64,000 nt of DNA from Psammoneis japonica. Taxonomy: Eukaryota. Of the stretch, positions 1 to 64,000 are shown piece by piece. The stretch is from the NCBI GenBank assembly GCA_008632985.1, contig QPGO01000016.1, positions 158,840 through 222,839 of the forward strand, read 5' to 3'. The stretch's first letter is position 1. Each line of letters opens with the position of its first letter. The translations under genes were made by a program, and so were the position numbers. The notes under the pieces were generated by a model. The model was not told the origin of the DNA and did not search any database. It saw nothing but the letters and a program-made list of their open reading frames with translations.

Positions 1-12
1 AAGATTGTCCTT

Positions 13-675
13 CTATGTTCTCTTACCTTGATTTCGTTTTCGAGTTTTGCTGGTGTTCGGAGCTTTAGCGTCTTCAGATAACTTCCGTCGCTGAGACCTG
101 GTCATCGGATGCAGATTCTTCCGCTTCGTCTCGATCGCGTTCAGATGCTGCTGAGGATTTACAGCAGGTTGCTTTTGAGGAGCAGAAGGCACAGAACCAG
201 GAGACAATACTTGCTGCGGTCTTGGAGGATGTTGATTGCGGTCGTGGACGCTTCGAAGGGGAACTCCTTGCGAAGAAGAACGGTTCGTATTGACAGTCGT
301 AGTCCTGTCCAGTTCGGCAGCAGCAGCAGCACCAGACTGGTTGTCTGGTCCAAAGATTATATCAAGCTTATTTACTGTTTCTTGAAGAGTATCGGGCGGT
401 TTTTCTGGCGTATCTGGCGGAAGTTTGAACCTCATGTCAGTCCGAGTGTAAATTCTAGTACTACAAGCTACAAAAGCACCAATAACAGAGGTTAGAAGTA
501 TATCAACTCACAATCAGTAATGGTGAGACAAAGCGTCGCTTACCCCAAACGGTGCCGACGGTGACGTGCTGTCGGCTGATGCGTGTTTCAAAACTCGTGT
601 GAAAGCGTCAAGCTTCTCGCTGATATTCAGTGATTTTCCTACGATTTTAAACGATACAAAGAACAAAAACTTCAT
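13..675 (-). CDS. Hypothetical low-complexity P/Q/K-rich protein, probably two exons
   Basis: ORF 13-435 plus an upstream ORF segment ending at a GTAAGC donor near 543 and a CTAG acceptor near 456. No recognisable domain. Confidence 0.35.
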
Positions 676-1429
676 TAGATAAGGATAATACATGCAACGA
701 CAGGCAGGAACGGGACGAAGCTGCGAGGAGCAACACTTACACTCGATAAGGAGCAACAACAACAACACGGCGAAATTTTCTTGCGAAGTGAGAAACGAAT
801 GAGAATGAGCGAGCGTTTCTCTTGATGAGGAGGCGACGCGTGAATGAAGGCAATTTGATTTTTTTCCAACGAACTCTGGGACGTCACGCATTTAGAGATG
901 ATGATATTAATCAATTAAACAGACATGCATATGATAAAAAGGAGACAACGGCAGACTGACGGACCGCCCGTTGGATGGATGCTGAAAAGTTGGACGTGCT
1001 GTCACAGATACCGGTAGATCTGTATAGGGCCCTATTCTACGTGCGTTTCACACCAACCTGCCACCAACGGCACGGAACTACATAAAACCTTACAAGTAGA
1101 GGAGAGACTATTTCATGTGTGTGGTGGTGTTTTGCTTGAGATATACCAACAATATCCGTACATCACAAACCGTTCGATAGTCTTCGCTTGCGCCACTCCG
1201 CCGCTCATGTTTTTGGAGTTCACCGCCCTTGATTCGGCGATGCACACGCTCAACACATTCATTTGCAGTGCGCTGAGCACAGTCGAGGTATAGCAGCAAG
1301 GACAAGGATCGTGCATGCATTTTGAGAGAGAAACCGAAAGGCGCTGCAGCTGTACGTGTCCAAGCAGTTATTGTTTTCTTTGTCTTCAAATTGATGCTTG
1401 CATTGCTGCTTCGTTTCGTGCTGTCTGAT

Positions 1430-3247
1430 AGCTGATAGGCATATGCATTCTTTGGTGGTGGAAGAAGGGCACGAAGCTTGTGTCGCTCTCTTTAGTCTCT
1501 GTTCTATTTGATCGATTGATACCATGATTGCAAACCTCCTAACAAGTCTCCAATCGCTCGCCGACGACCAGAGTCGCGTCCATTGCTCTCTCAACTTGAA
1601 CACAGAGACGGGGCGTCTCTCATCGGATGTACCTGATTTGGAAGTGATGCAGCGTGATCCCAGATTTCGAAGAAAGTTTATAGTGTATTCATGTTATGAT
1701 GCTGAATCAACATGGATGAATTCGAAACAAGCTCAAGAAAGGTGACAAGCCACGCCGTGGCTGGCAGGGAAAAGTCTCTATGATAACTATGTAATGCACA
1801 TGAGAAAGTTCGGAGAGGTCTTGACCGACATGGAACGACGGGGTATTCGAGTTAATGCAAAGGATTACTTGGCAAAGGTAGAGATCCAAACTCGAAAAGA
1901 TCGAGCAGAACACATGAACGCGTTTCGCCAATGCGCCAGTTCACTGATTGGGCCAGACGATTTGGCTCTGAACCCTGCCAGTTCGGTGCAGCTTTGTACT
2001 TTTTTATTTGGAGGTACGATGAATGAAAAGACTAAAGAGAATACTGAGCCGGTGCGTGTCTTTATTAAAGTGGCTCGCGAGGAAATACCTGATGACGCAA
2101 TGGAAGCGTACAGAAAGAGAGATGAAGAGCAACTGAACGCTTCTGATGAGACAGAGCCTGTGCCGGAACCCATCCCTCTCGATGGTATGACAGCTGTGCA
2201 GCTGAAAGCTTTATGCAAAGAGTTTGGTCTAAAGGTGTCTGGGAAAAAGTCCGAGTTAAAGTAGCGCTTGACGGGGCACTTCATGACAACAACCCCCGAG
2301 AAGCCAGCAGACGACTTTGACTCCATGAACTCGTTGCTCGTGGCCTCTCATCTACTGGTAAAGCAAAAGCGCTGAGGGAGAGGCTGCGATAGGATACTGC
2401 ATTTAGCTTGGAGCTCGAAAAGGACAAGTATCAAATTAGAAAAGCCTTTGAGGCGTCACCAGGGAATAATCTTATTGTTGCCGACTATGGTCAGCTGGAG
2501 TTGCGACTCTTGGCAAGCATGACGAACTGTCAATCCATGATTAATGCGTTTAAGGCCGGAGGAGACTTTCACTCTCGAACGGCGTTGGACATGTTTGACT
2601 ATGTTCAAAAGGCTGTCGACGATGGTGACGTTCTTTTGGAATGGGATTATGCCAAAGGCGATCCACCAAAGCCGCTACTCAAGGACAAGTTCGCATCAGA
2701 ACGACGCAAAGCGAAAACCCTTAACTTTTCTATTGCTTATGGAAAGACTGCTCACGGCCTCAGCCAAGACTGGGGCGTGTCTCGAGAAGAAGCAGATGCC
2801 ATGCTCGAGGCGTGGTACAAGGCACGTCCTGAAGTTGAAAAGTGGTAAGCCAACACGAAAAAGTACGCGAGAAAGCACAAGCTTACACGGACGCTCATGG
2901 GTCGGTACCGACAACTCCCAGGAGCGGCCGGTCGCGATCGGAGATTGATTAGTCACTTGGAACGCGCCAGTATCAATACACCCGTCCAGGGAGGTGCGGC
3001 TGACGTGGCCATGATGGCCATGAACAAAATCATCGGCAGCGAGAAACTGGAGCGACTTGGATGGATTCTTCTAATGCAGATTCACGATGAGGTGATTCTT
3101 GAAGGTCCACAGGAAACTGTAGAAGATGCTTTTGCGGAGGTTGTCGAATGCATGCAAAATCCGTTTGTTTACGGACTAGCCGAGACAAAGGTGCCGCTTT
3201 TGGTCGACGGATCTTGCAATCACAAGACTTGGTACAATGCAAAATAG
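1430..3247 (+). pseudogene. Family A DNA polymerase, organellar POP/PolI-like; truncated and rearranged pseudogene
   Basis: Motifs VHCSLNLNTETGRLSS, LIVADYGQLELRLLA (A), ERRKAKTLNFSIAYG (B), ASINTPVQGGAAD, LMQIHDEVILE (C) and a SAP-like insert (MTAVQLKALCKEFGLKVSGKKSELK). In-frame stops at ~2262 and ~2846. No N-terminal exonuclease region is visible and segments are out of order. Confidence 0.88.
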
Positions 3248-3521
3248 ATTTCGTTTTTTCTCTTCTCCTATACCGTATTTCTCTCTAGAGAGCACTGAAA
3301 GCCTTTCATAAGGATATCTCTCTACCCTAGTACCGTACCCCTAACTAGAGTGGACCAATGAGCATTGACAATGACTCTACCGAAATTGGATAATATGTAT
3401 TCTTTGGTCTCTAGTAGAGTGAATTTTTTTATAGCTATGTTATGAACAAAGCAGATTTGCATTTCCAATGTGATTTCAAGAAAACAGAAATCAAGCAACC
3501 TAGACCCTACTCGAGTAAGGC

Positions 3522-4853
3522 CTAAAGGTCCGGGTCATCTTCAATGACGGTACCATGTGGGCCGGCCGCGTAAGAGTCGCATAGCCCCGCATTTCTAAGA
3601 CTCTTGGGTACGTCGTCCATCTTCGTATCTACCGGCACAGTGTTGGTTTCATCGGCCATATTCGTATCTACCGGAAAGGTATCCATCTGATTGGATTTGG
3701 GATAAGGGACAGCGGGCGGCTTTGAATCGAAATTGTAACCTCCTACCTTCTGCGGAGTGTTTGGATAAAGCGCATCCATCTGATTGGACTTGGGATACGG
3801 GACAGCAGTCGGCTTTGAATCGAAATCGTAACCTCCTTTCCTCTGCGGAGTGTTCGGATAAAGCGCACCCATCTGATTGGACTTGGGATAAGGGACAGCA
3901 GCCGGCTTTGAATCGAAATTGTAACCTCCTGTCCTCTGCGGAGTCTTTGGAAAAGGCGCATCCATCTGATTGGATTTGGAATAAGGGACAGCGGGCGGCT
4001 TTGAATCGAAATTGTAACCTCCTGTCCTCTGCGGAGTGTTTGGAAAAGGCGTATGCATCTGATTGGACTCGGGATAAGGGACAGCAGGTGGCTTCGAGTC
4101 CTCTTGAGGGGTAGGCGTGAAGAGTCCGCCGAGAGCATCACATCCTGCTGGCACGTTGAAGGCCACCTCCGTGTCTACGGGAAAGGCAGTGGACTGCTTT
4201 GAGTTCTTTTGAGGGGTGGGTGTGAAGAGCCCTCCTTCCCTCTGCGGAGTATTAGGAAAGGCAGTGGGTTGCTTTGAGTACTTCTGAGGTGTGGGTGTGA
4301 AGAGCCCTTCTTCCCTCTGCAGAGTATTCGGAAAAAGCTCAGAGGGAGATGGTCCACCTCCCCCTGGCACGTTGACGGTTGGCGGCAGGGGCGGACTATA
4401 AGAATAGGAAATGAGACAATCAAAGTGAGAGACTCATTGAGACAAAAAACAACAGAAACACAAAAACACTTACTTTGGTTCTAAGCCAAGTCTCTGGTCT
4501 TTGTCACTACCAGCTTCCATCGCGTTGGATTGCCTCTCATTGTAAGCTAAGTACTGCTGAAATGCATCCTTCATGTCGCCAAATGCATCCCTCGCCAACG
4601 TACCCCATTCCAACCGATTCTTCTCCTTGCGATCACTGCTCGCGAGAAGAAACTCTTGATTCGCGGTCATCGTTGACGCAGATGGCACACGACTCGCCGA
4701 TCCAACCGGAACAACCGGCGAAATCGCTCGTGGTACAGCCTCGTGTGCCGTGGCGGCACTAGCGAGAGTTGGACAATCAAAGTGAGAGACTCATTGATTG
4801 ACATTGACAACTCGATCATAATCACTTCGGTATCCCAAACTTGGATTCACCAT
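3522..4853 (-). CDS. Hypothetical disordered protein with 31-aa tandem repeats and many TPQ[RK] motifs; multi-exon, 5' exon boundaries uncertain
   Basis: ORF 3522-4370, upstream exon ~4470-4760 ending at a GTAAGT donor, candidate ATG at 4853. Confidence 0.6.
3680..4110. repeat. Coding tandem repeat, 93-bp unit, about 4.5 copies
   Basis: TTTGAATCGAAAT recurs at 3721, 3814, 3907 and 4000. Confidence 0.95.
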
Positions 4854-7585
4854 GGCGACGAGAAGTGAATAAGGTCGACGAGAAGTGAATAGAAGTAATA
4901 AGGTCGTGTTCACAGATGCTGATTTCTGATTTTATGGAGAGCGGTGAGATCTTGGTGAGATCGCGACGACTGACCCCCTTTGTTTTTGCCTTTTCTGGAT
5001 TCTTTTTCAGCATATGATTGCAAAAAGTGTAAAAATAAAGCATGATTTGATTTCTGTATTTATGCGGCGATTCTGGAAAAATCTTGAAACAACACGACAA
5101 TGGCCGAAATGCCGTTCATTCTCGAAAATTGAACATCGAGGCTGGCAAATTTCATCATAAGGCCTAAGTTCATTGTTCATATCAAAATCGATAAACTTAC
5201 GACGAAATTTTCCAGCCCCCATGTTCAGTTTTCGAGAATGAACGGCATTTCGGCCATTGTCGGCGTTGTTTGCACGATGATGCGCAGAACTCGCGGACAA
5301 GCCGTTTGTGATCTTTTCAATAAATCTTGTTAATTTTGCAAAACAAATTCTAAAATACTCCAAAAATGGCGAAAACAAGAGGGATAGTGGGAAAATCAAA
5401 TTTCCGCCTGTCCTACGTGGGGAGGAGGAACAATGGAATCTGAATATTCTACTCAACCGGTTGAATGGAATATTTGTTGTGCCAGACGATTTCGTAGCTT
5501 CTACGTGGGTCTTGAGTTAGAGGATGAAGCGTTGGAAGGAAGGCTGAAACTACTGGGTGCCAGGTGCCATCCGATTCTTTTTGTTTTGTTCTCGAGGCGG
5601 GAAGAGAATGATATTATCTGCAATGTTGGGTATGAATTAGAAGTACATTTTACACCGGAGGTATGTGAATAGCAGCGAACTTTTTTTCAGGATCGCCTCG
5701 CAGACCCCAAGACCCATATGTCGGTGGAAAGCTCTCGACGAGCTGAACAAGGTCAAATGCATGTTGTATCGGTCGGAGTGAGCGGAAAGCGAATGTTTGT
5801 CGTTGAAAATTTGGTATTTATTTAAGGAAAAATAACGGTTATATTCGCCTTTTTCTAATTGATTTTTGTATTATAACAAACATACTCGTATCATAAATTT
5901 GACATTTAATCCGGAGTTCCGAAATCTCATACAGGATTGTACACCACATAAATTACTTGTGGGACACCTTGTTTCTATGCTTTGCTCTTGCTCTACAGCT
6001 CTTACAACTGAAGACATCGAAAAAAGGCTTTCGTCAGTCGCTGCAACTGGGTGTGTTTTAGTGACTGATAAAAGCCGATTTTCGATGAGTGTTTTTGGTG
6101 TCGAGATTTTTCAATGGCAAGGGCAACTTCGCTGCCATTTGCATGCCTCCGGCATTGTCTTGCTGCAAGCTGTGTGGCAGGCACCGGCATGGATTGAAGC
6201 TGTGGACGACATCAGCGACAGAAAGTGCAACAAGAAAATGCATGGTTTTGCACACCACACCAACTCGACAATGACGACTGGACAGCAACTCCTTGTGTTG
6301 TCTAAAAGATGCAATGGAAAGGCCGCGCCGTGCTGTCCATCCTGGCAACGGGTCAACAAAGTGCGAGCAAAATCCTTGTTTCACGGGTCCTTCTCAGTGC
6401 TTTTCCTCCCGATGCGGTCATTCGCCGCAAGAACCTCGTGACCGCAGTTCGCGTGGTGGGTCTCAGTGGAGCATGCCTTGATCTCCTTCCGGAAGAAGCC
6501 AGTGATCACCAGTTTGACCACCGGATCACGGACCAAACGAATCCTTGAAGCAAGGTGGCCTGTGTCCGTGGGGTGGATGCAGAACAAGAAAGGATCTCTG
6601 AGGAAGTGAGCAAGCACCCATCACTTGCTTGTCTTGCACGGTCACACATTTGCAGAAGCACATGAACTCACGACACCTGGGGCATCGTCCCAATGAACAG
6701 AGAAATGCATGCACACCAGTGCAGCGAAAGCACACACGATTCAGAACAAACACAGAAAAACATGTGAAGCTGAAACCCACTGGCGTCGACCCAATTCCTT
6801 GCAGTTGCATCTCATGCATGGCAAATCACAGCAGCACCTGCAGCATCGATCGGAAAGCAGAGCACATTTGTCGATGATGAGCACACAACAGTTTGGCAGA
6901 GCGCACAGTGATGATGACACAATGTGCGATGTGCTGCAATCATCCAGGCATGCATCAACCGTACGTTGACCTGTCTGGTCTCTGCATTGGCTCCCATGCA
7001 ACGCCCCATTGCTCCATGCTGATTTGGCCGTGGCAGTGATGCAAACCAGCATTCATTTTTGGAACATTTGAAGCTGGCACGTGCAATTGCAAGTGTCCAG
7101 ATGGCCGTTGTTTAAGACAAATTTGTTCTCATTCACACAAGACAGACCTCGACATGCACAGGGATGGAGCACATGGTTTGCTCCCATTTGCGCTCTTGCA
7201 GGGATCAACAACCTTTCACAAACAGCGTTAAATCTCACCACGACACAACGCACATTCGCTCATGCAAAGCATGCGCACAGCAGGTTGGCACCAACAGTGA
7301 GCAACACAAAATGATCATGGCTGGTGCAGATTGGACAAAAGAGTTCAATGTTTCAATGTTCAGATGCCAATGAAGCTGCTCTCTCTAGAGAGAGAGCGTG
7401 CCGCTAGCTTGAACAGCAGTGCACCTTTTGACAATGTCACTCGTTTGAACAGAAGCAGCTTCGTCAGTCCTCCAATCTAAAGTGAATCTTGCATTTCAAA
7501 AGTGCATTTCGATGCGTGTCACTTGTCGCTCTGCGGGAAGGATTGAGGACAGTGGCAATGACATGCCAGTTGAGATCTTTCTGCT

Positions 7586-9237
7586 TCATTTTTCTTGTGA
7601 CGCTTTACCCGCATTTGTCGACAGTGACATCGCGGCAGTTGCAGTTTGAGCTTTGCTTGTCGACAAAGCTGGTTTGGCTGTTGATTCTTTCGTGATGGTC
7701 GGCGTGACGTTGTCAGCAGTCTTGGTGCTTGAATCTCTTGCTTGGGTTCCCGCATCCTCGGCAATCGACAACTGCTTTTCCTTGTCTGTGGATGCAGATT
7801 GCGCACTTGCATCCTCAGGCGTTGAAGACGCACTGGCGCTCTCAGCAGCACCGGCTCCTTCCTTTGAGGCCTCCTTGGGACGGCTTTTTCCGGTGGTTTT
7901 GGGTTTTCTTTTTGTGGCCTTGACTGCCTTTGAACCTGGCGCCGCTGTTTTAGAGCGGTCTTGTTCCACAGCTGCAACATCAGTGTGCGCGCACTTGAGA
8001 CCCGCGACAAACACTGGATCCTGCACAACTTCTGGGCACTTGAGCAACATTTGCTTCAGCTCCTCCCATGCTTGGACTTTCGTTTCTGCCATGAGAGCCT
8101 TGTGCAAAATGGCAATGCGTTTGTTGGTGTGTTCTTCTTCGACTGGTGCTCTCTCTAAATTGGGCAAAACTTGTGTTGGAAGAATTGCGTCGGCGCGGGG
8201 CATTCCATCCAACATGCAATGCAATCTAGCAGGTTCTTTTGGTTGAGGCTGTCCCGGTGTCGGGCTCTTGATTGTCACTTGCACCACACCCGATGCCACC
8301 AAAACATCAACAATTTGTTGCAACACATTGGGTCCCAGCACAACATGCCCACCACGTGGCATGCAAGACTCTCGAGATGATTGAAGTGGTGGGAGATTGC
8401 ACTCCAGTTGCTCAAGAGAAAGCGGCCCGTCTGCAAAAGAAAATGGAAGGAAGAGCAAAATTAAGGTGGGCTTCGTGTGTGGAATTGTTGATCGACAACA
8501 CAAGTCAACTTGCACGTTTGCAGCAGGGACATTGTGCAATGCGACGTTTGCACTGCAACTGGGTCTGCAAGGGGCATGTGCGGTGTCACAGGAACAGCAG
8601 CACGTGACGCATTGCTGCTCGTGTCAGCTGCGACTTTGCACTTCTTGCTCGTGGGTTCAAGAGGCGGAGTCGTCGTGTTTGCATGCTTCTTGTCACTGAT
8701 TCCTTGACTTGCCCCTTTCTTGGCTTCTACGTCGCTTTTGTTTACGCTGGGTTTTGATGCAGTTGACGATGCTGGTGCAGTTGCTGCTTTCTGAGACACA
8801 GTTGGAGTCGTCTTGTCAGCGGTCGACACACTGGACTTCTCGAGAGGCTTTGCACTGCTTGCAGCAGCAGGTTTCAGCGCAGAAGACGACGAATGCTTGG
8901 TCACATCAACTTCAGCTGCAGCCGGAGCTGTGGTGAGGGACTCGTCATTTTGGCTGACCTCGAGTGCCGACTTCGCCTGGGGCAAGTTTGGGTTTTTGTC
9001 TTTCATGGATTCAGAGACGCTTGAGATGTTCTTTTTCTCATCTGAAACAGAAGGAGTCTTCATTGTGGAATTGACAGCAGGATTGCCATTGGCAGAACAA
9101 GAGGCAGAGGCTGCTGGCCCGGTCGTCATGGTCAATCTTCGATTGTGCAGTGTGCACTTGAAACTGCCACTGCGCTGTGTCGCGCACCAATCCACCATGG
9201 TTGACGGTTGACGGTCGATCGTCATGATCTCCCACAC
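7586..9237 (-). pseudogene. Degenerate coding remnant, A/S/T/K-rich with a small globular segment; identity unknown
   Basis: Overlapping ORFs 7586-8539 and 8461-9237 with protein-like composition and no Tyr. No family motif recognised. Confidence 0.4.
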
Positions 9238-9999
9238 TCTGCTCTTTTCTTTTGTGGGCCTGGCTAGACCTGGAGCTGCCGGCTGGGGCCTGGCATGCTA
9301 ACAACGAGAAGCACACCCTCGCGCCAATCCAATCAATCCCATTGAAAGATCATTTTCACTTGTTTTAAAGATCACATCACAAAAATGGAAAAGCAGATTG
9401 AACGCTTCGCTGCTGGCCGGCCATTGTCTTCATCACCATGGCAAAAACAGAGTGATGGCTGGCAGCAACATCTGCTCAAAGCGAAAAACCTTTTGATCAA
9501 TGATGAGGGATGAGAAGCCATTTCTCACATCCTTCTTGTCCTTCTTGTGTTCAGAGGAAGGTGCCAAGACAGCTGGCTGGTTGGATCTTGTTTTCTCCTT
9601 GTCCCCTGCCAAAAAAGAATGAGGGTGATGTTGTTTGTTAAAGTGCTGAGTGCCACAGCAGAGTTGTTTGATGCAAAGAGCGCAAAAAACCTCTTCTTTT
9701 GACTCAGTTTTTATTCGGAATGGAGAACATGCACACACTGGGGAGGAAAGGTGCCCAAACATTTTTGCACAGCCACCCATTGGCAGCCCAGCACACCAGC
9801 CACAGTGATCAATGCAAGCAACCTGCTCAAGTCAAGGAAGAATTGGAAAACACCACGGGGAGGGAGCACCAGCGCCATGTGCCAGATTGTCAGCAACATG
9901 AAAGCTGTCCAGCAAAACAAAACCCAAAGTCCAATTTTAAGTGCTGCTGTGCTTCCACCCTGCAACTCCGGCAACAAGCTGGCCCACACTCCCAGTGCA

Positions 10000-12900
10000 C
10001 TGGGTGCAGCAGGAGCACACAACAATTGGCCAAGATCGGCATCACCCTCTGGTGATGCCGCTCCAAAGTGGCTTGCGATGGTGCACATGCCTCTGGCAGC
10101 CAGACGCCGGGCCTCTCGAATGCTCGACTCAAACATTGGTTTTGCCATGGCGAGCCAGTTCCGGAGTCTGTGGGTAGAATGGGTGAGATGTTCATCCACC
10201 AAAGGAAACAACTCTGCTTGATCCCGGGCCAAGCACTCATCTGCCCCAGAGCAGATCTCTTTAATCTCCACCTCTGCATCCCGTCGTTGCGAAGACTTTC
10301 TCGTCTCTGAATCGTGTCCGTGCACTGCATCATTGTGGGAGTCCCACAATTCCCGCCATTGGGACCACACGTAACTGCCAACAGTTGCCGCCCAGTCCAA
10401 TCTTTTGTCTTTATCGGATGGAGAACAATGCAAGCCAGAAGACCGCAAATGCAACGTTTGTGCCTCATTCCACCTGTGGGAGAAATGCCCGCTGAAAATG
10501 TGGTGCCAGCCGATGTCGTCTTGAGAGTGAAACAGCTCTGTGACACTGTGATGGACGTTGGTGGAACACAGCAACTCCTTGTTGAACCAGCCTTCCAAGG
10601 CATGCAACAACAGGTCTTGCATGGACGGGGAGGTGTGCATGTCATCACATTTCTTCCACAATCCTTGTGGGAACGTGCGCCGCCACGACACATTGTGGGC
10701 ACAACGCAGCATGTGATCTCTGTCTTCGAAGGGGTGTTGGCAGTGTGTGCAACAGTTGGGGCGTGCAGGATCATGTCTGTGGACAATCTTGTTTGTTGGC
10801 AGGAGATCCTGAACCAACTTCACGGTGCTCACCTTTCGTCGGATGTTGCAAGACATCAGTTTGGAGTGAACTTTCCAATCTATAGAGTCGCACACTGGGT
10901 CAGACCAACCGCACTTCTCCTGCATGTGTTGGATCAGAGCTGGGCTGGAAGCTTCATGGCGGAGGACGGATTTAAATTTCGAGTTCACCGAAGCCAACTG
11001 GACATTCAGCATTGCATTGCAATGGGGCATTCGGGGAGCCATTGAGGTGTCTCCAGTGTGTTGGCCCTGAAACACACCTGCCAACCCATCGGCTCTAACA
11101 TTCACTTTTGCTGGGAACGAGAGGGACTTGGATGGAGTGTTGTCATCCTGATGACTTTTAATCCACTTCATGTTTGCTGCGTTGCTTTCAAGATGGCAGT
11201 CACATTGGGCCTCCAAACTTGTTGGTGAAGCGAAGATTTCGTGGACAACGTCCCAATCCGGCGCCACCGTGTTGGCGACATGATTCCGACAATGAAAATC
11301 TTGTTGTCTTTGTGAATCATCAGCATCCAAAGGAAGCGGTGGAGGAGAATGAAAGTTGGCAACATTGCGCACCAGAGAGGAATTGTCACAACAGGCAACC
11401 ACACTGTGTGAAAGACAACAGTTGCAAAAATCCATCACCCGGATGAGAAAGCGGAGAACTGACAGCAATCTGCGTGCTTCTGCGCGACACGAGGACGGTC
11501 AAAATCCAAAAACACAGCCCTGCACAATCCACCAGAATCACTCCGTTAACCGCTGGCGTCCAGCCAAAGGTGCCATTAAAATGCAAGACGGAACCATCAC
11601 TCCCTGCTTCTGCACGGAAGCACCCAAGGGACTCCGCTGTTTCAAATGCCGACACATGCATGTGAAGTGCACTGAACAGGGTTGACTCCCACAACGACAA
11701 GGACTGCAGCCATTTGCAAAAGTCCCCAAGGACAGGAATTGTTTGAGGCAACTTCACTGGGGATGCCAGGGATCGTGCGTGCCATCTGCCATCTGGTGTC
11801 GTGTCCACCATGACAGGTGATGCCAATGGGGATAGATCGGGAACTGTTTCCAACTGCTGAAGAGTTTCAGCACACTGTCCTTGACTGGAAACACTTGAAA
11901 ACCCACATCAGAGCGGACATGCAAAAACTCTTCGGAAGGCTCACAATGTGCCGGATGAAGCATGCGCATCATGGAGGCAGGAACGGTCCATTGACCCAAA
12001 GGGGTTCGGAGGGTGGAGGCACCTTCGTTGCACAACATTGTTTCCAGGCACAAGCAGACGGGCATGCCTGTTCAACTGGATTGAGTGACGACATGCCACT
12101 CATGAGGGAAGTTTGCCCTTTCAACTTGAACTCGTCTGAGTGTCGACCATCGGGAAGAGTGACGTCTGAAACAGCAAGTGCCCGTGGGAACAGCCTGCAA
12201 CAATTCACCCACCTGATCTCTTTTTCCGAGAAAAGTTTAGAATCCAGCACCACATCCATGGCACATTGATCATTCTTTCGTTGTGTGGGAAGGACGCCCG
12301 TGAAGTCCAGTTCAAAGTGAGCGTCAATGCGGGCGAGAAAGGATCTCAGAGACACAAACCATTTGGACTCGGAGTGCAGCAGTTTTGTGTGGACGTCTTG
12401 CAGAAAACTTGACCCTGTTCCAAGCTGGAATTGCATCCACGCCACTGCAATGCGGGACAAAGCATGGGGTTGCCCAGTTCCACGCCAGTGTCTGAGGAAC
12501 TGCAAACATTGAGCGACACCCTGCTCCACATCAAGAGATTGGAATCCTCTGCCTCCCAAGGTGTGCGGTCCGAATAAAACATCCCGCTTGGTGTTGCGGT
12601 TGTGTCCGCACTTGGCAAATGTAGTTCGCACAGCCTTGCATTGAATCTCAAGTAATTCCTTCAGTTGAAAATGTGCACTTGGAAGGATGTGCATGGTTGA
12701 GGCCAAGCAGCACGCAAAGTGGTGAGTCCATGCCTCATGACGGCCCAATGGACACAACCGGAGAAACAGAGAAATGTCGTCGCTTTTTGTTTTTGGTGCT
12801 TTGCACTGAGTCTTCTGAGTGCCTGCAGGAGATTTGCAATGTCCCAGTGTCTTGTGAGAGGAGCAAGCGGAAAGTTGGGTGCTGGATCTTTTGGTGGATC

Positions 12901-15900
12901 TGTCAGCGGAGTGAATTTCAATGTCGATCTCGTCATTGTACGCCCGAAGGTGTGGCTCTCCATCAGCAGTAAAATGCCATTCAATGGCATGAAATGAGCA
13001 CTTTGGGAGCTCCAGCTCATGTCCTGCCGCATCCAAGAGGTCGCACCACAGCTGATCATCTTGCTGCATTTTAGGAACTGGGTCCAGCGCATCTGGTTGT
13101 GGGTCAGCACAGAAGGTGTTCACTTGATTCAAAGTGTCATCAACACACCCTCTGGCACACATCCGCATTGAAGCTGTCCTGTCGGGAGTTTCAAAGTGAG
13201 CCCCATGAGCTTGGCTGTCAAATGGCCAAAACAAGCTGTTGCAAATTTGATTCCAATAAAAGGGAGAATTTCCGCTGCCCTGGCCAGTGCCACAGACAGG
13301 GAACTCATCCGAATGGGAGTGAGATGAAGTTGAGAGACCAAGAACTGTCTTTAACCAGCATCTTGCGTCATGTAAAGCAGCGTTCGCCGTCTGAGTTGCT
13401 GATTTGGGCAGCATGCCGTTGCTGCGGCTTTCGAGTGCTGTTAAAGCAGGAATGTTGCGATCACAACATGAGGCACAATCTCCATCACTGTGAATTGCTG
13501 TTTTCCGGGAAACTCTGCTGATCTCGAGCATCAGTTCCTCAAGGCACACCGGAGCATGAGCATTCAAAAAGGGACGCGTCCCGCAGATGCCTGGATTGCA
13601 CAGACGACGGTGTTCCATGTTCTGCGCCAAGACTCTCCATTTCACGCTGGACGTCAATTGAAAATCTGCCTCGCAGACATGGATGACTCGGAGACAATGT
13701 GTCTTGTTGTTTCCCGGCTCTTTGAAAATCATGACGTTGACAATGTCCTTCCACCTGTTGAACGAGCACCCCCAACGTAGAGCACAGTTTAACAAATTCA
13801 AGCGAGTCCCAATCAGCCGCTGTTGAATGTCATTCAAATGCTGACACTCGGACGTGAGATCGCCTTTGGGGGTGGTGGAGCTTGAACAAGAATGAGCTGC
13901 GCCATTGCTTTCCAGTGTCCCAAATGAAGGCCCGAGAACATAGAAGTGGATGCAGTTTCCTTCCACACCTTGAGTTTCCCTTTAAGATCCGATTCAGTCA
14001 GGAAGTCAGACACCAACGCTGGTGACCGTCATCGAAGATGTTGAACGAAGAGAGCAGTGGCGCTGTTGAGAGAGGAAGTGTCACATTCTCCGTCTAAGAT
14101 CAGGTCAGCCACAACCGTGTCACCTTCGCACCCGAGATCCACGAACAGGGGAGGAACGGCAGGAGGTGCGCCATGTGCTTGTCCAAAGTGTCGCTGATTC
14201 CGAGAACACAATGCTGCTGAAACGTCGTCTGGGATGTCAGTCGTGATCCAATCTTTGCACTCTTTAGGACTGGCAGCCGGGTTGCGAGGGACCTGCATGC
14301 CATTGACTCCTGCACCATGTTTTGCTTTGCACACGTTGATCTTGCAAAACAACCGGGCGGTTTCTTCTGACTTCTGCACGTTCCGAATGATTTTAGCTGA
14401 TTTGCGGGCGGCCGCTGTCCCATCTAGGTCCAATTTGGCAAGCTTCTCTGCCAGTTCCCGTTCACGTTGCTCGATGCTCTCCTTTGCAACTGCCTTGCAT
14501 TCGGCCTGTGCCTTGCGCAAGGCAACCTGACATTCATGAAATGTCATTGGAATGGAGAATGAGCCCATCAGCTTTGAACGCACCTGCTGGATCTGGGCGA
14601 CGTGATCAAAACGGTTCCTCATCATGGAAAGAACACAAGTGAGGATGTGTGCTCTGCAGCGGAGATCTGCCAACTTGACCGACCAGTCGGGTTCACGGTG
14701 GGATCGACACTTTTTCGCGGATGCTGGGGAGAACTGAAGAAGATCTTGGTCCAAGCGTTTGGCCAATTCGTGATTCAGAGCATCAGACTCTGTCAGCTGG
14801 GTGGATCGTTCCAAGACAGAACGGCTCTCAAGCATGGGACCAATGGCGGTTGAGTGCAAGGTGACCTGGGGTTTGGATGAAGCCAGATCGACGGTGGGAT
14901 TCCCGAACAGTTCCATCGTGTCAAAGTCTACAAAATGTGCCCGATGATCTGACGTGACACGGCATCCAAATGCTTCACATCTGCCTGGGCGAGCCGCAGA
15001 CAAAGCTCCTGGAGATGCTAGAACATGGCCCAGTCTTTTGGAGCCTCTTGTGCATGTTGAAAATTCGGAAACACCAAGGATTTGGAACAGGACGTCGGAC
15101 AAATTGAATCGTTGGGCAAGTGTAGCTGGGGAGTCTGTGTCCAACGAGAAGTCCGCATTGAAGTCACCAAACAAGATCACTTCTTGGTCATTCTCCGCAC
15201 GAAACTCTTGGAGCGTGCGCGACAGGTCCGCACAGAAGGCTTTGCGGGGATCAGTGGAGTTGCGACCCTGTTGATGCAGCAAATGCAATTGTTGAGCGCA
15301 GGCTGTTGTCTTCCCTGGTTGTTTTTGGTTTTTAGCGCAGACTCTGTGGCATGATGCAAACATGACTTGTCGCCCATTGCGACCATCAAACACCTGAACA
15401 GACCACCGACCTAACGGATCATGCTCCTGGGAGCGGAGTCGGGCAGAGATGGAATTGCATGAGACAAGTGCAGCACCACCCGGTTTACATTGGGTAGAAA
15501 AGGGGGTGGAACTGCACGAAAACGTGCTTCGCCCGTGGAGGAGGGACTTCAAAATCGCAGACCGACACACAGAGAGCACATCGAACTGGGTGGCATCCAG
15601 ACACATTTCTGAAATGCCAACCACGTCCGCTTGAATTTCGTTGGCAATCTGACAACAACCGTTGAGATCCCCACCACACTTGTCAAACTTGCATCCATTG
15701 GCGTTGAAGGCACAGAGTCTAGTGTGGTGTGGCAGTTTCGACTGAAGTTCATGTCCAATTGATTCATTTGTCTTGAGGCAGGAAAAATCGATCCTGCGAT
15801 CTGCCGAAGGAGCACAGTGTCTGCCGTCCAGTGTGTGTTGCCATGCAGTCGAAGGTGCAGCTGAAGAAAGCTCGCTGTTCATGGTTGGGCCTCGCTCCTC

Positions 15901-16107
15901 CAAGGAGAAGACTGGGGCTTGTAGCGATGCAAAGGGAGTGAGGCAGTTTGAAAGGAGAACCTGCAATGTCGAGAGGTGCGGCGAAAAACGTGTGCCAACG
16001 TGTGGGACTCTTGAAGTGCAGAGGCAATGTCGGGAGGACGCCTGGTCTGTTGAGGGGGAGGAGGCGGCGAAGTCCAACCCCTCGCTAAAAATCCTTCTCT
16101 TTGTCAT
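10000..16107 (-). pseudogene. LINE ORF2: AP endonuclease, reverse transcriptase, RNase H, C-terminal CCHC finger; frameshifted and hypermutated
   Basis: APE: FNANG, GISE, ILFGDFNA, SDHR. RT: KEPGN, LRVIHVCEADF, SCCDR, GTGQGSGNSP, GCVDD. RNase H: GSDGSV, CCDNSSLV, WIKSHQD, NVRAD. Finger: CTHC..EDRDHMLRC. Confidence 0.9.
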
Positions 16108-17477
16108 GATGGTCGCCAGACCTTTCTGGTGTTTCGTTGTTGTTGGGACGTTTCCGTGCCATGCTCTGTGTGGGTTGGCCTGCCTGCAACAGTTGGACGA
16201 TCTGATTCATCTGTGACTGCAACCCAGACAGTTGTTGCGAGTGGCGGTCCTGTGTGGCCATCATGTCATTTGTGTGTTGAGTGGTGAACGTGTTGTTCAG
16301 TGCCTCCATGTCCCGAGAATGTTGTGCACGTGTCTCAGCGAGGGCTTTGTCGTGGTTCTCTTGCATTTGGCTCACAGTCTGTTGAACTTCTGCCAGCTGT
16401 GCTGTGGCAATTGACGAGCTGGCAGTCGACTGTGTTGCCTGTGCATGAGAGTGCGGGGAAGACGTCGCGCTGCGATGTCCAGGGATGCCACAGGAAGGTG
16501 GGGAGAACTGGGAGCAATGGGTGAAAATTTGAGGAGGCACTGCTGGCTCCTTGAGAAGTTCCTCGTCCAGGGTGACCTCTTCCTTCACGTCCACGTCCAG
16601 CAAGTGGTTTTGAAGCAGGTTGTGTCGAACCTGAAGCCTGATTGTCAGTCAGTGGAGAAACGTCCGAAAATGCAAGAGATTCGAGGCTGCGAATGCCAGC
16701 CGACACAACAGATTTGCTGGTGTCGGATGATTCTTCGAGAACGCCTGACACTTGAGGAGGTTCCGAAAATGGGGGAGATGGGTGAGATTCTTTCGAAATT
16801 GAAGGGATCAAATTCACAATGCACGTTGAAACAGTGGCACGGATGGTTTCGAAGTTCCAACGGTCCACAAGAATGTTGCATCTTCCATCAACAACCGTGG
16901 ATGGAAACATTCCCTTCACTCCAGTTGATGCTTTAAGGTGATTTTCGAAGTGGAACATCATGTCCAGGGCAGTGTTCAGCAATGGCACCACGAAGGCATC
17001 TTCATTGTGACAAGCTTGCGTCTTGACAGCGTTGCAAAATGCGAGAGGGGAGATGTGACGAGTTTTCGCCATCACGACATGAGTCGGGAGTTTGTTCGAA
17101 GCGCAGAGTGGGGCCTTGCCCACAGCGCGACATTCTTCGCGCAATGCTTCAATGGCAAAGGTGGCTGTTCGAAGCGGGGTGGCAAGTCCATCATTGTCGG
17201 CACAAATCGAAGCAGGTGCCAACCGAAATTGTGGCATTTTAGTGCGGAAGCTTCCAAGGTCACTGATGAATGATTTGGCAGCTTCGTCAACCGGAGCATG
17301 TTTGGTGGAAGTGGCAATGCAATGTGCTGGAGTGGCCGTGTCGATGTCAGACTCGTTCCAGAAATGACGTTTCACACCCATGTTGTTGGAGTCCAAAATG
17401 CTCTGGACATGTGGATGGGAACGCATTTCGCGCAGTGGAGTCTCAGTGAGCACACGGTGACATGGGCAATGAGTTGC

Positions 17478-17700
17478 CAAGCAAATCCAGCTGCCGAGTG
17501 GCTCAGCCACTCACAGCACTGGCATGATGACAACCCAACGATCCAAAGATGCTCTTGTGCCTGCCACAACTGCTCGCAACAAGTGAGCGCCATTGGAGGG
17601 AAAGACAACGCTTCCCTCCGACAACACGTCACAACGGTTGACTCAGCACCAGCCGTCACCAACAGCACTCTAACTAAATCCGATGCATCGGATTTCTTTC
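17478..17700 (-). repeat. 3' LTR of the Copia element
   Basis: Gap-free alignment to 24448-24670. Confidence 0.92.
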
Positions 17701-17870
17701 GGTCCCCTTGAAATGTTTCTAACAAGCCAAGGGCGTGCTTGACAGACACAATTCAACCAATGCAATCAACCACATTGACACTCCGTGCTGGCCATGGTGT
17801 AAACCCTCACTGGGGAAGAAAATCACCACCGACCCGATTCCCAAAAATCCAAACCCCATTTGCCGCCAAT

Positions 17871-20800
17871 TCAACAAGTGAACTTGTCCAACAGGAAATT
17901 GCGACGAATCGAAGTCATGACCTTCGTGAACAAATCCGCGAGGTTAGTTTCCGCATCCTCCTTTGCCAAGCGAACAGTCCCCGCAGCAACAGCTTCCCCA
18001 TTGCGATGGCATGCAATGGAATGATGCTTCTTCTTGAGAGCAGACTCCGGGATGGAGCAATTCTTGTGCACTGCTTCATTGTCACAGAACACGTTCGTAG
18101 AACCTTCAACAGGAACTCCAAACATTCGAAGCTTGCACCTCAGACCTTCAACAAGTTCCACCGCGACCTTGAGTGCCACGATCTCGGCGCCAAAAGCACC
18201 AGTCTCCGCAGTGTTCTGTCTCTTCGAATGCCAGATTGTGGGTGCTTGGCACAGGAACATCAGAGCACCTGTGTGACTGCGGTGAGTTGAAACGTCACCA
18301 GCATGGTTGGCATCCACGAAACAATGAGTGGACACAACGTTGCCTCGAGGTGGTGGCATGTTGGGGGGAATCGCATCTTGCGCGTCTCGGCAGAAGTCGA
18401 ACCAATCGCACTCATTGAACCTAGACTCGTCGATGACCGGATGCGCAGGATCGAACGCCACCCGACGCTTTGGGACCTGTTTGAGGCATGCAAAGACATG
18501 CAATGCCTGTTCCAAGTGACCAATGCGCGGCAAGGCAAGGTGAGCCGACATGTTTGACACTTCCAAAATGACATCGACCCTGCCCAATTCCACGGCCCAA
18601 ATCAAAACGCCAATCAGCTCTTGGCAGCAGTTGAGGCCTTCTGCATCCAGTTCGCCCGAAGCATCCAACTCCGGCTTGCATCCGCTGCTCAAAGGTGTGC
18701 ATGCTTTGCTCGGCAGCCGTTTTCCTTCCTTGGCCAATTTGTCCTCAACGTTCCGGACCGCCGCCTTGCAGTGTTCTTCTGCTGACATCGTCCAGCAGGC
18801 AGTGCCGTCAGCAAGGTCCATCTTCGACAATTTGGTGCCCAAGTGGGATTCGGGTTCCACTGCTTTATCGTCTTTGAGCTTGAACTTCGACTTGATGCCA
18901 TCCACAGTCTTCATCGGCTCATGACTGATCGACAGCAAGTCGTTGACGCACACCAAGATGTGCCCGCAGTGCTCGAATCCGTCTGGCTTCACTGCAGGCC
19001 TCATCCAAACGTCGGGATCAGCCTTGCCAGGCTTGTGTCCTAGATCATAAAGCGTCTCCACCAGGAAGGCCCTGAATGCCGCGCCGGAGCTCTTCAATCC
19101 GTAGAGTGCCCTGACTGCAATCATAATCTCACCACGTTCCGTGCCAAACTCTTCACCGGCACGAGTCCAAATTTTCTCTCGGCACGGCGCTGTCAAGCAG
19201 GCATTCTGGATGTCGCAGGCAAAGACTTGCAAGTCATTGGGCGCTGCAAGTGTAAGAGCAATCCTCACCGAATCCCTGGAAACAACTGAGGAGCAGGTGA
19301 TGGCAGTTGGGGTGTCGGTCATGTGACCACCCGCAACCATCCTGCTCTTGTGCCGAAAGTTCTCTCCCAACTTGATGTCAAAAATCATGTGACAGTCGAT
19401 TTGTTGGCACCCAGGAGGCAGTTCCGTTTCGTCCCCCTCGAACTTGTCGAACGCAACTCAAACATTCTTCATTTTTTTGCCACAAGGTGTTGCCGTTCGC
19501 ACGATCGAGCTCCAGTGCCTCCTTCACAGTCTTGGGAATTCGTGTGCCAAATTTGTGGGTTCTCAACCAATGCTTCGACTTAACCTTCGCAATGGAACGC
19601 TTGCGGGTCCTCATTGTGTGCGGAGCCCACCAAGCAAACGCCGGCTCCTTTGAGATCTTGCGTTGGATGGCGAACTCGGCGACCTGGACAGGGAATCCTT
19701 CCTTCGCGTCCTTCAGGTCAACCCAAGCAGTGCTGCCATCCTTCCATTGGAACAAGAGTTCCCATCCTTTCGTGGTCCTGCGTCGCCTCTTGTTGCCTTG
19801 CTCAGTTTCAAAGAAATCGGATTCCGGGACGTCCCCATTCGTGCGGAAGTCCACAATCTCGTCGAACAGAACATGCCGATTTCCGTCCTCGTCAATCTGT
19901 GCGAACATGTTCATGGCAACAGAGTTAGCTGAGAGTGCTGCAGTGTGACCATCGGGACACTCTGCCTGACACATTCGAGCATCTAGGATTGGGTTGTCGT
20001 TGGCTGTCCCAATGGGAATGCCACTCGCATCCCTCAACCTCTTCGTCACGTGCGCGAACTCGGGACAATCATCATCTCTCGGCAAAGCCAATTCCACATT
20101 GAGACAACCCCAATCCACCGCTTCCGGGGAGGCTTCCTTGTCTTTCTTGTCATCGTCCTTGTTTGACACATCTTCAGAACTGATGACGCGATCGCACTCG
20201 TCGAGGAATTCATCGTCATACCCAAGACAGTCCTTCCAGTCTTCGGGGCTGATCCTGCGCTCTTTGTCTTTGGGAAAATCTTGGTCACGAAGTCTGTGCT
20301 GGATCTCCTCGTCAAAAGCCTTGAACCAATCTTGATTCTCTTGAGTGCCAGCTTCCAAGTTGGTGACTCGCTGAACAGATGTCCGCGATGTGACANNNNN
20401 NNNNNNNNNNNNNNNNNNNNNNNNNNNNNNNNNNNNNNNNNNNNNNNNNNNNNNNNNNNNNNNNNNNNNNNNNNNNNNNNNNNNNNNNNNNNNNNNNNNN
20501 NNNNNNNNNNNNNNNNNNNNNNNNNNNNNNNNNNNNNNNNNNNNNNNNNNNNNNNNNNNNNNNNNNNNNNNNNNNNNNNNNNNNNNNNNNNNNNNNNNNN
20601 NNNNNNNNNNNNNNNNNNNNNNNNNNNNNNNNNNNNNNNNNNNNNNNNNNNNNNNNNNNNNNNNNNNNNNNNNNNNNNNNNNNNNNNNNNNNNNNNNNNN
20701 NNNNNNNNNNNNNNNNNNNNNNNNNNNNNNNNNNNNNNNNNNNNNNNNNNNNNNNNNNNNNNNNNNNNNNNNNNNNNNNNNNNNNNNNNNNNNNNNNNNN

Positions 20801-21945
20801 NNNNNNNNNNNNNNNNNNNNNNNNNNNNNNNNNNNNNNNNNNNNNNNNNNNNNNNNNNNNNNNNNNNNNNNNNNNNNNNNNNNNNNNNNNNNNNNNNNNN
20901 NNNNNNNNNNNNNNNNNNNNNNNNNNNNNNNNNNNNNNNNNNNNNNNNNNNNNNNNNNNNNNNNNNNNNNNNNNNNNNNNNNNNCCACTTTGCCGTCGAC
21001 CGCATCAGTCGCCCACTCGCCTCGAAGTTTCGGCTTCGTGAACATCCGATCCGCTCGACAACGCCTGGCCAGGGGCACAAGCGCCGATCTCACTAGCTTC
21101 TGGGTGGTCTTCTTCAATGTTGATGCCGCTTGTTTCAATCCAATGCCCCAGCGCTCGCTCAAGTCAACAGCGGTGACAGAACTGTGCCATTCCTTGGACA
21201 TGAAAGTCTTCGGGGATGGTGTGTCTTCGAGTTCCGAGCCGATTGTCTCAGTGGCCGCGATCTGAACATCCGCTTCCACCTGGACCAATGCTGTCAATCT
21301 TGATTGAACTTGGTCCACACCGCAGACAAGTCTCCCATCACAACAGTCCCCAGACTGAGGGTTGCTGCAATCAGGATCCTGACTGAACGCGCAGCTGGGG
21401 CTTGACCGAACACTTGCGACCGACCAAATCAACTCCATTTCCTCCTCCACAGAACGTCGAGGTCTGGGCTGCTTAAACTTGATGTTGTGTGGATCCCAAG
21501 GTTGTTGGGAGGTCAGCTGGATGTGTGGGCACTCTTGGAGCTCCCTGTCAGTGGGGGTCCGAGCAGCCGCAACGACACTGGCTCCCATCAACTCAAGAGG
21601 TAGCATGAATCCCTTGTCCTCCATAAGGACATGCAACGGTGACTCGGAACAGGGGTTGTCCTGAACCGTGATGCTGAAATGCCTCATCTGATTCGGGTTG
21701 AGGAGGGAATTCTCCATGGAATCTGCCATCCAAAGCCCCTCATGGAATGCCAGGATGCGCGTTGCTCCCGTCGCCGGTGAGGTCCACGCAGTGGCCACCG
21801 ATGCGATTGGGACACTCTTGATGGCTTCGTGTCCCTCGTTGTAAGGCGATGCGTCGCATTCTCTTCCAGTGCAACCCAAGAGGGTAAAGTTCGAACCAAA
21901 AACAGTGGTGTCAGCATGTGAGTCCAACTCTAGTCGTCCATGCTT
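17871..21945 (-). pseudogene. Copia pol (protease, integrase partly in the gap, RT, RNase H); hypermutated
   Basis: ELDSHADT protease motif, QWKDGSTAWVDLKD, MIFDIK, KSRMVAGGH, RALYGLKSSGAAF, ILVCVND, FVDANHAG, FCDNEAV, NLADLFTK. Confidence 0.95.
20396..20984. other. Assembly gap (589 N) in the integrase region
   Basis: Run of N. Confidence 1.
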
Positions 21946-22158
21946 TACCTGATCGTCTGTTCGGACGTGAGTGGCACGCGTGTTTGTCCGTGCCGCAGAG
22001 ACTCGTCATGTGGAAGCAGCAATTTCACAAATGCAACGACAGTCCCCATGAACCAACGTTTCTTTCGAACGATGCGGCTGGCCCCCGCCCCAATGAAGCA
22101 GCCACAATGCAAACTGGATGAGGCTACAAAGCAGGGTCCAGCTTGGGAGTCAGCTGTG

Positions 22159-24142
22159 TCACTGACGCTCCTGGCGTCCCCCAAATGCATCTCCGGCATT
22201 GTTGCCGCCTTGACCGCCAGTTCCTGCACCAACGTTTCCGGAATCGGTGCCGGCAGTGGTCTCCAAGGAAGAAATGGTGCGGTTCGCTTGCTCAAGCTGG
22301 GACGTCAGCTTCCGATTCTTCTTTTTAAGCGATCTGACGGATGCAGCGCGGCGCTTCGGGTTACCCGGCCTCTTCTTGAGTCCTAAACGCACATGCTCGT
22401 CCATGAGACGTGTTCCAGTCCCAGGTGACACACAAAACGACAATTCGATTTCGAATATAAATTATTTATCTATAAGTGTATGAAGCATTTTCATATAAAA
22501 TACTTAAGCGGATTGGCTTTTATAGGCGTCTAGAGTATGAATAATTATGAAGAATTAAATACTTTTTTGTGGGGTATCGATGTCCTCATGGGATATGCAT
22601 CATAAACTTCCTCAGTAGACTCAATACTGATTGTACGTCTGTACTCTTTATACGGAAATTTCTTTGTAAGTAGAAACTATACTGAAAAGCTTCGTAAAAA
22701 GATATATTTAGTTAACATCCAAATAACGGCAATAATTTCGTCGAAAATCATCCGTTGTGTTACGATTCGTTTATCGCAATGAAAAACATTGATGGCACAA
22801 TAACAATGATTTTGCAACACTCACACGAGTCTTGTCAGTGTTGCAAAACATTAGAATTTGAATAAATCTATACTTTTGGTGGTGAAAAACCGTTCGTAAG
22901 TCAGAGACCGCGCAAAAATCGCGCAAATGTCGTTTTTGTGCACGATTTGGGTCACGTGCGGCTGGAACACGTCATGACCTTCTTCTTGTCTTCCTTGCTC
23001 AATTGATGCCAATTTTTATGAAATCCGGTGTCAATGGACCCATCTTCTTTGTAAATGGAATCACCTTCCTTGCTGACGCCGGACGCAACAGAGGAAATCG
23101 CACGACGGCGCGCAACTGTTTCCGGGAGGGTGGCGACTTTAGTGGCAAGATGGTTGCACGCTGCAGTAAAACCAATCCCTCCTCCAAACTCATTCTGTGC
23201 CTTCAGGGTCTCTGCTGCGTTCTGCAACTGCTGGTGTTGCACCTTGTCGAACAGCAATCGCAGCTTCTGAGCCTCCGTCTTGGGTTCATCATTCTCTTCG
23301 AAAATGTCGAACATCTCCTGAAGCTTGTTCACGAATGTTTCGAACATCATGGAGCGTTCACTCCTGCAGTGCAGAGTGTTTTCCAAACGCTCAGCTTCCG
23401 AGATACGACGGGTGGCACCACCCTCGCCCTGACAGTGGTTCTCCAAAGATTCGCAGCAGAGACGACCGTTCTGGCTGTTGCGGTGCTCTTTGATCCACTG
23501 CTCGCTTGGGGTGCCTTTCGTGAACAAAACGATCAGCTGGCTGACGGCACGAGAATCAGCTTCGAAAGCTGGACCCTTGAGTGGAGCGCATGCAACCAAC
23601 TTCTGCACAAAAGTCTCATGCCCTTCAGGCTCGGGCTCCTCGTTCTCGCGCATGACATGAATCAACGGAATGCCGTCGACTCCCAGCATCGTGCCAAGCA
23701 TGTTCTTGAAAGCGGTGCTCCATTTTGCCCAGACCTTTTCGCTCTCCAAGAGTCCAGGGGATGCCTCACGAGCAATGGACTCGGATTGATCCCTCATCTG
23801 GCTGCGAATGTTGGCCCTCGACAATGCAGCAGACAGCGCATCGAGAAAACGCGCCTGATCCAAACCGTCGATGGTGGGATTTTCACCAACGCGTTGGAAG
23901 TCATGTGCCCAATGAACAAGGGACTTGAGGTGACGGGTGCGAGCCAATCCAAAGTGGAAACGCCCCTCAGCAGCAGTCCTCCTCGAGCAAGACTGCGCGA
24001 GCGCATCGATGTCTGATTCCCTCACATCGACAACATCGTCAAATGCAGCGACATCAGTCACAATCGCGTCACGCTGAGCAGGTGACTGGAAGCCGATCCA
24101 AGCAAGGGCCGTTTCCATCGGGTTCGGGGGGTTTGCCGCCAT
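22159..24142 (-). pseudogene. Copia gag, interrupted by MITE copy A
   Basis: ORF 22952-24142 (GVDGIPLIHVMR, APLKGPAFEAD, FTAACNHL) rejoins as KKKVM|DEHVRLGLKK and ends with the CoDi-type NAGDAFGGR motif. Confidence 0.88.
22407..22973. mobile_element. 567-bp MITE, copy A (interior retains TA)
   Basis: TIR GACGTGTTCCAG / CTGGAACACGTC (20 of 23 matched when extended); 4-bp TSD ATGA. Confidence 0.93.
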
Positions 24143-24447
24143 GGTGAAACTTGAGTCATTGTGGCATCACAAGACAAAGCAGTTGTGTTGGAAGCAGTGC
24201 ATCAAAACTTTGACGTTCACAAAATCGCGTTGACGACACGCGCAGGCCTTGAGAGTGCGGAGATGTGGCCTTGTCTCCCACTGCTTTGCGCATGCACTGA
24301 TGCGAAGGCATCACTCAACGGTGAACACCCTCAGGTCAGTCGGCATTCATCGTCAAAACTGTGCCATCATGACACAACCGTCACAATCACGTTGTTCATC
24401 GTTTTTCATCGCCAAACCGCGGAGTGCGGACTGTGGCTCTGACAAAG

Positions 24448-24670
24448 CAAGTGAATCCAGCTGCCGAGTGGCTCAGCTGCTCACAGCACTGGCATGACAA
24501 CAATCCAACAATCCAAAGATGCTCTCATGCCTGTTGCAACTGCTCGTAACAAGTGAGTGCCATTGGAGGGAAAGACAACGCTTCCCTCCGACAACACATC
24601 ACAACGGTTGACTCAGCACCAGCCGTTGCCAACAGTGCTCTAACTAAATCCGATGCATCGGATTTCTTTC
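24448..24670 (-). repeat. 5' LTR of the Copia element
   Basis: Gap-free alignment to 17478-17700. Confidence 0.92.
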
Positions 24671-24907
24671 GTTGCTGGGCATTTGTCACCGCCGCGATTC
24701 GTCGTGATGACAAAGTGTTGCTCGTGTTGGAGGGAAGTGATCCATTCTGCCACGTTGACATTTGCAATGCGATTGTTGTGGTTGTCAAGAATCTGAACGT
24801 CTTTGTGGCAGGCAAACAAAATTTGCTGCAGGACTTGCAAATGGGCGGTGGCAAGAGTCGTGGGCTTGCACAACGATTCTTCACCACGAGTTTCAAATCG
24901 GAGGGTG

Positions 24908-25473
24908 GACGTGTTCCAGTCCCAGGTGACACACAAAACGACAATCGATTTTGAACACAAATCATGCATCCATTAGTGCATGCAGCATTTTCATGTAAAA
25001 CACTTGAGCGGATTGGCTTTTGTGGGCGTCTGGAGCATCAACAATTGTGAAGAATTAAATGGTTTTTTGTGGGGTGTCAAATTCCTCATGGGATGTGCAT
25101 CATAAACTTCCTCAGTGGACTCAATGCTGATTGCACCACCGCACTCTTCATAAAGAAATTTCTTTGTAAGTGGAAAATGCACCAAAATGCATCGTAGAAA
25201 GATGTGCTTGTTTGACATCCAAACGACGGCAACAATTTCGCCGAAAATCATCCGCTGTGTTGCGATTTGTTTGTCGCGATGAAAAACATTGATGGCACAA
25301 TGACAATGATTTTGCAGCACTCACACGAGTCTTGCCAGTGTTGCAAAACATTAGAATTTGGACAAATCTACACTTTTGGTGGTGAAAAACCGTTCGCAAG
25401 TCAGAGACCGCGCAAAAATCGCGCAAATGTCGTTTTTGTGCACGATTTGGGTCACGTGCGGCTGGAACACGTC
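24908..25473. mobile_element. 566-bp MITE, copy B (TA-depleted), inserted in LINE ORF1
   Basis: Same TIRs as copy A; 4-bp TSD GGTG; colinear with copy A. Confidence 0.93.
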
Positions 25474-27419
25474 GGTGATTTCTTTGAACTTGCGCTCAGT
25501 TGGCTTGGAAGAAAGCTCAATGGAAGACTGGTCAACAGCAACATCGTCTGCCATGATGGCATCTTTGTTGCGAGTTGGGGTGGGGCTGCCATCAGCGACG
25601 GAAGAAGACGCCATGGTGGTTGGCTGTTCTGCGGGAAACCTGGCATCAAAATCACGCAGGCAATGTCAATGCGAGTGCGCGCAGAATTGTGAAAGCTGTC
25701 CAGCAAGAAGAGGGTTTGTTTGTGCAGCCCCATCTGGCAGATCCTCATGCAAAGCAAAACTGGGAATGAATCAAGGCATGTGGACCTGCCAACTCTCAAG
25801 CTCCACCCCATGGCTCTCCTCTAAAAATGGATCTCAAAAAAGGATGTGGACAAAAGAAATCATTCACTGTTGATGTTTTGTTGCTTTGATGAGATGGTTG
25901 AGCCAAGAAAGAAAAAAGGTGGCTGTCAATTGGATGCTCTGTGGCAGGCAAGAAGGGCTGATGGTCAGTGACAGGCTGGGGCATCAACACCTCTGTGTTT
26001 CACCACAACAAGCCAAGTCAATCATTGTGCAGCTTGACAAACAGTGAGTGTGAGGAAGCCTGTGGTCACCACATCTGACTCCACAAGAAGAAAAAAACAA
26101 AATGAGTTGTCAACTTTGTCCTGAGCCTGTGATCCATGGGTTGCGCAGTTTGCAACAAAACACCGCGGATCATGATCCAGAGGATGCAGGTGTTTCAGTT
26201 CCCATTTTGTGCAACAATGCAACAACTGCATGTGAGCTCACAAGAAGGGAGGACAACAATTGACAGAACTTGGTTTTTGGCAACTTTGCTGACTGAAGAA
26301 TCAATTTGTGGGTCCTCTGTCTCTCTGCTTGAGTCATGACAAGAAGACAGGGACCTCATCTCAGCAGGAATCATGTCATCAGATTGAATGCTGAGTTCCA
26401 CCATGGTCACTTCAGGTGCACAAGAGGGCTCTGAGAAGAAGGTCCTCAGGTTCAAAATGACACTGCACCACGAATGAGCAGATTTTGCAGCATGAACCCC
26501 CAGAATGTGATTTTGAATTGTTGATGGTGGCATGCTCTCACTGTGGAACAGCAATGGAACAATGTTCTGAATGATGCAATGTGGAAAAATTGAGAATCAA
26601 TTTGGCCAGCAGTCAATCATTTTCCAGCCAAAGAAATGACCAAGGCAGTTGCAAATTTGGAATGTTTTCTGTGACAAAATGAGGGTAATTTGTTGTCACT
26701 TCACTTGGCCAGCAAAAGTCATTGGGTGCAATTTTGTGCAAAGACCACTTGCAAATGAAGTGGTCAATCCCAAATGAACCCCGAGGACTTTTGTCCAACC
26801 AACCCATCCTGCAGTGGAAGGCTGTTGCTGGGTCAATGGTGAACAGCTGTCACTGAAATTTTCAGACGTCCAGCATCTCCAGATCACTGTTGCTGTTGCC
26901 ACAGGAAAAAATCATTGTGGCAGTCAAAATTCTTAGACAAATTGCATTCAAACAGATGAACCTCAGATTTTTTCCCTCTGAATTTTGTGGATGGCACAAG
27001 CAGGTCAATTGTTTCTCACTCCGCACCTGCTGCATTTTTGAACAGGCCTGCTTCTCCCCCAGAACAACTCCTCATGAGCAAACACAGCAGCAGCGAGAGC
27101 AAAATGAGAAAAGTGGAGGTGACCCCAGTGCTTCTGCACTGGAGGTGGAGGGGTCACCATGCCAGCATCATCATTTTGAAAGACACAGTGAATTTTTGCA
27201 TGAGATTTGGTCCAATCGCTCCAAGGGCCAAGGCAAGTCAAAAACACAATGTCAGCACTGTTTGTTGCATTCACCATTTGCCAAATGCATGTCTGCTGAA
27301 TCAAGCTCATGACGCACAAGTCACAGTTTGATTCATTGTGGCTCCAAAGTTGTTGCCAGCATGACTTGAATTGGAAAAACCCATCGGTTTGAAAAACACA
27401 CGCATGCAATCCAGACACA

Positions 27420-27830
27420 ACATGTGCACACATCAGTTTGGACAAACCACCCTTTTTGTAAAAAACAACACAGACCCCAATGCATGTGTGTGTGAAATTG
27501 GACAAACACACATCAGTTTGGACAAACCACCTGCAAAAAAATCATGTTCATCCCAGTGCACACACACACATGAGAAATTGGACAAACACACTTCGGTTTG
27601 GACAAACCACCCTGCAAACAAACAATCATGACACCAATGCACTCACACACAAGAAATTGGACAAACGCACATCAGCTTGGACAAACCATCCTGTTCACAA
27701 AAAACATGGAACCAAACAAACACATGCAAGAAATTGGACAAACATGCTGTGCAGCACATCAGTTTGGACAAACCACCCCGCAAATGAACAACATTTGTCC
27801 CAATGTGTGCACATGAGAAATTGGACAAAT
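27420..27830. repeat. Imperfect tandem array, ~75-85-bp unit (AAATTGGACAAAC...CAGTTTGGACAAACCACC)
   Basis: TTGGACAAA recurs about 10 times in alternating short/long spacing. Confidence 0.85.
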
Positions 27831-28341
27831 CTGCACAGTGCTCCGATGCATCTGCAGCACAGCATGTGGACTCTGCTGGCAGCCAGGGCTGCAGGTGGTG
27901 CAGGATGACTCTCTGTTCAAAAATCAAATGATCGTCGGGCCATCATCGCGATCGCGACACTCATGACTGTTGATGATGAGAGGTGGCGGAGGTTCCTTTT
28001 CACCGCGACGAATCATCTTTGCAAGCAAAACATGGACATGGATCCAAACCTGGATTTGTTGAACAGTCTGTTTGTTGGGGAAAACACAGAAGACGTTTGT
28101 CGTGCACTGCAAGCCGGCGCCGATTTGAACCATGCTGCATTTTGGGAAGATGACGGTGCTCCGTTTCAAGTCCTTTTTCATCTTGTTGGCGTTGTTCCAA
28201 CGCCAAGAAATGTCGATGCAAAATTGCAACTCTTGCTGGATGCTGGGGCACGCGTGAATTTTTGACATTCAAAATGTGGCTGGACCCCCTTGCTCCACTT
28301 GTGCCATCATGGGCGTGTGTCCACGGTTCGGATCCTTGTGT

Positions 28342-30135
28342 CACACTGACAGACATCCGAGATGGGGAGCACACTAACTTGTGTTGGACAGACTGGCGTG
28401 GACAGCATGGAGAGATCTGATGATCTCTCCTTTGCTCACTTTCTTTCTCATCTAGCACACGATTGTCATCTGTCCCAGATGTCCGTTAGATTGTCCCAAT
28501 GCCGCTGGTCTGCAAGGTTGTGAGCAGCAGTGTGCTGTTCCTCTTCCTCTGTGCTCCTCCATTGCAATGCCTGTTGTGTGATTTGGCGACCTTTTCTTCG
28601 TTGAAATCGTCATCACTGTCACAGCTGTTTTTTCACCTCTCGATTTGTGATCAAACAACCACCGCAGAACACATGCCAGAGCTCTGTGCAGGAATTTGAT
28701 TTTTTTTCCCGCGCAACCATGGTGAACAAAAATCAAGACGCCGTCAATTTGACCAAGATCAAGACGATGCGGGTTGAATTCAGCCCACACAATCGCTCAC
28801 CCGATGCCCACATTTTCCTGAATGCCTTCATTTGGATGAGATCCCTGCTCCTGAAGATCTTTTGGATGGATTCACCCCTCAAGGCCTCAAGAGCGATGCT
28901 GTCACTGTCCTCCGACATGAGATCGTTCACAATCTCATCATCCCTGAAGCCACCCTGACCAAAGATCTTGCGCGAATCGGGCCGATCATTGAAAAGGCTC
29001 CTCTCTTTGTGGCCACCCCTCAAGGCTCCTTGGTTTGCCTGAACCTCAGTGCTCTTCAGAAGACTGTGATCAAGGCGATCTCAGAGAACGACGACACCAT
29101 GCATGCATGTGTTGGGACTCTGCGTTTCTGTTTCAGCCCTCGTTTTCGGCATTGTGATTGCTGGGATGATGTCTCCGATGACCCGCATCCAGATCCACCG
29201 ACTGCTTCAAGTTCTGCATCCCCTCCGGTTGCTGCTGCAGGTCTCACTCCTGAAGACTGTGCCAAGGCCTTGGCAACTCATTTGCCTGGTCCAAACGGGG
29301 TGTGGGCAAGCTGTGGTTGGTGGGTTGAGGACCATTTCGAGCTCTCATGCACATGCTGAGTCCAAGTTGTGCCCAGATCCCGCTTCTGCTGCCAGTGGCT
29401 GCAACACTGCTGTTGCATCTCTTGTTGAAGATGCACTTGCTGTGGACTCTCGGATGGACCCTGCGGATGACAGAGTTCTTTGAACATCAAGTCTGCTGTG
29501 TCCACCACAGAACCAGTGGGTGAGCCATCTGCAGCTGTTGATGCCAGGTCCCTTGCAATTCCCACCGAATCGGCAGCACTTCCTGCCGACGTCCATGCCT
29601 GCCTGCTTGAGACCCCAAAGTTTTTTGTTTCAGCGGGCCACTCTGTTGTTCCATGCAAAAAGGGCCACACTCACCTCAAGGATGGACTGCTCTCTCTTGC
29701 CAAGGTTGCACCCAAGCTGCTTGCCACCTGCATCCCGCCGTCATCGGATGCTTGCGGATGCCGCCAGCACTCTGTTGGTTGTCAAGTTGATTCGCACTTG
29801 GATTTGTGGTTTGGCCGTCGTTGACTTCGGACACACGATGCCGCCATTCTTTCCATCATCCAAGCAAGACCAATGGAAGCAGGGCAGTTGTGAAAGAGGG
29901 CCACGGAGTCTTGCTGCCTTCTGCCATCACGTCTCTTTCCTCCGTTGTCAGGACCGTTGTCGTGTCCATTTGCACTTTTCATGGCACTCTGGACCTGTCC
30001 ACCATCGCTGATGATGATCCTTCATTTTCTGATCAAGGGAGGGAGCAATGTTGTGCAGAGGAAGTGTGCACGATTGATCATCACACCAACTCTTCCAGTG
30101 TGTCGCCTCTTTCCTTCACTGTCAAGACCGTTGTG
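28342..30135. mobile_element. ~1.8-kb unclassified insertion in the ankyrin gene
   Basis: Removal restores the ankyrin frame. Flanked by a GTGT(C) direct repeat with CACA...TGTG ends. Contains a decayed unidentified ORF at ~28720-29800. Confidence 0.6.
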
Positions 30136-30610
30136 GTGTCGAGTGGCATTGGTGCGGCAGTCAACGCAAGAGAAACCAGGCATGGTTTCATGCCTCTGCA
30201 TTTCACCGCAATGAATGGATGTGGTGATGTCTGTCGGTTTCTTCTGCAGAACAATGCTGACGTGGATTCGAAGTCACTGCAGCGGCAGATGGCCGAACAG
30301 CTCTTCACATTGCCGTCAGCCGCTTGGATCGAGAAAGCATTGTGAGACCACTTTTGGAGCATGGAGCGAATGTGAGTGCCACAAGCGAGAGAGGAGGAGT
30401 CACGCCATTGCACATGGCTGGCAAGTGTGGCAGTGAAAGCCTTGTGAGACCACTGTTGGAGCACGGCGCTAATTTGAATTCCAGAGCCGAGAATGGGTTG
30501 ACACCATTGGACTGTTCCACCAAATGTGGCAACCACGGTGCCACCTCTGCCTTGATGGAAGCGCATGGGCAACAGCTGTTGTCGCACGATGACATTCCGC
30601 GAGCGCTCTG

Positions 30611-31754
30611 GGACACACGGCATTTTGTCGCATTTGGCGACATTTTCTTAAATGAATTGATGATTTGTCGCGAAAAGACGCGAACTGCGACAAAATGTCC
30701 GGGTTGGCGACAAACGGGACAGAAACATTGTTCAATTGAGTCACAAAATGATTGATGTCATTTGTGACCAACCTGCACTTTGGTGGTGTCGTTTCAACAA
30801 GTGGGGCAATTGACCAAATTTGGCGATCGATGTCATCGACAAAAATTCACCCGACAAAATTTGTCGCATCCAACAAAATTTGTCGCACCCGACAAAATTT
30901 GTCGGACATCCGACAAAATTTGTCAGATGTCTGACAAAATTTGTCGGCATGCGACATGACAAGACACGACACGACACGACAAGACACGACACGACAAGAC
31001 ACGACACGACAAGACACGACACGACACGTCACGACAAGACACGTCACGACACGAGGACTCACGAACGAAACACCCACGCCCCCCGCACATGCTGACCGCT
31101 GACGTCTCCGTTGACACTGCCGTTGTGTCTCTTTTGCACGATGATGCAAAGCGACGATCATGCCACTCTCGGCGGTCTCCATGCTCTCGTCAATGCCGGG
31201 ACAACATCGCACGCTTCTACATGGTGCAACGGAGTGCGCCGGCATGCATTGCTGCACTGTGCCTTTTGTCAGCACGGCTGGGCACTTCTGAATGTTGGGG
31301 AGTGTTGCATTGTCGGCATGTTGCAAACGTCTGTCTGTCAGTGTTTGTCGGCTCTTGTCGGCTCTTGTCGGCGTTTGTCGTACATTGTCGGGGTTTGTCG
31401 GGGTTTGTCGGGGCTTGTCGGGGCTTGTCGGGGTTTGTCGGGGTTTGTCGGACACGACAAAATTTGTGGCACGTCCGACAAAATTTGTCATGCATCCGAC
31501 AAAATTTGTCGCATGTGCGACAAACTTGCCAAAACATCGGTTGACAAGTGCAGTCTTTGCCGAAAGTCAAACTCATCATGTGGCACTGCAGTTGATGTGA
31601 CGTTTGTGTTTGGGACACGTCATCACCAATTGAATGATGATTTTGTCTTGTTTGTCGCCAACGGTTGAAATTTGTCTCAAAGGGCGTTTTTCATGACAAA
31701 TCGTCCAATTCATTTGTGGGAATGTCGCAATTGGCAACAAAATGCCGTGTGTCC
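30611..31754. mobile_element. Non-autonomous TIR element (PIF/Harbinger-like by 3-bp TSD) filled with mini- and microsatellites
   Basis: TIR GGACACACGGCATTTTGT (18 bp perfect, ~70 bp imperfect); TSD CTG; removal restores the host frame. Confidence 0.88.
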
Positions 31755-33805
31755 CTGGGCCCATGTGTTGGCCAAGGTGGGGAGCAGGAGCACAGACGTG
31801 TCTAGAGTGGGCCTTGTCACAGTGGTTCAAAGCAGCATCAGCTTCGTAGAAACATTTTTTTTTGCACCAGCGCAGAACTGTGCGCATGTGTCTGGTGCAC
31901 AAAAATCATGCCACATCAACCATTTTCTCCAATCTTCGGCAATGGCGGCGTTTGTCGGTTCGCAGCTGTTGCGCTGCTGAAACCATGTCAATTGTCATCA
32001 AACCTGTGGCACGTCACTTGTCACCCTCTTCTCAATTCATGTGTTCCTTTGAAACTGCGCATTCTTTAGCCTCAATCCAGACAATCAACAACATCAACAC
32101 AAGGTAAAAATCCAAAGCAGATGCGATTCCTCGGGACAAGCATGCGCGAACTTTTGCGTCTGAGCCACTGGATGCCGCCGCTCATTGCATCTACTTTTAG
32201 CTTCTTCACGGTGTCAGCATCAGGCGCGGTGTCGAATGAGTTTCTTGATTCACTTGTCACTGTTGTAAAGTGCGGCATGTCTGTGCGGTTCGCAGTTGTA
32301 CGAAACCAATGACCCAAACAGGACACACGCTGATCCGATTTTGCTTCCTAAAAATCATCAAAATTGGGAGTCCCATGACCCAATTCACCCCGCCTCTGCT
32401 TTTCTAGCGCCTCTCCAATCACCTGTCGTGTGTTGCCATCCCCTGATTCACACATGTCCTTCATGAGATCCATGATCCCATCTGCGCGGTTCTCCTTGTT
32501 GTTTAGTTTGCTTGCAGCTTTTCGCTTGTCTGCTCAAATCTCTCCAGAACTCACAGCTCCAGAAATCCGTTTTGTTCTTGTCCAACTTGACAATCACCTT
32601 GTCCGCTTTCACCACGCGTTTCGAAAATTCCGGGTCAATGTCATGCGACAAGCTGTCCTTGGTGAGGCGATGAGATTTCCCGCTCAACTTCTTGACGACC
32701 AAATCAAATGAACACTTGGCAAAGGCACAAGCCACTTGATCTCGAGGAATTGATCTGACACTTGGTAAAGGCACAAGCCACTTGATCTCGAGGAATTGAT
32801 CTGACGCAAGAAAAGGGAAGAGGCGCGCAAACAGTTGCAAACGGAGAGTTGAAGTTGCCGGCATCAAAGAGAACCAACCAATGGGTGCAAACTTTTGTCC
32901 GGGACTCACTGCAGGTGGATCTGTGGGGATCAACACTGATGGTTCTCTGGCTCGGTTGGCGCCAGTGTTTCTTCTTCGGCAGCCAATTTGCTTTCTGCGT
33001 CAGACTCTTTGTTGGCCATGGTGTGACTCTTTTCCACACTCTTGAGCACCCACCCAGAGATTGTTGAGGACAGGTCATTCCAAAAGAGAACCAAAAGAGC
33101 AGAGAGTGAATGAATGAGGAGCACTGCTTGTCAACATGGTGTCATGTGGCCACAAAGCAGTGCAAGGCATGAGACGAATCTCAACTTTCAATGAACAGTC
33201 ATTGCAAGGCATGGCACTGGGATGCACAGATCAAATGGTGTGGCTCGCGCCACTTTGCCAGGGGAGAATCAGGCGGGACAGTCTGTCAGATGCTGCTCCA
33301 GTTGTTGTTCTGTTTTCTGCAATGCAGCTTTCACCACCTGTTCTTCCAATCAATCCACTTCATCTGATGCTGCCAAGGGGCCTTGGTGTTGACAGATCCC
33401 CCCATCAAGGTTGGATCTTGCTGCTTCATTGGCACTCATCAGTTGCTGTGTGCCAATGGGTTGCTCTTGTTTCTTGAATTCCTTGTTGATTTCCTTGGCA
33501 CTGATTGCGGCTGCTTGGGCTGCTTCTTTGACCTTTTCACTCAGTTCATTGGCAGCTTCGCGAGGGTGGGGTCATTTGCAATTTCAAATTCCAGCCTCCC
33601 GCACAATTCTGCGGTTTTGAGTACTGTCATGAGCACCTCCGACACAGACATCTATGAGTACCGGTATTTGATGCACAAAGCACAAAGATGACAACATCAC
33701 AACATCATGCATGATGCGTGAGCCTTTCAACTGTTTCAGCACGGTAAAGGAGCATCGAGAATCTGCATCAAACCATCAGAAGAAGCATGGTGTCAGCAAA
33801 CGACA

Positions 33806-35822
33806 ATGCCGGAGACCAGAAGCGCCGCCAAGCGTCGGCGTATTGCTCAAGGGCCGATCATTCCTCCCCTCCATTTTTTGCCCTTGAGCCCCTCCCCTTA
33901 TCGTCGCACAAAAACAAAAACAAAAACAAAAACGTTTTTTGTTTTCGTGACACGCGCTACGGCCTTATCGCCGAACAAAAACAAAAACACCCCCTTCCAT
34001 ACATTTCTACGCCAAACCACGTATGTACGGATCCACGCGCTGACAATACCGGCTCCAGACGACCGCAACAAACAGAAGGGGCAAGACACGCAATGGCGTG
34101 TTCGAATCCATTTTATGACGGCAATTGTCGATCAATCATGACACAGGCATACAGTCGATACTATTGATTGAATGTCATCTATAGCATAAAAGATAAGGTG
34201 AAATATGGTAGCTTATGTGCAGAATACTAGTACAACAGATCGGTTGTCAGAAAAGCGCTGTTCTTGTGTCGTGTCATCACAAATGCGAATCATAAGGCGA
34301 CTAGAGTGATGGCTAAGGCAAAAGTAGAACCTTATATGGCTAATAAAAATATGGCGGATTGAATAGTCACGTTCTTTCCTCCCTTCCACGTATCTTATGT
34401 GCAGAATACAGCGGATCGTTTCATCATGCTTGTGTTGTGTGGTCACAAATACAAGCCATAAGGCATCTATAGTAAAGGCTAAGGCCACAGTAGAACCATA
34501 TATGACTAATGTTAATATGGAGAATTTAATGGAAAAGCTTTTTCCTCCTAATTCTACCACAAGGGGGCGCATCGCGTCGATGTGTCGATGTATCAGCCAT
34601 GGTCGTCGCAGGTAGTGGAATTTGTACGTGGCGAGACACGTACCGGTAGCTGCGTTTTTGTGAGCTGTTTTGTTTCCCCACAAAAACCTGATGTCGTTTT
34701 TGTTCACGAGTACCGGTACTCGTGAACAAAAAACGAAAGTCTTAGTCGAGCGAGTCAATGTGCAGTCGAATGGGTCAAATGCGTTTTTGTTTTTGTTTTT
34801 TGTGCGACGATAAGGGAGGGGTGAGTGTCGCTGGCGAAATCCTGGGATACTTGGATCTGGCATCGCTTGTTTGCATCAGTGCCTGCAACGGTCAATTGAA
34901 GAAGCAAGTATACGAGTATCATCATTGGCTTTGGAGTACTATTGATTTTGGTCCGGTAGGCAGATCCGTTGCGTCAAGAATCTCAGACTGTCAACTTGAA
35001 GCATTGCTCCGTAAGAATCACGCTCTTCAACGCTGTCGTACTCTCAAGCTCAACGGCTGCACGCATATAACTGGGAGCGGATTGGAACCGTTACGTGGTT
35101 CTTGTATGCTACAAGAGATTGATCTGAGACTGGCCTTTGAAGGAGAATCTGAGTATCCTGACGACAAAGAAACCAAGTGGCCATGTGGTCCTGTCGAGCT
35201 GAATCTCGACTTTGTTCTGCCGTTGCTCTCATCCATGCCACCGATTACGCCAACACCACTGCTGCAGGACGGCTCACTCGGACTGTCGCTCGTCAAGATT
35301 CGGAAGCAACGGGACGAGTATCGAAGTGATATTCTGACCTATGATCTTCAAGTCTCTGCATGGTACCGCACCTTTTATGAAGCTCTAGAAACCCAGGCCG
35401 AAGTTCAGCAAACCCGCTGTGGGCATTGCGATTCCGTCATTGCGCATGTGGCACCCAAGGATGACCTGCTGTGGGTGATGAGCTATTCTTATTGCGAGAA
35501 ATGCAAGAAATACATCTGCTGTGGCTTCAAGGATGGATGCCTTGATAAGGTGGACTGCAATCGTTGCATGGTTCAATGTTGCCAACCGCATAATGAATCT
35601 GAGTACAACAAATGTCCCAACTACATGACGATGCACGTTTGCATTTCCTGTGGCTTTTCAGAATGTGACAATTGCTACGATGGAATGCTTTGCCATGGTT
35701 GCGATCGTTATTATTGTCAAATCAGAGACTGCTGCAATAGTAATTGCAGCGTATGCGAAACTTGTGAGATCGCCTACTGCAGGGAATGCCTCGAATCAAT
35801 CCGTACGTTTGTTCGCATTTGA
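33806..35822 (+). pseudogene. F-box protein with LRR-like segment and Cys-rich C-terminus, disrupted by a TIR element
   Basis: After removing 33889-34825 the frame reads LHFLPLS|VAGEILGYLDLASLVCISACN..LWSTIDF, then TLKLNGCTHITGSGL and many CxxC motifs. Confidence 0.82.
33889..34821. mobile_element. 933-bp non-autonomous TIR element (MITE), not TA-depleted
   Basis: TIR CCCCTCCC(C)TTATCGTCGCAC(AAAAAC)n; 4-bp TSD TGAG at 33885-33888 and 34822-34825. Confidence 0.92.
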
Positions 35823-36331
35823 GTGGGGCGGAGCAAAATGATTGAGTCTTATGTTCTTTGATGTGATAACTCTGAAGTGAATCCATTTCTGAACTGTAAT
35901 CTACCGGTAGTACCGTAGCAGGATTCTGCACACACTCTCTAGATTGTAGTGGGGCACTCGCTATGTAGTGGTAGTGTACTTAGCTTTTTCATAGTAGTAG
36001 CATCTACTGTGCCACAGCCTTTTGCTGCAGAACCCGACTCGATTGTCACATACAATTGTGCCGATGATCGATACATTCGGGGTGCCTACACTGCATATTT
36101 TCCTCCAGGGGTGCTGTCCGTCCCCGAATGGTGGCAGGCCTACCACGAAATGGAAAGCTCCCCAATGTTTTTTTGGCAGGTTCGGATTATCATTGTGGAT
36201 TCGGAAACGGATATATCGAGGGAGCTGTCCGGTCGGGACAAGCGGCGGCAGCGGATCTTGTGGTTGAGAAGTTGAAGGTAGTAAAGACCGATTCTAAGTG
36301 AATTCTATTATGTACGTATGCTCTAGACGAT

Positions 36332-37471
36332 CTATTTCATTTCCACGACGACCTTGCCATGAGCGTGACCGCTACCAAGAATTTCAAAGGCTTTCTGAAC
36401 ACCCTTTTGCGTAAATGGCAGTGGCGCCGAGGGATCCAACGGAACCTTGAGTGTTCCCTCCTCCATGTGTTTGAGAACCTTTGCACGCCGATTGTTTTCA
36501 TCCGTGGGAAGCACCGATTGAAANATGACTCCCGCCAAAAAGCCAAGTATACAAGGGTCGCATGGGCAAACGAGCAAAAAACTTGATAGCCTTCCACCAC
36601 GTGTCGGCGTCGGGCACGGGCTCATCCCCCGTGATTGCGACAAAGCGGCCTCCGTTGCGTCTTGTTTTCAAAACGAAATGTGCCTTGTCTGTAAAGTTAC
36701 CACCCCCGACCGTATCAATAATGACATCAAATTTGTTTTCTTGGTATTCCTTGATTTGCCACCAATCGGGTTTTTCCCGGTAATCAATCACCACGTCGGC
36801 ACCCAGCTTTTTGCATAAATCGTCTTGTGTCGACGTGGTTACCACAAGCGATGCTTTGGAAACCTTTTTCACAAGTGTAATGGCGGACGAGCCTACACCA
36901 CCGCTACCACCTAAAATCAAGACACGATCGCCCTGGTTCACATACTCGGAGGCTTGAAGTGACGTGACGGCACTCGAACAAGCGGCGGCATCTATTATGG
37001 GTACAGCTGTCGGTTTTAAAACCGGCATTGTCGTGTGAACCTTCATGAATTCTGCCATACCTCCGATAGGATCCAATCCATTGGTTGCCACTACTACATC
37101 TCCTTTCTGAAAGAAGAAAATAAATGAACAAGGAATTTCGTTAGCAAATGCTAAAAGCCGACGCTTCACAAAAATCATCACGATTTTTTTTTTATTTCTC
37201 TCACCTTAAATTTCGAAACACTCGAATCTACTTCTTCCACAATACCACAAATATCCATTCCAGGTACATAAGGAAATTTGCTTGGATGCATAAAAATAGC
37301 ATTGCCACGAAGCATCATGGCGTCGCCTGGAGAAATCGAGCACGCTTGTACCCGCACAATCATTTCATTTTTCTTGGCCTGGGGTTTCTCGACGCCGTCT
37401 TGGAACGTCAAGGCATTTTCGTCAAATTCTTTCAGGTCTGGAACAAATTTGTGAACGTAAATGGCCTTCAT
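36332..37471 (-). CDS. MDR-family NAD(P)-dependent quinone oxidoreductase-like protein (RTN4IP1-like), two exons
   Basis: PYVPGMDICG, RVLILGGSGGVGS, LGADVVIDY, FDVIIDTVGG, GHAHGKVVV. Intron 37107-37204. Apparent frameshift near the N at 36524. Confidence 0.9.
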
Positions 37472-38102
37472 GATTGTGAAGGGGGTGTTGTTTTTGATGT
37501 CGCTGTTGGGAAATTGTGAGAGTGTCGGATCATCGTGGATCTTTTCTCGTCACGTTCCTCGTTGTTCTTGCGTAGGGTCCAGTATAACGACTACAGGGGG
37601 TTATCACTCTCCTTAAGTAACTTCCGTTGGTGTTACAGTCTGTTTAGGAAGCTGACATGTTGAGTTTTCGTTGTATTCGAATTCGAATATACATATGAAA
37701 TTTCGATTTTTGGCGGCAACGAGCAGTGGCGCAACGCACGAGGGCGCAAAAAAGAACGCGCGACCAACACGACAGCGGCGGCTTCAAGATCGACGACGTC
37801 GGGACCTGTTTCATTCTTTAGTTGCCGGTACTGAGAAGTGTTCTTGTCGCTACAAACGCGATTTGGAACACTGCTTACGCTTGTTTTGACTGTAGTAACG
37901 ATCTGAACGTCTCAGTCTTCCTCCACGGTTTATTCCCGTAACGTGAAACGTGGCATATCGAATACATAGTACCCGACTTAATTGAACGGTATTTCTGGCC
38001 TCCTTCGCGGTGCATGCCTAAGAATTGAAACGTGGCGAATCGACTACGTACTGTGTCGTGCTTGTCACTTGCTGGTTCTTCTTTGAAATCCTCTACTAAA
38101 TC

Positions 38103-40737
38103 ATGGCTTCTTCGCACAGCAGCGACAAGCCCGACGACGCCAATGAGGAAGCATCAGCTCCTGCCGCTCGCCCTCGTATCTACTCGGAAGAAGACGAAGA
38201 AATTCGGGTCGCCAAGGCCATGGCGTTGGCGATACAGAACAATCCCAATATGACTCCGGATGAGTTGCGCCAACTCACGGCGGATCTGCAAGCGACGGAT
38301 CACCTCGAGATGCTTACCGGTAATGAGGCTGCTGGCGGAGGAGGAGCAGCAGCAGCGTCAAAAGAGCAGCCAGCGGAGCATGCGGAAAGGCACAAGAAAC
38401 GCATGTCTGTCGCAGCCAAGGAATTTCGTGACAAGGCAAAGGAAAAGTTTACAAACATTGTTCCTTTGAAATCCTTTGACGAGAGCGACCCTGCCAAGTC
38501 CAAGGAGAAAATCAAGTCTCCAACAACTTCCAAGGACAAAGCGTCAACCTCCAAGGACTCGCCGACTTCCAAGGAAAAGACTACTACAACAGCCAAGGGC
38601 AAAACGACCCCCTCCAAGGAAAAGAAGGCTCCCCTTTCTCCGAAACGCCCCTTTTCTAGGAGTGTCAATGCACCGCATTCGCCACCCATGGGCATTACGG
38701 TTCCGGCCTTGCAAGACGAAAACGTGTCGGATCCCAAGATTCGCCTTGCCGCCATTCTTTGGAAACGGCGATCGGGATTTGGAAAGTTGTCTTCCAAGAA
38801 TGCATGGGAACGTCGTCGTGTCGTGTTGGTGGGAACCAAGGTTTCCTACTTTAAGAGTCTCGGCGAAGTTGCGACAGACGATAGTTCCGACGACGAAGCC
38901 ACAACTCCAAATGAAGGCTCTGCTGGTCGCAGAGCGAGCACTTGGTTTGAACATGCCAAGGATAATCTCGAAAAGGCCAAGGACAATATTGAAAAAGCCA
39001 AGGACAATATCACCGGCATTGCACCCCGCGGATCACTCGATCTCGTCAAGGAACAGGCTGTCATTTGTGCCACGACGGGTCACTCGGGCGCACCGTCTCC
39101 CTTTTGCATCAGCATCAAGGTGCGGAACGAAACCAAGTGGAAGTTTTGTTTTGATTCGCATGCGGTGCAAATGGAGTGGCTCGCGGCCTTGACGGATGTG
39201 GTGGTGACGTGCAGTGTCGATGCGTACAATGCCGCGCTTGTGAGCAAGGCCGATCCGACCCACGACACCACGGCGGGACTCTTGTTTAACGCACCCACCG
39301 AACAAGAGCCCGAACACGACTCTTCGACGGGACACCGGCTGTGGATGATGGAAAAGTATACAATTACGTCTCAAACCGGATTTGGTGATGATGATATCGG
39401 GGACGAAGAGGAAGACACTAACAGTGAGGACTTTGACTCGGATGACGAGATTGATTTGGACACTACGGGTCGAGGCGTGGATGTGCTGACCAAGTCGTCT
39501 TCCAGTGTCCCTTCGGCTTATGGAGGATTTTCTCTTCAGGGTAATAATCTTACCATGATGACTATTCTCGTCAACATTTCACTGTTTTATTCCCGCGCGT
39601 CCTCCACGGGAATTGACAATTTCTGGACCACTGTCACGTTGGTGAACTTTGCGCTTTGGATGCTGGTGACAAAGAGTTCCGATCTAGATGCAATTCCTTC
39701 CAACACGAGAAGCTTGCCGTCAGCGGCTTCAGTCCCCAAGGCAATTGCAAAGCAAAAGTCTGCCAAGGTGGCAAGTGTGAAATCCGTAAAGGTCGCTCCC
39801 GGCTTTAAGCCACGTGCAGGAACAACGACTATGCGTATTGAAAACACCACCGACGTTCCCACCAATGCGGATGGTCACATTTTTGGTGGATGGCGTACAC
39901 CGGACGCTTCGAGTCTCATGGTACGCTCGCACGGGTACCTTGTCAGCAAGGAAAAGGTCCCATCACCGGGGCAGCTCTACACGCTGGCGCATGCTGACAT
40001 TTTTGAGTCTCGCAATCAGTTTCGAGACATGTCCGAGCGTGTCATTTTACCAAAGGTGGACTTTCCCGACGACGGCGCCTCGAAAACGTGGCATGCGCCC
40101 GATGTGTTTGTGATTAGCGTGGCCCTTCCCACGGATCCACCCAAAATGGGCCGCTCGTCGGACGACGGCGGTGGTTTTACAATCACAATGTACTACACCA
40201 TGACCAAGGAAACGCGTGAGATTCTCAAACGAGTGACGGCTCCGGATACGATGAGTCGTCAGAAGAAAAGGTGGATGATATTCAAAAGAGCACCGTAACG
40301 GGGTAAAGCTGTTTAACGATTGGTGTCGCAGGGCGCCCACGGACCCCAAGTTTCAGGGCCGTTTCAAGCTTGTCGCGGCTTCGCAGAACTTGAAAGAAAT
40401 CGGTATGCCCAATTGGATTGCCAAATACAATGGGAAACCCGTCTTGATCAAGCGTTCTGGAACAACTGGATTCTTGTACAACCACCCGGAACTAAATGCC
40501 ATGGAGTTTGACATTTCGTTCCATCCGTTCCCCTACCTGGCCAAACAAGCCATTTGCTACATGAAGGACAACTTCTTCAAGAAAGTATTGGTTACGTTTG
40601 GGTTTTGTATTGAAGGTCGAGCTGATGATGAACTTCCCGAGTGCTTGATTGGACTAATGCAACTATGCTACCCAGATCCTAAGTATGCGATCCAAGCGGA
40701 AGACTTTTTTGCCGGAACAAGCCCAAAGTCGTACTAG
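38103..40737 (+). CDS. PH-domain protein with membrane-associated segment and C-terminal EDR2-like DUF1336 domain
   Basis: LWKRRSGFG..AWERRRVVL..QMEWLAAL (PH); MVRSHGYL..KEKVPS, YNGKPVLI, GFCIEGRADDELPECLIG (DUF1336). Two 1-bp frameshifts near 40245 and 40297. Confidence 0.85.
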
Positions 40738-41171
40738 CCTTGTAGAATGACAACACCCTCGCGGGAATTATTTGTAGTGCAATTTTGTGATGTGACGTTT
40801 CGATTATTAATAAATGGCCAGAGCCTTTAGTGGGTACGTACTTTTAATGATTGGTAATGGAGCGGATTCTACCTGCCTTAGCTTACATTAGAGCTGCCGA
40901 TTTGGGCTAAGCATGTGCTTAGGGCATGCTTAGACTTTACATGCTCGCCAAGTAGCTTGAAGCTCAATAGCTAGGGCCCTACTCTTCGATGAGCTCGCTT
41001 CGAAGCTCGCTTCTTCCACGTCCTTGCTTGCTTGCTTGCTTTTCGTTGCCATGCGCCTGTCCTTCTGTCATGCGGAAATCTTCTGACGGCACATATCCCA
41101 ATGATGACGTGTCACGTTGAAGATCCGACCCTCATTCTTTTTTCACATTTTTTCAAAAACAAGTCGCGACG

Positions 41172-42301
41172 ATGACGATGAGCGGCCGCAACCATGTACT
41201 TTTCGTGTATTTTTCAATGGCATTGGCTCTGAGTGAGGCCTTTGTTGGTCACAACCCCTCAATTTTTCCAAGAAAATTGATGGAACTATCATCGTCGACT
41301 CCTTCGATAGACGCTGCCATGGGTCAACCGACCGAGTTGCCCGATTCGTTGGATGACGCTGCCGTGATTGCGGCCGAAGCAAGTGCGGCGTTTGCACAAG
41401 CCAGCGGACCCGCAAGCCGATGCCGTGTTGATTTTGATACCAGTGTTGGTGATGAAACGTATACCATGCTCAAATCGTCTACCGAGTTTATGCAAAAGTT
41501 TGTTTCTGCGCTCTGTTACTCCATGATTCCGGGGTTGCAGGCCGCCGACAAGACGAAATGATGAGAGTAGCCAAGGCACGGTCCGAGTTGACAGAGATAC
41601 AAAATATGGAAGAAGAGGAAGTTACAGACGAAATAAAAGCCAAGAAAGAGGAACTCATCAAAGTAATTACGGAAGGTGGTGTCGATCCAGAAAATCGTGA
41701 GTGGACTGGGCCAAAGGCTCGCATTTACTTCCCGGATGAGGGCAGCGCAGCCTTGGCACGGAGAGATTGGCTGGGACCTGCTGATCAAGCTCAGGTTCCT
41801 CCTTGTGTAGAATTTTCTTCTTGTGGTGGTGTGCAAGTTGCAGATGTTTCCAACGACATGCTTGTATTCTTCTTTTGTCCGCGTGCTTCGGAAAGCGATT
41901 CGGTAGAGGAGCTGTTGCAGAAATCGGAAGAGAAGTCAGCTAATTTGCAGCTCACAGTAATGGTGAACCCCTTATTGGTGGATATGGGTGTGACGGGCTT
42001 TGGCATGGCGGGACGTTTGTTGCGGGAACGACTCATTGATAATCTTGTCAACACGTATTACTTGCGGACACTGGCGTGGGGCGCCTTGACTCGAACGTGG
42101 CCCCGTTCGTTTTCAGTCTGGCAAGAAGACGCCGATGCAGAAGGTGGATACAAGCTAATTCAGAATCTTAACCAGCTGCCTTCGAACCCCGAGGTGGAAG
42201 ACATTTACGACATGGTGAATGGAAACAAGGATGCACCGCAAGAGGGACTTGGTGTCCTGAATGCTTTGGGTGACTTTGTTAACGGAATGATGAAACTATA
42301 G
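41172..42301 (+). CDS. Plastid-targeted DUF1995 (LPA3-like) protein
   Basis: Signal peptide ending SEA|F (ASAFAP-type); [38 protein letters not shown]. Frameshift near 41545. Confidence 0.8.
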
Positions 42302-42902
42302 ACAAATGATTGAAAGAATATTTTGATTTTTTAGACCCGCTCTGGGTTGCTGTACCGGTAAAGAGATAGTGCTATCTACGCACTACAGCGAAGCGTGTGA
42401 CCGATAGTTTGATAACACGCATCAAGACGGCGAGATCGTAAGCGAGACTGACCCCCTTGCCTGGGCCAGAGCATTCTCGTATTTCAGCGAGAATCAGACC
42501 AAAACACGAAAGTGAAGTGTGAGTTTCAGTTTAACATCAACTCTTGTCCACCTGCTTCTCGCCACCGAAACGGTCACACAACAGTCTCAATGTGCCTTAA
42601 ATCGTAGAGAAAGATCCTAGACTCAGAGAAACACAGCAATCTGTATTGGTCAGATTTTCTATAAAGACTCACGATGGGAAAAGCATCTGGCGGACATTGG
42701 TCGTCATAGCGCACATGGAAGATTTCCATCTCATGATACGAGCATAACAATGCCTCGGGATTGTAAATAAAGCTTCTTCCAATTTTCTTAATCCTCGACC
42801 AACCTTAATGGTGAATCGCTCTCTTTTATGCTTACCTTACCATCTTGAATTCAAGCCTTCTGTGACGTAGAAATTCTCAAGCCAAACCAAACAAACTCAA
42901 AC

Positions 42903-44718
42903 TCAGTTCTTCTTGTACAAAGCATACGAATTGTACTGAACCGCACCCGTTTCCACTGAGCGCTCGTGGAGAAAAGGCAGGTAGAGTACTCGATGCAGAA
43001 AGGAAGTTCGAGATGCATCGAGATATGGGAACTCAGCAACCTTGTCCCATGTTGATGATCCCTGTTGCATGAACTCGAGACATTCTTCTTGTTTTCGCTC
43101 TTCGGCCGACGTTACAGATAGCTCCACAACAAAAGAACAGTCCTCAATAGATTTGACATAACGATCTGCCTCTTCCAGATTCTGATCGTTGAATACTCCG
43201 CCCAAAGCTAAACTCTCTGGCTTTGACCCAAACTCGGTAAATGGATGGGGAAGTTGTCCTCCAAAACTCGAGGGAAGAAATGCCAACTCGTGACTGGGTG
43301 GAAGGTAGTAGCTTGAAGGAAACCGATACCATTCTCCGCAAGTACAGACAAGCGCTGATTCCTCTTCTTGAGCATGCTGTTGCAATTCTGCGTAGACTGC
43401 CAGTGGCGCCGTGTAGTACCGGGAAAGCGCGGCTGTTCTCGATAATGCCAAAAGGCAGCACGGCACACACAACAGAATGCACCATGCAAGCTTTGGCAGT
43501 TTCAAAACGCTCTTTTTCGTCCCAGATACAATATCCCAGGTACAACTAATTGTTACAGCCGCTCCGAGACATAGGAGGGGATAAACTGGAAATAGAAAGC
43601 GTTCTTCCTTGTGAGGTCGAGGTACAACAATGGCTAGCCACAATATCAGCGGGGCAAATGTCACCATCAAGGACGTTTTTAGGTCAGAATTTCCATCCTT
43701 CTTTCGCCAAAGTAAAACCAAGAGCGGGGATGGAAGTGCTAATAAGGCAACGTAGTTGAAGTTTAGAAGCAAGTTCTTGATGTAGTATGAAGTAGGTTCA
43801 ACTCCATACAACTCATCCCCGCCTCCTTTTGTGTTGTACACAAAGATGTTGTAGACGGGAGATACCCATCTTCCATAGTAGTGACGATCCACAACCATCA
43901 CAATGCCTTGGACTATACATGTCCATAAAATTGTAATCCCAAGAAATCTGGAGAAGGTTCGCTCTGCAATGTGATGGTGCAAGACGTGCAAACCCATTGG
44001 AACAAAAAGCACCGCACCAAAGGGCCAACCCACCGATAGAGACGCCACCACTGCGCAAGCCATGGTACCAACGTGATTGCCATTCCACCAACAAGCCACA
44101 GCACACATAAATAGCATTAGAACGGTGGAAGAGGGTAAATAGGCTGGAGCGGCGTGACACATTCCAGCACTCGTAACCAAAAGTAGACAAGTTACTTCTG
44201 CTACTTGAGGAAGTTTCTTTGCGAGAGCTCTACAAAACAACAGCTCCGAACATGCCATGATACCTCCTAATGTTGATCGTAAGCAACAAAAGGTCCATAC
44301 CTTTGGAGACAGGATTGGGTGGCTCACCAAGAGTTGAGACACTAGATTCACCGTGTTGCTAGGGAGCACCGAGTAAAGGTACTCATAGATCCGTGACACA
44401 CCGAGCATGGGTACGAGGTAGGCATAAGTTCGCAGTGCATACTGAGATGCATATTCCCATGTTTGCATCCCACTGAAAAAAAAGAGAACAATGATTGTCA
44501 GCAGTATCTTCGAGAGCATCAATTCACAGTGCAAATAAGCGTTCGTCCTCAGCGCTAAGTGCTACTTACGTTCCGTGATGTAAAAAGTGAAGCGGTTCCC
44601 AATAGTTGTATACCTCATCACAATCCATAATTGGCATTCGATTTGCCATTGAAAGGCGCCATGCCACATACACAACACCGGCATAGCCCCACCAAGACGG
44701 CGTTGGATCCGACGCCAT
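42903..44718 (-). CDS. ALG9: Alpha-1,2-mannosyltransferase (GT22), two exons
   Basis: PIMDCDEVYNYWEPLHF in exon 1; GMQTWEYA..YALR, ELYGVEP, PHKEERFLFPVYP, GEWYRFPSSY, FNDQNLEE..RY. Intron ~44474-44569. Confidence 0.93.
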
Positions 44719-45057
44719 GGTCTCGCTTCTCGCTGATGCTCTTCCACAAAAATGCTCGATGCTCGATGCTCGTGAATTGCGGTGAATGAAGGACGGACGG
44801 GCACAAGAGCAACCTGATGCTTGACTGTATTTAAGGGAAAATGACCAATTGAATGACTATGACCGCGATGTTGACATTGTTGCAGTCGTGCAACAACAGG
44901 AACCGAACAAACTCAGAACAAAAAGCGCAGGGTAGAAAAATCTCACAAACATGTTTATTACAACTCACTTCATATGAATGATGGAATCACAGTGATTTTT
45001 CATGACCAGAGTTTGCCTTTGACGCCATCCTGCATTATTACAAAGTAGCTCTTGTCG

Positions 45058-47379
45058 ATGAATGGAATGTGTTGTTTCGTTGTTACCCGTGTGTTGGCGG
45101 TTTTCGTGATTCTTCCAGCAGTCACATACGTTATGGCGCAGCCATATCACCTGTTGACTACGAACGATCTTCCTCCGCGCAATGATAAGGCGGCGGCAGG
45201 GAATCCGCTAAAGGGCTTCGTGACAAGCCCTCTTTGGAGCGACCCGAAAGATCAAAGACAGATATACCAGCTTCTCTAGACTTTTACTACGTCGGACTAA
45301 ACACGGTAATGAAGAATTATGACACGTTTGACTGGAGTAAGTGCTCCATGTTTTGACCCAAAGAAATCATTCTGCAGATCTGATCACGTGCTCGCTTGCA
45401 ATAGCATATTTGAATAAATTGCTGGATGACTCAGCCAGCCGAAACCGCCATGCAATCCTACGTTTCATCCTCGACTACCCCAAGACAGCCAACTACGTGC
45501 CACAGTTTCTTCTCGATGAAGGGTTGAAAATGCAACCTTACACGGACTTTGGGGGTGGGAATTCACCCGACTACAAGAGTCCGTTGCTCATGAACGCCCT
45601 CCAACAGTTCATTGAGGCATTTGGGTCGCAATTCGATGGGGATTCTCGAATTGGGTTCATTCAGGCTGGGCTTTTAGGCTTCTGGGGAGATGGCATACAT
45701 ATCCACACAGTACATGGATTACTGACGAAGCTAAAGATTCCGTCGTTTCGTGGTATCGGAATTCATTTAAAAGGACCCCGATACAAACTAGAGTACCTTG
45801 GCCTGCCGCAGTTACTGCCGGCTTTGGCCTGCACGACGACTCGTTTGCCCACTCCACCTTATCTGATACAACAGATTGGTTCTTCTGGCGCAAGGTACAA
45901 CTTGCTCAGTACACTGGTTTTTGGCAAAGCAATGTTATGGGTGGGGAACTCCGTCCAGATCTACAGGCGATCGCATTTTCAGATGCTTTTCCAGGCGCTG
46001 ACAACAAGTTTGAGCAAGATTTCAGTCTTTGTGTAGATACAACACATGCGACGTACATGCTCAACAATCACGCCTTTGCTCCGTGGCTTGGATATACTGG
46101 CTCTGACTTAGAGAGAGCGAAGATCGCCTCCAATCACATGGGATACTCATTCCTAGTTACAAGGGTAGAGGTTGCATCTGCGCCAAATGGACTTGTCGAC
46201 ATCTCGGTGGAGATCACTCAGACTGGTGTTGCCCCATTCTATTATCCTCTCGCGTTGTCACTGTCCTGCTATGGCTCAGACACAAAGACAATCAATGGTG
46301 TGGAGAGAATTATCGGAGAAGGTGATTCGAAGACATTTGAATTCATTGGAGTGAACCCCACACCGGAGTGCTTGGAAGCAGTTACCCTCAAATTGAGCTC
46401 AAAACACGAGTACCCTGGCAATCAGGTCAAGTTCGCCCAAGGAACTGATGGAACTGTTGAGCTAAACATCCCCCCTCCACCGTCCCCTTCCTCCAACTCT
46501 CCAGACGCCTTTATGGAATCATTCGTCGCTCGCGTAAATGACCAGTGGGCGACACTACCTCTCAAGGAAACGTACCAGACGCCTGTTGCGGTCTGCAGTG
46601 TTCGATACGAGGGAAGTCGCATGCGTCCTGCAGTCGTACGCATGAGGAACGTTGCGTCAAGATCGATTGAGGTTCGACTACAGAATCCGCGTGGCAAATC
46701 CTTACTCTACCGAGATATCCATTGCATTGTTGTGGAGTCAGGATCATGGTCCATGCCCGACGGACGGAAGATTGAAGCACGGCATTTTACAAGCTCCATC
46801 ACAGACTCCAAGACGTCTTGGGTCGGTGAACGTCAAAAGAACCTATTGGGACATGCCACGCGGCGACCAGTAGTTTTGGGGCAAGTCATGACCACCAACG
46901 ACAGTAGCTGGTCGGTCTTTTGGTGCCGGGGCGTATCAAGGAAACGTCCTCCCAAGGCGAAGTCCTTTTTCGCTGGGAAACATGTTGGCGAAGACAACAA
47001 CAAGACAAGAGCATCAGAGACTATAGGATACGTTGTGATTGACAAAGGGCACAATGTTTTAGAAAAAGCAAATATCGAATACGAAGTCGGCATCAGTAAA
47101 GATTCTGTCCGCGGTTATAAAAATGGAGGACCACACCGTTACACCAGTCTTCAATATGCCAAACCATTTGATGCTACACCAGATGTCACCATTGTTACTC
47201 AGGCAGGCATGGATGGTACTGATGGAAGCTGGGCCGTTTCATGGGGTACTCAATCCTCGACAAGTCTGAACTGCACCGTCGACGAGGATCAAATTTCCGA
47301 CCGTGAAAGGAGGCACCCGACAGAACAGGTGGCATATTTTGTGCTATCAAAGTCGGGTTCCATACCACTAAGCAGATGA
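45058..47379 (+). CDS. Secreted DUF4832-type putative glycoside-hydrolase-fold protein with extra C-terminal beta-rich domain; paralog 1
   Basis: Signal peptide; GNPLKGF, ILRFILDYP, FDGDSRIGFIQAGLLGFWG(E)WH, GLHDDSF, MGGELRP, MGY, GVAPFYY. Intron 45337-45404. Frameshifts near 45260 and 45688. Confidence 0.78.
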
Positions 47380-49200
47380 AAACATGTGTGTGATCACGAG
47401 GACCAGTCGCCTTGGCTCTCAAAACCACTGCCCAATGCCGTTGGTCTGAGGCTCCAACTCCTCACAGATTAACTCGATCACATTATCACAGAATAACTGT
47501 TTGGACCCATTTCTACGGAATCTTTCTCATCATCATACATGTCATCCAAAACTTGAATATTGCTAAATGCCTCACTCCCTAGCTGGCCCCTAACCCAAAC
47601 CCGAAACACTAAACTCATCTGTCCAAAACTGTTTGATCTAATTGCTAGGATGTAGAACTGGCAAGTGGAGTGTGCATCGTGGATTCCCATCTTTGGCTTG
47701 GTCTGTGAATGACAGGCACAAGTTGGTCAGAGGCATCTTTTTACAGTGCCCATCTCCATTACTCTGTGGGCAAGTCAAACCATAAATCCATGCTGTTCAG
47801 CTCCAGGAATGGCCATCGTTGTCTTCCAGCACACAGCTCTCACATTTCCATTGCCACCACAACCACAAAGCCCGGCAAGACTTGGCCCAAATCCTGCAGT
47901 GGAGAAGTGTGTTTGCTGCACCCACATCTGGCTTCACTTGCCACTGTGCAAAGATGTTTTCTTTAACTCTGCCCATTGTCTTGCAAATGCATTTTGGCTC
48001 TGTGAACCTTTTTTCACTCCAGCTTTGTGTCATCAACATTGGCAAACACAGTGCACAACAAGACCTTGTGCATGGGGTGGCAAATGCATGGCATCCAGTC
48101 AAAGCAGTGTGCTGGTCCACACCAATGCTGTGCTTCCAAATCTGCCTCACTTGGAGGAAGTCATTTCAAAGGTTAAAAAAGGGTTGACAAGTTGGGCCAT
48201 TTGGCTGCTTGTTTGCAGGCTCCGGTCTCTCAATGTGTTGTCATCAGGCACTTTGCAGCAATTTTGTCTTCAGCACCTGTGCCCCACTCAAACAATGGCT
48301 GGCTGGTCTGACCATGGTGGCTTTGCCCATGGCCATTGCTTGTCAAGGAAGAGGGCTCAAGAGCTGTGGTTTGAAGATGAGAAAGTGGCAGTGGCACAAC
48401 AGCTGTGCCAGCCAGTGCTCTTTTGTTGCTTGTTCCACATCCCAATGAGCTTGGAGAGTCTGGTGAGTCACAGTGCGAAGCAAGGCTAATGCAGCCAAGT
48501 CAAAGGGGGCAGAACACCGGGAGAAAATCACAACCCTTGACAACAAAACTTTCACTGACACCCAACCAAAAAAGCAAACAAAGAAGTTGGGTTTAGCGTG
48601 CAGCAGCTGTGGCTGTCCCGCCCCACCAGAAAATGCCAGCTGTTGGCAGCACTCTGCTGCATGTCCTTTGGACTCCAGCACGCAACTCTTCAACATGCTG
48701 TGCATTGGCTCTGCCACACTCTAATTTTTGTGCAAGTGTCTGCCACACAAAACCTTTGAAATTGACATGAAATTGAACCCAGTGACGGCTGCCCCTGCCT
48801 CTCCCCTTGAGACTGCTTTGCAAGAGCATTGCACTCATCATCAGGGTCAACACCAGGAAAGCCAAGAACCCCCCTTCCCCCTTTGCAAGGATGTCAAGGC
48901 ACTTTTGAGACCTGACCCAGTGTTGGAGCAACACAGGTGAGTGCTTTCCCTCCACAAGCTTTTTGTCTGGCTTTTCTTCTTCACCATGATCTTCTCTGAA
49001 GTTTTGGTGATGGTCTTGTCACCTTGGGCAATCACGCACTTCTCTTCCTGATGGTCAGACAATGAAAAAGGATTGCTGTGCTTCACCAAGGGCCAACCCA
49101 CAGAAGGAGGCGCAACCACCACACAAGCCATGTTGCCAACGCACTTGTCATTCCACTAACAAGCCACTTCACAGAGAAATGGCAGCAGAACGGAGGAAGA
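47380..49200. other. TpA- and CpG-depleted degenerate domain 2, origin unidentifiable
   Basis: TA and CG are both rare from ~47700 to 49150. Confidence 0.85.
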
Positions 49201-49308
49201 ATGTGAGTGGGCCGGGGCAGCGTGACTCAAACTAGGAGAAAGAAAAAGAGGAGTCTACTCTTAAGTGACAGTTTCTTTCACATGACAATCGATGGATGCC
49301 ATTGCACC

Positions 49309-51071
49309 CTACACTGTCCCATGAGACCAAGTGATGGAATGTGTGCTAGCTCCGGTCTCGGATTGAGCCTTCTTTGTCACATGAGACCATGTCATAGAAT
49401 GAATGATCGCTCCCGTCTCGGACTTATCCATCTCAGCCATACGAAACCCTGCAGTAGAATGTGAACTCGCCCCGGTCGAGGTCTCGGATTGTGAAAGCAC
49501 TTCAACTTCGGAGAAGCATCGATCTGAGCTGTTGTCACTTGCGGACATCTCGGGTTGAATCAGGTCATGTGACTCGACGTCTGCCTTGTTTGAGAGCAAA
49601 AATTCATCGAAAGATCGACCCGAGCTGCAATCGCTTGCAGACGTGTCGTGTTTGTTTTCTGGTGCCGTCTCGTTGTCAACTAGGCCCCGTGACTCGACAT
49701 CTGACTGGTTTGATTGAGAACATTCAACGTCCTCAGTAACGCAAGCAAGTGAGCGCTGGGATAGTCTCAGCATTTGTTCCAAGCCCTCCTCGGTGGAAAT
49801 GCCTCCCAATTCCTGTTGATTTCTAACCATTTCGTATCTACGACCTTTTTCACGGCGTTTCCGCAGGCGCCACATGATTACAGTGGCGCAAATCTGCAGA
49901 AAAAGGACGAAGAATCCTGCGATGCGAAGTCCGTGCCAAAAGATTGCATCTTTCGACGGTTCCTCTCCCTTATTTCTAGCGTCGAATGTTGAAGCCTCGT
50001 CCCCCACGGTCGTTGCTAGAAACTTTGCGCCAATCATGCTATCAAATTCTCCCTTTTGCATGTGTCCTTCAAAAACATCGTTGAGTCTGCCCTGCATCAG
50101 TCTCAAAGCCGTCTGATGTATCGTGTTGTTAACGTTGACTCTATCATTCATTTCACTGGCAAGCTCAATATAGCGCTGTCCAAGTTGCAATACTGAGACT
50201 GAAATGAACCATTCAGTCCACTCTAAATGTTCGAATCGAATGTTCTTTACACTGCGGCCTAACCCCTTTGCCACAATCGATGCGCCTTTTACACCCGTGG
50301 ACGATAGTTGGACTCCACTACAATAGTCAACATTGATACCTTCTTTTGTCTGAGCATAGACAACAAAATCCGTGCCATTGCAAATGACGTTCAGCACCGC
50401 ACTCAGGACGTTTCGAATAATAGTGCTGGATGGATCATGAAGCTCGTCAGCCTCTACTGGATCTGGACTCCAAAGTGAAAATTTGATATGCAACAGCCCA
50501 TCTCTATGATGACCAAAGTCGAGATTACTGGAGTTACTCGACTGAGATGGCATTGTTGTTGTCAACAAGGGGTCGACACTGGAGAGAAAGTATTACCGCT
50601 TGGGGTAGGTGTAGCACTTGGAGTGACGGGTGTAGGGCTTGGAATGATCGGTATAGAACTTGGCGCGGGTGTGGGTGCTGTGAAATTAGGGTCGATACAA
50701 TAATCTTTACCTGCCATGTCCCCGTCACCGCCACTTATACATCCCTTCACCTCCTCTTTTTTATCGCGATGAAAGCATACAAGTCCCTGCTGGCATTGAG
50801 AATCCCTATCGCAGTCAGCGGAGCAAAGCCCAAGCGGAAAATCCTTATTACGATCCGGATCGTCAGCCTCGCCAACATACTTTAGTATTGGGGTGGAAGG
50901 AGTGAGATCGATCGATCCTTCTGGTGGCACAAACACATTATCCATGCGAAGCCATCTTGCAGGATGCGAATTTGAAGAAACTGCGATTCTCCCATGGCAG
51001 AAGTGGTCGCATGTCTCGACAATTAACCAGCAGCCAACTGAGATCCACCGGAGGATACTATGAGATGCCAT
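49309..51071 (-). CDS. Single-pass membrane protein: frustulin-type Cys domain, PT-rich linker, conserved unknown ectodomain, TM, Ser-rich tail; family member 1
   Basis: PLGLCSADCDRDSQCQQGLVCFHR..VKGC..DYC; TPAPS/TPTPS linker; TM IAGFFVLFLQICATVIMW followed by RLRKRR. Frameshift near 50570. Confidence 0.75.
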
Positions 51072-52413
51072 GGGATCAGCGGATCCAATCATCGGAACAC
51101 ATTCTGATCCACGTTACCTGTAGAGGTTGATCCTTGCGACACAGAAAGAACCCTTCATCCTGTCGTTTTAGTTGGGCAATTGATAGGTGGCAAATATCGC
51201 TCACAAAGAGTTACATCAAAACCCGCCACGAATATCATGAGGGGCACTTTCGGTGCAAGTGGACACGTGCCGAAAGACGCGCGGAAACGAGCGCTGTGGG
51301 AACAAGCCAACCAGCGATCGATCGTACTGACTGCACCGTAGACCAGACAGTCCCACATCAGAAAGTCTTGCTCGAGAGCCTCCATACCATCGCCGCGATC
51401 ATTCCGGTGACGAATGGGAAAAAAGAAAAGATAAAAGCTGCTTTGATAATCTCGTTTTCATTGCCTCTGCCGTCGACATGTATGTTCCTGTCGAATGCTT
51501 GTAAAGACGTGCTTCGAGCCACTTGGATGACTGCCCACCTTTTTGAAGAGAAAACCTTCACCACACCTTGAAAAGGGTCGACGTTTCCAATGAATCGATG
51601 ACTGCCGTAGGCCATGGGAAGGTATGTAAGGATTCAAATAGTGTGGAGGCGTAGCCCATGGGAAGGTATGTAAGGATTCAAATAGTGTGGAGGAGAGATA
51701 TCGTGCAAGAATCGTGCGCCAAGTAGTTTTGATCCTGACTTTTCGCCACAGAAGAACGCGGTATGCTGATCACAACGACTCCCCATTTGACAACAAAAGG
51801 TGGTCGAACGCTTCATCCCACGAGTTCTCTACTATAGTCCCAGGACACACGCTCTCTGTCGTCGAAACGAGCTCCTGCAACGTCGAGCGTCATTTGTCGT
51901 CCATCACCTTTCTCACCGATGATTACAAGAGAAGGTACTCGCTCCTCGAAAACGGAGGCGGGCCGGAGGGAAGATACCTCTTTCGTTTATTCTTGATCTA
52001 CAACGACGAACAATTTTTTGAAATTTTAGTAGAACCTACGAGGAACTTGTAGGGTCATGCAAGAGTAAAAATAAAATGAACATCTCCATCTCTTTTGAAA
52101 ATATAACTTATGATAAGTACAATTTTTTAATCTTGTTTGAAAGTGGCTCTTATAAAGAGTGCTATGGTTTTAAAAGGTACATGAAGGTATCTATCGTATA
52201 CAGTGGACAGATTTTCCGTTGAAAAGCACGTTCGCACCGCATCCTCTCTCCACAAGAACCCGCCCTCACAAATTGCACTCGCGCTCTGTTCACATTCTCA
52301 CTGTTTTACTTTTCCTGACACACTCGCAGTCACGCCAAAGTTTCGGGACAGCACAACAACGCTACAATCTCTGCGTTCGAGCGAATAACTATCACCATGA
52401 TGTCACAAAGTGG

Positions 52414-53746
52414 ATGCTTTTCCTGCTACTATGCTGCACCAGGATGATGGTGTCGCAAGCGCAAGCGTCATCGGAGATGATGCGTGGAAAATACCAGCCA
52501 TCACACGGACGGCACCCAACAAGGCGATTAAAAGATAAAGATAAGAAAGGCAAGAACAAGAACAAGAACCCTCCGCCCACATCAAACCCCACAAGTCTGC
52601 CCACTCGAGAACCCACGTCAACCCGACACCGTCACCCGAGCCGACTGCAACACCCACACCTCCTCCACCTACAGCTGCACCCGCACCGGAAGTCTATGGA
52701 GGTTCTTTTGTAGCAATGTTCTCCCTGATTCGCGAGACCCCCCTCGAGGCAGCCGACGTGACATCTGGAAGAGAAACCGAGCTAGAGGCAGCCGTAATCC
52801 AATCTTGATTTCCGTCTTGTGCGCGGATACCGATTTTGTCCTGGGTGGTATGAAGAGTGATCAGAGGTCGGGACTGTGTAACTTCTCGCGACGTAGCTCT
52901 TCGCAGAACAGTATTGAAACTGCAGTATCCGAAGATGTTACTCTACGAGTCAAGGACGGCGGCAACGGAAGGCTTCGATGGACGAAATGGACGGCAGAAT
53001 TCAATGTTCTCCGCGCCGGAGTCAGCGAAGAGAAAACCGCGTTGCAACTCCTTGGTGATGAAGTTTCGGAAGAACAGAAGCGGAGCCTCACCATTCAGCT
53101 TATTGGGGACACCGCTAGAAGTGCTCTGGAAAAGAACATCCGAGCCTTGAAGTTTGATTCATTGATTGGCGGCCAAGTCCGTACAAGTGTTGCTGGGAAA
53201 GAAACTGAAACCTTTGCCGATCTATTAGATGATTCTTCCCAAGGAGAAATCCATGTAGAAGACGGCAGTATGAATGATATCGACCCTTCATCGTTCCATG
53301 CTCTACGCGTAACTGGAATCGTCACATTCTTACTGAATATATTCTTGGTGATCCTTGTTCTACGTTTGTCGTCTCGCAGAAGAATGAAGCTGAAGGAGGA
53401 GAAAAAGAGCGAAACGGGTAAACAAGCAGGACTGAATACGTCGGAAGGGCTTGAAATGATTCTAGATATGACAAGGGTTGAACCTCCATTTGTTCCAACG
53501 AGTTCGTCATCAAGTACGCAAGAGTCTGAGACTGCTTCGGAAAGTAATGGAACCGGAGTTACCAGTCCACAAGATGTTTATGGCAGCTCGATTGTTTCAC
53601 TGGACGTAGCCACACCAACAATTTCAAAACCAGTCCGTGATCAAAATGCTGCTATTGGTTCCATTCTTTCCCTTGGAGCAGCAGCGGCGGCGGCAACCGA
53701 AGACAGTGAGAGTGAAGACGACAGTAGAGATTTTGAAATATTGTAA
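52414..53746 (+). CDS. Single-pass membrane protein, family member 2
   Basis: Signal-like N-terminus, RRL/K-rich then PT-rich linker, LCADTDF, FDSLIGG, HALRVTG-TM, GLNTSEGLEMIL. Frameshifts near 52625 and 52800. Confidence 0.72.
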
Positions 53747-53809
53747 TTTATAGAAGATATCCTGCATACATTCGTACATTAACCGAGTAACTACGGACTA
53801 GAAGTCCTG

Positions 53810-54139
53810 ATGTTCGAATTTTTTTCTCCGATCGCTGAAATCGAATCGAGACCCTCATGTTGCTTGCACCATGACGGAAGCGATAAAGCGCATTGCCAAC
53901 ACTGTGAAATAGAGGTTTCTGGCCAGTACAAGCTCCTGGGAGTTGTGCTCAAGCCTTGTGGCCATGTTTTATGCCTTGGTTGTGTGGCAGAACTAGACGC
54001 AGCCCGAGGCGACAAACTGAGACGCTGCATGCATAACAGCGTGAATAGATCGAGACGCTGCATGCATAACAGCGTGAATAGATCGCGGCATCAAATCACA
54101 ATCAATCAATTAATCAAATGTCTGAAGGTATTGTTTTGA
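53810..54139 (+). CDS. Possible RING-finger fragment with a 33-bp internal tandem duplication
   Basis: CQHC...VLKPCGHVLCLGC; RRCMHNSVNRS occurs twice. Confidence 0.4.
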   Translation: MFEFFSPIAEIESRPSCCLHHDGSDKAHCQHCEIEVSGQYKLLGVVLKPCGHVLCLGCVAELDAARGDKLRRCMHNSVNRSRRCMHNSVNRSRHQITINQLIKCLKVLF

Positions 54140-54309
54140 CAAACTTGTTTTTTTCAATGGAAAACATAGCTAGAGTGGAACGGTACAATAATGTGAATGG
54201 TAGAATAAGTCAATGAGTGAGTGGCGTCCATTTCGAAAGCAAGCACCATAGCACACATAAAAACTGACTCGTGTTAATATTATTTGACAAAGCTTATTGA
54301 ATCTTTCCA

Positions 54310-54560
54310 ACTACGTAGACTAGAGGTATGATCCCCTCAATCCGATTAATTATGCAACATGAGCGTGTCAAGATTGAAAAGATTGCCAAGTTCTGATGGG
54401 GATCAATCCAGAAAAGTCGTTGGATGACAAGTTGATAGTGTACAACTTTGTCATCTTGCCCAGCTCGGTGGGAATCGTCCCTCGTACACTTACACCAGCA
54501 AACAATAGCGCCAAATTGGTCATTTTCAGTAATTACCAATTTCAGATGGAATCGCTGTAA
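54310..54560 (-). pseudogene. Leucine-rich repeat (plant-specific-type LRR) gene fragment
   Basis: Hand translation gives AIPSEIG, GTIPTELGKMTKLYTINLSSNDFSGLIP and SELGNLFNLDTLMLHN*, with frameshifts and a stop. Confidence 0.75.
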
Positions 54561-55593
54561 CCAAATCTTTCATGTTTTCGCCAGCGTAAAAGATGACGAG
54601 CCTTGGTACGTAACGGGTTCTACCGCATGCTCTGCATGTTGTGAACGTCTTAGAATCTTTTCGTTCGCGCTCATGATCTTGTTTGTATCTCTCGGTTCCA
54701 ACATATTTCATTCCTACGAAGAGCAACTCTTCATTGATAACAACCACTTGGAGGGTACGGCACGTCTCGTTTCAAAATTGACACTACTCAGTAAGCCTCA
54801 CACTTTTCAAGAGGGTACACCAAAATCTTGATGGGGTATCTCCGCGGTCTTTTTTTCGTCCGGCGTGCTCCGTGCTCCTCTCTATCGACTTCATGATGGG
54901 AGCCTTGGATGAGTTCGGTCGAATTTCTTTGTTTAGGATCTACTGATAACTGAGTACGAACAATCGATACTACAAGTCTCCATATGGAAGCAGACCTTGC
55001 TGATGGTGATTTGTCGCGGTTTGTTCCTTGATCTTTGGCGTGTTTAGCTGCCCGTGTTCATCGAATGAAGTCGAATCAAAGTGAACGCTTCGCCAACAAA
55101 CATTTCACGCTTTAACAATTGAAAAAAAAACAAGAACCATATATCCCGACAGTATGCCTGGCAAGTGTACAATACCCGTAATAAATGGAAAGAGTTGTGT
55201 CAGCGCGGACGTCGAGTAAGTGGAGAGGTACGGAAATAAAAATAGTGGTCCAAAAGAAATTTTGAGGGGGGCTCCAATTCCAAATTTTTGAATATCATCA
55301 TTTGAAAAAAATAGCAAGATTCAATAAATAGGGATGCGAAGGGTGAGCACGTGTCAAAATAGATGAACCAGGGGTTCTCTGAAAAGATAATGTTAAATGT
55401 GAAACACGTATGACGTTGCCATCCTTTTGAATATTACTCATATACGAATAAACGTTATAAAAATGGAACATGAGAACTCCCCCTTCGAGATTGATTTCTT
55501 GTTGCTTGTTGCACAGCTGTTGCGAACATCAACTCGCCTCGTATCTATCAACCACCCTCTATCATAGAGGAGATTCGACTCGCCACAAGCAGC

Positions 55594-58050
55594 ATGACAT
55601 TTCTCAGCTTACTTCGACCACAAGTATATTTTTTATCAGCTTACTTGGTAACTAGCGCATCCACTGGGAGTAAGAACTTCGTTGGCGACGTCCCTGGTTT
55701 TTTCCCGTCCGGCATTACGTCTAGTCTCAGGAATAGCGACTACAGTCAATTTGTCGCTGACGAGCACTCAATGAAGCGAGATCTTGTATCAAACGATGAT
55801 GACGAAGATGTTGGAGAAGCTTCAACAGAGTCTATAGAGCTGGAGTTTTCTCTCTTTTCTTCAAACTATTCGTTGACAGCAGGTCAACTTGATTCACGAA
55901 ACGACATAAAAGGAACAGTACTGAATGCAACGATTCAAGCTCTCTGCGGAAGAACTGACTTTATCATATCCAATACTACTTCTGATGAAGGTTCAGACTA
56001 TTGCTCAGGAATTAGATCTTTCGTGGGCGAACTTCCGTTGGCATCAATCGTGGGTCCCACGGCTGCTGTGACAATCACAGACTCAAGCCTAGACGATATA
56101 GAATGGACTGTTTGGAGCATATCCTTCCCTATTTTACAAGTGGGAATGGTATATATTCAAAGCGCACTCGACGTCATCAACGTCGCAAGAGAAAAAGAAA
56201 CAGTCAGGACAATAGCTCTGCGTCTCATGGAGACAGTCGGAAGAGCGGCCATTGCTTCGGCAATAAAAAACGGCGAACTCGACAGTCTCATTGGCGGAGG
56301 CATGCGTGCGAGTGAAATAGGAGAAGAATATATTACATTTTCCCATGATGGCTCAGAAATCCATGACCAAGGGGAAGAAACCGTCGAATCGCAAGACGCC
56401 TTGGATACGACAGTCATGCACGCATTGAGAATCATTGGGATTTGCTTGTTTCTAATCAACCTCGTTGGAGGAATTCTCCTTGTACACCTTTCAAAGAAAA
56501 AAAGTCGGCGACTTTTGCTGCAAAACGAGAACAATGATGGGCTTCATTCCGAGGAGCAGATTGTAGCCATGCTCGAAGCTGGCAAGGCATACCGGTGCAC
56601 AGACTCCGGCTGTCTTCCTCCGCCGCCGCCTCCGCCTCTGCCTCTCCCTTCGCCAATCCAGGAGACATCATCATCAAATGGTAAAGAGGACAATGATGTT
56701 GTGATTAACATGCTTCACTCCGGGCAGCAGATTGAGGAAATGCTTGAAGCTGACAAGTCATGCACAAACTGTCTTTCTCCACCACCGGTCCTGGAGGTAT
56801 CCTCATTGGATGATACAGAGAACAATGATATTGTGATTGAAGTAATTCGTTCCGGGGAGAAGCAGATCGTTGCCTTGTTTGAAGCTGACAAGACAAGCAC
56901 TGACTGTCCTTCTCCGCCTCTGGTCGAGGAGACATCCTCATCGGATGATAAAAAGATCGATGATGCTGTCACTAACGTACATCATCCCGGGGATAAGCAG
57001 GTGGAAACCCCGCTCGAAACTGCAGACTGTCCTACTCCACCACTGGTCCAGGAGGCATCCGCATCGAATTGCGAAAAGAACAATGACACTGTGATTGAAA
57101 TACTTCATCCCGAGGATAAGGAGATCGGGGCCCTGCTCGAAGCTGACAAGTCATACACAAACTGTCCGTCTCCACCACCGGTCCAGGAGACATCCTCAGT
57201 GGATGATCCAGAGAATAATGATATTGTGATTGATCTAATTCATTCCGGGGAGAAGCAGATCGTTGCCTTGCTTGAAGCTGACAAGACAAGTACTGACTGT
57301 CCTTCTCCGCCACCGGTCGAGGAGACATCCTCATCGGATGATAAAAAGGACGATGATGCTGTCATTGACGTACATCATCCCGGGGATAAGCAGGTGGGAA
57401 CCCCGCTCGAAACTGACAAATCATACACGGACTGTCCTACTCCACCACTGGTCCAGGAGACATCCGCATCGAATGATGAAAAGAACAATGACACTGTGAT
57501 TGATGTACTTCATTCCGGGGATAAGGAGATCGGAGCCCTGCTCGAAGCTGACAAGTCATACACAAACTGTCCGTCTCCACCGCCGGTCCAGGAGACATCC
57601 TCAGTGGATGATAACAGCGATACTGTGATTGATGTACTTCATTCCGGGGATAAGCAGATCGAGACCCCATTTGAAGCTGATAAGTCATACACAAACTGTC
57701 CATCTCCGCCACCGCTCCAGGAGACATCCTCATCAGATGATAACAAGGATGCTGGGAATGATGTACTTAATTCCGAAGATAAACATGCCGAGGCCCCGTT
57801 CGAAGCTGACAAGGCAAACACAAACGGCCCTTCCCCACCACCGGTCCAGGAGACATCCTCCTCAGATGATAAGAAGCGCAATGAAAAAAAGATTGGTGTA
57901 CTTCATTCCGGGGATAAGCAGATCGAGGCCCCGCTTGAAGCTGACAAGCTATACACATGCTGTCCTTCTCCATCACTAGTCCACGAGACATCCTCATCGG
58001 ATGATGACGAAGAATCATTTACTGCAATAACTCAATCCCATCTCTCTTGA
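55594..58050 (+). CDS. Single-pass membrane protein with a cytoplasmic array of 45-aa acidic/Pro-rich repeats; family member 3
   Basis: Intact 818-aa ORF; signal peptide, LCGRTDF..DYCSG, EWTVW, LDSLIGG, HALRIIG-TM, then ~11 repeats. Confidence 0.85.
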   Translation: MTFLSLLRPQVYFLSAYLVTSASTGSKNFVGDVPGFFPSGITSSLRNSDYSQFVADEHSMKRDLVSNDDDEDVGEASTESIELEFSLFSSNYSLTAGQLDSRNDIKGTVLNATIQALCGRTDFIISNTTSDEGSDYCSGIRSFVGELPLASIVGPTAAVTITDSSLDDIEWTVWSISFPILQVGMVYIQSALDVINVAREKETVRTIALRLMETVGRAAIASAIKNGELDSLIGGGMRASEIGEEYITFSHDGSEIHDQGEETVESQDALDTTVMHALRIIGICLFLINLVGGILLVHLSKKKSRRLLLQNENNDGLHSEEQIVAMLEAGKAYRCTDSGCLPPPPPPPLPLPSPIQETSSSNGKEDNDVVINMLHSGQQIEEMLEADKSCTNCLSPPPVLEVSSLDDTENNDIVIEVIRSGEKQIVALFEADKTSTDCPSPPLVEETSSSDDKKIDDAVTNVHHPGDKQVETPLETADCPTPPLVQEASASNCEKNNDTVIEILHPEDKEIGALLEADKSYTNCPSPPPVQETSSVDDPENNDIVIDLIHSGEKQIVALLEADKTSTDCPSPPPVEETSSSDDKKDDDAVIDVHHPGDKQVGTPLETDKSYTDCPTPPLVQETSASNDEKNNDTVIDVLHSGDKEIGALLEADKSYTNCPSPPPVQETSSVDDNSDTVIDVLHSGDKQIETPFEADKSYTNCPSPPPLQETSSSDDNKDAGNDVLNSEDKHAEAPFEADKANTNGPSPPPVQETSSSDDKKRNEKKIGVLHSGDKQIEAPLEADKLYTCCPSPSLVHETSSSDDDEESFTAITQSHLS
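56550..58010. repeat. Coding tandem repeat, ~135-bp unit, ~11 copies
   Basis: GAAGCTGACAAG, CAGGAGACATCCTCA and CATTCCGGGGATAAG recur periodically. Confidence 0.92.
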
Positions 58051-58199
58051 ATGAGAAACACCGTAATCAATTAATTGAAACCCTCCTCCTTTGTTCCATT
58101 GTTAACACATTAGGAAACGAACGGTGCAAGTGTTCTTTTCTTGACGTTTAAAAGGATGCGGGGGGTGTCCTCTCCAAGGCCTCTGTGTTGCAATCGCTT

Positions 58200-61100
58200 T
58201 TTCTCTGTGGCTACAGCACTTGCCAAAGATGGAGCCACCGTATGTTAGGCCCTCGAGCTAGAGCAGCCATGCAGCCACAGAGTAGGGCCACCGCCGCTGC
58301 ATACATGGTCATGTTGCTTGCAAGTCTGTCTCTCCATCTCCCCCAGTTGTCCCTGTTTTGCTTGTGCATGCTTTGTGTCCAGGATGGCTGAACACACTTG
58401 CCAGAATCAAAGGTCCTTTCACTCCTTCACAAACTCTCTCTGGTGAAGCAGAAATCCCAGATCTTGTTGCATCTAGAGTGGAGATGGCTCTGGTGGAACT
58501 GTGAGTGCCTTCTCCCAAACCCAAAGTTGGTTGCCAAGAACAACAACCAGCAACAAACCCAGGCAGACCTCACCATGTGGTGGCCAAATCAGCAAGAAGT
58601 GGCCTGTCTGCAAAAATGACAGCACTTTTTGATGCCTCCTGCAGCTTCCTTGAGATGCTTTGGGGGGTGTCACAGCCAGGGATGCACCCTGGCACTGCGT
58701 GCTGCCACCTGTGGCACAAGCACTCCAGCCAGTGCCACAGCCTGGGCACACCCCCCATCCCAGCATGCTGGCACCCATCCTCTCAAAATGAGGTTCCTCC
58801 CAAGAAGCTTGTCCAGCTGTGCCTCTCTGGGAACAATGCTTGCTTGCATGTTTGATTTTCTGTGAGAGGTCTGCATGTCCAGAAAGCTGGTGTGGTTGTC
58901 CCAGTTGACTCAAGTGGAGTGGAGAGCATCAGCGCCTTTTCTGTCTCATTGAGGAACAAGAACAAAAACACCAGCTGCTGGCATGCAGCCAACCACTGTC
59001 ACAGCTGTGCAGAAAATGACTGCCAGGAGTTGGTTCCAGTGCCTTGTCTGCTGATGCCACCAGGAGTGGCAAGAGTGTCAGCACCATCCCAAAGGCAGAG
59101 AGAGTTCCACAAACAGAGGTGACTGTTCTGTGCCTTGCACAGATGCACATTTGCCAATGCCATGCAAACACAGACAATTTGGGTGAGCACACCCACAGGG
59201 GCAACTGAGCTGCATCTCAGGGGGGGGGCAGTGGGGCACCAGCAAAAGCTGCAAACAAGTTTTGACAAAAGGCTCCTCACAAGTCCATGCATGAGCACGC
59301 TGAGTTCCTGTGCAGCGCAGAGATGTGGCCAATTGTCAAAAACATTTTTTGGCTGTTCTTTCTGTTTGAGAAGGTGTGGCATGCTCTCCTGACCTGCGTG
59401 CCCCCCAGCCCTCCCCATTGGAGTGAAGTTGTGCTGCACTGCATCTGCTGCCCATGTCTTGTGCTGGTTAATTTCACATTCTGCAGGAGCAACTAAGCCC
59501 TGCACATGCCAGCCATCACAAAGCTGCGCAGCTCAGCAAGATGCTGGTGTGCTTGCTGAACCAAACGCTTCTTTCCAAACTTGCCAACAGCAGCTGTGTC
59601 TGCCTGGCAAAGGCAGACCTTGCCAACAATGTTTCTGCTGTGTGGGCTCAGCTCATGCAAGAGTCACTGCTTGATGACATGCAGATGTCAGTGGAAACAT
59701 TGGCGCACACAACTCATGCACATGTGATGATGTCATCACAAAATTGCACCCACCTGCATCCCACAGCAGCCCTTGCACAGGGATGTGTGTGCATTCCATC
59801 ATTGTGTGCCAACTTGTCCACTCAAGAAACTTGCCACTGACCCAAGCTTGGAAACATGGCCCACCACCAGCAGACAACTCTGCAGCTCCAGTGCCAAAAA
59901 CAATGTCCACCCATGCCATTGTGACTTTGTTGGGACAGTTTTTGCTGCTCTGCCTCAGAAGATGGGGGGGGGGGGGGGGACAAGGAGCCAGTTTTCAACA
60001 AAAAGCTCCTTTTGCCAGCAGTGCTTGTTTCTTGTTGGCAATGGTGCTTTCACCCTGGAAAACCATGCATGCCTCTGAAACACACCCTCTGCAAAAGAGT
60101 TCTCCCACACACACAAATGTTGTCAAAACATTTGGAAAGAGCAGAGCTCCCATCTCTGCAGCAACCCCTGGCTCCTGCTGGAGGTTTCCTTCCCCCTGAG
60201 ATCCAAGAGGCTCTCTCCACCACACACCTCAGATTCAAGGATCCACCTTGCAGCATGTCATGTGCTGTGCTCTGACAGAAGAAGGACAGCCTTGGGAAGG
60301 AGTTGCTGCAAGCAAGAGGACCTGGCCACTTGTCCAGCAATCTGTGCCACATGTGGGGGAGCTTGCGCTGCTTTCCCAACTGTTCGTGGGCTGCTGTCAT
60401 CATGGCATTGATGCCCCTGAATCATGATCTCCAGATGACACTGCGTGCAGGCAGATGATGGATGCCAGTGCCCAAGCCAGTGGCAGCACCACTTTGAGCC
60501 TTAAAGTTGTGCCACTCTTCTGGCTTTTGATGAACTCAGCACAACATTGGTGCTGTGGCACACCATGGTGCCTCCAATCCCCAGAGGGACAATGCTGCAG
60601 AGATTTGCCCTGCTTGCAAGAGGCAGTCTGCCAAGGGCCTGTCACAAATGCTGGTGTGCACACCAAACTCATTGGCAGTGCTGGGTGCACCAAGCCAGCT
60701 CTGGGCAGGGCACATGCGCACTTCTGTGGATGATCTTTTTTAAAAAATTGTCTGCACTTTTTCCCATTTTGCAAAGACAGAGGCTTTCAATTTTTGTCAT
60801 TTGTGAGAGCAAAAATGGGCCGGGCATTTTCTTTGGTGCTGTGGGTCACTTGCTCTGCTTGCCACCAAGATGGAATAAGCAAATTGGAAGCAAATGGGCC
60901 AATGAACAGCAACAAAACAGGCACTCAAAGATTGTGCAGCAACAAAGCAGAGCTCTGGCAGGAGGCACACACCAAGGGCATCATCACTGTCCTCCAAAAA
61001 TGTGAAAGTGCACATTGAACACCACAGCTTGAACTGAAATGTAGCTGGGCTTCAACAGAACATTTGTCAAAGCACACTCGAGTTGGTCACTTGGCTAGGT

Positions 61101-61380
61101 TCACCTCAAAACAGATGCCAAAATGCTGTCATGCACAGACTGTTTGCACAGCCCGGCACTTCCACACACACACCCAATGTCTGACACACCTGTGTTTGCA
61201 AACGTCAGCTGCGTGAGTCACAGTGCACGTGACTCTGGTGGCTTTTTTAGCAGTAAATTTAAGACTTTGTGTTTGGGCCAACGGCACTGCATTCGACCTT
61301 TCCACTGCTTTTCGAAAAGTGGCGCACCGTGGATAATGTTGTGGGTGTGTGATGACATCAACACGCATGGATGCGTTGAG
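58200..61380. other. TpA- and CpG-depleted degenerate domain 3, origin unidentifiable
   Basis: Almost no TA and very few CG over ~3 kb; strongly TG/CA-rich. Confidence 0.9.
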
Positions 61381-61596
61381 ACGGGTATGTTCATATACTA
61401 ACATGATTGTGGGCCTATGTATTTTTGGTGTCGATGTAACCGCTGCATGCGACCGTTCCGTTACCGATGGTACTTCAACGCGCGCCAAACAACTAATCAA
61501 CCAAAAGAATTTCCAAATTGACCTGCAAATACCTTTCAACACTTTTTAGAGTGCAATGTTTGGATCGGCAACCCGAAGCGAAACGACACGATCAAG

Positions 61597-63248
61597 ATGT
61601 TGTACCGCCACGTCGCGTTGACCTTGATTCTTTTTGTTGGTCGTGTGTTTGCGCAGCCTTATCACGTTTTGACTTCCGCAGATTTGCCTCAGGAGAACAG
61701 AGACGCCTCCGAAGGTAATCCGTTCAAAGGCTTTTTGACAAGCCCGGAATGGGGTGATCCAGCAAAGCAACGCACGGATATTCCTTCTTCTCTAGAATTC
61801 TACTACGTTGGTCTAAACACAACCATGACGGGTAACAACACCTTTGATTGGAGTGAGTGCGTTGCTCATATTATGAAACTGCTGCGCTGCTCGTTGCACC
61901 AAATGTTCTCATTCTGTTTGTAGCGTACTTGAACAGGCTATTGGATGATTCTGCCAGCCGAAACAGGCACGTCATTCTAAGATTCATTTTAGATTACCCT
62001 ACAAGTGGTAACTACGTGCCTCAGTTTCTCGTTGACAATGGGCTAGGGCTCCAAAAGTATGACACGTTTGGCGGTGGCCAATCTCCTGACTACACAAGCC
62101 CGTTGCTTCTTACAGCTCTGCAGCAATTCATTTCGGCTTTTGGTGCGCAGTACGATGGTGATCCTCGTTTGGCGTTTGTTCAAGCCGGTTTGTTGGGATA
62201 CTGGGGGGAGTGGCATACCTGGCCAGACCGTTGGATTCCAGATAGTACCAGAGACTCTGTCGTGTCGTGGTACCAATCGGCATTTGAAACTACGCCCTTG
62301 CAGATTCGTTATCCAAAGGATGCTAGAAAGGCTACCATTGGCTTTCACGATGACTCCTTTGCACGCTTCACATTATCAAACAGGACGGGACCGTCGTATT
62401 GGTTTTGGCCGACGGTAGAATACATGGAGGCCACCGACTTTTGGAGAGACAACGTCATGGGTGGTGAGCTATCACCTGATCTACAACGTATTGCCTTTTC
62501 AGATGCCTTTCCCAATCCGTATGATGAATATGAACAAGATTTTGCTAGTTGCGTCGACACCACACATGCTACCTACATGATTGTGGGCTACGCCTTTTCT
62601 TCGAATTTTCCTGGATATGCATACAACGATTTGACGAGAGCCAAGGCCGCAAACAACCGCATGGGTTATTCCTTTCTTGTTAACAGGGTGGAAGTCACAG
62701 CGCGTCAGAATGGTTTGGTTGATGTATCTGTAGAAATTGAACAAACTGGTGTGGCTCCATTCTATTATCCCTTATCGGTATCGCTCGCTTGTAACGGGAT
62801 GGATACAATGTCACTTGGTGGCGTTGAAAACATTGTTGGGCAGGGGGATACATCGACATTTGATTTTCTTAATGTAAGCTCAACATTGGAATGTTTGGGC
62901 TCCCTAACCATCTCGTTAAGCTCAAGTCGAGCCTACACAAGCAATCCAGTCAAGTTGTCGCAGGGACCAGCCGGAGTTGTGGAGTTGATCATCCCTCCTC
63001 CGCCCGTCGGTTCAGGTACTTCGAATCCGACACCATCACCTACTTCTGCACCGACGATAGCACCCACGCCATTGCCTACTGGGACCCCTACAGCAAAACC
63101 GACATTGAATCCGACGCCAGCACCAACACTGGCACCGTCACCTACAGCTTTCACCGGTGCAAGTACTTCGAGCAACCAGGCAGGAGTCAAGGATCTGGCC
63201 ACCCCTTGTGATTCAGATACTCCCAACCCAACACCAAAAAGTAGATAG
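61597..63248 (+). CDS. Secreted DUF4832-type protein with PT-rich tail; paralog 2
   Basis: Signal peptide; GNPFKGF, YDGDPRLAFVQAGLLGYWGEWHTW, GFHDDSF, GVAPFYY. Intron 61853-61923 lies at the same position as in paralog 1. Confidence 0.85.
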
Positions 63249-63549
63249 AAAAAACTTTTCGATTATCCCCTTGTGCAGCCTTTTCCGTTCAATGCGAATT
63301 TTTCGTAGCTTCGATGCAGCTTTGGGTGCAAAGAGCATTACTGTTCAATCCTCTGGACAAGGCAATCTCACCAACCTCACTTCAACCACGTGCCTAAACG
63401 CTGTTGGGTTGCATTTTTAATTCATTCACCAAAATTTGTTGTTCTATGCACTACACCAGCAATGTCTTTTCTACGAAAACGCAGAAAGCACGCCGTACCT
63501 TGCTGACAAGAAAATCTAAAACTGCATTGGTTTCAAGGATTTATTCTTT

Positions 63550-64000
63550 GGTTGCTTCGGGGATTGAATCCAAGACACTCTGGAACCTTGCAGCAACGTT
63601 CTCTTCTTTCTTCATGCTCACCAAGCATTGCCCAGAACCGGTTTCATCAATGCTCTTTGCAGCTTTTGGGCTGTTCTCAGCCCACATTGATTTTTCACAC
63701 AAGTCACTCAAGTCTTGCCTGATGGGAACACAGTGCTTCCATGGACTCGAGTTCATCATGCATGACACCAATCTGTGAAATGGAAAGACACAGAGAACAA
63801 GCAATGGCAAGTTGCAAAACACTCCTGACTCTGTGATCATCAGGGGCCAGTGTCTGGTTGCACCCCAGTCATTCCTCCTCTTTTTTGCCCTTGGCTTTGG
63901 TCAGAAAATCTGCTTTTTGAACACCAGCATCATTCCACTGCACATCTTCCAGCACAAGCCTCTCCTCATGTTGCATAAAAAAAAGCACTCTGCAAAGCTC
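63550..64000. other. Start of another TpA/CpG-depleted domain
   Basis: TA and CG nearly vanish after ~63550. Confidence 0.7.

Follow-up and report, generated by a model that had tools for sequence, protein, structure and literature searches.

Analysis of a 64,000-nt stretch of the genome of the diatom Psammoneis japonica (assembly GCA_008632985.1, contig QPGO01000016.1, positions 158,840-222,839 of the forward strand; hereafter the window) confirmed that its transposon-rich blocks are hypermutated. The change runs from TpA to TpG or CpA, is specific to TpA, falls equally on both strands, is local, and took place in DNA. It is highly probable that the underlying process is a TpA-specific A:T-to-G:C hypermutation of transposon islands, acting after the elements are in place. 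In islands made of LINE-like, Copia and MITE-like elements, a low-copy segment and ordinary coding remnants, each TA would be turned into TG or CA, at random as to strand, until 80-100% of the TA steps are lost, with neighbouring genes and intergenic DNA spared.

TpA loss is confined to transposon-rich blocks

A sliding-window scan of TpA observed/expected ratios (o/e), a check proposed in the preliminary description of this DNA and run here within the window, separated depleted blocks from normal flanks: in 2-kb windows the ratio was 0.02-0.18 over 6001-22000 and 24001-34000, whereas the flanks gave 0.54-0.74. At 500-bp resolution there are five to six depleted blocks, 30.5 kb in total, bounded at about 6005-22406, 22973-33700, 47790-49150, 58310-61040 and 63545-64000:

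6005..20395, unstranded: TpA-depleted block, first part, as far as the N run; 83 TA in 14.4 kb, TG 1384, CA 1357, 500-bp TA o/e 0.03-0.20
20396..20984, unstranded: run of 589 N in the sequence
20985..22406, unstranded: TpA-depleted block, continued; 8 TA in 20985-22000
22973..33700, unstranded: TpA-depleted block, part 2; 44 TA in 23001-33700, TG 1079, CA 1090, 500-bp TA o/e 0.00-0.27
47790..49150, unstranded: small block between genes, TpA and CpG both depleted; 8 TA and 9 CG in 47700-49000, TA o/e 0.06
58310..61040, unstranded: small block, TpA and CpG both depleted; 6 TA and 13 CG in 58400-61000
63545..64000, unstranded: block continuing past the window end, TpA and CpG both depleted; 3 TA and 4 CG in 63500-64000

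The stretch 6005..33700 had been described as one unit; its depletion stands, and the island of normal TA at 22-23 kb corresponds to an insertion of 566 bp (22407-22972) rather than to a gap between two blocks. The left block edge is sharp, TA density falling over about 100 bp near 6005-6070. A GT90 Pfam match in block 63545-64000 was weak, under Pfam's cut-off, and did not enter the evidence.

Pooled, the blocks (30,514 bp) contain 152 TA (5.0/kb, o/e 0.08), compared with 1248 (41.2/kb, o/e 0.59) in the genic DNA of the window (30,302 bp; Fisher p = 1.2e-220 for the TA counts), so that TA is indeed, as first described, nearly absent from a transposon stretch adjoining normal genes. TG and CA are plentiful there (o/e 1.59 and 1.60, against 1.19 and 1.12 in genic DNA), and their joint excess of +55.5/kb is close to the combined shortfall of TA (-36.2/kb) and CG (-15.7/kb). 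With 3027 TG and 3053 CA in the blocks, both strands are affected, as had been claimed, and equally so.

Genes and intergenic stretches are normal in the one 64-kb window compared. A genome-wide neutral bias is not the cause, because seven inter-ORF stretches near genes retain TA (o/e 0.59-0.83). The depletion is TpA-only: the blocks show no shortage of AA (o/e 1.25, versus 1.13 in genic DNA) and only a slight one of AT (0.89 versus 0.97). The AA ratio disfavours Pol-eta-like error-prone patch synthesis (WA to WG), one of the mechanisms first put forward. Such synthesis, GC-biased gene conversion and descent from TA-poor families would all raise G+C, which is 50.9% in the blocks and 47.3% in genic DNA; however, the effect is limited to TpA and relatives of the elements are normal in TA and Tyr (below), and we regard all three as hardly credible.

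Direction and DNA-level nature of the change

Two retroelements in the blocks have recognizable coding sequence:

17874..19457, minus strand: hypermutated Copia-type RT/RNase H ORF (Pfam RVT_2, E 5.7e-13)
9714..17510, minus strand: degenerate LINE-like non-LTR retrotransposon, ORF2 in at least three ORFs (Pfam Exo_endo_phos, E 5.7e-10, in 14032-16206, minus strand)

RVT_1 and zf-RVT gave weak Pfam hints in the LINE region, which we did not use as evidence, and ORF 16338-17510(-) had no similarity to ORF 22955-24166(-) on comparison. At E<=1e-10 the LINE ORF matched 930 representative homologs, of which many are 1800-2100 aa long.

Conserved Tyr columns read Cys or His in 13 of 14 cases in the Copia ORF (Cys 10, His 3) and in all six in LINE ORF 14032-16206(-) (Cys 4, His 2), or 19 of 20 combined (Cys 14, His 5). 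The Copia ORF retains 2 Tyr against 20.7 expected, and the LINE ORF none in 725 aa against 20.3 expected. First-position A-to-G replacements in the Copia ORF are preceded by T in 5 of 5 checked. The preliminary description had read the conserved Tyr (TAY) of both elements as replaced by Cys or His, and its quoted peptides bear this out: all six Copia strings occur in ORF 17874-19457(-), at positions that are Tyr in a 23-sequence alignment consensus, and the three LINE strings in 11972-13981(-). A family baseline itself poor in TA and Tyr would have undone this reading, but Copia relatives are normal in both. Among 68 related Copia loci from metagenomes, TA o/e was 0.38-0.91 and none was TpA-depleted (<0.3); of the two search patterns, one included Tyr, which biases the scan towards unmutated copies and lets it say little on prevalence. 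The Tyr columns, the relatives with normal TpA and paralogous copies within the blocks together support a direction from TA to TG or CA. The copies are as follows:

22407..22972, plus strand: 566-bp MITE-like element, unmutated copy, present in the block as an insertion (termini, empty site); 47 TA
24908..25473, plus strand: hypermutated copy of the 566-bp MITE-like element; 9 of 47 TA left
17478..17701 and 24448..24671, both plus strand: repeat copies (pair 2), 224 bp, 91% nucleotide identity, 100% in purine/pyrimidine code

The intact copy has an 11-12 bp terminal inverted repeat, GACGTGTTCCAG / CTGGAACACGT(C), and a CATGA duplication at its flanks; its empty site is found in a run X1 contig, which links 22401 to 22973 with 5 letters shared. 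Read from these termini only, with no transposase seen, the element is probably a MITE-like DNA transposon. The mutated copy (pair 1) differs from it by 68 mismatches, 39 of which are TA in the intact copy and TG (21) or CA (18) in the mutated one; the reverse occurs 0 times. From intact to mutated, 49 of the 68 are A>G or T>C, and 39 of these 49 lie within TA, the A-to-G enrichment at TpA that the first interpretation led one to expect. Identity in purine/pyrimidine code is 97.2%. In pair 2 all 20 differences are transitions, with 7 CA-versus-TG double differences. Copies of one family were mutated independently. Purine/pyrimidine self-BLAST found no further repeat pairs in the blocks.

Depleted DNA also includes coding sequence of other kinds:

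29791..30752, plus strand: ankyrin-repeat coding remnant in TpA-depleted DNA, not a transposon domain (Pfam Ank, E 9.6e-18 at 30261-30752 and 3.2e-05 at 29791-30342)
32451..32999, minus strand: CS-domain coding remnant in TpA-depleted DNA (Pfam CS, E 4.4e-06, 28 bits versus a cut-off of 21.3)

Matches to IBR_2 and EF-hand were weak and were not counted as evidence. The intact and mutated MITE-like copies, the strand symmetry and the hits in the ankyrin and CS remnants show that the change occurred at the DNA level and indicate that it followed insertion. This bears on an alternative in which transposon transcripts undergo ADAR- or ADAT-like A-to-I hyperediting and the edits are fixed by reverse transcription and insertion. 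The identified elements are mostly retroelements, the 14-to-5 ratio of Cys to His at Tyr codons is a mild coding-strand excess, and a 5' U preference of ADAR is mentioned in the Discussion of a preprint on Bigelowiella natans (10.64898/2026.01.13.699255). However, TG and CA are equal over 30 kb, with no transcribed-strand bias; mutations are present in an element that has inverted termini and a target duplication, in the ankyrin/CS remnants and in unclassified low-copy DNA; nested elements are depleted continuously; and the B. natans mutations arise in resident single-copy DNA. We therefore consider RNA hyperediting very improbable.

An assembly or basecalling artefact, with a TpA base modification in silent chromatin misread as G or C by a long-read platform, would fit a Copia RT ORF that is open for 528 aa, but the LINE is also split into several ORFs. 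Conflicting strand calls should often yield CG, yet CG stands at 1 of the 47 pair 1 TA sites in the mutated copy. The k-mer contigs of run X1 (word depth about 58) give the same TA-free sequence and contain 62% of the sampled 31-mers of 24001-34000, although X1 is perhaps the assembly's own sample, and so not independent against a platform artefact. Public proteins from other ENA contigs, of this species or another (P0195, P0156 and P0297), carry the same Tyr-to-Cys/His pattern, and the B. natans preprint bases its result on Illumina data. There is accordingly very little chance that the depletion is artefactual.

Site context, CpG decay and targeting

Survival of TA depends strongly on its neighbours (chi-square 146, p = 1.9e-31). 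Relative to genic TA, a proxy for the ancestral composition of the elements, the survival index in the blocks was 0.023 for RTAY, 0.058 for YTAY, 0.127 for RTAR and 0.435 for YTAR; surviving TA is mostly YTAR, and RTAY is nearly gone. RTAY-class sites would thus be preferred over YTAR. Context seems to act on the site as a whole and not on one strand. Among pair 1 sites, 12 of 26 with a 3' pyrimidine and 8 of 21 with a purine had become TG (p 0.77); change to CA showed no dependence either (13/31 versus 4/16, p 0.34), and His at Tyr codons was not tied to a preceding purine (2/10 versus 3/9, p 0.63). A strand-specific 5'-TAY model failed, giving the predicted direction at 10 of the 18 mixed-class sites of pair 1.

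CpG has also been lost. CG o/e is 0.06-0.2 in sub-blocks, indicating conversion of CpG to TpG and CpA, and 16 of 40 listed differences from contigs are TG or CA in the window and CG in the contig. Deamination of 5mC, the usual cause of CpG decay in methylated transposons, has the same products but cannot remove TpA. Across 30501-31500 CG is normal (o/e 1.22-1.27) yet TA o/e is 0.03-0.09, and the correlation between CpG and TpA depletion inside the blocks is weak (rho 0.31, p 0.017). CpG decay comes on top of the TpA loss as a process of its own and does not account for it.

The preliminary description had called the process repeat-targeted, a "reverse RIP", which is doubtful in view of the following segment and the intact insertion:

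6160..9130, unstranded: low-copy hypermutated segment, with a TA-intact paralog or allele in runs X1/X2

Within 6202-6419, 12 listed sites read TG or CA in the window and TA in the run contig. A 2251-bp contig of run X1 has 18 differences over 6452-8701, and ORF 7589-8623(-) had no homolog among 4991 candidates. By word depth, which as taken from contigs is a poor measure of copy number, most depleted DNA is repetitive (hundreds to thousands) and the 566-bp family very high-copy (2800-9200), whereas 6668-8001, fully TpA-depleted, is at about single-copy depth (61-79, against about 58 for the near-identical 2251-bp contig).

A homology-dependent trigger, in which duplicated DNA is sensed (for example, before meiosis) and then mutated, as in RIP but with a chemistry of its own, is in keeping with the mostly repetitive nature of the depleted DNA and with independent mutation of family copies. 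Against it stand the unmutated copy of a very high-copy family inside a block, the depletion of DNA at about single-copy depth whose TA-intact relative elsewhere was not hit, and the single-copy NCLDV target of B. natans; we judge such a trigger improbable. Targeting would rather follow chromatin or silencing state, or recognition of foreign DNA, than sequence homology. The intact insertion in a saturated block could reflect episodic activity or simply a very young insertion; were activity episodic, a young insertion might stay unmutated in an old mutated block.

Known systems, candidate chemistry and implications

Fungal RIP (Neurospora and others) likewise wrecks transposons by dense context-specific transitions while sparing genes, with family copies mutated independently. 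It converts C:G to T:A, mostly at CpA, and creates TpA, whereas the change in P. japonica is the opposite, A:T to G:C with destruction of TpA, so that the contrast with RIP drawn at the outset is upheld by pair 1 and the Tyr columns. RIP is triggered by duplication; in P. japonica a high-copy copy was spared and low-copy DNA hit, as far as word depth, a poor copy-number measure, can tell. ADAR hyperediting of repeat-derived dsRNA and the A-to-I mRNA editing of the fungal sexual stage, by ADAT2/3-type enzymes, share the A-to-G outcome and the 5' U/T preference, but both act on RNA, and here the genome is changed, on both strands and including a probable DNA transposon. APOBEC3 similarly drives context-specific transitions against retroelements by deamination, giving C-to-U. 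Engineered TadA-derived adenine base editors demonstrate that adenine in DNA is open to deamination by an enzyme of the TadA fold.

The claim that no such pathway has been described did not survive. A 2026 preprint (Mettrop et al., bioRxiv 10.64898/2026.01.13.699255) reports the same hypermutation in Bigelowiella natans, with A-to-G/T-to-C change at TpA only. It appeared de novo in the integrated viral DNA carried by mutation-accumulation lines, at a rate of about 6e-7 per site per generation, and accounted for 230 of the 231 mutations in hypermutable regions; it was not constitutive but active in some lines only. TpA hypermutation is therefore not categorically new; the lineage, the targets and the near saturation are. 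Of the first interpretation as a whole, context-specific, both-strand A:T-to-G:C change at TpA in transposon-rich DNA stands; the absence of precedent does not, repeat targeting is doubtful and Pol-eta-like synthesis is disfavoured. Among the literature matches listed, the B. natans preprint alone describes such TpA hypermutation; a word search of the available text of a Phaeodactylum tricornutum (P. tricornutum) mutation-rate paper (PMC6604790) returned no TpA, hotspot or transpos-. DNMT4 is reported in many diatoms (PMC9998398).

The two systems share near-exclusive A-to-G/T-to-C change at TpA, giving TpG and CpA, and confinement to foreign or selfish sequence, the remainder being normal (for P. 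japonica, in one 64-kb window). Both have TpA-depleted, CpA- and TpG-enriched clusters; in B. natans the TpA-depleted CDS are enriched for reverse transcriptase and DDE domains. The hosts differ, P. japonica being a diatom (Stramenopila) and B. natans a chlorarachniophyte (Rhizaria), as do the targets (LINE, Copia, MITE-like elements and coding remnants versus NCLDV or virophage inserts) and the degree of depletion (near saturation, o/e 0.08, versus rho 0.45 in an NCLDV region). CpG decay accompanies part of the P. japonica blocks, which also show the RTAY-over-YTAR effect; in the main text of the preprint the words trinucleotide, context and flanking are absent. The real-time mutation data are those of B. 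natans.

Because TpA is self-complementary, A-to-G and T-to-C chemistry are inseparable by sequence alone. A tentative candidate is an enzyme that deaminates the adenine of 5'-TA in DNA, leaving inosine, which is copied as G at replication. Alternatively, TET/JBP-type oxidation (to 5-hydroxymethyl- or 5-formyl-uracil) or another modification of T in TpA could pair with G and yield T-to-C. The symmetry of TG (3027) and CA (3053) is consistent with this, and the site-level context effect fits recognition of a duplex site. In dinoflagellates, 5-hmU replaces thymine preferentially at TpA. The experimental B. natans study, however, proposes adenine deamination, with a putative ADAT2-like enzyme (10.64898/2026.01.13.699255), and thymine chemistry appears unlikely to us.

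Whichever base is attacked, the signature is likely the sign of a putative genome-defence enzyme. Conceivably, though we would not bet on it, diatoms and chlorarachniophytes share an enzymatic defence that mirrors fungal RIP chemically, converting A:T of TpA to G:C where silenced or foreign DNA offers a double-stranded RTAY-like site; it would either date far back in SAR or have spread by transfer, and its putative enzyme would be a natural DNA editor, either an adenine deaminase on DNA or a thymine modifier. Mutational genome defence by A:T-to-G:C change was before now the subject of one 2026 preprint on one rhizarian alga, and its saturated signature in diatom transposon islands means that it is not peculiar to one species or to viral inserts. 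A second lineage enables phylogenetic profiling for the enzyme, among genes common to carriers and missing from non-carriers. Context preference (RTAY over YTAR) can be read from far denser data in the diatom blocks, and the question now stands in a group that has genetic tools and is of great ecological importance. A natural A:T-to-G:C DNA-editing enzyme, if it exists, would be of interest for base editing. Hypermutation also masks transposon domains in profile searches and lifts local G+C, and ORFs are inflated in hypermutated DNA because TGA is the sole remaining stop.

Extent of TpA depletion and contents of the depleted blocks

In 2-kb windows, the observed/expected ratio (o/e) of TpA was 0.02-0.18 at 6-22 kb and 24-34 kb and 0.54-0.74 in the flanks, and resolution at 500 bp revealed more depleted blocks at ~47.8-49.15 kb and ~58.3-61.0 kb, together with one that starts near 63.5 kb and continues to the end of the window. 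The near-absence of TA beside genes with normal TA, reported in the preliminary description, was confirmed: the blocks (30,514 bp) hold 152 TA (5.0 per kb, o/e 0.08) and the genic DNA (30,302 bp) 1248 (41.2 per kb, o/e 0.59; Fisher's test, p = 1.2e-220). All nine peptide strings quoted there are also present. Since seven inter-ORF stretches beside genes have a TA o/e of 0.59-0.83, the depletion is not the neutral state of this genome. TG (3027) and CA (3053) are equally enriched in the blocks (o/e ~1.6), and their joint excess of 55.5 per kb nearly matches a TA deficit of 36.2 per kb plus a CG deficit of 15.7 per kb, indicating two flows into TG/CA, a major one from TA and a minor one from CG.

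The left block edge is sharp, within ~100 bp. An imperfect 185-bp palindrome (5087-5271) lies upstream of it, and a perfect 36-bp palindrome (34697-34732) just beyond the right edge of the big block. Pfam matches inside the blocks were four.

14032-16206, minus strand: LINE endonuclease ORF
17874-19457, minus strand: Copia reverse transcriptase ORF
29791-30752, plus strand: ankyrin repeats, not a transposon domain
32451-32999, minus strand: CS domain, not a transposon domain

Most of the 145 block ORFs of at least 90 aa had no match, and many block ORFs are open solely because TAA and TAG vanished. LINE ORF2 is spread over at least three ORFs, with relatives having a single ORF of ~1900-2000 aa. 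Degenerate tandem repeats of ~80 bp occupy 27395-27847, inside a TpA-free block.

The host is a diatom from outside the genera that are well sampled; among the flanking genes is an ALG9 mannosyltransferase whose best named relatives are all from diatoms (40-45% identity; top match overall 68%). An 851-aa ORF at 55495-58050 (plus strand), without a Pfam match, contains ~135-bp tandem units (56641-58013) that are 74-92% alike, and tandem repeats with a period of ~93 bp and ~90% likeness lie at 3673-4100 inside ORFs of both strands. Two diverged paralogous genes (45136-46481 and 61651-63004; 64% DNA identity, weak DUF4832/DUF4874 matches) have normal TpA despite duplication within 16 kb.

Direction of the change and its substrate

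When aligned to 120 public homologs (55-65% identity), the Copia ORF carries a non-consensus residue at 41 of 275 conserved columns. In 13 of these, Cys (10) or His (3) replaces a consensus Tyr, which accounts for 13 of the 14 columns where Tyr is conserved; the ORF contains 2 Tyr residues, with 20.7 expected. In the LINE ORF, aligned to 150 representative homologs, all six conserved Tyr columns read Cys (4) or His (2), and its 725 residues include no Tyr (20.3 expected). In Copia, five A-to-G replacements at first codon positions were checked, and in all five the preceding codon ends in T. TA o/e was 0.38-0.91 in 68 related metagenome Copia loci, none of them below 0.3, in a scan skewed to intact copies by a search pattern that includes Tyr. 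The losses at Tyr columns, together with these TA-normal relatives, indicate that the ancestor had TA and that the change is TA to TG or CA. This direction is the reverse of Neurospora-type RIP, and RIP was rejected because of its opposite chemistry. The Tyr to Cys/His pattern recurs in three public homologous proteins from ENA contigs (P0195, P0156 and P0297, the last with three cluster mates), so the signature exists outside the window as well.

Self-BLAST found two repeat pairs within the blocks. In the first (22407-22972 versus 24908-25473; 47 and 9 TA, respectively), 39 of 68 mismatches have TA in the first copy and TG (21) or CA (18) in the second, with no case of the reverse. The element has terminal inverted repeats of 11-12 bp, and a contig from public sequencing run X1 connects 22401 with 22973, five letters being in common; this contig carries the empty site, the duplicated target being CATGA. 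This anatomy fits a MITE-like DNA transposon better than an LTR, given that the element neither starts with TG nor ends with CA. If the element is a DNA transposon, editing of an RNA intermediate cannot explain the mutated copy; ADAR-type RNA editing was rejected, since the changes affect both strands and also a probable DNA transposon.

The second pair (17478-17701 versus 24448-24671) differs at 20 positions, all transitions, and seven sites read CA in one copy and TG in the other, as would be expected if one ancestral TA had mutated independently in the two copies. Such sites could instead come from ancestral CG; CG, however, is mostly kept there (12 and 9). After purine/pyrimidine recoding, the second pair is 100% identical and the first 97.2%. 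TG and CA are equally frequent, depletion runs on across nested elements, and the ankyrin and CS remnants are depleted as well, all of which points to a process acting on resident duplex DNA. A further short repeat is 78% alike, or 91% in purine/pyrimidine code, between 44015-44161, in the span of the ALG9 ORF (42903-44561, minus strand), and 49084-49229, at the edge of the 47.8-49.15 kb block.

CpG loss and copies in public reads

CpG is nearly gone too (o/e 0.06-0.3) at 25501-27500, 33001-33500, 47790-49150, 58310-61040 and 63545-64000, a distribution which suggests that only some elements may be, or may formerly have been, cytosine-methylated. Given that TpA loss is complete at 30501-31500 despite normal CpG, and that the two losses correlate weakly within the blocks (rho 0.31, p 0.017), TpA loss does not arise as a side effect of cytosine methylation decay.

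Run X1 contains 62% of sampled 31-mers from 24001-34000; it is possibly the assembly's own sample (library type not on record) and supports the sequence rather than proving it independently. At 80% likeness, 4141 X1 contig pieces matched the window, with changes from window to contig of A>G at 475 places, G>A at 545, C>T at 458 and T>C at 400, and transversions at 38-91 places per type. Among 40 differences listed with their contexts (2370 others lie beyond these), 12 have TG/CA in the window where the contig reads TA (11 lie within 6202-6419), so a TA-intact relative of segment 6160-6454 exists. A further 16 have TG/CA in the window and CG in the contig, one has window TA and contig CA, two have window CG and contig TG or CA, and nine fall in other contexts. 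Copies thus also diverge through CpG decay, an ordinary second source. Word depth was 61-79 over 6668-8001 versus 58 for a near-identical 2251-bp contig, and part of the depleted DNA seems low-copy, contig depth being a poor measure of copy number.

This 2251-bp contig, from run X1, differs from 6452-8701 at 18 positions; at each of the eight listed, A/T of the window stands against G/C of the contig, six being TG/CA versus CG, and the differences may reflect haplotype divergence through CpG decay. A contig from a second public run, X2 (~87% like the window over 7896-8670), omits 83 bases at 8431-8513, whose ends, CT..GC on the plus strand, read GC..AG on the minus strand. The X2 contig possibly derives from spliced RNA of a paralog that is less mutated, the kind of run being only guessed.

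Targeting, precedent and sequence context

The intact 566-bp element (22407-22972), from a family of very high copy number (word depth 2800-9200), is unmutated though within a saturated block, and apparently low-copy DNA, whose relative elsewhere retains TA, is saturated. These observations argue against a simple homology trigger, making the 'repeat-induced' framing of the preliminary description doubtful, and favour a regional or chromatin cue that would act in episodes. A very young insertion would look the same as a spared copy. The analysis supports the core of that description, namely a mutator that acts locally at TpA and turns A:T into G:C. The Pol eta-like candidate (WA to WG) given there was rejected, because AA is not depleted.

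The preliminary description's claim that the process had no precedent is outdated by a bioRxiv preprint on Bigelowiella natans (10.64898/2026.01.13.699255), the sole study of matching kind among the full-text literature matches listed; this kind of process has been described just once before, and recently. According to the preprint, 231 of 302 nuclear point mutations in mutation-accumulation lines fell in integrated NCLDV and virophage regions, and 230 of these 231 were A-to-G or T-to-C, all 230 at TpA. These mutations arose at ~6e-7 per site per generation and in some lines only, and TpA-depleted coding sequences were enriched in reverse transcriptase and DDE domains. The mechanism that its authors propose is deamination of adenine in DNA, with an ADAT2-like candidate but without proof; its main text makes no mention of diatoms or of wider sequence context. 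Judged by its signature, the present case is a B. natans-type process in another SAR lineage. It differs in that the diatom targets are transposons and coding remnants and in that the process has gone much further. Interest is high because the case makes three questions testable in diatoms, namely which enzyme acts, whether the chemistry is on A or on T and what rule governs targeting, and because it contributes a sequence-context rule.

The 152 surviving TA are non-random by flanking class (chi-square 146, p = 1.9e-31).

Survival index of TA in the blocks relative to genic TA, a mere proxy for the ancestral composition of the elements
RTAY: 0.023
YTAY: 0.058
RTAR: 0.127
YTAR: 0.435

ATAT is absent among the 152 survivors, and TTAA, TTAG, CTAA and CTAG are 3-4 fold enriched. 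A single-strand motif, 5'-TAY, was predicted and failed: the direction of the outcome showed no dependence on the flank in the small samples of the first repeat pair (47 sites) and the Tyr codons (19 sites). The indices are approximately multiplicative over both half-sites, and the context effect seems to belong to the duplex site.

Follow-up and report, generated by a model that had tools for sequence, protein, structure and literature searches.

Erased TpA sites in a repeat domain of the diatom Psammoneis japonica follow a T-A-Y flank rule, a possible footprint of a DNA adenine deaminase

What has removed the dinucleotide TpA from a repeat domain of the diatom Psammoneis japonica, and which base is struck? 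The domain lies in a 64,000 nt stretch of contig QPGO01000016.1 (hereafter the window, with positions counted from its first letter) and shows a TA observed/expected ratio (o/e) of ~0.1 across 6001-22000 and 23001-33500, compared to 0.5-0.7 in the flanking DNA. TG and CA reach o/e values of 1.4-2.0, GC content is slightly elevated, both strands are altered about equally, and the domain edges, near 6005 and near 33600, are sharp. CpG decay occupies the same domains as the TA loss. TA erasure is restricted to repeat DNA and spares the adjoining genes: host genes, e.g. at 38100-40298 and 42903-44561, are embedded in DNA of normal TA o/e, most 500-base windows giving 0.3-0.9. The elements inside the domain and the further depleted islands are listed in Table 1. 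The non-LTR element has 120 homologues (~2000 aa), including Fragilaria crotonensis proteins, which were mapped by tblastn; Pfam detected no reverse transcriptase (RT) in the LINE ORF 11969-13981, the RT being recovered by homology searches.

Table 1. Features of the window and the evidence for them.
Feature	Coordinates	Strand	Evidence
TA-depleted (TA to TG/CA) repeat domain, first part	6005..22401	.	TA o/e ~0.1, TG/CA 1.4-2.0
Stretch with unmutated paralogous contig (run X2)	6160..6454	.	Differences to the contig
Dead non-LTR retroelement (APE endonuclease + RT)	10065..15894	-	Pfam Exo_endo_phos match and homology
Dead copia LTR retrotransposon	17478..24677	-	RVT_2 match; 120 homologues, 60-69 % identity
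copia LTRs	~17478-17707 and 24448-24677		
copia coding part	22005-17877		
N gap in copia element	20396-20984		
MITE A, young unmutated insertion within copia element	22402..22973	.	47 TAs in 572 bases, normal contexts
TA-depleted domain, continued past 25700, where the earlier note ended	22974..33500	.	TA o/e 0.00-0.27, 500-base windows
MITE B, mutated copy of MITE A	24908..25473	.	88 % identity
Another TA- and CG-depleted island	47801..49000	.	
Another TA- and CG-depleted island	58401..61000	.	
TA- and CG-depleted island beginning at window end	63501..64000	.	

An earlier note, made from the sequence alone, had claimed that the surviving TAs lie mainly in YTAR, a context without TAY on either strand. 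In 6005-25700 without MITE A (22402-22973), comprising 18,535 non-N bases, just over half of the 111 survivors are indeed YTAR (59, 53 %), while 48 are mixed, with TAY on one strand, and 4 are RTAY. The 1254 TAs of unmutated window DNA (30,499 bases) are distributed as 186 YTAR, 671 mixed and 397 RTAY (chi2 112.8, 2 df, p 3e-25), and the odds ratio for YTAR versus the rest is 6.5 (p 9e-19). Counting MITE A in gives 65/73/20 of 158, i.e. 41 % YTAR. A second baseline, taken from 80 related copia loci (3047/8424/6077, or 17/48/35 %), matches that of the window, so the baseline is not special to host genes. Beyond the end of the earlier note, in 25701-33500, 13 of the 23 remaining TAs are YTAR. 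Relative to unmutated DNA, survival is ~0.5 at YTAR sites but drops to 0.11 at mixed sites and 0.016 at RTAY sites. The count of NTAN tetramers in mutated versus unmutated DNA that the note had proposed rejects equal survival across the ten strand-collapsed classes (deviance 118.8, 9 df) and demonstrates a context rule. All seven words cited as examples are present, five of them at the position given and two, GCTAGC (7403) and TTTTAG (7948), one base off; the motif CTAACTAA is kept in both copia LTRs, at 17670 and 24640, as claimed.

Unmutated copies disclose the nature of the change. The TAs of MITE A have contexts of 6/25/16 (YTAR/mixed/RTAY), and one contig lacking this MITE connects 22401 to 22973. 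At its 47 TA sites, MITE B has kept 9 and shows 20 TG, 17 CA, 1 CG and 1 TT; TG or CA is found at 37 of 38 altered TA sites of the pair, plus one CG. Alteration of 4 of the 6 YTAR sites is in line with the caveat in the note that the preference is not absolute. Similarly, among 15 differences listed for 6159-6419, 11 have TA in a paralogous contig where the window has TG or CA, and at one further site the window has CG instead of TA, a double hit. This comparison comprised 4141 aligned pieces and yielded 12 usable TA sites among 40 listed of ~3000 differences; many paralogous copies exist, and transitions prevail at the differing places. Contigs without the copia element connect 17478 directly to 24677, and alignment of its two LTRs revealed TG versus CA at 7 sites, LTR1 having mostly CA and LTR2 mostly TG, a bias that is not significant and is affected by ascertainment.

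Since alterations, on both strands, extend over MITEs, LTRs and coding parts alike, the change took place at the DNA level. ADAR-like editing of retroelement transcripts with subsequent fixation via reverse transcription would account for A to G with U at -1, which is typical of ADARs and their hyperediting (PMC10661471). However, both strands are altered about equally, divergence between the two LTRs of one element, as in the MITEs, arose after insertion, and the substrate given for ADARs is dsRNA with the motif 5'UAG (PMC10661471), whereas TAG is protected here. The MITEs and LTRs contradict RNA-level editing, which we regard as very improbable.

The coding parts provide a further record. 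Of 63 conserved Tyr, only 2 persist, versus 1075 of 1393 other conserved residues, which bears out the claim that tyrosines are destroyed efficiently. Among the 61 replaced, 49 became Cys (34), His (14) or Arg (1); by element, 38 conserved Tyr positions of the non-LTR element hold 19 Cys, 8 His, 1 Arg and no Tyr, and 25 of the copia element hold 15 Cys, 6 His, 2 Tyr and 2 Phe. TA erasure was found in none of the 80 related copia loci (396 kb from a metagenome scan, none above 67 % protein identity, and serving as baseline only, not as ancestors), which have TA o/e values of 0.44-0.92 and normal contexts. The absence of any mutation process, with the pattern being a compositional quirk or the result of selection on TA contexts, is contradicted by this copia baseline, by the loss of Tyr and by the unmutated copies, MITE A and the paralogous contig over 6160-6454, and has next to no chance of being correct.

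Survivors alone fit TAY to TGY and RTA to RTG equally well, so direction-resolved tests were run on conserved codons of the LINE and the copia element. In a one-strand, cross-codon test, A to G changes occurred at 26/30 T|AY compared to 4/12 T|AR sites (Fisher p 0.0013), with changed/kept counts of 14/2 for T|AC, 12/2 for T|AT, 1/7 for T|AA and 3/1 for T|AG. Furthermore, the strand-symmetrised tetramer balance of 6005-22000 and 23001-25700 showed a loss of YTAY (-9.7/kb) with gains of 7.5/kb for YTGY and 1.9/kb for YCAY. The A of TAT and TAC is thus the preferred target, as the note had concluded from YTAR survivors that RTA to RTG would equally have predicted; its conclusion is upheld by the direction tests. 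Conserved Tyr codons in YTAY changed to Cys (TGY) 19 times and to His (CAY) 6 times (p 0.015), but the 15 Cys and 8 His in RTAY do not differ significantly from this (p 0.53), so that a general coding-strand bias is possible on the Tyr data alone. When direct events from YTAY and RTAR, the informative classes, are pooled, they favour the TAY model by 35:16 (69 %, CI 54-81 %, p 0.011), which falls short of the 83 % expected from the survival rates (p 0.009). Ile ATA codons contributed a single RTAR event. V to A plus I to T changes (10/119) exceed L to P plus L to S changes (5/170) in the expected direction (p 0.057, codon usage not controlled). In the strand-resolved balance of the copia element against the 80-element baseline, YTAY fits while RTAR and RTAY are unbalanced, given 3.5 kb of sequence and a distant baseline.

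These tests also bear on the idea that a double-stranded tetramer is recognized, RTAY best and YTAR worst, with the strand then changed at random and no action of the flanks in cis. The MITE pair, equivocal in direction (10:8), would agree with it, YTAY having given 5 TG and 4 CA and RTAR 5 CA and 4 TG, as would the similar Cys:His ratio of Tyr codons after Y and after R; a multiplicative two-flank model also roughly fits the three survival classes. The cross-codon test, the four-fold higher gain of YTGY over YCAY and the pooled 35:16 argue against duplex recognition, which we consider unlikely.

Survival is well described by an additive per-strand model, which fits the ten NTAN classes (deviance 3.1, 6 df, p 0.79) with rates of 0.20, 0.46, 1.63 and 2.28 for A, G, C and T at +1. 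The order is TAT > TAC >> TAG > TAA, TAT and TAC being struck ~4-10 times as fast as TAG and TAA. With TAG at 0.46 and TAY at 1.6-2.3, the G 3' of the edited A that marks ADAR sites is disfavoured here. An A at +2 confers further protection: it is found in 143/288 half-sites of survivors versus 675/2508 in unmutated DNA, and survival is 0.43 for TAAA and 0.28 for TAGA, compared to 0.02-0.05 for TATN. TACG and TACT differ as well, at 0.10 versus 0.02.

On the 5' side, T at -1 is near-obligatory, as A to G at codon position 2 occurred in 35/63 TAY, but in only 1/49 AAY, 1/99 GAY and 1/43 CAY codons. This bears on Pol eta-like patch synthesis, an error-prone process that repair in methylated repeats might set off and for which the CpG decay in the same domains makes repair traffic plausible. 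The signature of Pol eta is WA to WG. WA would cover AA, yet A at -1 is not struck, and we judge such synthesis to be quite improbable.

A modified base on the opposite strand would leave the identical sequence pattern, since TAY and RTA are complementary, with the A of the one opposite the T of the other: the T of 5'-R-T-A-3' could be converted, e.g. to 5hmU by a TET/JBP-type enzyme, and be mispaired or misrepaired to C. Repeats of dinoflagellates, a different lineage, are enriched in 5hmU, which preferentially takes the place of T in TA and TC and has a link to transposon silencing (PMC11572971); like the postulated modification, it falls on TpA thymines in repeats. However, it is described in that paper as an epigenetic mark, not as a mutator, and TC, also targeted in dinoflagellates, is unaffected in the present domain. 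TA loss in the domain came without TC depletion or CC gain; shifts of TCN and CCN trinucleotides are at most ~5/kb, the largest being those of TCA and CCA, which are themselves TA products. We know of no demonstration of 5hmU to C mutagenesis at such a rate, which counts against the thymine as the target, and no diatom was reported to carry 5hmU among the 10 papers listed of 240 literature matches for 5hmU. We hold thymine modification to be a rather doubtful explanation. Because the two bases form one pair, adenine deamination stays a proposal.

Double hits, TA to CG, are scarce, with 1/37 altered MITE sites, 1/49 altered Tyr codons and 1/12 paralog sites. Together with the direction and the -1 and +1 dependence of the change, this leads us to favour, with slightly better than even confidence, an A:T to G:C process on DNA at 5'-TpA-3' whose agent would be a polynucleotide adenine deaminase that reads single strands, is specific for T-A-Y and acts stepwise. 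Repeat DNA would undergo transitions confined to 5'-TpA-3'; the adenine on each strand would be struck independently of its partner, its own 3' neighbours determining how fast, and converted to inosine, which is read as G. A strike on one strand would turn TA into TG or CA and deprive the partner adenine of its T at -1, which may explain why TA to CG is rare. YTAR sites, which offer a poor target on either strand, would survive, RTAY sites, with a good target on each, would disappear, and Tyr codons would be lost first because the flank rule favours TAY. The rarity of double hits suggests gradual accumulation; repeat chromatin was probably acted on little by little, over many small steps, and not in a single burst.

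The change spectrum matches the TpA to TpG/CpA hypermutation described for integrated giant-virus and virophage DNA of Bigelowiella natans (Mettrop et al., bioRxiv 10.64898/2026.01.13.699255), where 231 new mutations were seen in cultured lines and the authors propose an adenine deaminase. In both cases nearly all changes are A to G or T to C at TpA, yielding TpG/CpA, and TpA-poor, TpG/CpA-rich clusters are confined to foreign or repeat-like DNA. Unlike the viral integrations of this chlorarachniophyte, the targets here are LINE, copia and MITE sequences of a diatom. The words context, trinucleotide, tetranucleotide and flanking are absent from the main text of the preprint, so no flank rule is given in it; the present rule offers a yardstick for the sameness of the two processes. 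More tentatively, and at somewhat less than an even chance, the pattern may have been left by a naturally occurring deaminase of DNA adenine, one that reads 5'-T-A-Y single strands, disfavours A at +2 and works stepwise on diatom repeat chromatin; being an enzyme of the Bigelowiella type, it would represent an ancient, widespread eukaryotic genome-defence mutator mirroring RIP.

RIP of Neurospora and other ascomycetes is a repeat-directed C to T change at CpA that creates TpA in one premeiotic burst. Like RIP, the process described here is directed at repeats, causes dinucleotide-specific transitions on both strands and leaves transposons riddled with missense changes; unlike RIP, it destroys TpA by A to G instead of making it from CpA, and would proceed gradually. 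Repeats are not AT-enriched by newly created TpA, but have lost TA about ten-fold with GC slightly up. APOBEC3 enzymes likewise are deaminases that read single strands with a short flank motif and hypermutate retroelement DNA, but convert C to U in TC/CC on one strand during reverse transcription.

TadA and ADAT2-3 target an A preceded by U or T (U33-A34), their natural substrate being tRNA. In eukaryotic anticodons with A34, the +1 base is usually a purine, the opposite of the flank rule found here. Judged from sequence context, the likeness to TadA asserted in the note appears partial: the T directly 5' of the target A agrees, and C at +1 is favoured as in the native A-C-G context, but T at +1 is favoured more, TAT being at least equal to TAC, and TACG survives better than TACT. 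The bacterial TadA motif is listed as 5'ACG (PMC10661471), the A48E variant of ABE8e prefers YAC (PMC13109818), and amphioxus ADAT2, when acting on DNA, favours A in GAA and C in TCG (PMC10354150).

If the proposal is correct, a repeat-directed A to G mutator would constitute a new class of genome defence, opposite in direction to RIP. Adenine base editors were evolved from TadA, and, the ADAT2 reports aside, we know of no natural enzyme established as a deaminase of DNA adenine. With the flank rule, what was a descriptive signature becomes a motif that can be tested and used to find the responsible enzyme; the rule predicts that a candidate would prefer oligonucleotides with TAT or TAC over those with TAG or TAA, TAAA being the poorest.

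Two minor observations may be added. A runs test for strand-coordinated patches gave p 0.013 for the copia element and p 0.68 for the LINE. In a single anecdotal case, a near-identical contig has CA where the window retains CTAG at 7404-7405 (T>C at 7405).

TpA was depleted about ten-fold, and TpG and CpA were enriched, in domains with sharp borders, as determined by dinucleotide counts across the window. Inside these domains observed/expected ratios were ~0.0-0.25 for TA, compared to 0.5-0.7 in the rest of the window, and 1.4-2.0 for TG/CA. Homologues of the dead non-LTR retroelement (LINE) include Fragilaria crotonensis proteins, and the named relatives of a host gene at 38100-40298 are diatoms only, with 34-42 % identity. 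The dead copia element is skipped by three contigs connecting 17478 to 24677, implying that its target DNA is repeated elsewhere without copia. MITE A is absent from one run X1 contig, in which 22401 connects directly to 22973; its unmutated state within the heavily mutated copia means either that it inserted recently or is polymorphic, or that the mutator acts episodically.

TA-poor domains and transposable elements in the window
Feature	Position	Strand	Basis or remarks
TA-poor domain	6001-22000		TA/TG/CA observed/expected
TA-poor domain	23001-33500		TA/TG/CA observed/expected
TA-poor domain	about 47.8-49 kb		TA/TG/CA observed/expected
TA-poor domain	58.4-61 kb		TA/TG/CA observed/expected
TA-poor domain	from 63.5 kb onward		TA/TG/CA observed/expected
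Dead non-LTR retroelement (LINE)	10065-15894	minus	Pfam APE endonuclease; ~2000-aa homologues
Dead copia element	17478-24677	minus	LTRs ~230 bases; N gap 20396-20984
MITE A	22402-22973		insertion within copia; unmutated
MITE B	24908-25473		mutated copy of MITE A

The earlier note had claimed that TAs surviving in 6005-25700 lie mostly in YTAR, which holds no TAY on either strand. Its seven example words are all present, five where it placed them and two displaced by one base, and the word CTAACTAA is retained in both LTRs as it had stated. Excluding MITE A, 59 of the 111 TAs in this region are YTAR, 48 have TAY on a single strand and 4 are RTAY, with TAY on both strands (65/158 are YTAR when MITE A is included). 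The corresponding counts among 1254 TAs of unmutated window DNA are 186/671/397 (chi2 112.8, 2 df, p 3e-25; YTAR odds ratio 6.5). This baseline is no artefact of comparing transposons with genes, since contexts were 6/25/16 in MITE A and 3047/8424/6077 (17/48/35 %) in 80 related metagenomic copia loci totalling 396 kb, all of them free of TA erasure. Per-context survival, for which a coarser exclusion of 22001-23000 left 107 TAs, was highest relative to unmutated DNA for TTAA (0.63), CTAA/TTAG (0.48) and CTAG (0.47) and lowest for GTAC (0.03), ATAC/GTAT (0.02) and ATAT (0); equal survival across NTAN contexts was rejected (deviance 118.8, 9 df). The remaining TA-poor domains behaved alike, with 13/23 and 11/14 YTAR survivors. 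YTAR-biased survival is thus real and far beyond chance.

Because TA is self-complementary, TAY->TGY and RTA->RTG, the latter being TAY->CAY on the opposite strand, both predict survival of YTAR only, and separating them requires the direction of change. For each of LINE and copia, 120 homologues were placed by tblastn, and 1456 codons with at least 40 aligned homologues and at least 60 % agreement were retained. First-base A->G was scored at conserved A-initial codons with the preceding T still present, a comparison of contexts within one strand and therefore immune to strand bias. The change was found in 14/16 T|AC, 12/14 T|AT, 1/8 T|AA and 3/4 T|AG, amounting to 26/30 for TAY versus 4/12 for TAR (Fisher p 0.0013), which supports the earlier proposal that the A of TAT/TAC is preferred. 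A-initial codons lacking a preceding T rarely changed (8 in all), and A->G at codon position 2 affected 35/63 TAY codons compared to 1/49 AAY, 1/99 GAY and 1/43 CAY. T at -1 is almost obligatory.

The 63 conserved Tyr codons now read Cys (TGY) in 34 cases, His (CAY) in 14, Arg (CGY) in one, Tyr in two and Phe or other residues in 12, while 1075/1393 other conserved residues were retained. TG:CA was 19:6 (p 0.015) at Tyr codons in YTAY; in RTAY it was 15:8, consistent with 1:1, with one further codon doubly hit. The ratios after Y and after R did not differ (p 0.53). Strand-symmetrised tetramer counts in 6005-22000 and 23001-25700, compared to unmutated DNA, revealed a loss of 9.7/kb YTAY and gains of 7.5/kb YTGY and 1.9/kb YCAY, with little change in CG. 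The 47 TA sites of the MITE pair (9 kept, 20 TG, 17 CA, 1 CG, 1 TT) carried essentially no directional signal, with 5:4 in the expected sense for both YTAY and RTAR. An unmutated paralogous contig over 6160-6454 gave 4:2, and a single LTR site and a single Ile codon 1:0 each. Pooled informative classes favoured TAY->TGY by 35:16 (69 %, CI 54-81 %, p 0.011), significantly less than the 83 % predicted from survival rates (p 0.009). The 3' base therefore exerts its effect largely in cis, on the A that mutates, and the opposite flank or local strand effects may contribute.

A model with independent per-strand rates set by the base 3' of A fitted the ten context classes well (deviance 3.1, 6 df), with rates of 2.28 for T, 1.63 for C, 0.46 for G and 0.20 for A. 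A at +2 was found in 143/288 survivor half-sites versus 675/2508 in unmutated DNA; TAAA and TAGA survived at 0.43 and 0.28, compared to only 0.02-0.05 for TATN. Among 29 non-TA differences between the MITEs (22407-22973 versus 24908-25473), 10 are A->G/T->C (e.g. AAC, GAC, AAT), a hint that the activity may leak to sites lacking T at -1.

Double hits were scarce, at 1/37 changed MITE sites, 1/49 changed Tyr codons and 1/12 paralog sites, and RCGY did not rise although RTAY dropped by 12.8/kb. A single saturating episode acting independently on both strands would have turned most RTAY into RCGY, contrary to this observation. Gradual, one-at-a-time accumulation is the simplest reading: hits would build up singly across generations, and a first hit, once fixed, would leave the partner A in an immune C-A context. 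Evidence for strand-coordinated patches was weak (runs test, p 0.013 in copia and 0.68 in LINE).

A polynucleotide adenine deaminase reading single strands with a T-A-Y preference would be the simplest account of all data, and we give it somewhat better than even chances; the T-A-Y flank rule itself, considered apart from any enzyme, deserves higher confidence. As the A of TAY and the T of RTA form one base pair, adenine and thymine chemistry are inseparable by sequence, and modification of the T of RTA to 5hmU stays a live alternative. In dinoflagellate repeats, TA and TC are the favoured contexts for 5hmU in place of T (PMC11572971), although TC is unaffected here. The sparing of AA speaks against a Pol-eta-like WA->WG process. 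The two-strand pattern, the MITEs and LTR divergence after insertion (7 TG-versus-CA sites between the copia LTRs) exclude RNA editing, and the reported ADAR motif UAG (PMC10661471) also contradicts it, since TAG is protected here.

The likeness to TadA-type deaminases proposed in the earlier note is partial. The +1 base of eukaryotic A34 anticodons is mostly a purine. Positions -1 (U/T) and +1 (C) agree with TadA, for which the motif 5'ACG (PMC10661471) and a YAC-preferring ABE variant (PMC13109818) are reported, but T at +1 is at least equal to C and TACG is no preferred target. The sole ADAT2 described as editing DNA prefers GAA (PMC10354150). A TadA link could serve as a lead only. The same TpA process was published in April 2026 for Bigelowiella natans (bioRxiv 10.64898/2026.01.13.699255), where the target is integrated viral DNA rather than, as here, diatom transposons; the words context, trinucleotide, tetranucleotide and flanking are absent from the preprint's main text, and its supplementary mutation table may give flanks. 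Literature searches on diatoms and transposable elements found neither this nor a like process in a diatom. For a type of mutator recognised only recently and so far hardly characterised, our data add a new and sharper picture, drawn from a diatom's transposons.

The TA-poor islands 25501-27500, 48001-49000, 58501-61000 and 63501-64000 are also nearly CG-free (observed/expected 0.06-0.4), whereas CG is retained in 6005-25000 (0.5-0.9), implying that TA erasure and CpG decay are layered to differing degrees. CGs remaining in 47801-49000, 58401-61000 and 63501-64000 favour RCGY (3.3/kb versus 0.6/kb YCGY/RCGR). A 2251-base run X1 contig over 6452-8701 shows 18 differences from the window and could represent the second haplotype or a copy of very recent origin. 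Seven of the eight differences listed are CG in the contig versus TG/CA in the window; at the eighth, the contig has CA at 7404-7405, where the window retains a CTAG survivor. Within the TA-erased domain, ORFs at 29791-30345 (+) and 32448-32999 (-) encode an ankyrin repeat and a CS domain and may represent copies of host genes on which the mutator has acted. Mutated DNA at 30674-31691 contains arrays of 21-base units with an internal palindrome (TTTGTCG...CGACAAA) and flanking 65-base inverted arms, and the TA- and CG-poor part at 27401-27830 about five tandem units of 80 bases. Tandem repeats also occur in unmutated DNA, with 93-base units at 3590-4147 and 135-base units at 56657-58078 within a long ORF (55495-58050) without Pfam match. 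Diverged gene copies at 45136-46481 and 61651-63004 (64 % nucleotide identity, weak DUF4832/DUF4874 matches) are both unmutated.

Follow-up and report, generated by a model that had tools for sequence, protein, structure and literature searches.

The two long terminal repeats (LTRs) of a degenerate Ty1/copia element have very probably diverged in place by hypermutation of TA to CA or TG on DNA, in a process that was post-integration, regional and near-saturating, that favored RTAY over YTAR, that left its outcomes clustered by strand and that ran alongside a weaker decay of CpG. The element lies in the 64,000-nt stretch of DNA analyzed here (the window), and TA loss covers about half of that window. 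The features discussed are collected in Table 1.

Table 1. Coordinates of the LTR pair, the reciprocal sites, the neighboring elements and the TA-depleted blocks
Feature	Position	Strand	Detail
Main TA-depleted block, minus island 22402-22973	6070..33620		TA ~0.08 of expectation, CA/TG ~1.6
LINE-like ORF, endonuclease domain (Exo_endo_phos)	14029..16206	-	Tyr 0.0%
Left target-site duplication (GTTGC, 5-bp)	17473..17477		same 5 bases adjoin both outer LTR ends
LTR, 3' LTR in element orientation, 223 bp	17478..17700	-	CA CA TG TG CA CA CA at the seven reciprocal sites
Internal region, degenerate Ty1/copia element	17701..24447	-	RVT_2 ORF 17871-19457; N gap 20396-20984
Young TA-normal MITE-like insertion, terminal inverted repeats, very high copy	22407..22973		47 TA
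Sister LTR, 5' LTR in element orientation, 223 bp	24448..24670	-	TG TG CA CA TG TG TG at the seven reciprocal sites
Right target-site duplication (GTTGC, 5-bp)	24671..24675		same 5 bases adjoin both outer LTR ends
Older hypermutated copy of the same MITE-like element	24908..25473		comparison with young copy
Second depleted block, low TA and CG	47790..49150		edge with ALG9-like duplicate
Third depleted block	58480..61040		TA ~0.04, CG ~0.08-0.09 obs/exp within 59001-61000
Reciprocal site 1	17482/24452		left CA, right TG
Reciprocal site 2	17508/24478		left CA, right TG
Reciprocal site 3	17528/24498		left TG, right CA
Reciprocal site 4	17556/24526		left TG, right CA
Reciprocal site 5	17565/24535		left CA, right TG
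Reciprocal site 6	17657/24627		left CA, right TG
Reciprocal site 7	17666/24636		left CA, right TG

Divergence between the sister LTRs

The two LTRs (17478-17700 and 24448-24670) align over 223 bp with no gaps and with 20 differences, all of which are transitions. Fourteen of these make up seven swaps of a whole dinucleotide, CA against TG, and at offset 99 the left LTR reads GCA where the right LTR has kept a TA (GTA). The preliminary description of this DNA had reported this alignment, and its coordinates and every site it quoted are correct. The clustering of the differences is far beyond chance: eight pairs are adjacent, and when 20 differences were placed at random on 223 sites (200,000 placements), at least eight such pairs arose in ~8e-5 of the placements. 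Two TAs are kept in both LTRs, each within CTAA, and each LTR carries 10-13 more CA plus TG than its own composition predicts, an excess in which concordant sites are hidden.

The identical 5-bp target-site duplication at both ends marks the LTRs as sisters from a single insertion, and their differences therefore arose in situ, on DNA. The same signature is present in the older MITE copy and in the LINE-like element. Mutation after integration, as had been claimed from the LTR pair, is thus borne out. It is highly unlikely that the LTRs are instead a recombinant, or a gene-conversion patch, of two separately mutated family copies. The family is highly repeated, with 2,365 contigs at 80% likeness or more in the contig set of a sequencing run (657,387 records, 140.7 Mb), and there are unexpected contig joins between LTR positions; no further copy of the LTR was found in the 64,000-nt window. 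However, inter-element recombination normally gives unlike flanks, and the flanking duplications here are identical. Even non-sister LTRs would have mutated as DNA, and the main conclusion would hold.

Changes made before integration, whether reverse-transcriptase errors or A-to-I edits in the RNA of the element, have next to no chance of being the source. ADAR-type editing does prefer a 5' U and does hit repeat-derived double-stranded RNA, as described in the main text of a recent preprint (10.64898/2026.01.13.699255), and Tyr losses in the internal region cannot by themselves date the mutations. In contrast, a single template for both LTRs would yield shared changes and no differences between sisters, so that differing LTRs within one target-site duplication contradict this origin, in agreement with the earlier argument against it. 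Furthermore, the signature recurs in a MITE copy of the cut-and-paste type, in a duplicated host-gene fragment and in inter-element DNA, and both strands were hit equally, with a skew of CA versus TG within +/-0.06 in each block.

LTR divergence is 8.97% raw and 2.87% without the seven reciprocal dinucleotides. The warning that LTR-based dating would overestimate the age of this element therefore holds, the estimate being inflated by hypermutation.

The ancestral dinucleotide: TA or CG

A reciprocal CA/TG pair could descend from TA or from CG. If the seven sites had been CpG and methyl-cytosine had been deaminated on opposite strands of the two LTRs, the pattern would be formally identical, and the copia element does show a parallel, weaker decay of CpG to TpG or CpA. 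Three CpGs are intact in the left LTR and lost in the right. All family contigs differ from the window at a number of positions, and among the 40 best supported of these, 16 have TG or CA in the window against a family CG. Yet eight CpGs are intact in both LTRs, in keeping with the many that had been noted, and the resulting CpG loss rate (q ~0.158) predicts 0.14 reciprocal CG-derived sites versus the seven observed (P(>=7) = 2e-10). The likelihood ratio of TA over CG is ~65 per site.

The family itself was consulted as short contig letters aligned by eye, so that its state at the seven sites was checked anecdotally. LTR offset 42-43 reads TA, TG and CA in three family copies. At reciprocal site 3 one family contig reads CG, and this site is ambiguous because of it; the CG there fits a CpG origin or a rare TA-to-CG double hit, as seen at 1/47 TAs in the MITE pair.

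The MITE pair allows a comparison before and after mutation, with changes polarized by the TA-normal young copy. A contig joint from 22401 to 22973 skips 571 bases, with 5 letters that fit either side and a summed depth of ~15,000, and the young MITE is thus absent from a closely related copia copy. The 47 TAs of the young copy appear in the older one as 17 CA, 20 TG, 8 TA, 1 CG and 1 TT, whereas CG is kept at 24 of 29 places. Among 68 changes in total, 49 are A>G or T>C, 5 are G>A or C>T and 14 are transversions. Hypermutation is not strictly TA-limited, since ~10 of the 49 A>G or T>C changes fall outside TA. CA and TG outcomes form 13 runs against an expected 19.4 +/- 3.0, which shows that hits cluster in same-strand patches; direction by context was not significant in the MITE pair alone, where the classes are small. 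The young MITE lies untouched inside a saturated block, which suggests episodic action.

The coding capacity of the copia element carries the same mark. The element has the direct LTRs and 5-bp target-site duplication expected of Ty1/copia, and its ORF at 17871-19457 matches RVT_2 (PF07727, E 5.7e-13, Pfam). At a threshold of E <= 1e-5 the reverse transcriptase (RT) has 2,693 homologues, the best of which is 64% identical to it, and PF07727 is present in all of the 120 listed among them. Neither gag, protease nor integrase gave a Pfam match in ORFs 19378-22005 and 22952-24166, a region where a 589-N gap and the loss of nearly all Tyr make a missing match uninformative. The element is dead. Tyr makes up 0.2-0.4% of its three long ORFs, and against 60 homologues the 15 conserved Tyr columns of the RT ORF read 10 Cys, 4 His and 1 Tyr (11 Cys, 3 His and 1 Tyr against 120 homologues). 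Other conserved columns are largely kept (243/273 with the 60 homologues). Arg is not lost in this way, 18 of 22 conserved Arg being kept, which speaks against a CpG origin.

Together these results largely support TA rather than CG as the ancestor at the reciprocal sites, as the preliminary description had proposed: the Tyr losses, the MITE pair, the dinucleotide ratios of the depleted blocks (TA 0.08 versus CG 0.62 of expectation) and q all favor TA, and site 17528/24498 alone is left ambiguous. A CpG origin of the seven sites is accordingly quite improbable, even with CG at ~0.1 of expectation in some sub-blocks.

Regional extent, sequence context and the mutated base

TA loss extends well beyond the copia element. 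Apart from the copia element, the main block contains a LINE-like element, a TIR element, MITE copies and tandem repeats, and it includes a run of 1,983 bp with no TA at all (28487-30470). The depleted blocks contain 142 TA in 30.9 kb, whereas the remaining window has 1,331 in 32.3 kb. Observed over expected values are 0.08 for TA, 1.60 for CA, 1.59 for TG and 0.62 for CG in the blocks, against 0.59 for TA, 1.14 for CA and 1.20 for TG in the remainder. CG is down only mildly in the 28-kb transposon nest. TA content switches sharply at ~6069, 22402/22973 and 33620. At 49084-49229 lies a TA-stripped duplicate of a piece of an ALG9-like gene, in which TAs have been lost relative to the gene copy. 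The neighboring genes are untouched by TA loss.

Survival of TA depends on its neighbors. Survival odds by tetranucleotide run from TTAA (0.45), CTAA (0.33) and CTAG (0.21) down to ATAC (0.009) and ATAT (0.002), and the seven reciprocal sites, if read as TA, all fall in fast-lost classes. At YTAY sites TG outcomes exceed CA. Because RTAY is hit hardest and YTAR is spared, the changed A is shown to sit in 5'-TAY-3', given A as the target; by strand symmetry, 5'-TAY with A hit is the same pattern as 5'-RTA with T hit.

The strand-symmetric data would fit equally well a mutated T, such as an enzymatically modified thymine of the hydroxymethyl-uracil type, set on R-T-A in silenced DNA, that mispairs with G and yields T>C, and an adenine deaminase is only a candidate. 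We consider this reading, or passive chromatin-state chemistry with no dedicated deaminase, to have a small but real chance of being correct. Nothing positive speaks for T as the target, though, and the sole experimental precedent proposes deamination of A, with an ADAT2-like enzyme as candidate in its main text (10.64898/2026.01.13.699255). Near-complete conversion and sharp block edges likewise suggest an active, targeted process rather than passive chemistry.

It is also conceivable, at very long odds, that TA loss reflects no fixed mutation at all but a modified base misread in sequencing (for example inosine or, in silent chromatin, a modified thymine at TpA), or else an artefact of assembly or polishing, with a random G or C call in each copy. 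A single sequencing run, perhaps the source sample, matches the stretch and contains 0.62 of the sampled words. However, 399 contigs have at least 99% likeness to the stretch, which is hard to square with 50:50 letters every ~25 bases. Two database proteins (P0075 and P0036) share the Tyr-to-Cys/His pattern with different outcomes, and the young MITE in the same block reads normally.

Proposed process and known systems

Very probably, a region-limited hypermutation at the DNA level converts TpA into TpG, with CpA as the outcome of a hit on the opposite strand. Each LTR was struck independently and almost to saturation, so that about half of the ancestral TAs are now reciprocal (CA in one LTR, TG in its sister) and the others have the same dinucleotide in both. 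This process has also cleared TA from the entire nest, with its LINE-like, copia, MITE and other repeats, as well as from the two smaller blocks. Its chemistry could be an adenine-to-inosine conversion carried out on DNA by a deaminase, TadA/ADAT-like or otherwise, acting episodically on silenced transposons or foreign DNA as a genome defence and a mirror image of fungal RIP. To such a deaminase with a defence role we give about an even chance. A more specific version is tentative and rather less probable: a mirror-image RIP of the diatom lineage, in which a natural DNA adenine deaminase that prefers 5'-TAY attacks silenced nests in bursts, each coherent by strand, and which is homologous to a chlorarachniophyte system. 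If true, erasure of TA removes all Tyr codons and all TAA and TAG stops from transposon nests, and deaminase-based genome immunity would be old across the SAR supergroup.

Several known systems resemble this process in part. ADAR and APOBEC editing is likewise a deaminase-type hypermutation of selfish elements, and ADAR prefers a 5'-U/T neighbor. Those enzymes act on RNA or reverse-transcription intermediates, with strand bias and with changes common to both LTRs, whereas in the present case the changes differ between sister LTRs, affect the two strands equally and extend to a DNA transposon. Decay of 5-methylcytosine at CpG similarly yields TG and CA from one ancestral dinucleotide, depending on the strand. 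It is a weaker second signal in the copia element and strong in three sub-blocks, but it accounts neither for TA loss, nor for Tyr-to-Cys/His replacement, nor for the number of reciprocal sites.

Fungal RIP shares with the present case dinucleotide-specific transitions on DNA in repeated transposons, sparing of neighboring genes, action in bursts, distorted LTR dating and transposons hidden from domain searches. RIP deaminates cytosine, in connection with cytosine methyltransferase-like proteins and the fungal sexual cycle. Its direction is opposite, since it makes TpA from CpA or TpG and lowers GC, whereas here TpA is destroyed and GC rises. RIP itself, with C>T at CpA, TpA excess and AT enrichment, was rejected as an explanation, as TA is lost here and GC is 0.51 in the depleted blocks versus 0.47.

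The closest known system is that of the chlorarachniophyte Bigelowiella natans, compared here on the main text of the preprint. In mutation-accumulation lines, Mettrop et al. (bioRxiv 10.64898/2026.01.13.699255) found that TpA-to-TpG/CpA mutations arise de novo in silent viral insertions, at ~6e-7 per site per generation; such events are confined to some of the lines, with rates of ~1e-7 to 1e-6. TpA-poor clusters there are enriched in RT, DDE and endonuclease-RT domains, and DNA adenine deamination is the mechanism proposed (10.64898/2026.01.13.699255). The two cases differ in several respects. The present host is affiliated with diatoms, which account for all 10 organisms named among the 120 best matches of the ALG9-like gene, and its genes are long uninterrupted ORFs, whereas a B. 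natans gene has ~8 introns (PMC13746701 Table 1). The targets are multi-copy LINE-like, copia and MITE elements rather than integrated viral DNA, and TA loss is near saturation, with TA at 0.08 of expectation versus 0.45 in the B. natans virus region. De novo events are known for the B. natans lines, whereas the process here is read from genomic sequence alone. The tetranucleotide rule, the strand patches and the sister-LTR and MITE controls belong to the present case and are not described in the main text of the preprint. In both cases, as far as that text describes them, A:T>G:C changes occur on DNA almost only at TpA, with TpG or CpA as the product according to strand, they are limited to silent foreign regions within a normal background, TpA loss is coupled to gain of CpA and TpG, and the action is not constitutive. 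Hypermutation of TpA is thus not categorically new, and B. natans provides its precedent (10.64898/2026.01.13.699255).

TA depletion across the window

TA dinucleotides are almost absent from about half of the window. In 1-kb steps the observed/expected ratio is 0.00-0.16 over 6001-22000, 23001-34000, 48001-49000 and approximately 58500-61000, and about 0.4-0.8 in the remaining window; one stretch of 1,983 bp is entirely free of TA. The depleted blocks, 30.9 kb in total, contain 142 TA, with observed/expected values of 0.08 for TA, 1.60 for CA, 1.59 for TG and 0.62 for CG. The corresponding values for the rest of the window, with 1,331 TA in 32.3 kb, are 0.59, 1.14, 1.20 and 0.96. GC content is 0.51 in the depleted blocks versus 0.47 outside.

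The main block contains a LINE-like element, a copia element, MITE-like copies, a TIR element and tandem repeats, and tyrosine makes up only 0.0-0.4% of residues in each of nine long ORFs tested there. TAA and TAG occur at 2.0 and 1.5 per kb per strand in the depleted blocks versus 8.9 and 8.2 outside, while TGA is equally frequent in both. This scarcity of TAA and TAG leaves long stop-free ORFs in all six frames between 6000 and 34000, such as overlapping ones of 100-870 aa on the two strands, and gene callers would over-predict in such DNA. Hypermutated transposons also evade domain searches: approximately 17 kb of retroelement yielded no domains beyond RVT_2 and a single endonuclease. A Pfam search of 18 further depleted-block ORFs returned only a weak ankyrin match and a CS domain. 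These two ORFs may be host-type genes or fragments trapped in the hypermutated region; homologues of the CS-domain ORF, sought as a test of collateral damage to host-type genes, were not found. The TIR-bounded element is probably another DNA transposon.

Separately, CG is also nearly gone (0.08-0.32 of expectation) from three sub-blocks, where CA and TG reach about 1.8-2.0. Either CpG methylation decay is stronger there or the same process strikes C too.

Positions of features in the window
Feature	Position	Strand	Remarks
Depleted blocks	6070-33620 (main, without island 22402-22973); 47790-49150; 58480-61040
TA- and CG-poor sub-blocks	25800-28400; 47790-49150; 58480-61040
LINE-like element	14029-16206		coordinates of its Exo_endo_phos ORF (minus); main block
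Degenerate Ty1/copia element	17478-24670	minus	RVT_2 match
Direct repeat as detected	17478-17701; 24448-24671		223 bp after trimming
Identical 5-base flanks	17473-17477; 24671-24675
Seven CA/TG dinucleotide swaps	left LTR 17482, 17508, 17528, 17556, 17565, 17657, 17666, and right-LTR counterparts		14 of 20 LTR differences
RT ORF	17871-19457	minus
Assembly gap in copia element	20396-20984
Young MITE-like copy	22407-22973		TA-normal island within copia element
Old MITE-like copy	24908-25473		hypermutated
Weak-ankyrin ORF	29791-30345	plus	main block; no Tyr
Partial CS-domain ORF	32448-32999	minus	main block; no Tyr
TIR-bounded element	30610-31755		main block; 65-nt arms, 71% complementary; 21-bp subterminal repeats
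ALG9-like piece and its duplicate	44015-44161; 49084-49229		150 bp, 78% identity; duplicate at edge of 48-kb block
DUF4832-like paralogues	45136-46481; 61651-63004		64% DNA identity; TA-normal DNA
851-aa ORF	55495-58050	plus	mostly 129-135-bp (~45-aa) tandem repeats, 62-91% identity
Tandem array, 93-bp units	3590-4147		TA-normal DNA; five overlapping copies of a 186-nt reference, two units each
Tandem array, 75-bp units	4180-4329		2 copies; TA-normal DNA

Direction and timing of the change

The RT ORF of the copia element has 2,693 relatives at E <= 1e-5, with a best identity of 64%. Compared with the first 60 of these, the window keeps 244 of the 288 columns that reach at least 80% conservation, 18 of 22 Arg columns among them. 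Of the 15 conserved Tyr columns, however, only one is kept, with 10 replaced by Cys and 4 by His; measured against all 120 relatives listed of the 2,693, the count is 11 Cys, 3 His and 1 Tyr. Tyr occupies 1,682 of 1,770 cells across the 118 ordinary relatives among those 120. The other two listed relatives show the loss: P0075 has 8 Cys, 3 His and 2 Tyr in these columns and P0036 has 2 Cys, 5 His and 7 Tyr. Their outcomes are unlike those of the window, and therefore the process left traces in other public assemblies. The replacement of conserved Tyr also means that the sequence is degraded rather than adapted, and a horizontal origin from a genome with native TA avoidance was rejected on this ground.

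The window holds two copies of a MITE-like element with terminal inverted repeats. A family contig (one of the contigs of sequencing run X1 that resemble the copia element) joins 22401 to 22973 without the MITE, and the young copy therefore inserted later. The 47 TA of the young copy read in the old copy as 17 CA, 20 TG, 8 TA, 1 CG and 1 TT; CG survives at 24 of 29 positions. Of the substitutions between the pair, 49 are A>G or T>C and 5 are G>A or C>T, and the remaining 14 are transversions. GC-biased gene conversion, a process without dinucleotide specificity, was rejected. Additionally, the TAs of the ALG9-like duplicate have mostly become TG or CA relative to the ALG9-like gene. Taken together, the Tyr losses, the MITE pair and this duplicate lead to the conclusion that TA is ancestral and CA/TG the product, as the preliminary description had proposed from the first two. 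So the process strikes DNA regardless of an element's way of moving. The young MITE lies untouched within a saturated block, which suggests bursts and not continuous action.

The two LTRs of the copia element align without gaps over their full length and differ at 20 of 223 sites, all of them transitions. The seven reciprocal sites, with CA in one LTR and TG at the matching place in its sister, were confirmed as first described, and an eighth site has CA in the left LTR and TA in the right. The differences include eight adjacent pairs, and at least eight such pairs arose in only ~8e-5 of 200,000 random placements. Because the same 5 bases flank both sides, the LTRs are sisters from one insertion. 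That such sisters differ, and that the MITE and the ALG9-like duplicate were hit too, upholds the proposal that mutation occurred on DNA after integration. Setting the seven dinucleotides aside lowers LTR divergence from 8.97% to 2.87%; LTR dating of this element would therefore mislead, inflated about three-fold, in the direction originally expected.

Ancestry of the seven LTR sites

Reciprocal CA and TG could also derive from CG. Against this, the description of many CpGs as intact holds, with 8 intact in both LTRs and 3 intact only in the left. The LTRs alone thus give a per-copy CpG loss of ~0.158, which predicts 0.28 doubly lost CpGs, 0.14 of them reciprocal, and a probability of 2e-10 for at least seven. 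At the rates of the MITE pair, a reciprocal outcome has a probability of 0.31 from TA and 0.0048 from CG. Furthermore, CA+TG exceeds the composition prediction by 10-13 per LTR, which fits about a dozen converted sites, approximately half of them expected to be reciprocal. Read as TA, the seven sites are GTAA, CTAC, ATAA, TTAT, CTAC, TTAC and GTAC, all fast-mutating contexts, and CTAA, which mutates slowly, is the context of the two TAs that both LTRs retain.

No further copies of the LTR were found within the 64-kb window, and a degenerate 36-letter LTR pattern gave 0 matching stretches in metagenome contigs. Family sequence at the LTR sites comes from a few printed contig stretches aligned by eye. 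In this alignment, LTR offset 42-43 reads TA, TG and CA in three family copies and is clearly a TA site; where the window LTRs agree, other copies show CA or TG, and these are the predicted hidden sites. One family contig has CG at the third reciprocal site (17528/24498), for which descent from a CpG and a double hit that turned TA into CG (~2% per site) are about equally likely. The CpG-rate, MITE and context evidence supports the claim that the seven sites were ancestrally TA, with the exception that 17528/24498 may have been a CpG.

CpG decay is real in the window's copia copy too. Among the 40 best-supported places where all family contigs differ from the window (region 17000-25400 versus run X1, a selection weighted towards positions at which the window alone deviates), 16 have TG or CA in the window and CG in the family, and these are private CpG losses of the window's copy. 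At three places in the same region, TA is lost in family contigs yet kept in the window.

Sequence context, host lineage and comparison with known processes

TA survival odds were counted on both strands and normalised by CA+TG in the same context. Survival declines from TTAA (0.45) through CTAA/TTAG (0.33), CTAG (0.21), GTAA/TTAC (0.11), ATAA/TTAT and CTAC/GTAG (0.06 each), ATAG/CTAT (0.03), GTAC (0.02) and ATAC/GTAT (0.009) to ATAT (0.002). Length-normalised TA counts in the depleted blocks relative to the rest are 0.025 for TAT, 0.067 for TAC, 0.18 for TAG and 0.23 for TAA. YTAY contexts gain chiefly TG, which together with these 3'-neighbour ratios indicates a changed A in 5'-TAY-3' or, equivalently, a changed T in 5'-RTA-3'. 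Any candidate enzyme would need to explain this rule, with RTAY hit and YTAR spared. In the MITE pair, strand outcomes are clustered (13 runs versus 19.4 +/- 3.0 expected); in that pair alone, where classes are too small, no effect of flanking purine or pyrimidine on direction was visible. CA versus TG skew stays within +/-0.06 in every block. There is thus no overall strand skew, and a transcription-strand bias was rejected on that basis.

The TA-normal parts carry long uninterrupted ORFs: ALG9-like, EDR2_C+PH, DUF1995 and ADH. All 10 organisms named among the best 120 hits of the ALG9-like ORF are diatoms, at 40-45% identity, and the highest identity among those hits is 68%. The DUF1995 protein has a signal-peptide-like start followed by Phe, which we take to be a weak resemblance to the plastid targeting pattern of algae with red-type complex plastids. 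Both DUF4832-like copies adjoin a TA- and CG-depleted block. The 851-aa repeat ORF had no Pfam match.

Fungal RIP is the closest classical analogue, and it runs the opposite way. Our literature search, covering diatoms and alternative names for the process, returned only RIP papers and a 2026 preprint on the chlorarachniophyte Bigelowiella natans (10.64898/2026.01.13.699255), which, among the papers returned, is the one previous demonstration of TA-specific DNA hypermutation. As its authors report, A>G or T>C accounted for 230 of the 231 mutations that mutation-accumulation lines gained in two silent viral insertions; these GC-biased mutations lay on TpA without exception, arose at ~6e-7 per site per generation and were confined to some of the lines (10.64898/2026.01.13.699255). 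The genome holds 124 TpA-poor, CpA+TpG-rich clusters, and three of the four Pfam domains enriched in TpA-depleted CDS are of transposon type, namely DDE endonuclease, endonuclease-reverse transcriptase as well as reverse transcriptase (10.64898/2026.01.13.699255). The authors propose DNA adenine deamination, with an ADAT2-like protein as a candidate only (10.64898/2026.01.13.699255). For the window we likewise infer an enzyme and a trigger; an enzyme with a natural capacity for DNA adenine deamination, if true, would be of interest to the base-editing field.

Every sequence-level feature of the B. natans process, as the preprint describes it, is matched in the window. The two differ in host lineage, diatom-affiliated versus chlorarachniophyte, and in gene structure, with uninterrupted ORFs here versus an average of 8 introns per gene in B. 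natans (PMC13746701, Table 1); an origin of the window in that species is therefore very unlikely. The window further differs in that its targets are ordinary multi-copy transposons and the change is near saturation, and it adds detail. We conclude that TA-specific hypermutation in the window is a recently described phenomenon, whose known range thereby grows to include a diatom-affiliated genome and ordinary transposons.

Follow-up and report, generated by a model that had tools for sequence, protein, structure and literature searches.

Two neighbouring copies of a MITE, one TA-rich and one TA-stripped, record a TpA-directed mutator in the diatom Psammoneis japonica

Given that two copies of a single MITE lie 2.5 kb apart in the genome of Psammoneis japonica and differ sharply in TA content, we asked which of the two states is ancestral, what kind of process connects them, and whether the difference can be read as a record of insertion age. 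The window analysed here is the whole stretch of 64,000 nt at positions 158,840-222,839 of contig QPGO01000016.1 (assembly GCA_008632985.1, forward strand), and all coordinates refer to it (Table 1). Copies A and B are two insertions of one non-autonomous DNA transposon that moves by cut-and-paste, is about 560 bp long and makes 4-bp target duplications, a Sola-like length. Family members typically measure 555-567 bp, 90 exact left ends are present, and the target duplications match in 69 of 73 cases; the elements are short, multicopy and noncoding, carry TIRs, and have no ORF of 200 aa in their interior, in keeping with a MITE. No transposase or autonomous partner was recognised among 16 long or unpaired copies, whose extra length reflects nested inserts or truncation. 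The target site of A is single-copy in nine other Copia loci, and one contig joint skips 571 bp. Across 75 family copies the TA content is bimodal, with 28 TA-rich, 7 intermediate and 40 stripped copies.

Table 1. Coordinates of the two MITE copies, their target duplications and the surrounding Copia element
Feature	Position	Strand	Remarks
TA-depleted transposon block	6000..33600	.	edges sharp, positions approximate; contains the Copia and both MITE copies; apart from A's bin, TA o/e is 0-0.16 per kb
Copia 3' LTR	17478..17701	-	paired with 5' LTR
Copia reverse-transcriptase ORF	17871..19457	-	PF07727; Tyr 0.4%
Left 4-bp target duplication of A (ATGA)	22403..22406	+	matches right copy
MITE copy A	22407..22973	+	567 bp, TA-rich (47 TA), subfamily 1; TIRs 12 bp perfect, 20/23 matching
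Right 4-bp target duplication of A (ATGA)	22974..22977	+	matches left copy
First Copia ORF	22952..24166	-	gag by position; stops at copy A; Tyr 0.2%, TA o/e 0.08
Copia 5' LTR	24448..24671	-	differs from 3' LTR at 20/224 positions, transitions only, 7 of them CA/TG swaps
Left target duplication of B (GGTG)	24904..24907	+	matches right copy
MITE copy B	24908..25473	+	566 bp, TA-stripped (9 TA), subfamily 1
Right target duplication of B (GGTG)	25474..25477	+	matches left copy

The initial annotation had described A and B as colinear, with some 38 TA sites of A reading TG, CA or CG in B and no change in the opposite direction, and the alignment bears this out. The copies are 87.8% identical; exactly 38 of A's 47 TA are changed in this way (20 TG, 17 CA and one CG), the other nine being TT once and TA eight times, while B has no TA at any of the 37 TG and 35 CA steps of A (sign test 38:0, p=7e-12). 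The three example changes quoted at that time are all present. The further scattered differences, put at about 25, do exist, but their true number is 30: the 69 differing columns comprise 39 at the 38 TA sites and 30 elsewhere, 13 of the latter on A's branch and 17 on B's. Altogether 49 of the 69 differences are A:T>G:C transitions from A to B, and a pairwise context table, proposed earlier as a check, places A>G changes (both strands) at 39/94 As that follow T and at 10/269 that follow other bases (p=1e-17). Relative to the scored ancestral sites, B has lost 41 of 50 TA (82%) and 1 of 25 CG. B has gone through the mutator and A has not.

TA is the ancestral state, and the mutator turns TpA into TpG or CpA. 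The TA-rich copies of subfamily 1 have TA at all 38 sites, and subfamily 2 has it at 34 of them; since the ancestral states were drawn from TA-rich copies, however, the direction rests on the split of the derivatives and on the tree rather than on that consensus. Both TG and CA derivatives are present at 47/51 and 54/55 sites (101/106), the stripped copies disagree with each other in 4004 of 9343 site comparisons and are spread across the transversion tree, and sister pairs are separated by 43 TA losses and no transversion (L021/L087) or by 44 and one (L002/L018). A family consensus, suggested earlier as the test of direction, proved misleading: the plain majority of the 25 subfamily-1 copies is TG/CA at 29/51 sites because stripped copies outnumber intact ones, and we dropped it, as its outcome reflects the number of stripped copies. 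This naive majority is what would favour a reverse, RIP-like change, in which the ancestor was B-like and TG/CA became TA in A; the genome also contains DNMT-like genes (27 PF00145 matches), and diatom DNMT4 may be related to RID (PMC9998398). Such a reversal nevertheless has next to no probability: it is refuted by the TG/CA split, and against it also speak stripped copies that share no one common state, the same TAs in 28 copies of two subfamilies, the depletion of Tyr in stripped ORFs (0-0.4% in six, against 0.5-5.4% in seven host ORFs), and a TA target duplication that changed after insertion.

The family as a whole shows a mutator that acts at the DNA level: once a copy has inserted, its TpA steps on either strand are turned into TpG/CpA (A:T>G:C), each copy changing independently of the others and at a rate far above background. 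The 40 stripped copies hold 775 TG and 906 CA, about equal in every copy; the signal that this balance is tighter than chance is weak (p=0.015 in 37 copies, p=0.056 in the 7 intermediate ones), and same-strand runs along a copy are in small excess (755 vs 718 +/- 17, p=0.02). In 30 stripped copies A>G has occurred at 861/2216 TA, 101/3200 AA, 23/1746 CA and 18/1421 GA, a twelvefold preference for TA over AA even near saturation, whereas transversions are not raised (0.51-0.55% in stripped vs 0.40-0.54% in TA-rich copies). DNA transposons, LTR elements and LINEs are all targeted, with a mean loss of 86%. That the change occurs in place, in the DNA of both strands, follows from two observations: five usable LTR pairs carry 5-7 CA/TG swaps each (at the seven swap sites in the Copia LTRs of the window, other copies read TA in six cases and CG in none), and in L150 and L151 opposite sides of a TA target duplication have mutated. 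Judged from the sequence, the mutator is active inside presumed silent repeat blocks and spares genes, TA o/e being 0.08-0.16 in six repeat-block ORFs against 0.39-0.72 in seven host ORFs. TA loss, which the initial annotation proposed to compare with flanking repeat density, is uncorrelated with the TA depletion of the flanks (p=0.19 and 0.58).

Two finer features emerge from the replicate copies. The mutator prefers TAY over TAR (hazards 1.37 for TAC, 1.36 for TAT, 0.76 for TAA and 0.63 for TAG), and neighbouring As at +1 are edited on the same strand in 20/203 versus 8/280 cases (p=0.0014). The pooled LINE and Copia sets also show neighbour edits (15/338 vs 7/409, p=0.03), although in these independent sets each offset alone is non-significant (p=0.16 and 0.18) and the left Copia set has none at +1 (0/37); at -2, context alone can account for the effect. 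As to the fate of stripped copies, only 2 of 396 pairs share more than 85% of their outcomes, both of them duplications of one insertion, and stripped copies seem to leave no offspring. Copying of inserts from pre-stripped donors was rejected for L136, whose outcomes match those of its six sisters at about 50-65% of sites.

Copy A sits between the 5' LTR and a protease-like motif of the Copia element. Its placement in a heavily mutated Copia gag was right as to the stripped host, whereas "gag" is a positional label, since the first ORF has no Pfam match; the reverse-transcriptase catalytic motif was looked for and not located. While the adjoining Copia retains 4 of 63 TA-type sites, the interior of A is as TA-rich as first described, with only 3 of 49 sites lost (6%), an outcome with a chance below 1e-6 even if the MITE were hit six times more slowly than Copia. 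This supports the proposal that A arrived after most of the Copia mutagenesis, and A very probably landed once Copia was already stripped; accumulation across more than one event is likewise supported, the process having been described earlier as cumulative or episodic. A near-identical donor of A was not found among the 75 copies, the nearest differing at 28 columns. The further idea that TA content ranks insertion ages fails in general. Two nested pairs show an insert that, although younger, has been stripped further than the MITE around it: in L038 a LINE-like insert has lost 53/58 TA-type sites and the host 23/49 (p=4e-7), and in L031 the host is itself patchy, having lost 9/36 sites to the left of the insert and 10/13 to the right (p=0.002). 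TA loss saturates and does not correlate with transversion divergence (rho 0.15, p=0.21, 75 copies), and we discarded it as a general clock on account of these nested cases and the missing link to divergence. Private transversions number 20 in 27 TA-rich and 38 in 32 stripped copies (p=0.09-0.17), near enough to equality that some TA-rich copies may be old escapers. Shielding of its flanks by A was not supported: an initial hint (three of four kept TAs within 170 bp of A) fell after comparison with other Copia copies.

Taken together, we regard as probable an explanation that combines MITE insertions, a post-insertion TpA mutator, a late A, silencing-linked targeting and adenine deamination. 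A new insertion would be spared at first and targeted once its locus is silenced; it would then lose most of its TAs across several rounds, with CpG decay trailing about tenfold more slowly, at a rate set by locus and sequence as well as by time. Stripped copies would cease to give offspring, so that mobile lineages remain TA-rich. As to the lesion, a TadA/ADAT-type enzyme may act where a strand is locally opened and deaminate the A of TpA to hypoxanthine, a step to which we assign roughly even chances and which would explain both the TAY preference and the co-edited neighbouring As. An adenine deaminase is the likeliest enzyme class. TadA/ADAT2-derived adenine base editors similarly convert A to G, prefer a 5' T and produce bystander edits at nearby As. 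The genome's deaminase set looks ordinary (at least nine PF00383, four PF02137 and five PF14437 matches), with no extra or unusual member evident; L116, which by motif likeness we take to be an ADAT2-like gene, would be expected anyway for tRNA editing.

Other readings concern the timing of A, the substrate or the enzyme. The same mutator could have acted without A being late, had A escaped because AT-rich MITE interiors, or a bound protein, avoid targeted chromatin. Host MITEs do lag behind younger inserts in L038 and L031, and L031 contains a cold patch roughly 350 bp long. Within 4-100 bp of TA-rich copies TA is better preserved (47 in 28 copies vs 27 in 38, p=0.0003, with one of five distance bins significant), and private transversions are similar in both classes. 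We consider this escape improbable, however, as the lagging hosts still lost 39-47% and A only 6%, B lost 82% at a distance of 2.5 kb, and most TAs that survive next to A survive in other Copia copies as well (6/13 vs 21/78, p=0.19). ADAR-like editing of transposon RNA or cDNA during transposition would suit two A_deamin-domain genes in the genome and the 5' U favoured by ADAR (bioRxiv 10.64898/2026.01.13.699255), but it has hardly any likelihood and is refuted as the main route: a MITE has no RNA step, both strands rather than the one expected are about equally affected in every copy, swaps lie between LTRs of one element, and UAG is an ADAR2 hotspot (PMC10661471) while TAG is the slowest context here.

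With the post-insertion mutator and the late A retained, two alternatives touch the enzyme step only. Oxidation of thymine occurs in the repeats of other protists, and the T of TpA might be modified instead (for example, to an oxidised thymine pairing with G), giving T>C in the context R-T-A; A>G and T>C are indistinguishable by sequence, and TAY is RTA on the opposite strand, but we think this unlikely relative to deamination. Equally unlikely in our judgement is polymerase-eta-type error-prone repair synthesis triggered by T:G mismatches of methylated CpG. The footprint resembles the WA>WG changes of somatic hypermutation in its A>G after a weak base, targeted loci and nearby C>T; TA and CpG losses correlate (rho 0.60, 47 non-rich copies), AA is the second target, tandem AA>GG changes occur, and TA-rich copies of subfamily 2 lie in CG-poorer flanks (p=0.003-0.007). 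Yet polymerase-eta hotspots are WA, that is, both AA and TA (PMC7884765), whereas here TA is hit at 39% and AA at 3% per strand; transversions stay flat, B lost 41 TA and a single CG, and subfamily 1 shows no such dependence on the flanks (p>0.7).

Among known systems, RIP of Neurospora and other ascomycetes is alike in its dense, dinucleotide-specific repeat transitions on both strands and its inactivation of transposons. Its chemistry is opposite, as RIP changes C:G to T:A and creates TpA, which is destroyed here (0/72 TG/CA of A are TA in B). Nor does duplication act as the trigger: A is untouched beside B, an argument weakened by A's late arrival, but TA stays at normal levels (o/e 0.49-0.67) in tandem repeats of the host (3681-4100, 56657-58008) and in the gene pair L125/L134, whose members are 85% identical, so repetition alone is no trigger. 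The closest parallel is the chlorarachniophyte Bigelowiella natans, for which one preprint (Mettrop et al., bioRxiv 10.64898/2026.01.13.699255) describes TpA hypermutation of integrated NCLDV and virophage DNA, arising de novo at about 1000x background and active in some lines only, with TpA-poor DDE and reverse-transcriptase genes and ADAT2 proposed as the enzyme. The systems share A:T>G:C at TpA giving TpG/CpA on both strands, foreign or presumed silent targets and uneven activity; here, too, change is nearly all A:T>G:C (with CpG decay in addition), restricted to TpA, and genes are spared. The bimodal TA content of the MITE copies is compatible with activity in some lines only. Unlike B. 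natans, where a live rate was measured, the mutator in this stramenopile is known from its footprint alone, and it has brought DNA transposon, LTR and LINE targets near saturation, with CpG decay alongside. Measurements here extend to the preference for TAY, edits of neighbouring As on the same strand and the order of nesting; the main text of the preprint does not mention diatoms, trinucleotides or CpG. A search of the openly accessible literature found no diatom report of TpA hypermutation.

Thus, a TpA-directed mutator reported earlier in one other alga only is confirmed, with its direction, in a diatom, to which the present data add an apparent lack of offspring, TAY over TAR, and same-strand co-editing of neighbouring As. 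In genomes of this kind, both the apparent age of transposons and their consensus sequences are distorted, through inflated divergence and a TA-poor majority consensus. The 75 MITE copies are natural replicates of one substrate and provide a context and bystander fingerprint for testing candidate enzymes; a natural DNA adenine deaminase, if true, would be relevant to base-editing work. A second lineage would turn what a single preprint has observed into a more widespread genome defence of eukaryotes, one whose chemistry runs counter to that of RIP. It is tempting to speculate, as a tentative and rather doubtful possibility, that diatoms and chlorarachniophytes share an adenine-editing DNA defence: a natural nuclear base editor, recruited to newly silenced, CG-methylated insertions, that would edit TAY and adjacent As where a strand is locally opened and put an end to mobility, such that a transposon lineage would persist only if it hops before being marked.

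Copies A and B of the MITE align colinearly from end to end with an identity of 87.8%. The 47 TA steps of A correspond in B to 20 TG, 17 CA, one CG, one TT and eight TA, which bears out the count of about 38 made by hand in the initial annotation; its statement that none of the TG and CA steps in A reads TA in B holds as well, with zero such sites in the alignment. On both strands, A>G changes affect 39 of the 94 As that follow T vs 10 of 269 preceded by another base (p=1e-17), and the other 30 differing columns fall on the branches of B (17) and A (13). Both copies carry terminal inverted repeats (12 bp perfect, 20/23 matching). The single-ATGA empty site of A is found at nine other Copia loci, including three near-identical duplicates, and position 22973 directly follows 22401 in a contig from run X1, with 571 bp left out; B lies 236 bp beyond the Copia 5' LTR. 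A, B and Copia share a block from ~6 to 33.6 kb with a TA observed/expected ratio (o/e) of 0-0.16 per kb vs 0.4-0.8 in the gene blocks, and TA o/e is below 0.25 in 31 of the window's 64 one-kb bins.

Features of the window and of loci fetched from the P. japonica assembly (G000; L, loci; C, contigs)
Feature	Position	Strand	Remarks
MITE copy A	22407-22973		target duplication 4 bp, ATGA
MITE copy B	24908-25473		target duplication 4 bp, GGTG
Copia interrupted by A	LTRs 17478-17701 and 24448-24671	minus	PF07727 reverse transcriptase
Imperfect palindrome within MITE	22805-22852		48 bp; present in most copies
LINE-type endonuclease ORF	14029-16206	minus	725 residues, zero tyrosine
DUF4832 paralogue pair	45136-46481 and 61651-63004		64% identity, both TA-normal
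Stretches lacking TA and CG alike	26000-28000, 48000-49000, 58000-61000		CG o/e about 0.1-0.3; probably relics older than Copia (CG o/e 0.8-0.9)
MITE cluster L077	G000:C184:25000-34000		nested and adjacent copies
Second repeat family	L031:1556-3137		~1.58 kb, terminal inverted repeats, TA target duplications, 54 genome candidates; presumably Tc1/mariner-like
Deaminase-dioxygenase ORF	L115:313-1785	minus	cytidine/adenosine deaminase-fold domain and 2OG-Fe(II) dioxygenase in one ORF

Members of the family were sought in the assembly (91 Mb, 597 contigs); among the 120 hits listed for one host gene, every hit that bears a species name belongs to a diatom, consistent with a diatom genome. All 90 places matching an exact 23-base left-end pattern were fetched, a sample biased to intact left ends; a DNA search for the MITE scored 40 of 312 candidates. 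Of the resulting 95 rows, 75 are copies 500-600 bp long, 11 exceed that length and nine have no right end. By TA count, the 75 copies divide into 28 TA-rich (45-56 TA), seven intermediate (17-39) and 40 stripped (2-14) copies, in two subfamilies; A and B belong to subfamily 1. For finer tests, nine copies lying over 10 transversions away from either subfamily were excluded, and some tests were also run without two duplicates. The two target duplications agree in 69 of 73 copies, without any consensus across copies, and the 16 copies that are long or unpaired yielded no recognisable transposase. On C141, the Copia LTR loci L098, L099 and L100 lie ~20 kb apart with 0-2 differences; these three near-identical loci probably reflect either an assembly repeat or a recent segmental duplication in tandem.

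Several lines of sequence evidence indicate that TA is the ancestral state in the MITE family. Sites with both TG and CA derivatives number 47/51 in subfamily 1 and 54/55 in subfamily 2, and stripped-copy pairs differ in outcome in 4004 of 9343 comparisons. A tree built on purine/pyrimidine states alone, and hence blind to transitions, intersperses stripped with TA-rich copies. Of two sister pairs, L021 and L087 differ by 43 TA losses, two CG losses, three other A:T>G:C transitions, one gap and no transversion, and L002 and L018 by 44 TA losses and one transversion. Because ancestral states were taken from TA-rich copies, the direction rests on these observations and not on a consensus. The family consensus, which the initial annotation had proposed as the arbiter, is in fact misleading, the plain majority of subfamily 1 being TG or CA at 29/51 sites. 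The TA loss is real, and its polarity is well supported.

The change has a sequence fingerprint. Counting only columns invariant among TA-rich copies, A>G in 30 stripped copies affects TA at 861/2216, AA at 101/3200, CA at 23/1746 and GA at 18/1421, and the rate at TAC and TAT is ~2x that at TAA and TAG. Among 37 copies, the A just 3' of TA (+1) is altered at 20/203 sites where TA became TG vs 8/280 where it became CA (p=0.0014), in events distributed across 15 sites and 15 copies; the corresponding figures for an A at -2 are 26/297 vs 11/330 (p=0.006), an effect that plain context could explain. Three independent LINE/Copia sets, when pooled, go in the same direction (15/338 vs 7/409, p=0.03); none is significant alone and one of the three has no effect. 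We read the +1 effect as co-editing on one strand.

Mutation occurs after insertion, in chromosomal DNA. The LTRs of the window are 20 transitions apart, seven of them CA/TG swaps, and other copies carry TA at six of these seven sites and CG at none. Nine LTR pairs were compared; minus two duplicates and two truncated pairs, the remaining five show 5-7 swaps, with 0, 0, 0, 1 and 5 transversions. For an element whose target duplication is TA, locus L150 has TA...CA and locus L151 has TG...TA. Since both strands are affected (775 TG vs 906 CA) and each of the seven intermediate copies is balanced (TG/CA 8/8, 11/11, 15/13, 15/15, 15/12, 14/15 and 19/18), the data argue for several rounds, or for repair fixing both strands, over one single-strand burst. 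CpG loss trails TA loss (10/707 in rich, 8/174 in intermediate and 212/982 in stripped copies). Transversions per copy are equal in stripped and TA-rich copies (medians 4 and 4.5, p=0.93), which does not prove a burst: the figures available from the Bigelowiella natans preprint (211 changes, 6169 TpA, 3132 generations) give ~1e-5 per TpA per generation, a rate at which 86% loss would need ~2e5 generations, too few for visible background changes.

The initial annotation also inferred that A landed after most of the mutagenesis of the Copia, and this is probably so. At TA-type sites, the Copia right of A keeps 4/63, A lost 3/49 and B lost 41/50; the chance of so low a loss in A is <1e-6 even if the MITE were a 6 times slower target. 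TAs retained beside A are mostly retained in other Copia copies too. A is typical, since 26 of the 28 TA-rich copies are flanked by stripped DNA on both sides. Against late arrival, the nearest relative of A differs at 28 columns, and private transversions fail to separate the classes (20 in 27 vs 38 in 32, p=0.09-0.17). A general ranking of insertion ages by TA content, as had been proposed, is unsupported. Among nine nested cases, host and insert are both stripped in six and both TA-rich in one, and two run the wrong way. At L038, the younger LINE-like insert lost 53/58 TA-type sites, a loss somewhat inflated by inferring these sites from variation, vs 23/49 in the host MITE (p=4e-7); the insert's losses are independent of its sisters, and the host's target duplications are mismatched. 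At L031, where the duplications match, the host lost 19/49, patchily (p=0.002), and the insert has a TA o/e of 0.21. Locus and sequence therefore influence the rate, and TA serves only roughly as an age clock, within one family and before saturation. In non-rich copies, CpG loss is more closely correlated with transversions (rho 0.43, p=0.002) than is TA loss (0.22, p=0.13).

As to the lesion, adenine deamination has about an even chance, and the +1 co-editing fits a deaminase acting on opened DNA. It fits tandem polymerase errors as well, although error-prone synthesis as the source of the changes seems unlikely to us, and modification of thymine is likewise improbable. Relevant motifs are WA for polymerase-eta (PMC7884765) and UAG for ADAR2 (PMC10661471). 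The enzyme was not identified among the genome's deaminase and methyltransferase domain matches (PF00383, at least 9; PF02137, at least 4, in 2 genes; PF14437, at least 5; PF00145, 27). By motif likeness, we take the deaminase set to include dCMP deaminase, TadA-like, ADAT2-like, RibD, a deaminase-dioxygenase fusion and two ADAT1-like genes. The fusion (L115) is probably metabolic, but still a candidate. The A_deamin (ADAT1/ADAR) domain occurs in two separate genes, L120 (C40) and L121/L122 (C79), with no extra domains in the pieces scanned.

A TpA-directed process was previously known from one preprint (Mettrop et al., bioRxiv 10.64898/2026.01.13.699255), and our literature searches found no report of a TpA mutator in diatoms. 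There, two viral inserts of B. natans are reported to undergo de novo TpA>TpG/CpA changes at ~6e-7 per site per generation, in 11/15 lines, with ADAT2 as the proposed enzyme. The defining sequence features described there are found in P. japonica, where the footprint alone is seen. The P. japonica mutator works like RIP, yet is not RIP; diatom DNMT4 has been linked to RID with moderate support, its function being given as unknown (PMC9998398).

Mere repetition is insufficient as a trigger, because TA is normal in the window's host tandem repeats and in two paired genes that are 85% identical. Stripping can also reach gene-like duplicates: DNA-cytosine-methyltransferase-like gene copies (L129, L130, L131 and L135, on C297 and C301) lie in TA-stripped DNA (o/e 0-0.11) and differ by CA/TG swaps. 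TA is normal in L125, L126 and L132, which are related genes, and no close intact parent of the stripped copies was seen. In subfamily 2, flanks are CG-poorer for TA-rich than for mutated copies (1.5-2.6 vs 3.0-3.9 CG per 100 bp, p=0.003-0.007), a difference absent in subfamily 1 and perhaps a sign of weaker recruitment of the mutator by CG-eroded DNA. Within 4-100 bp, flanking TA is ~2.4x higher beside TA-rich copies than beside stripped ones, whereas beyond 100 bp the two classes do not differ; this excess may reflect local spreading, shielding or insertion preference. Only two of 396 stripped-copy pairs share more than 85% of outcomes (next best 25/30), namely L017/L048, with common flanks and target duplication, and an inverted pair within L037 (35/39 outcomes common), and stripped copies seem not to have moved again. 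Tyrosine makes up 0-0.4% of six repeat-block ORFs vs 0.5-5.4% of seven host ORFs, and stripping therefore recodes proteins.
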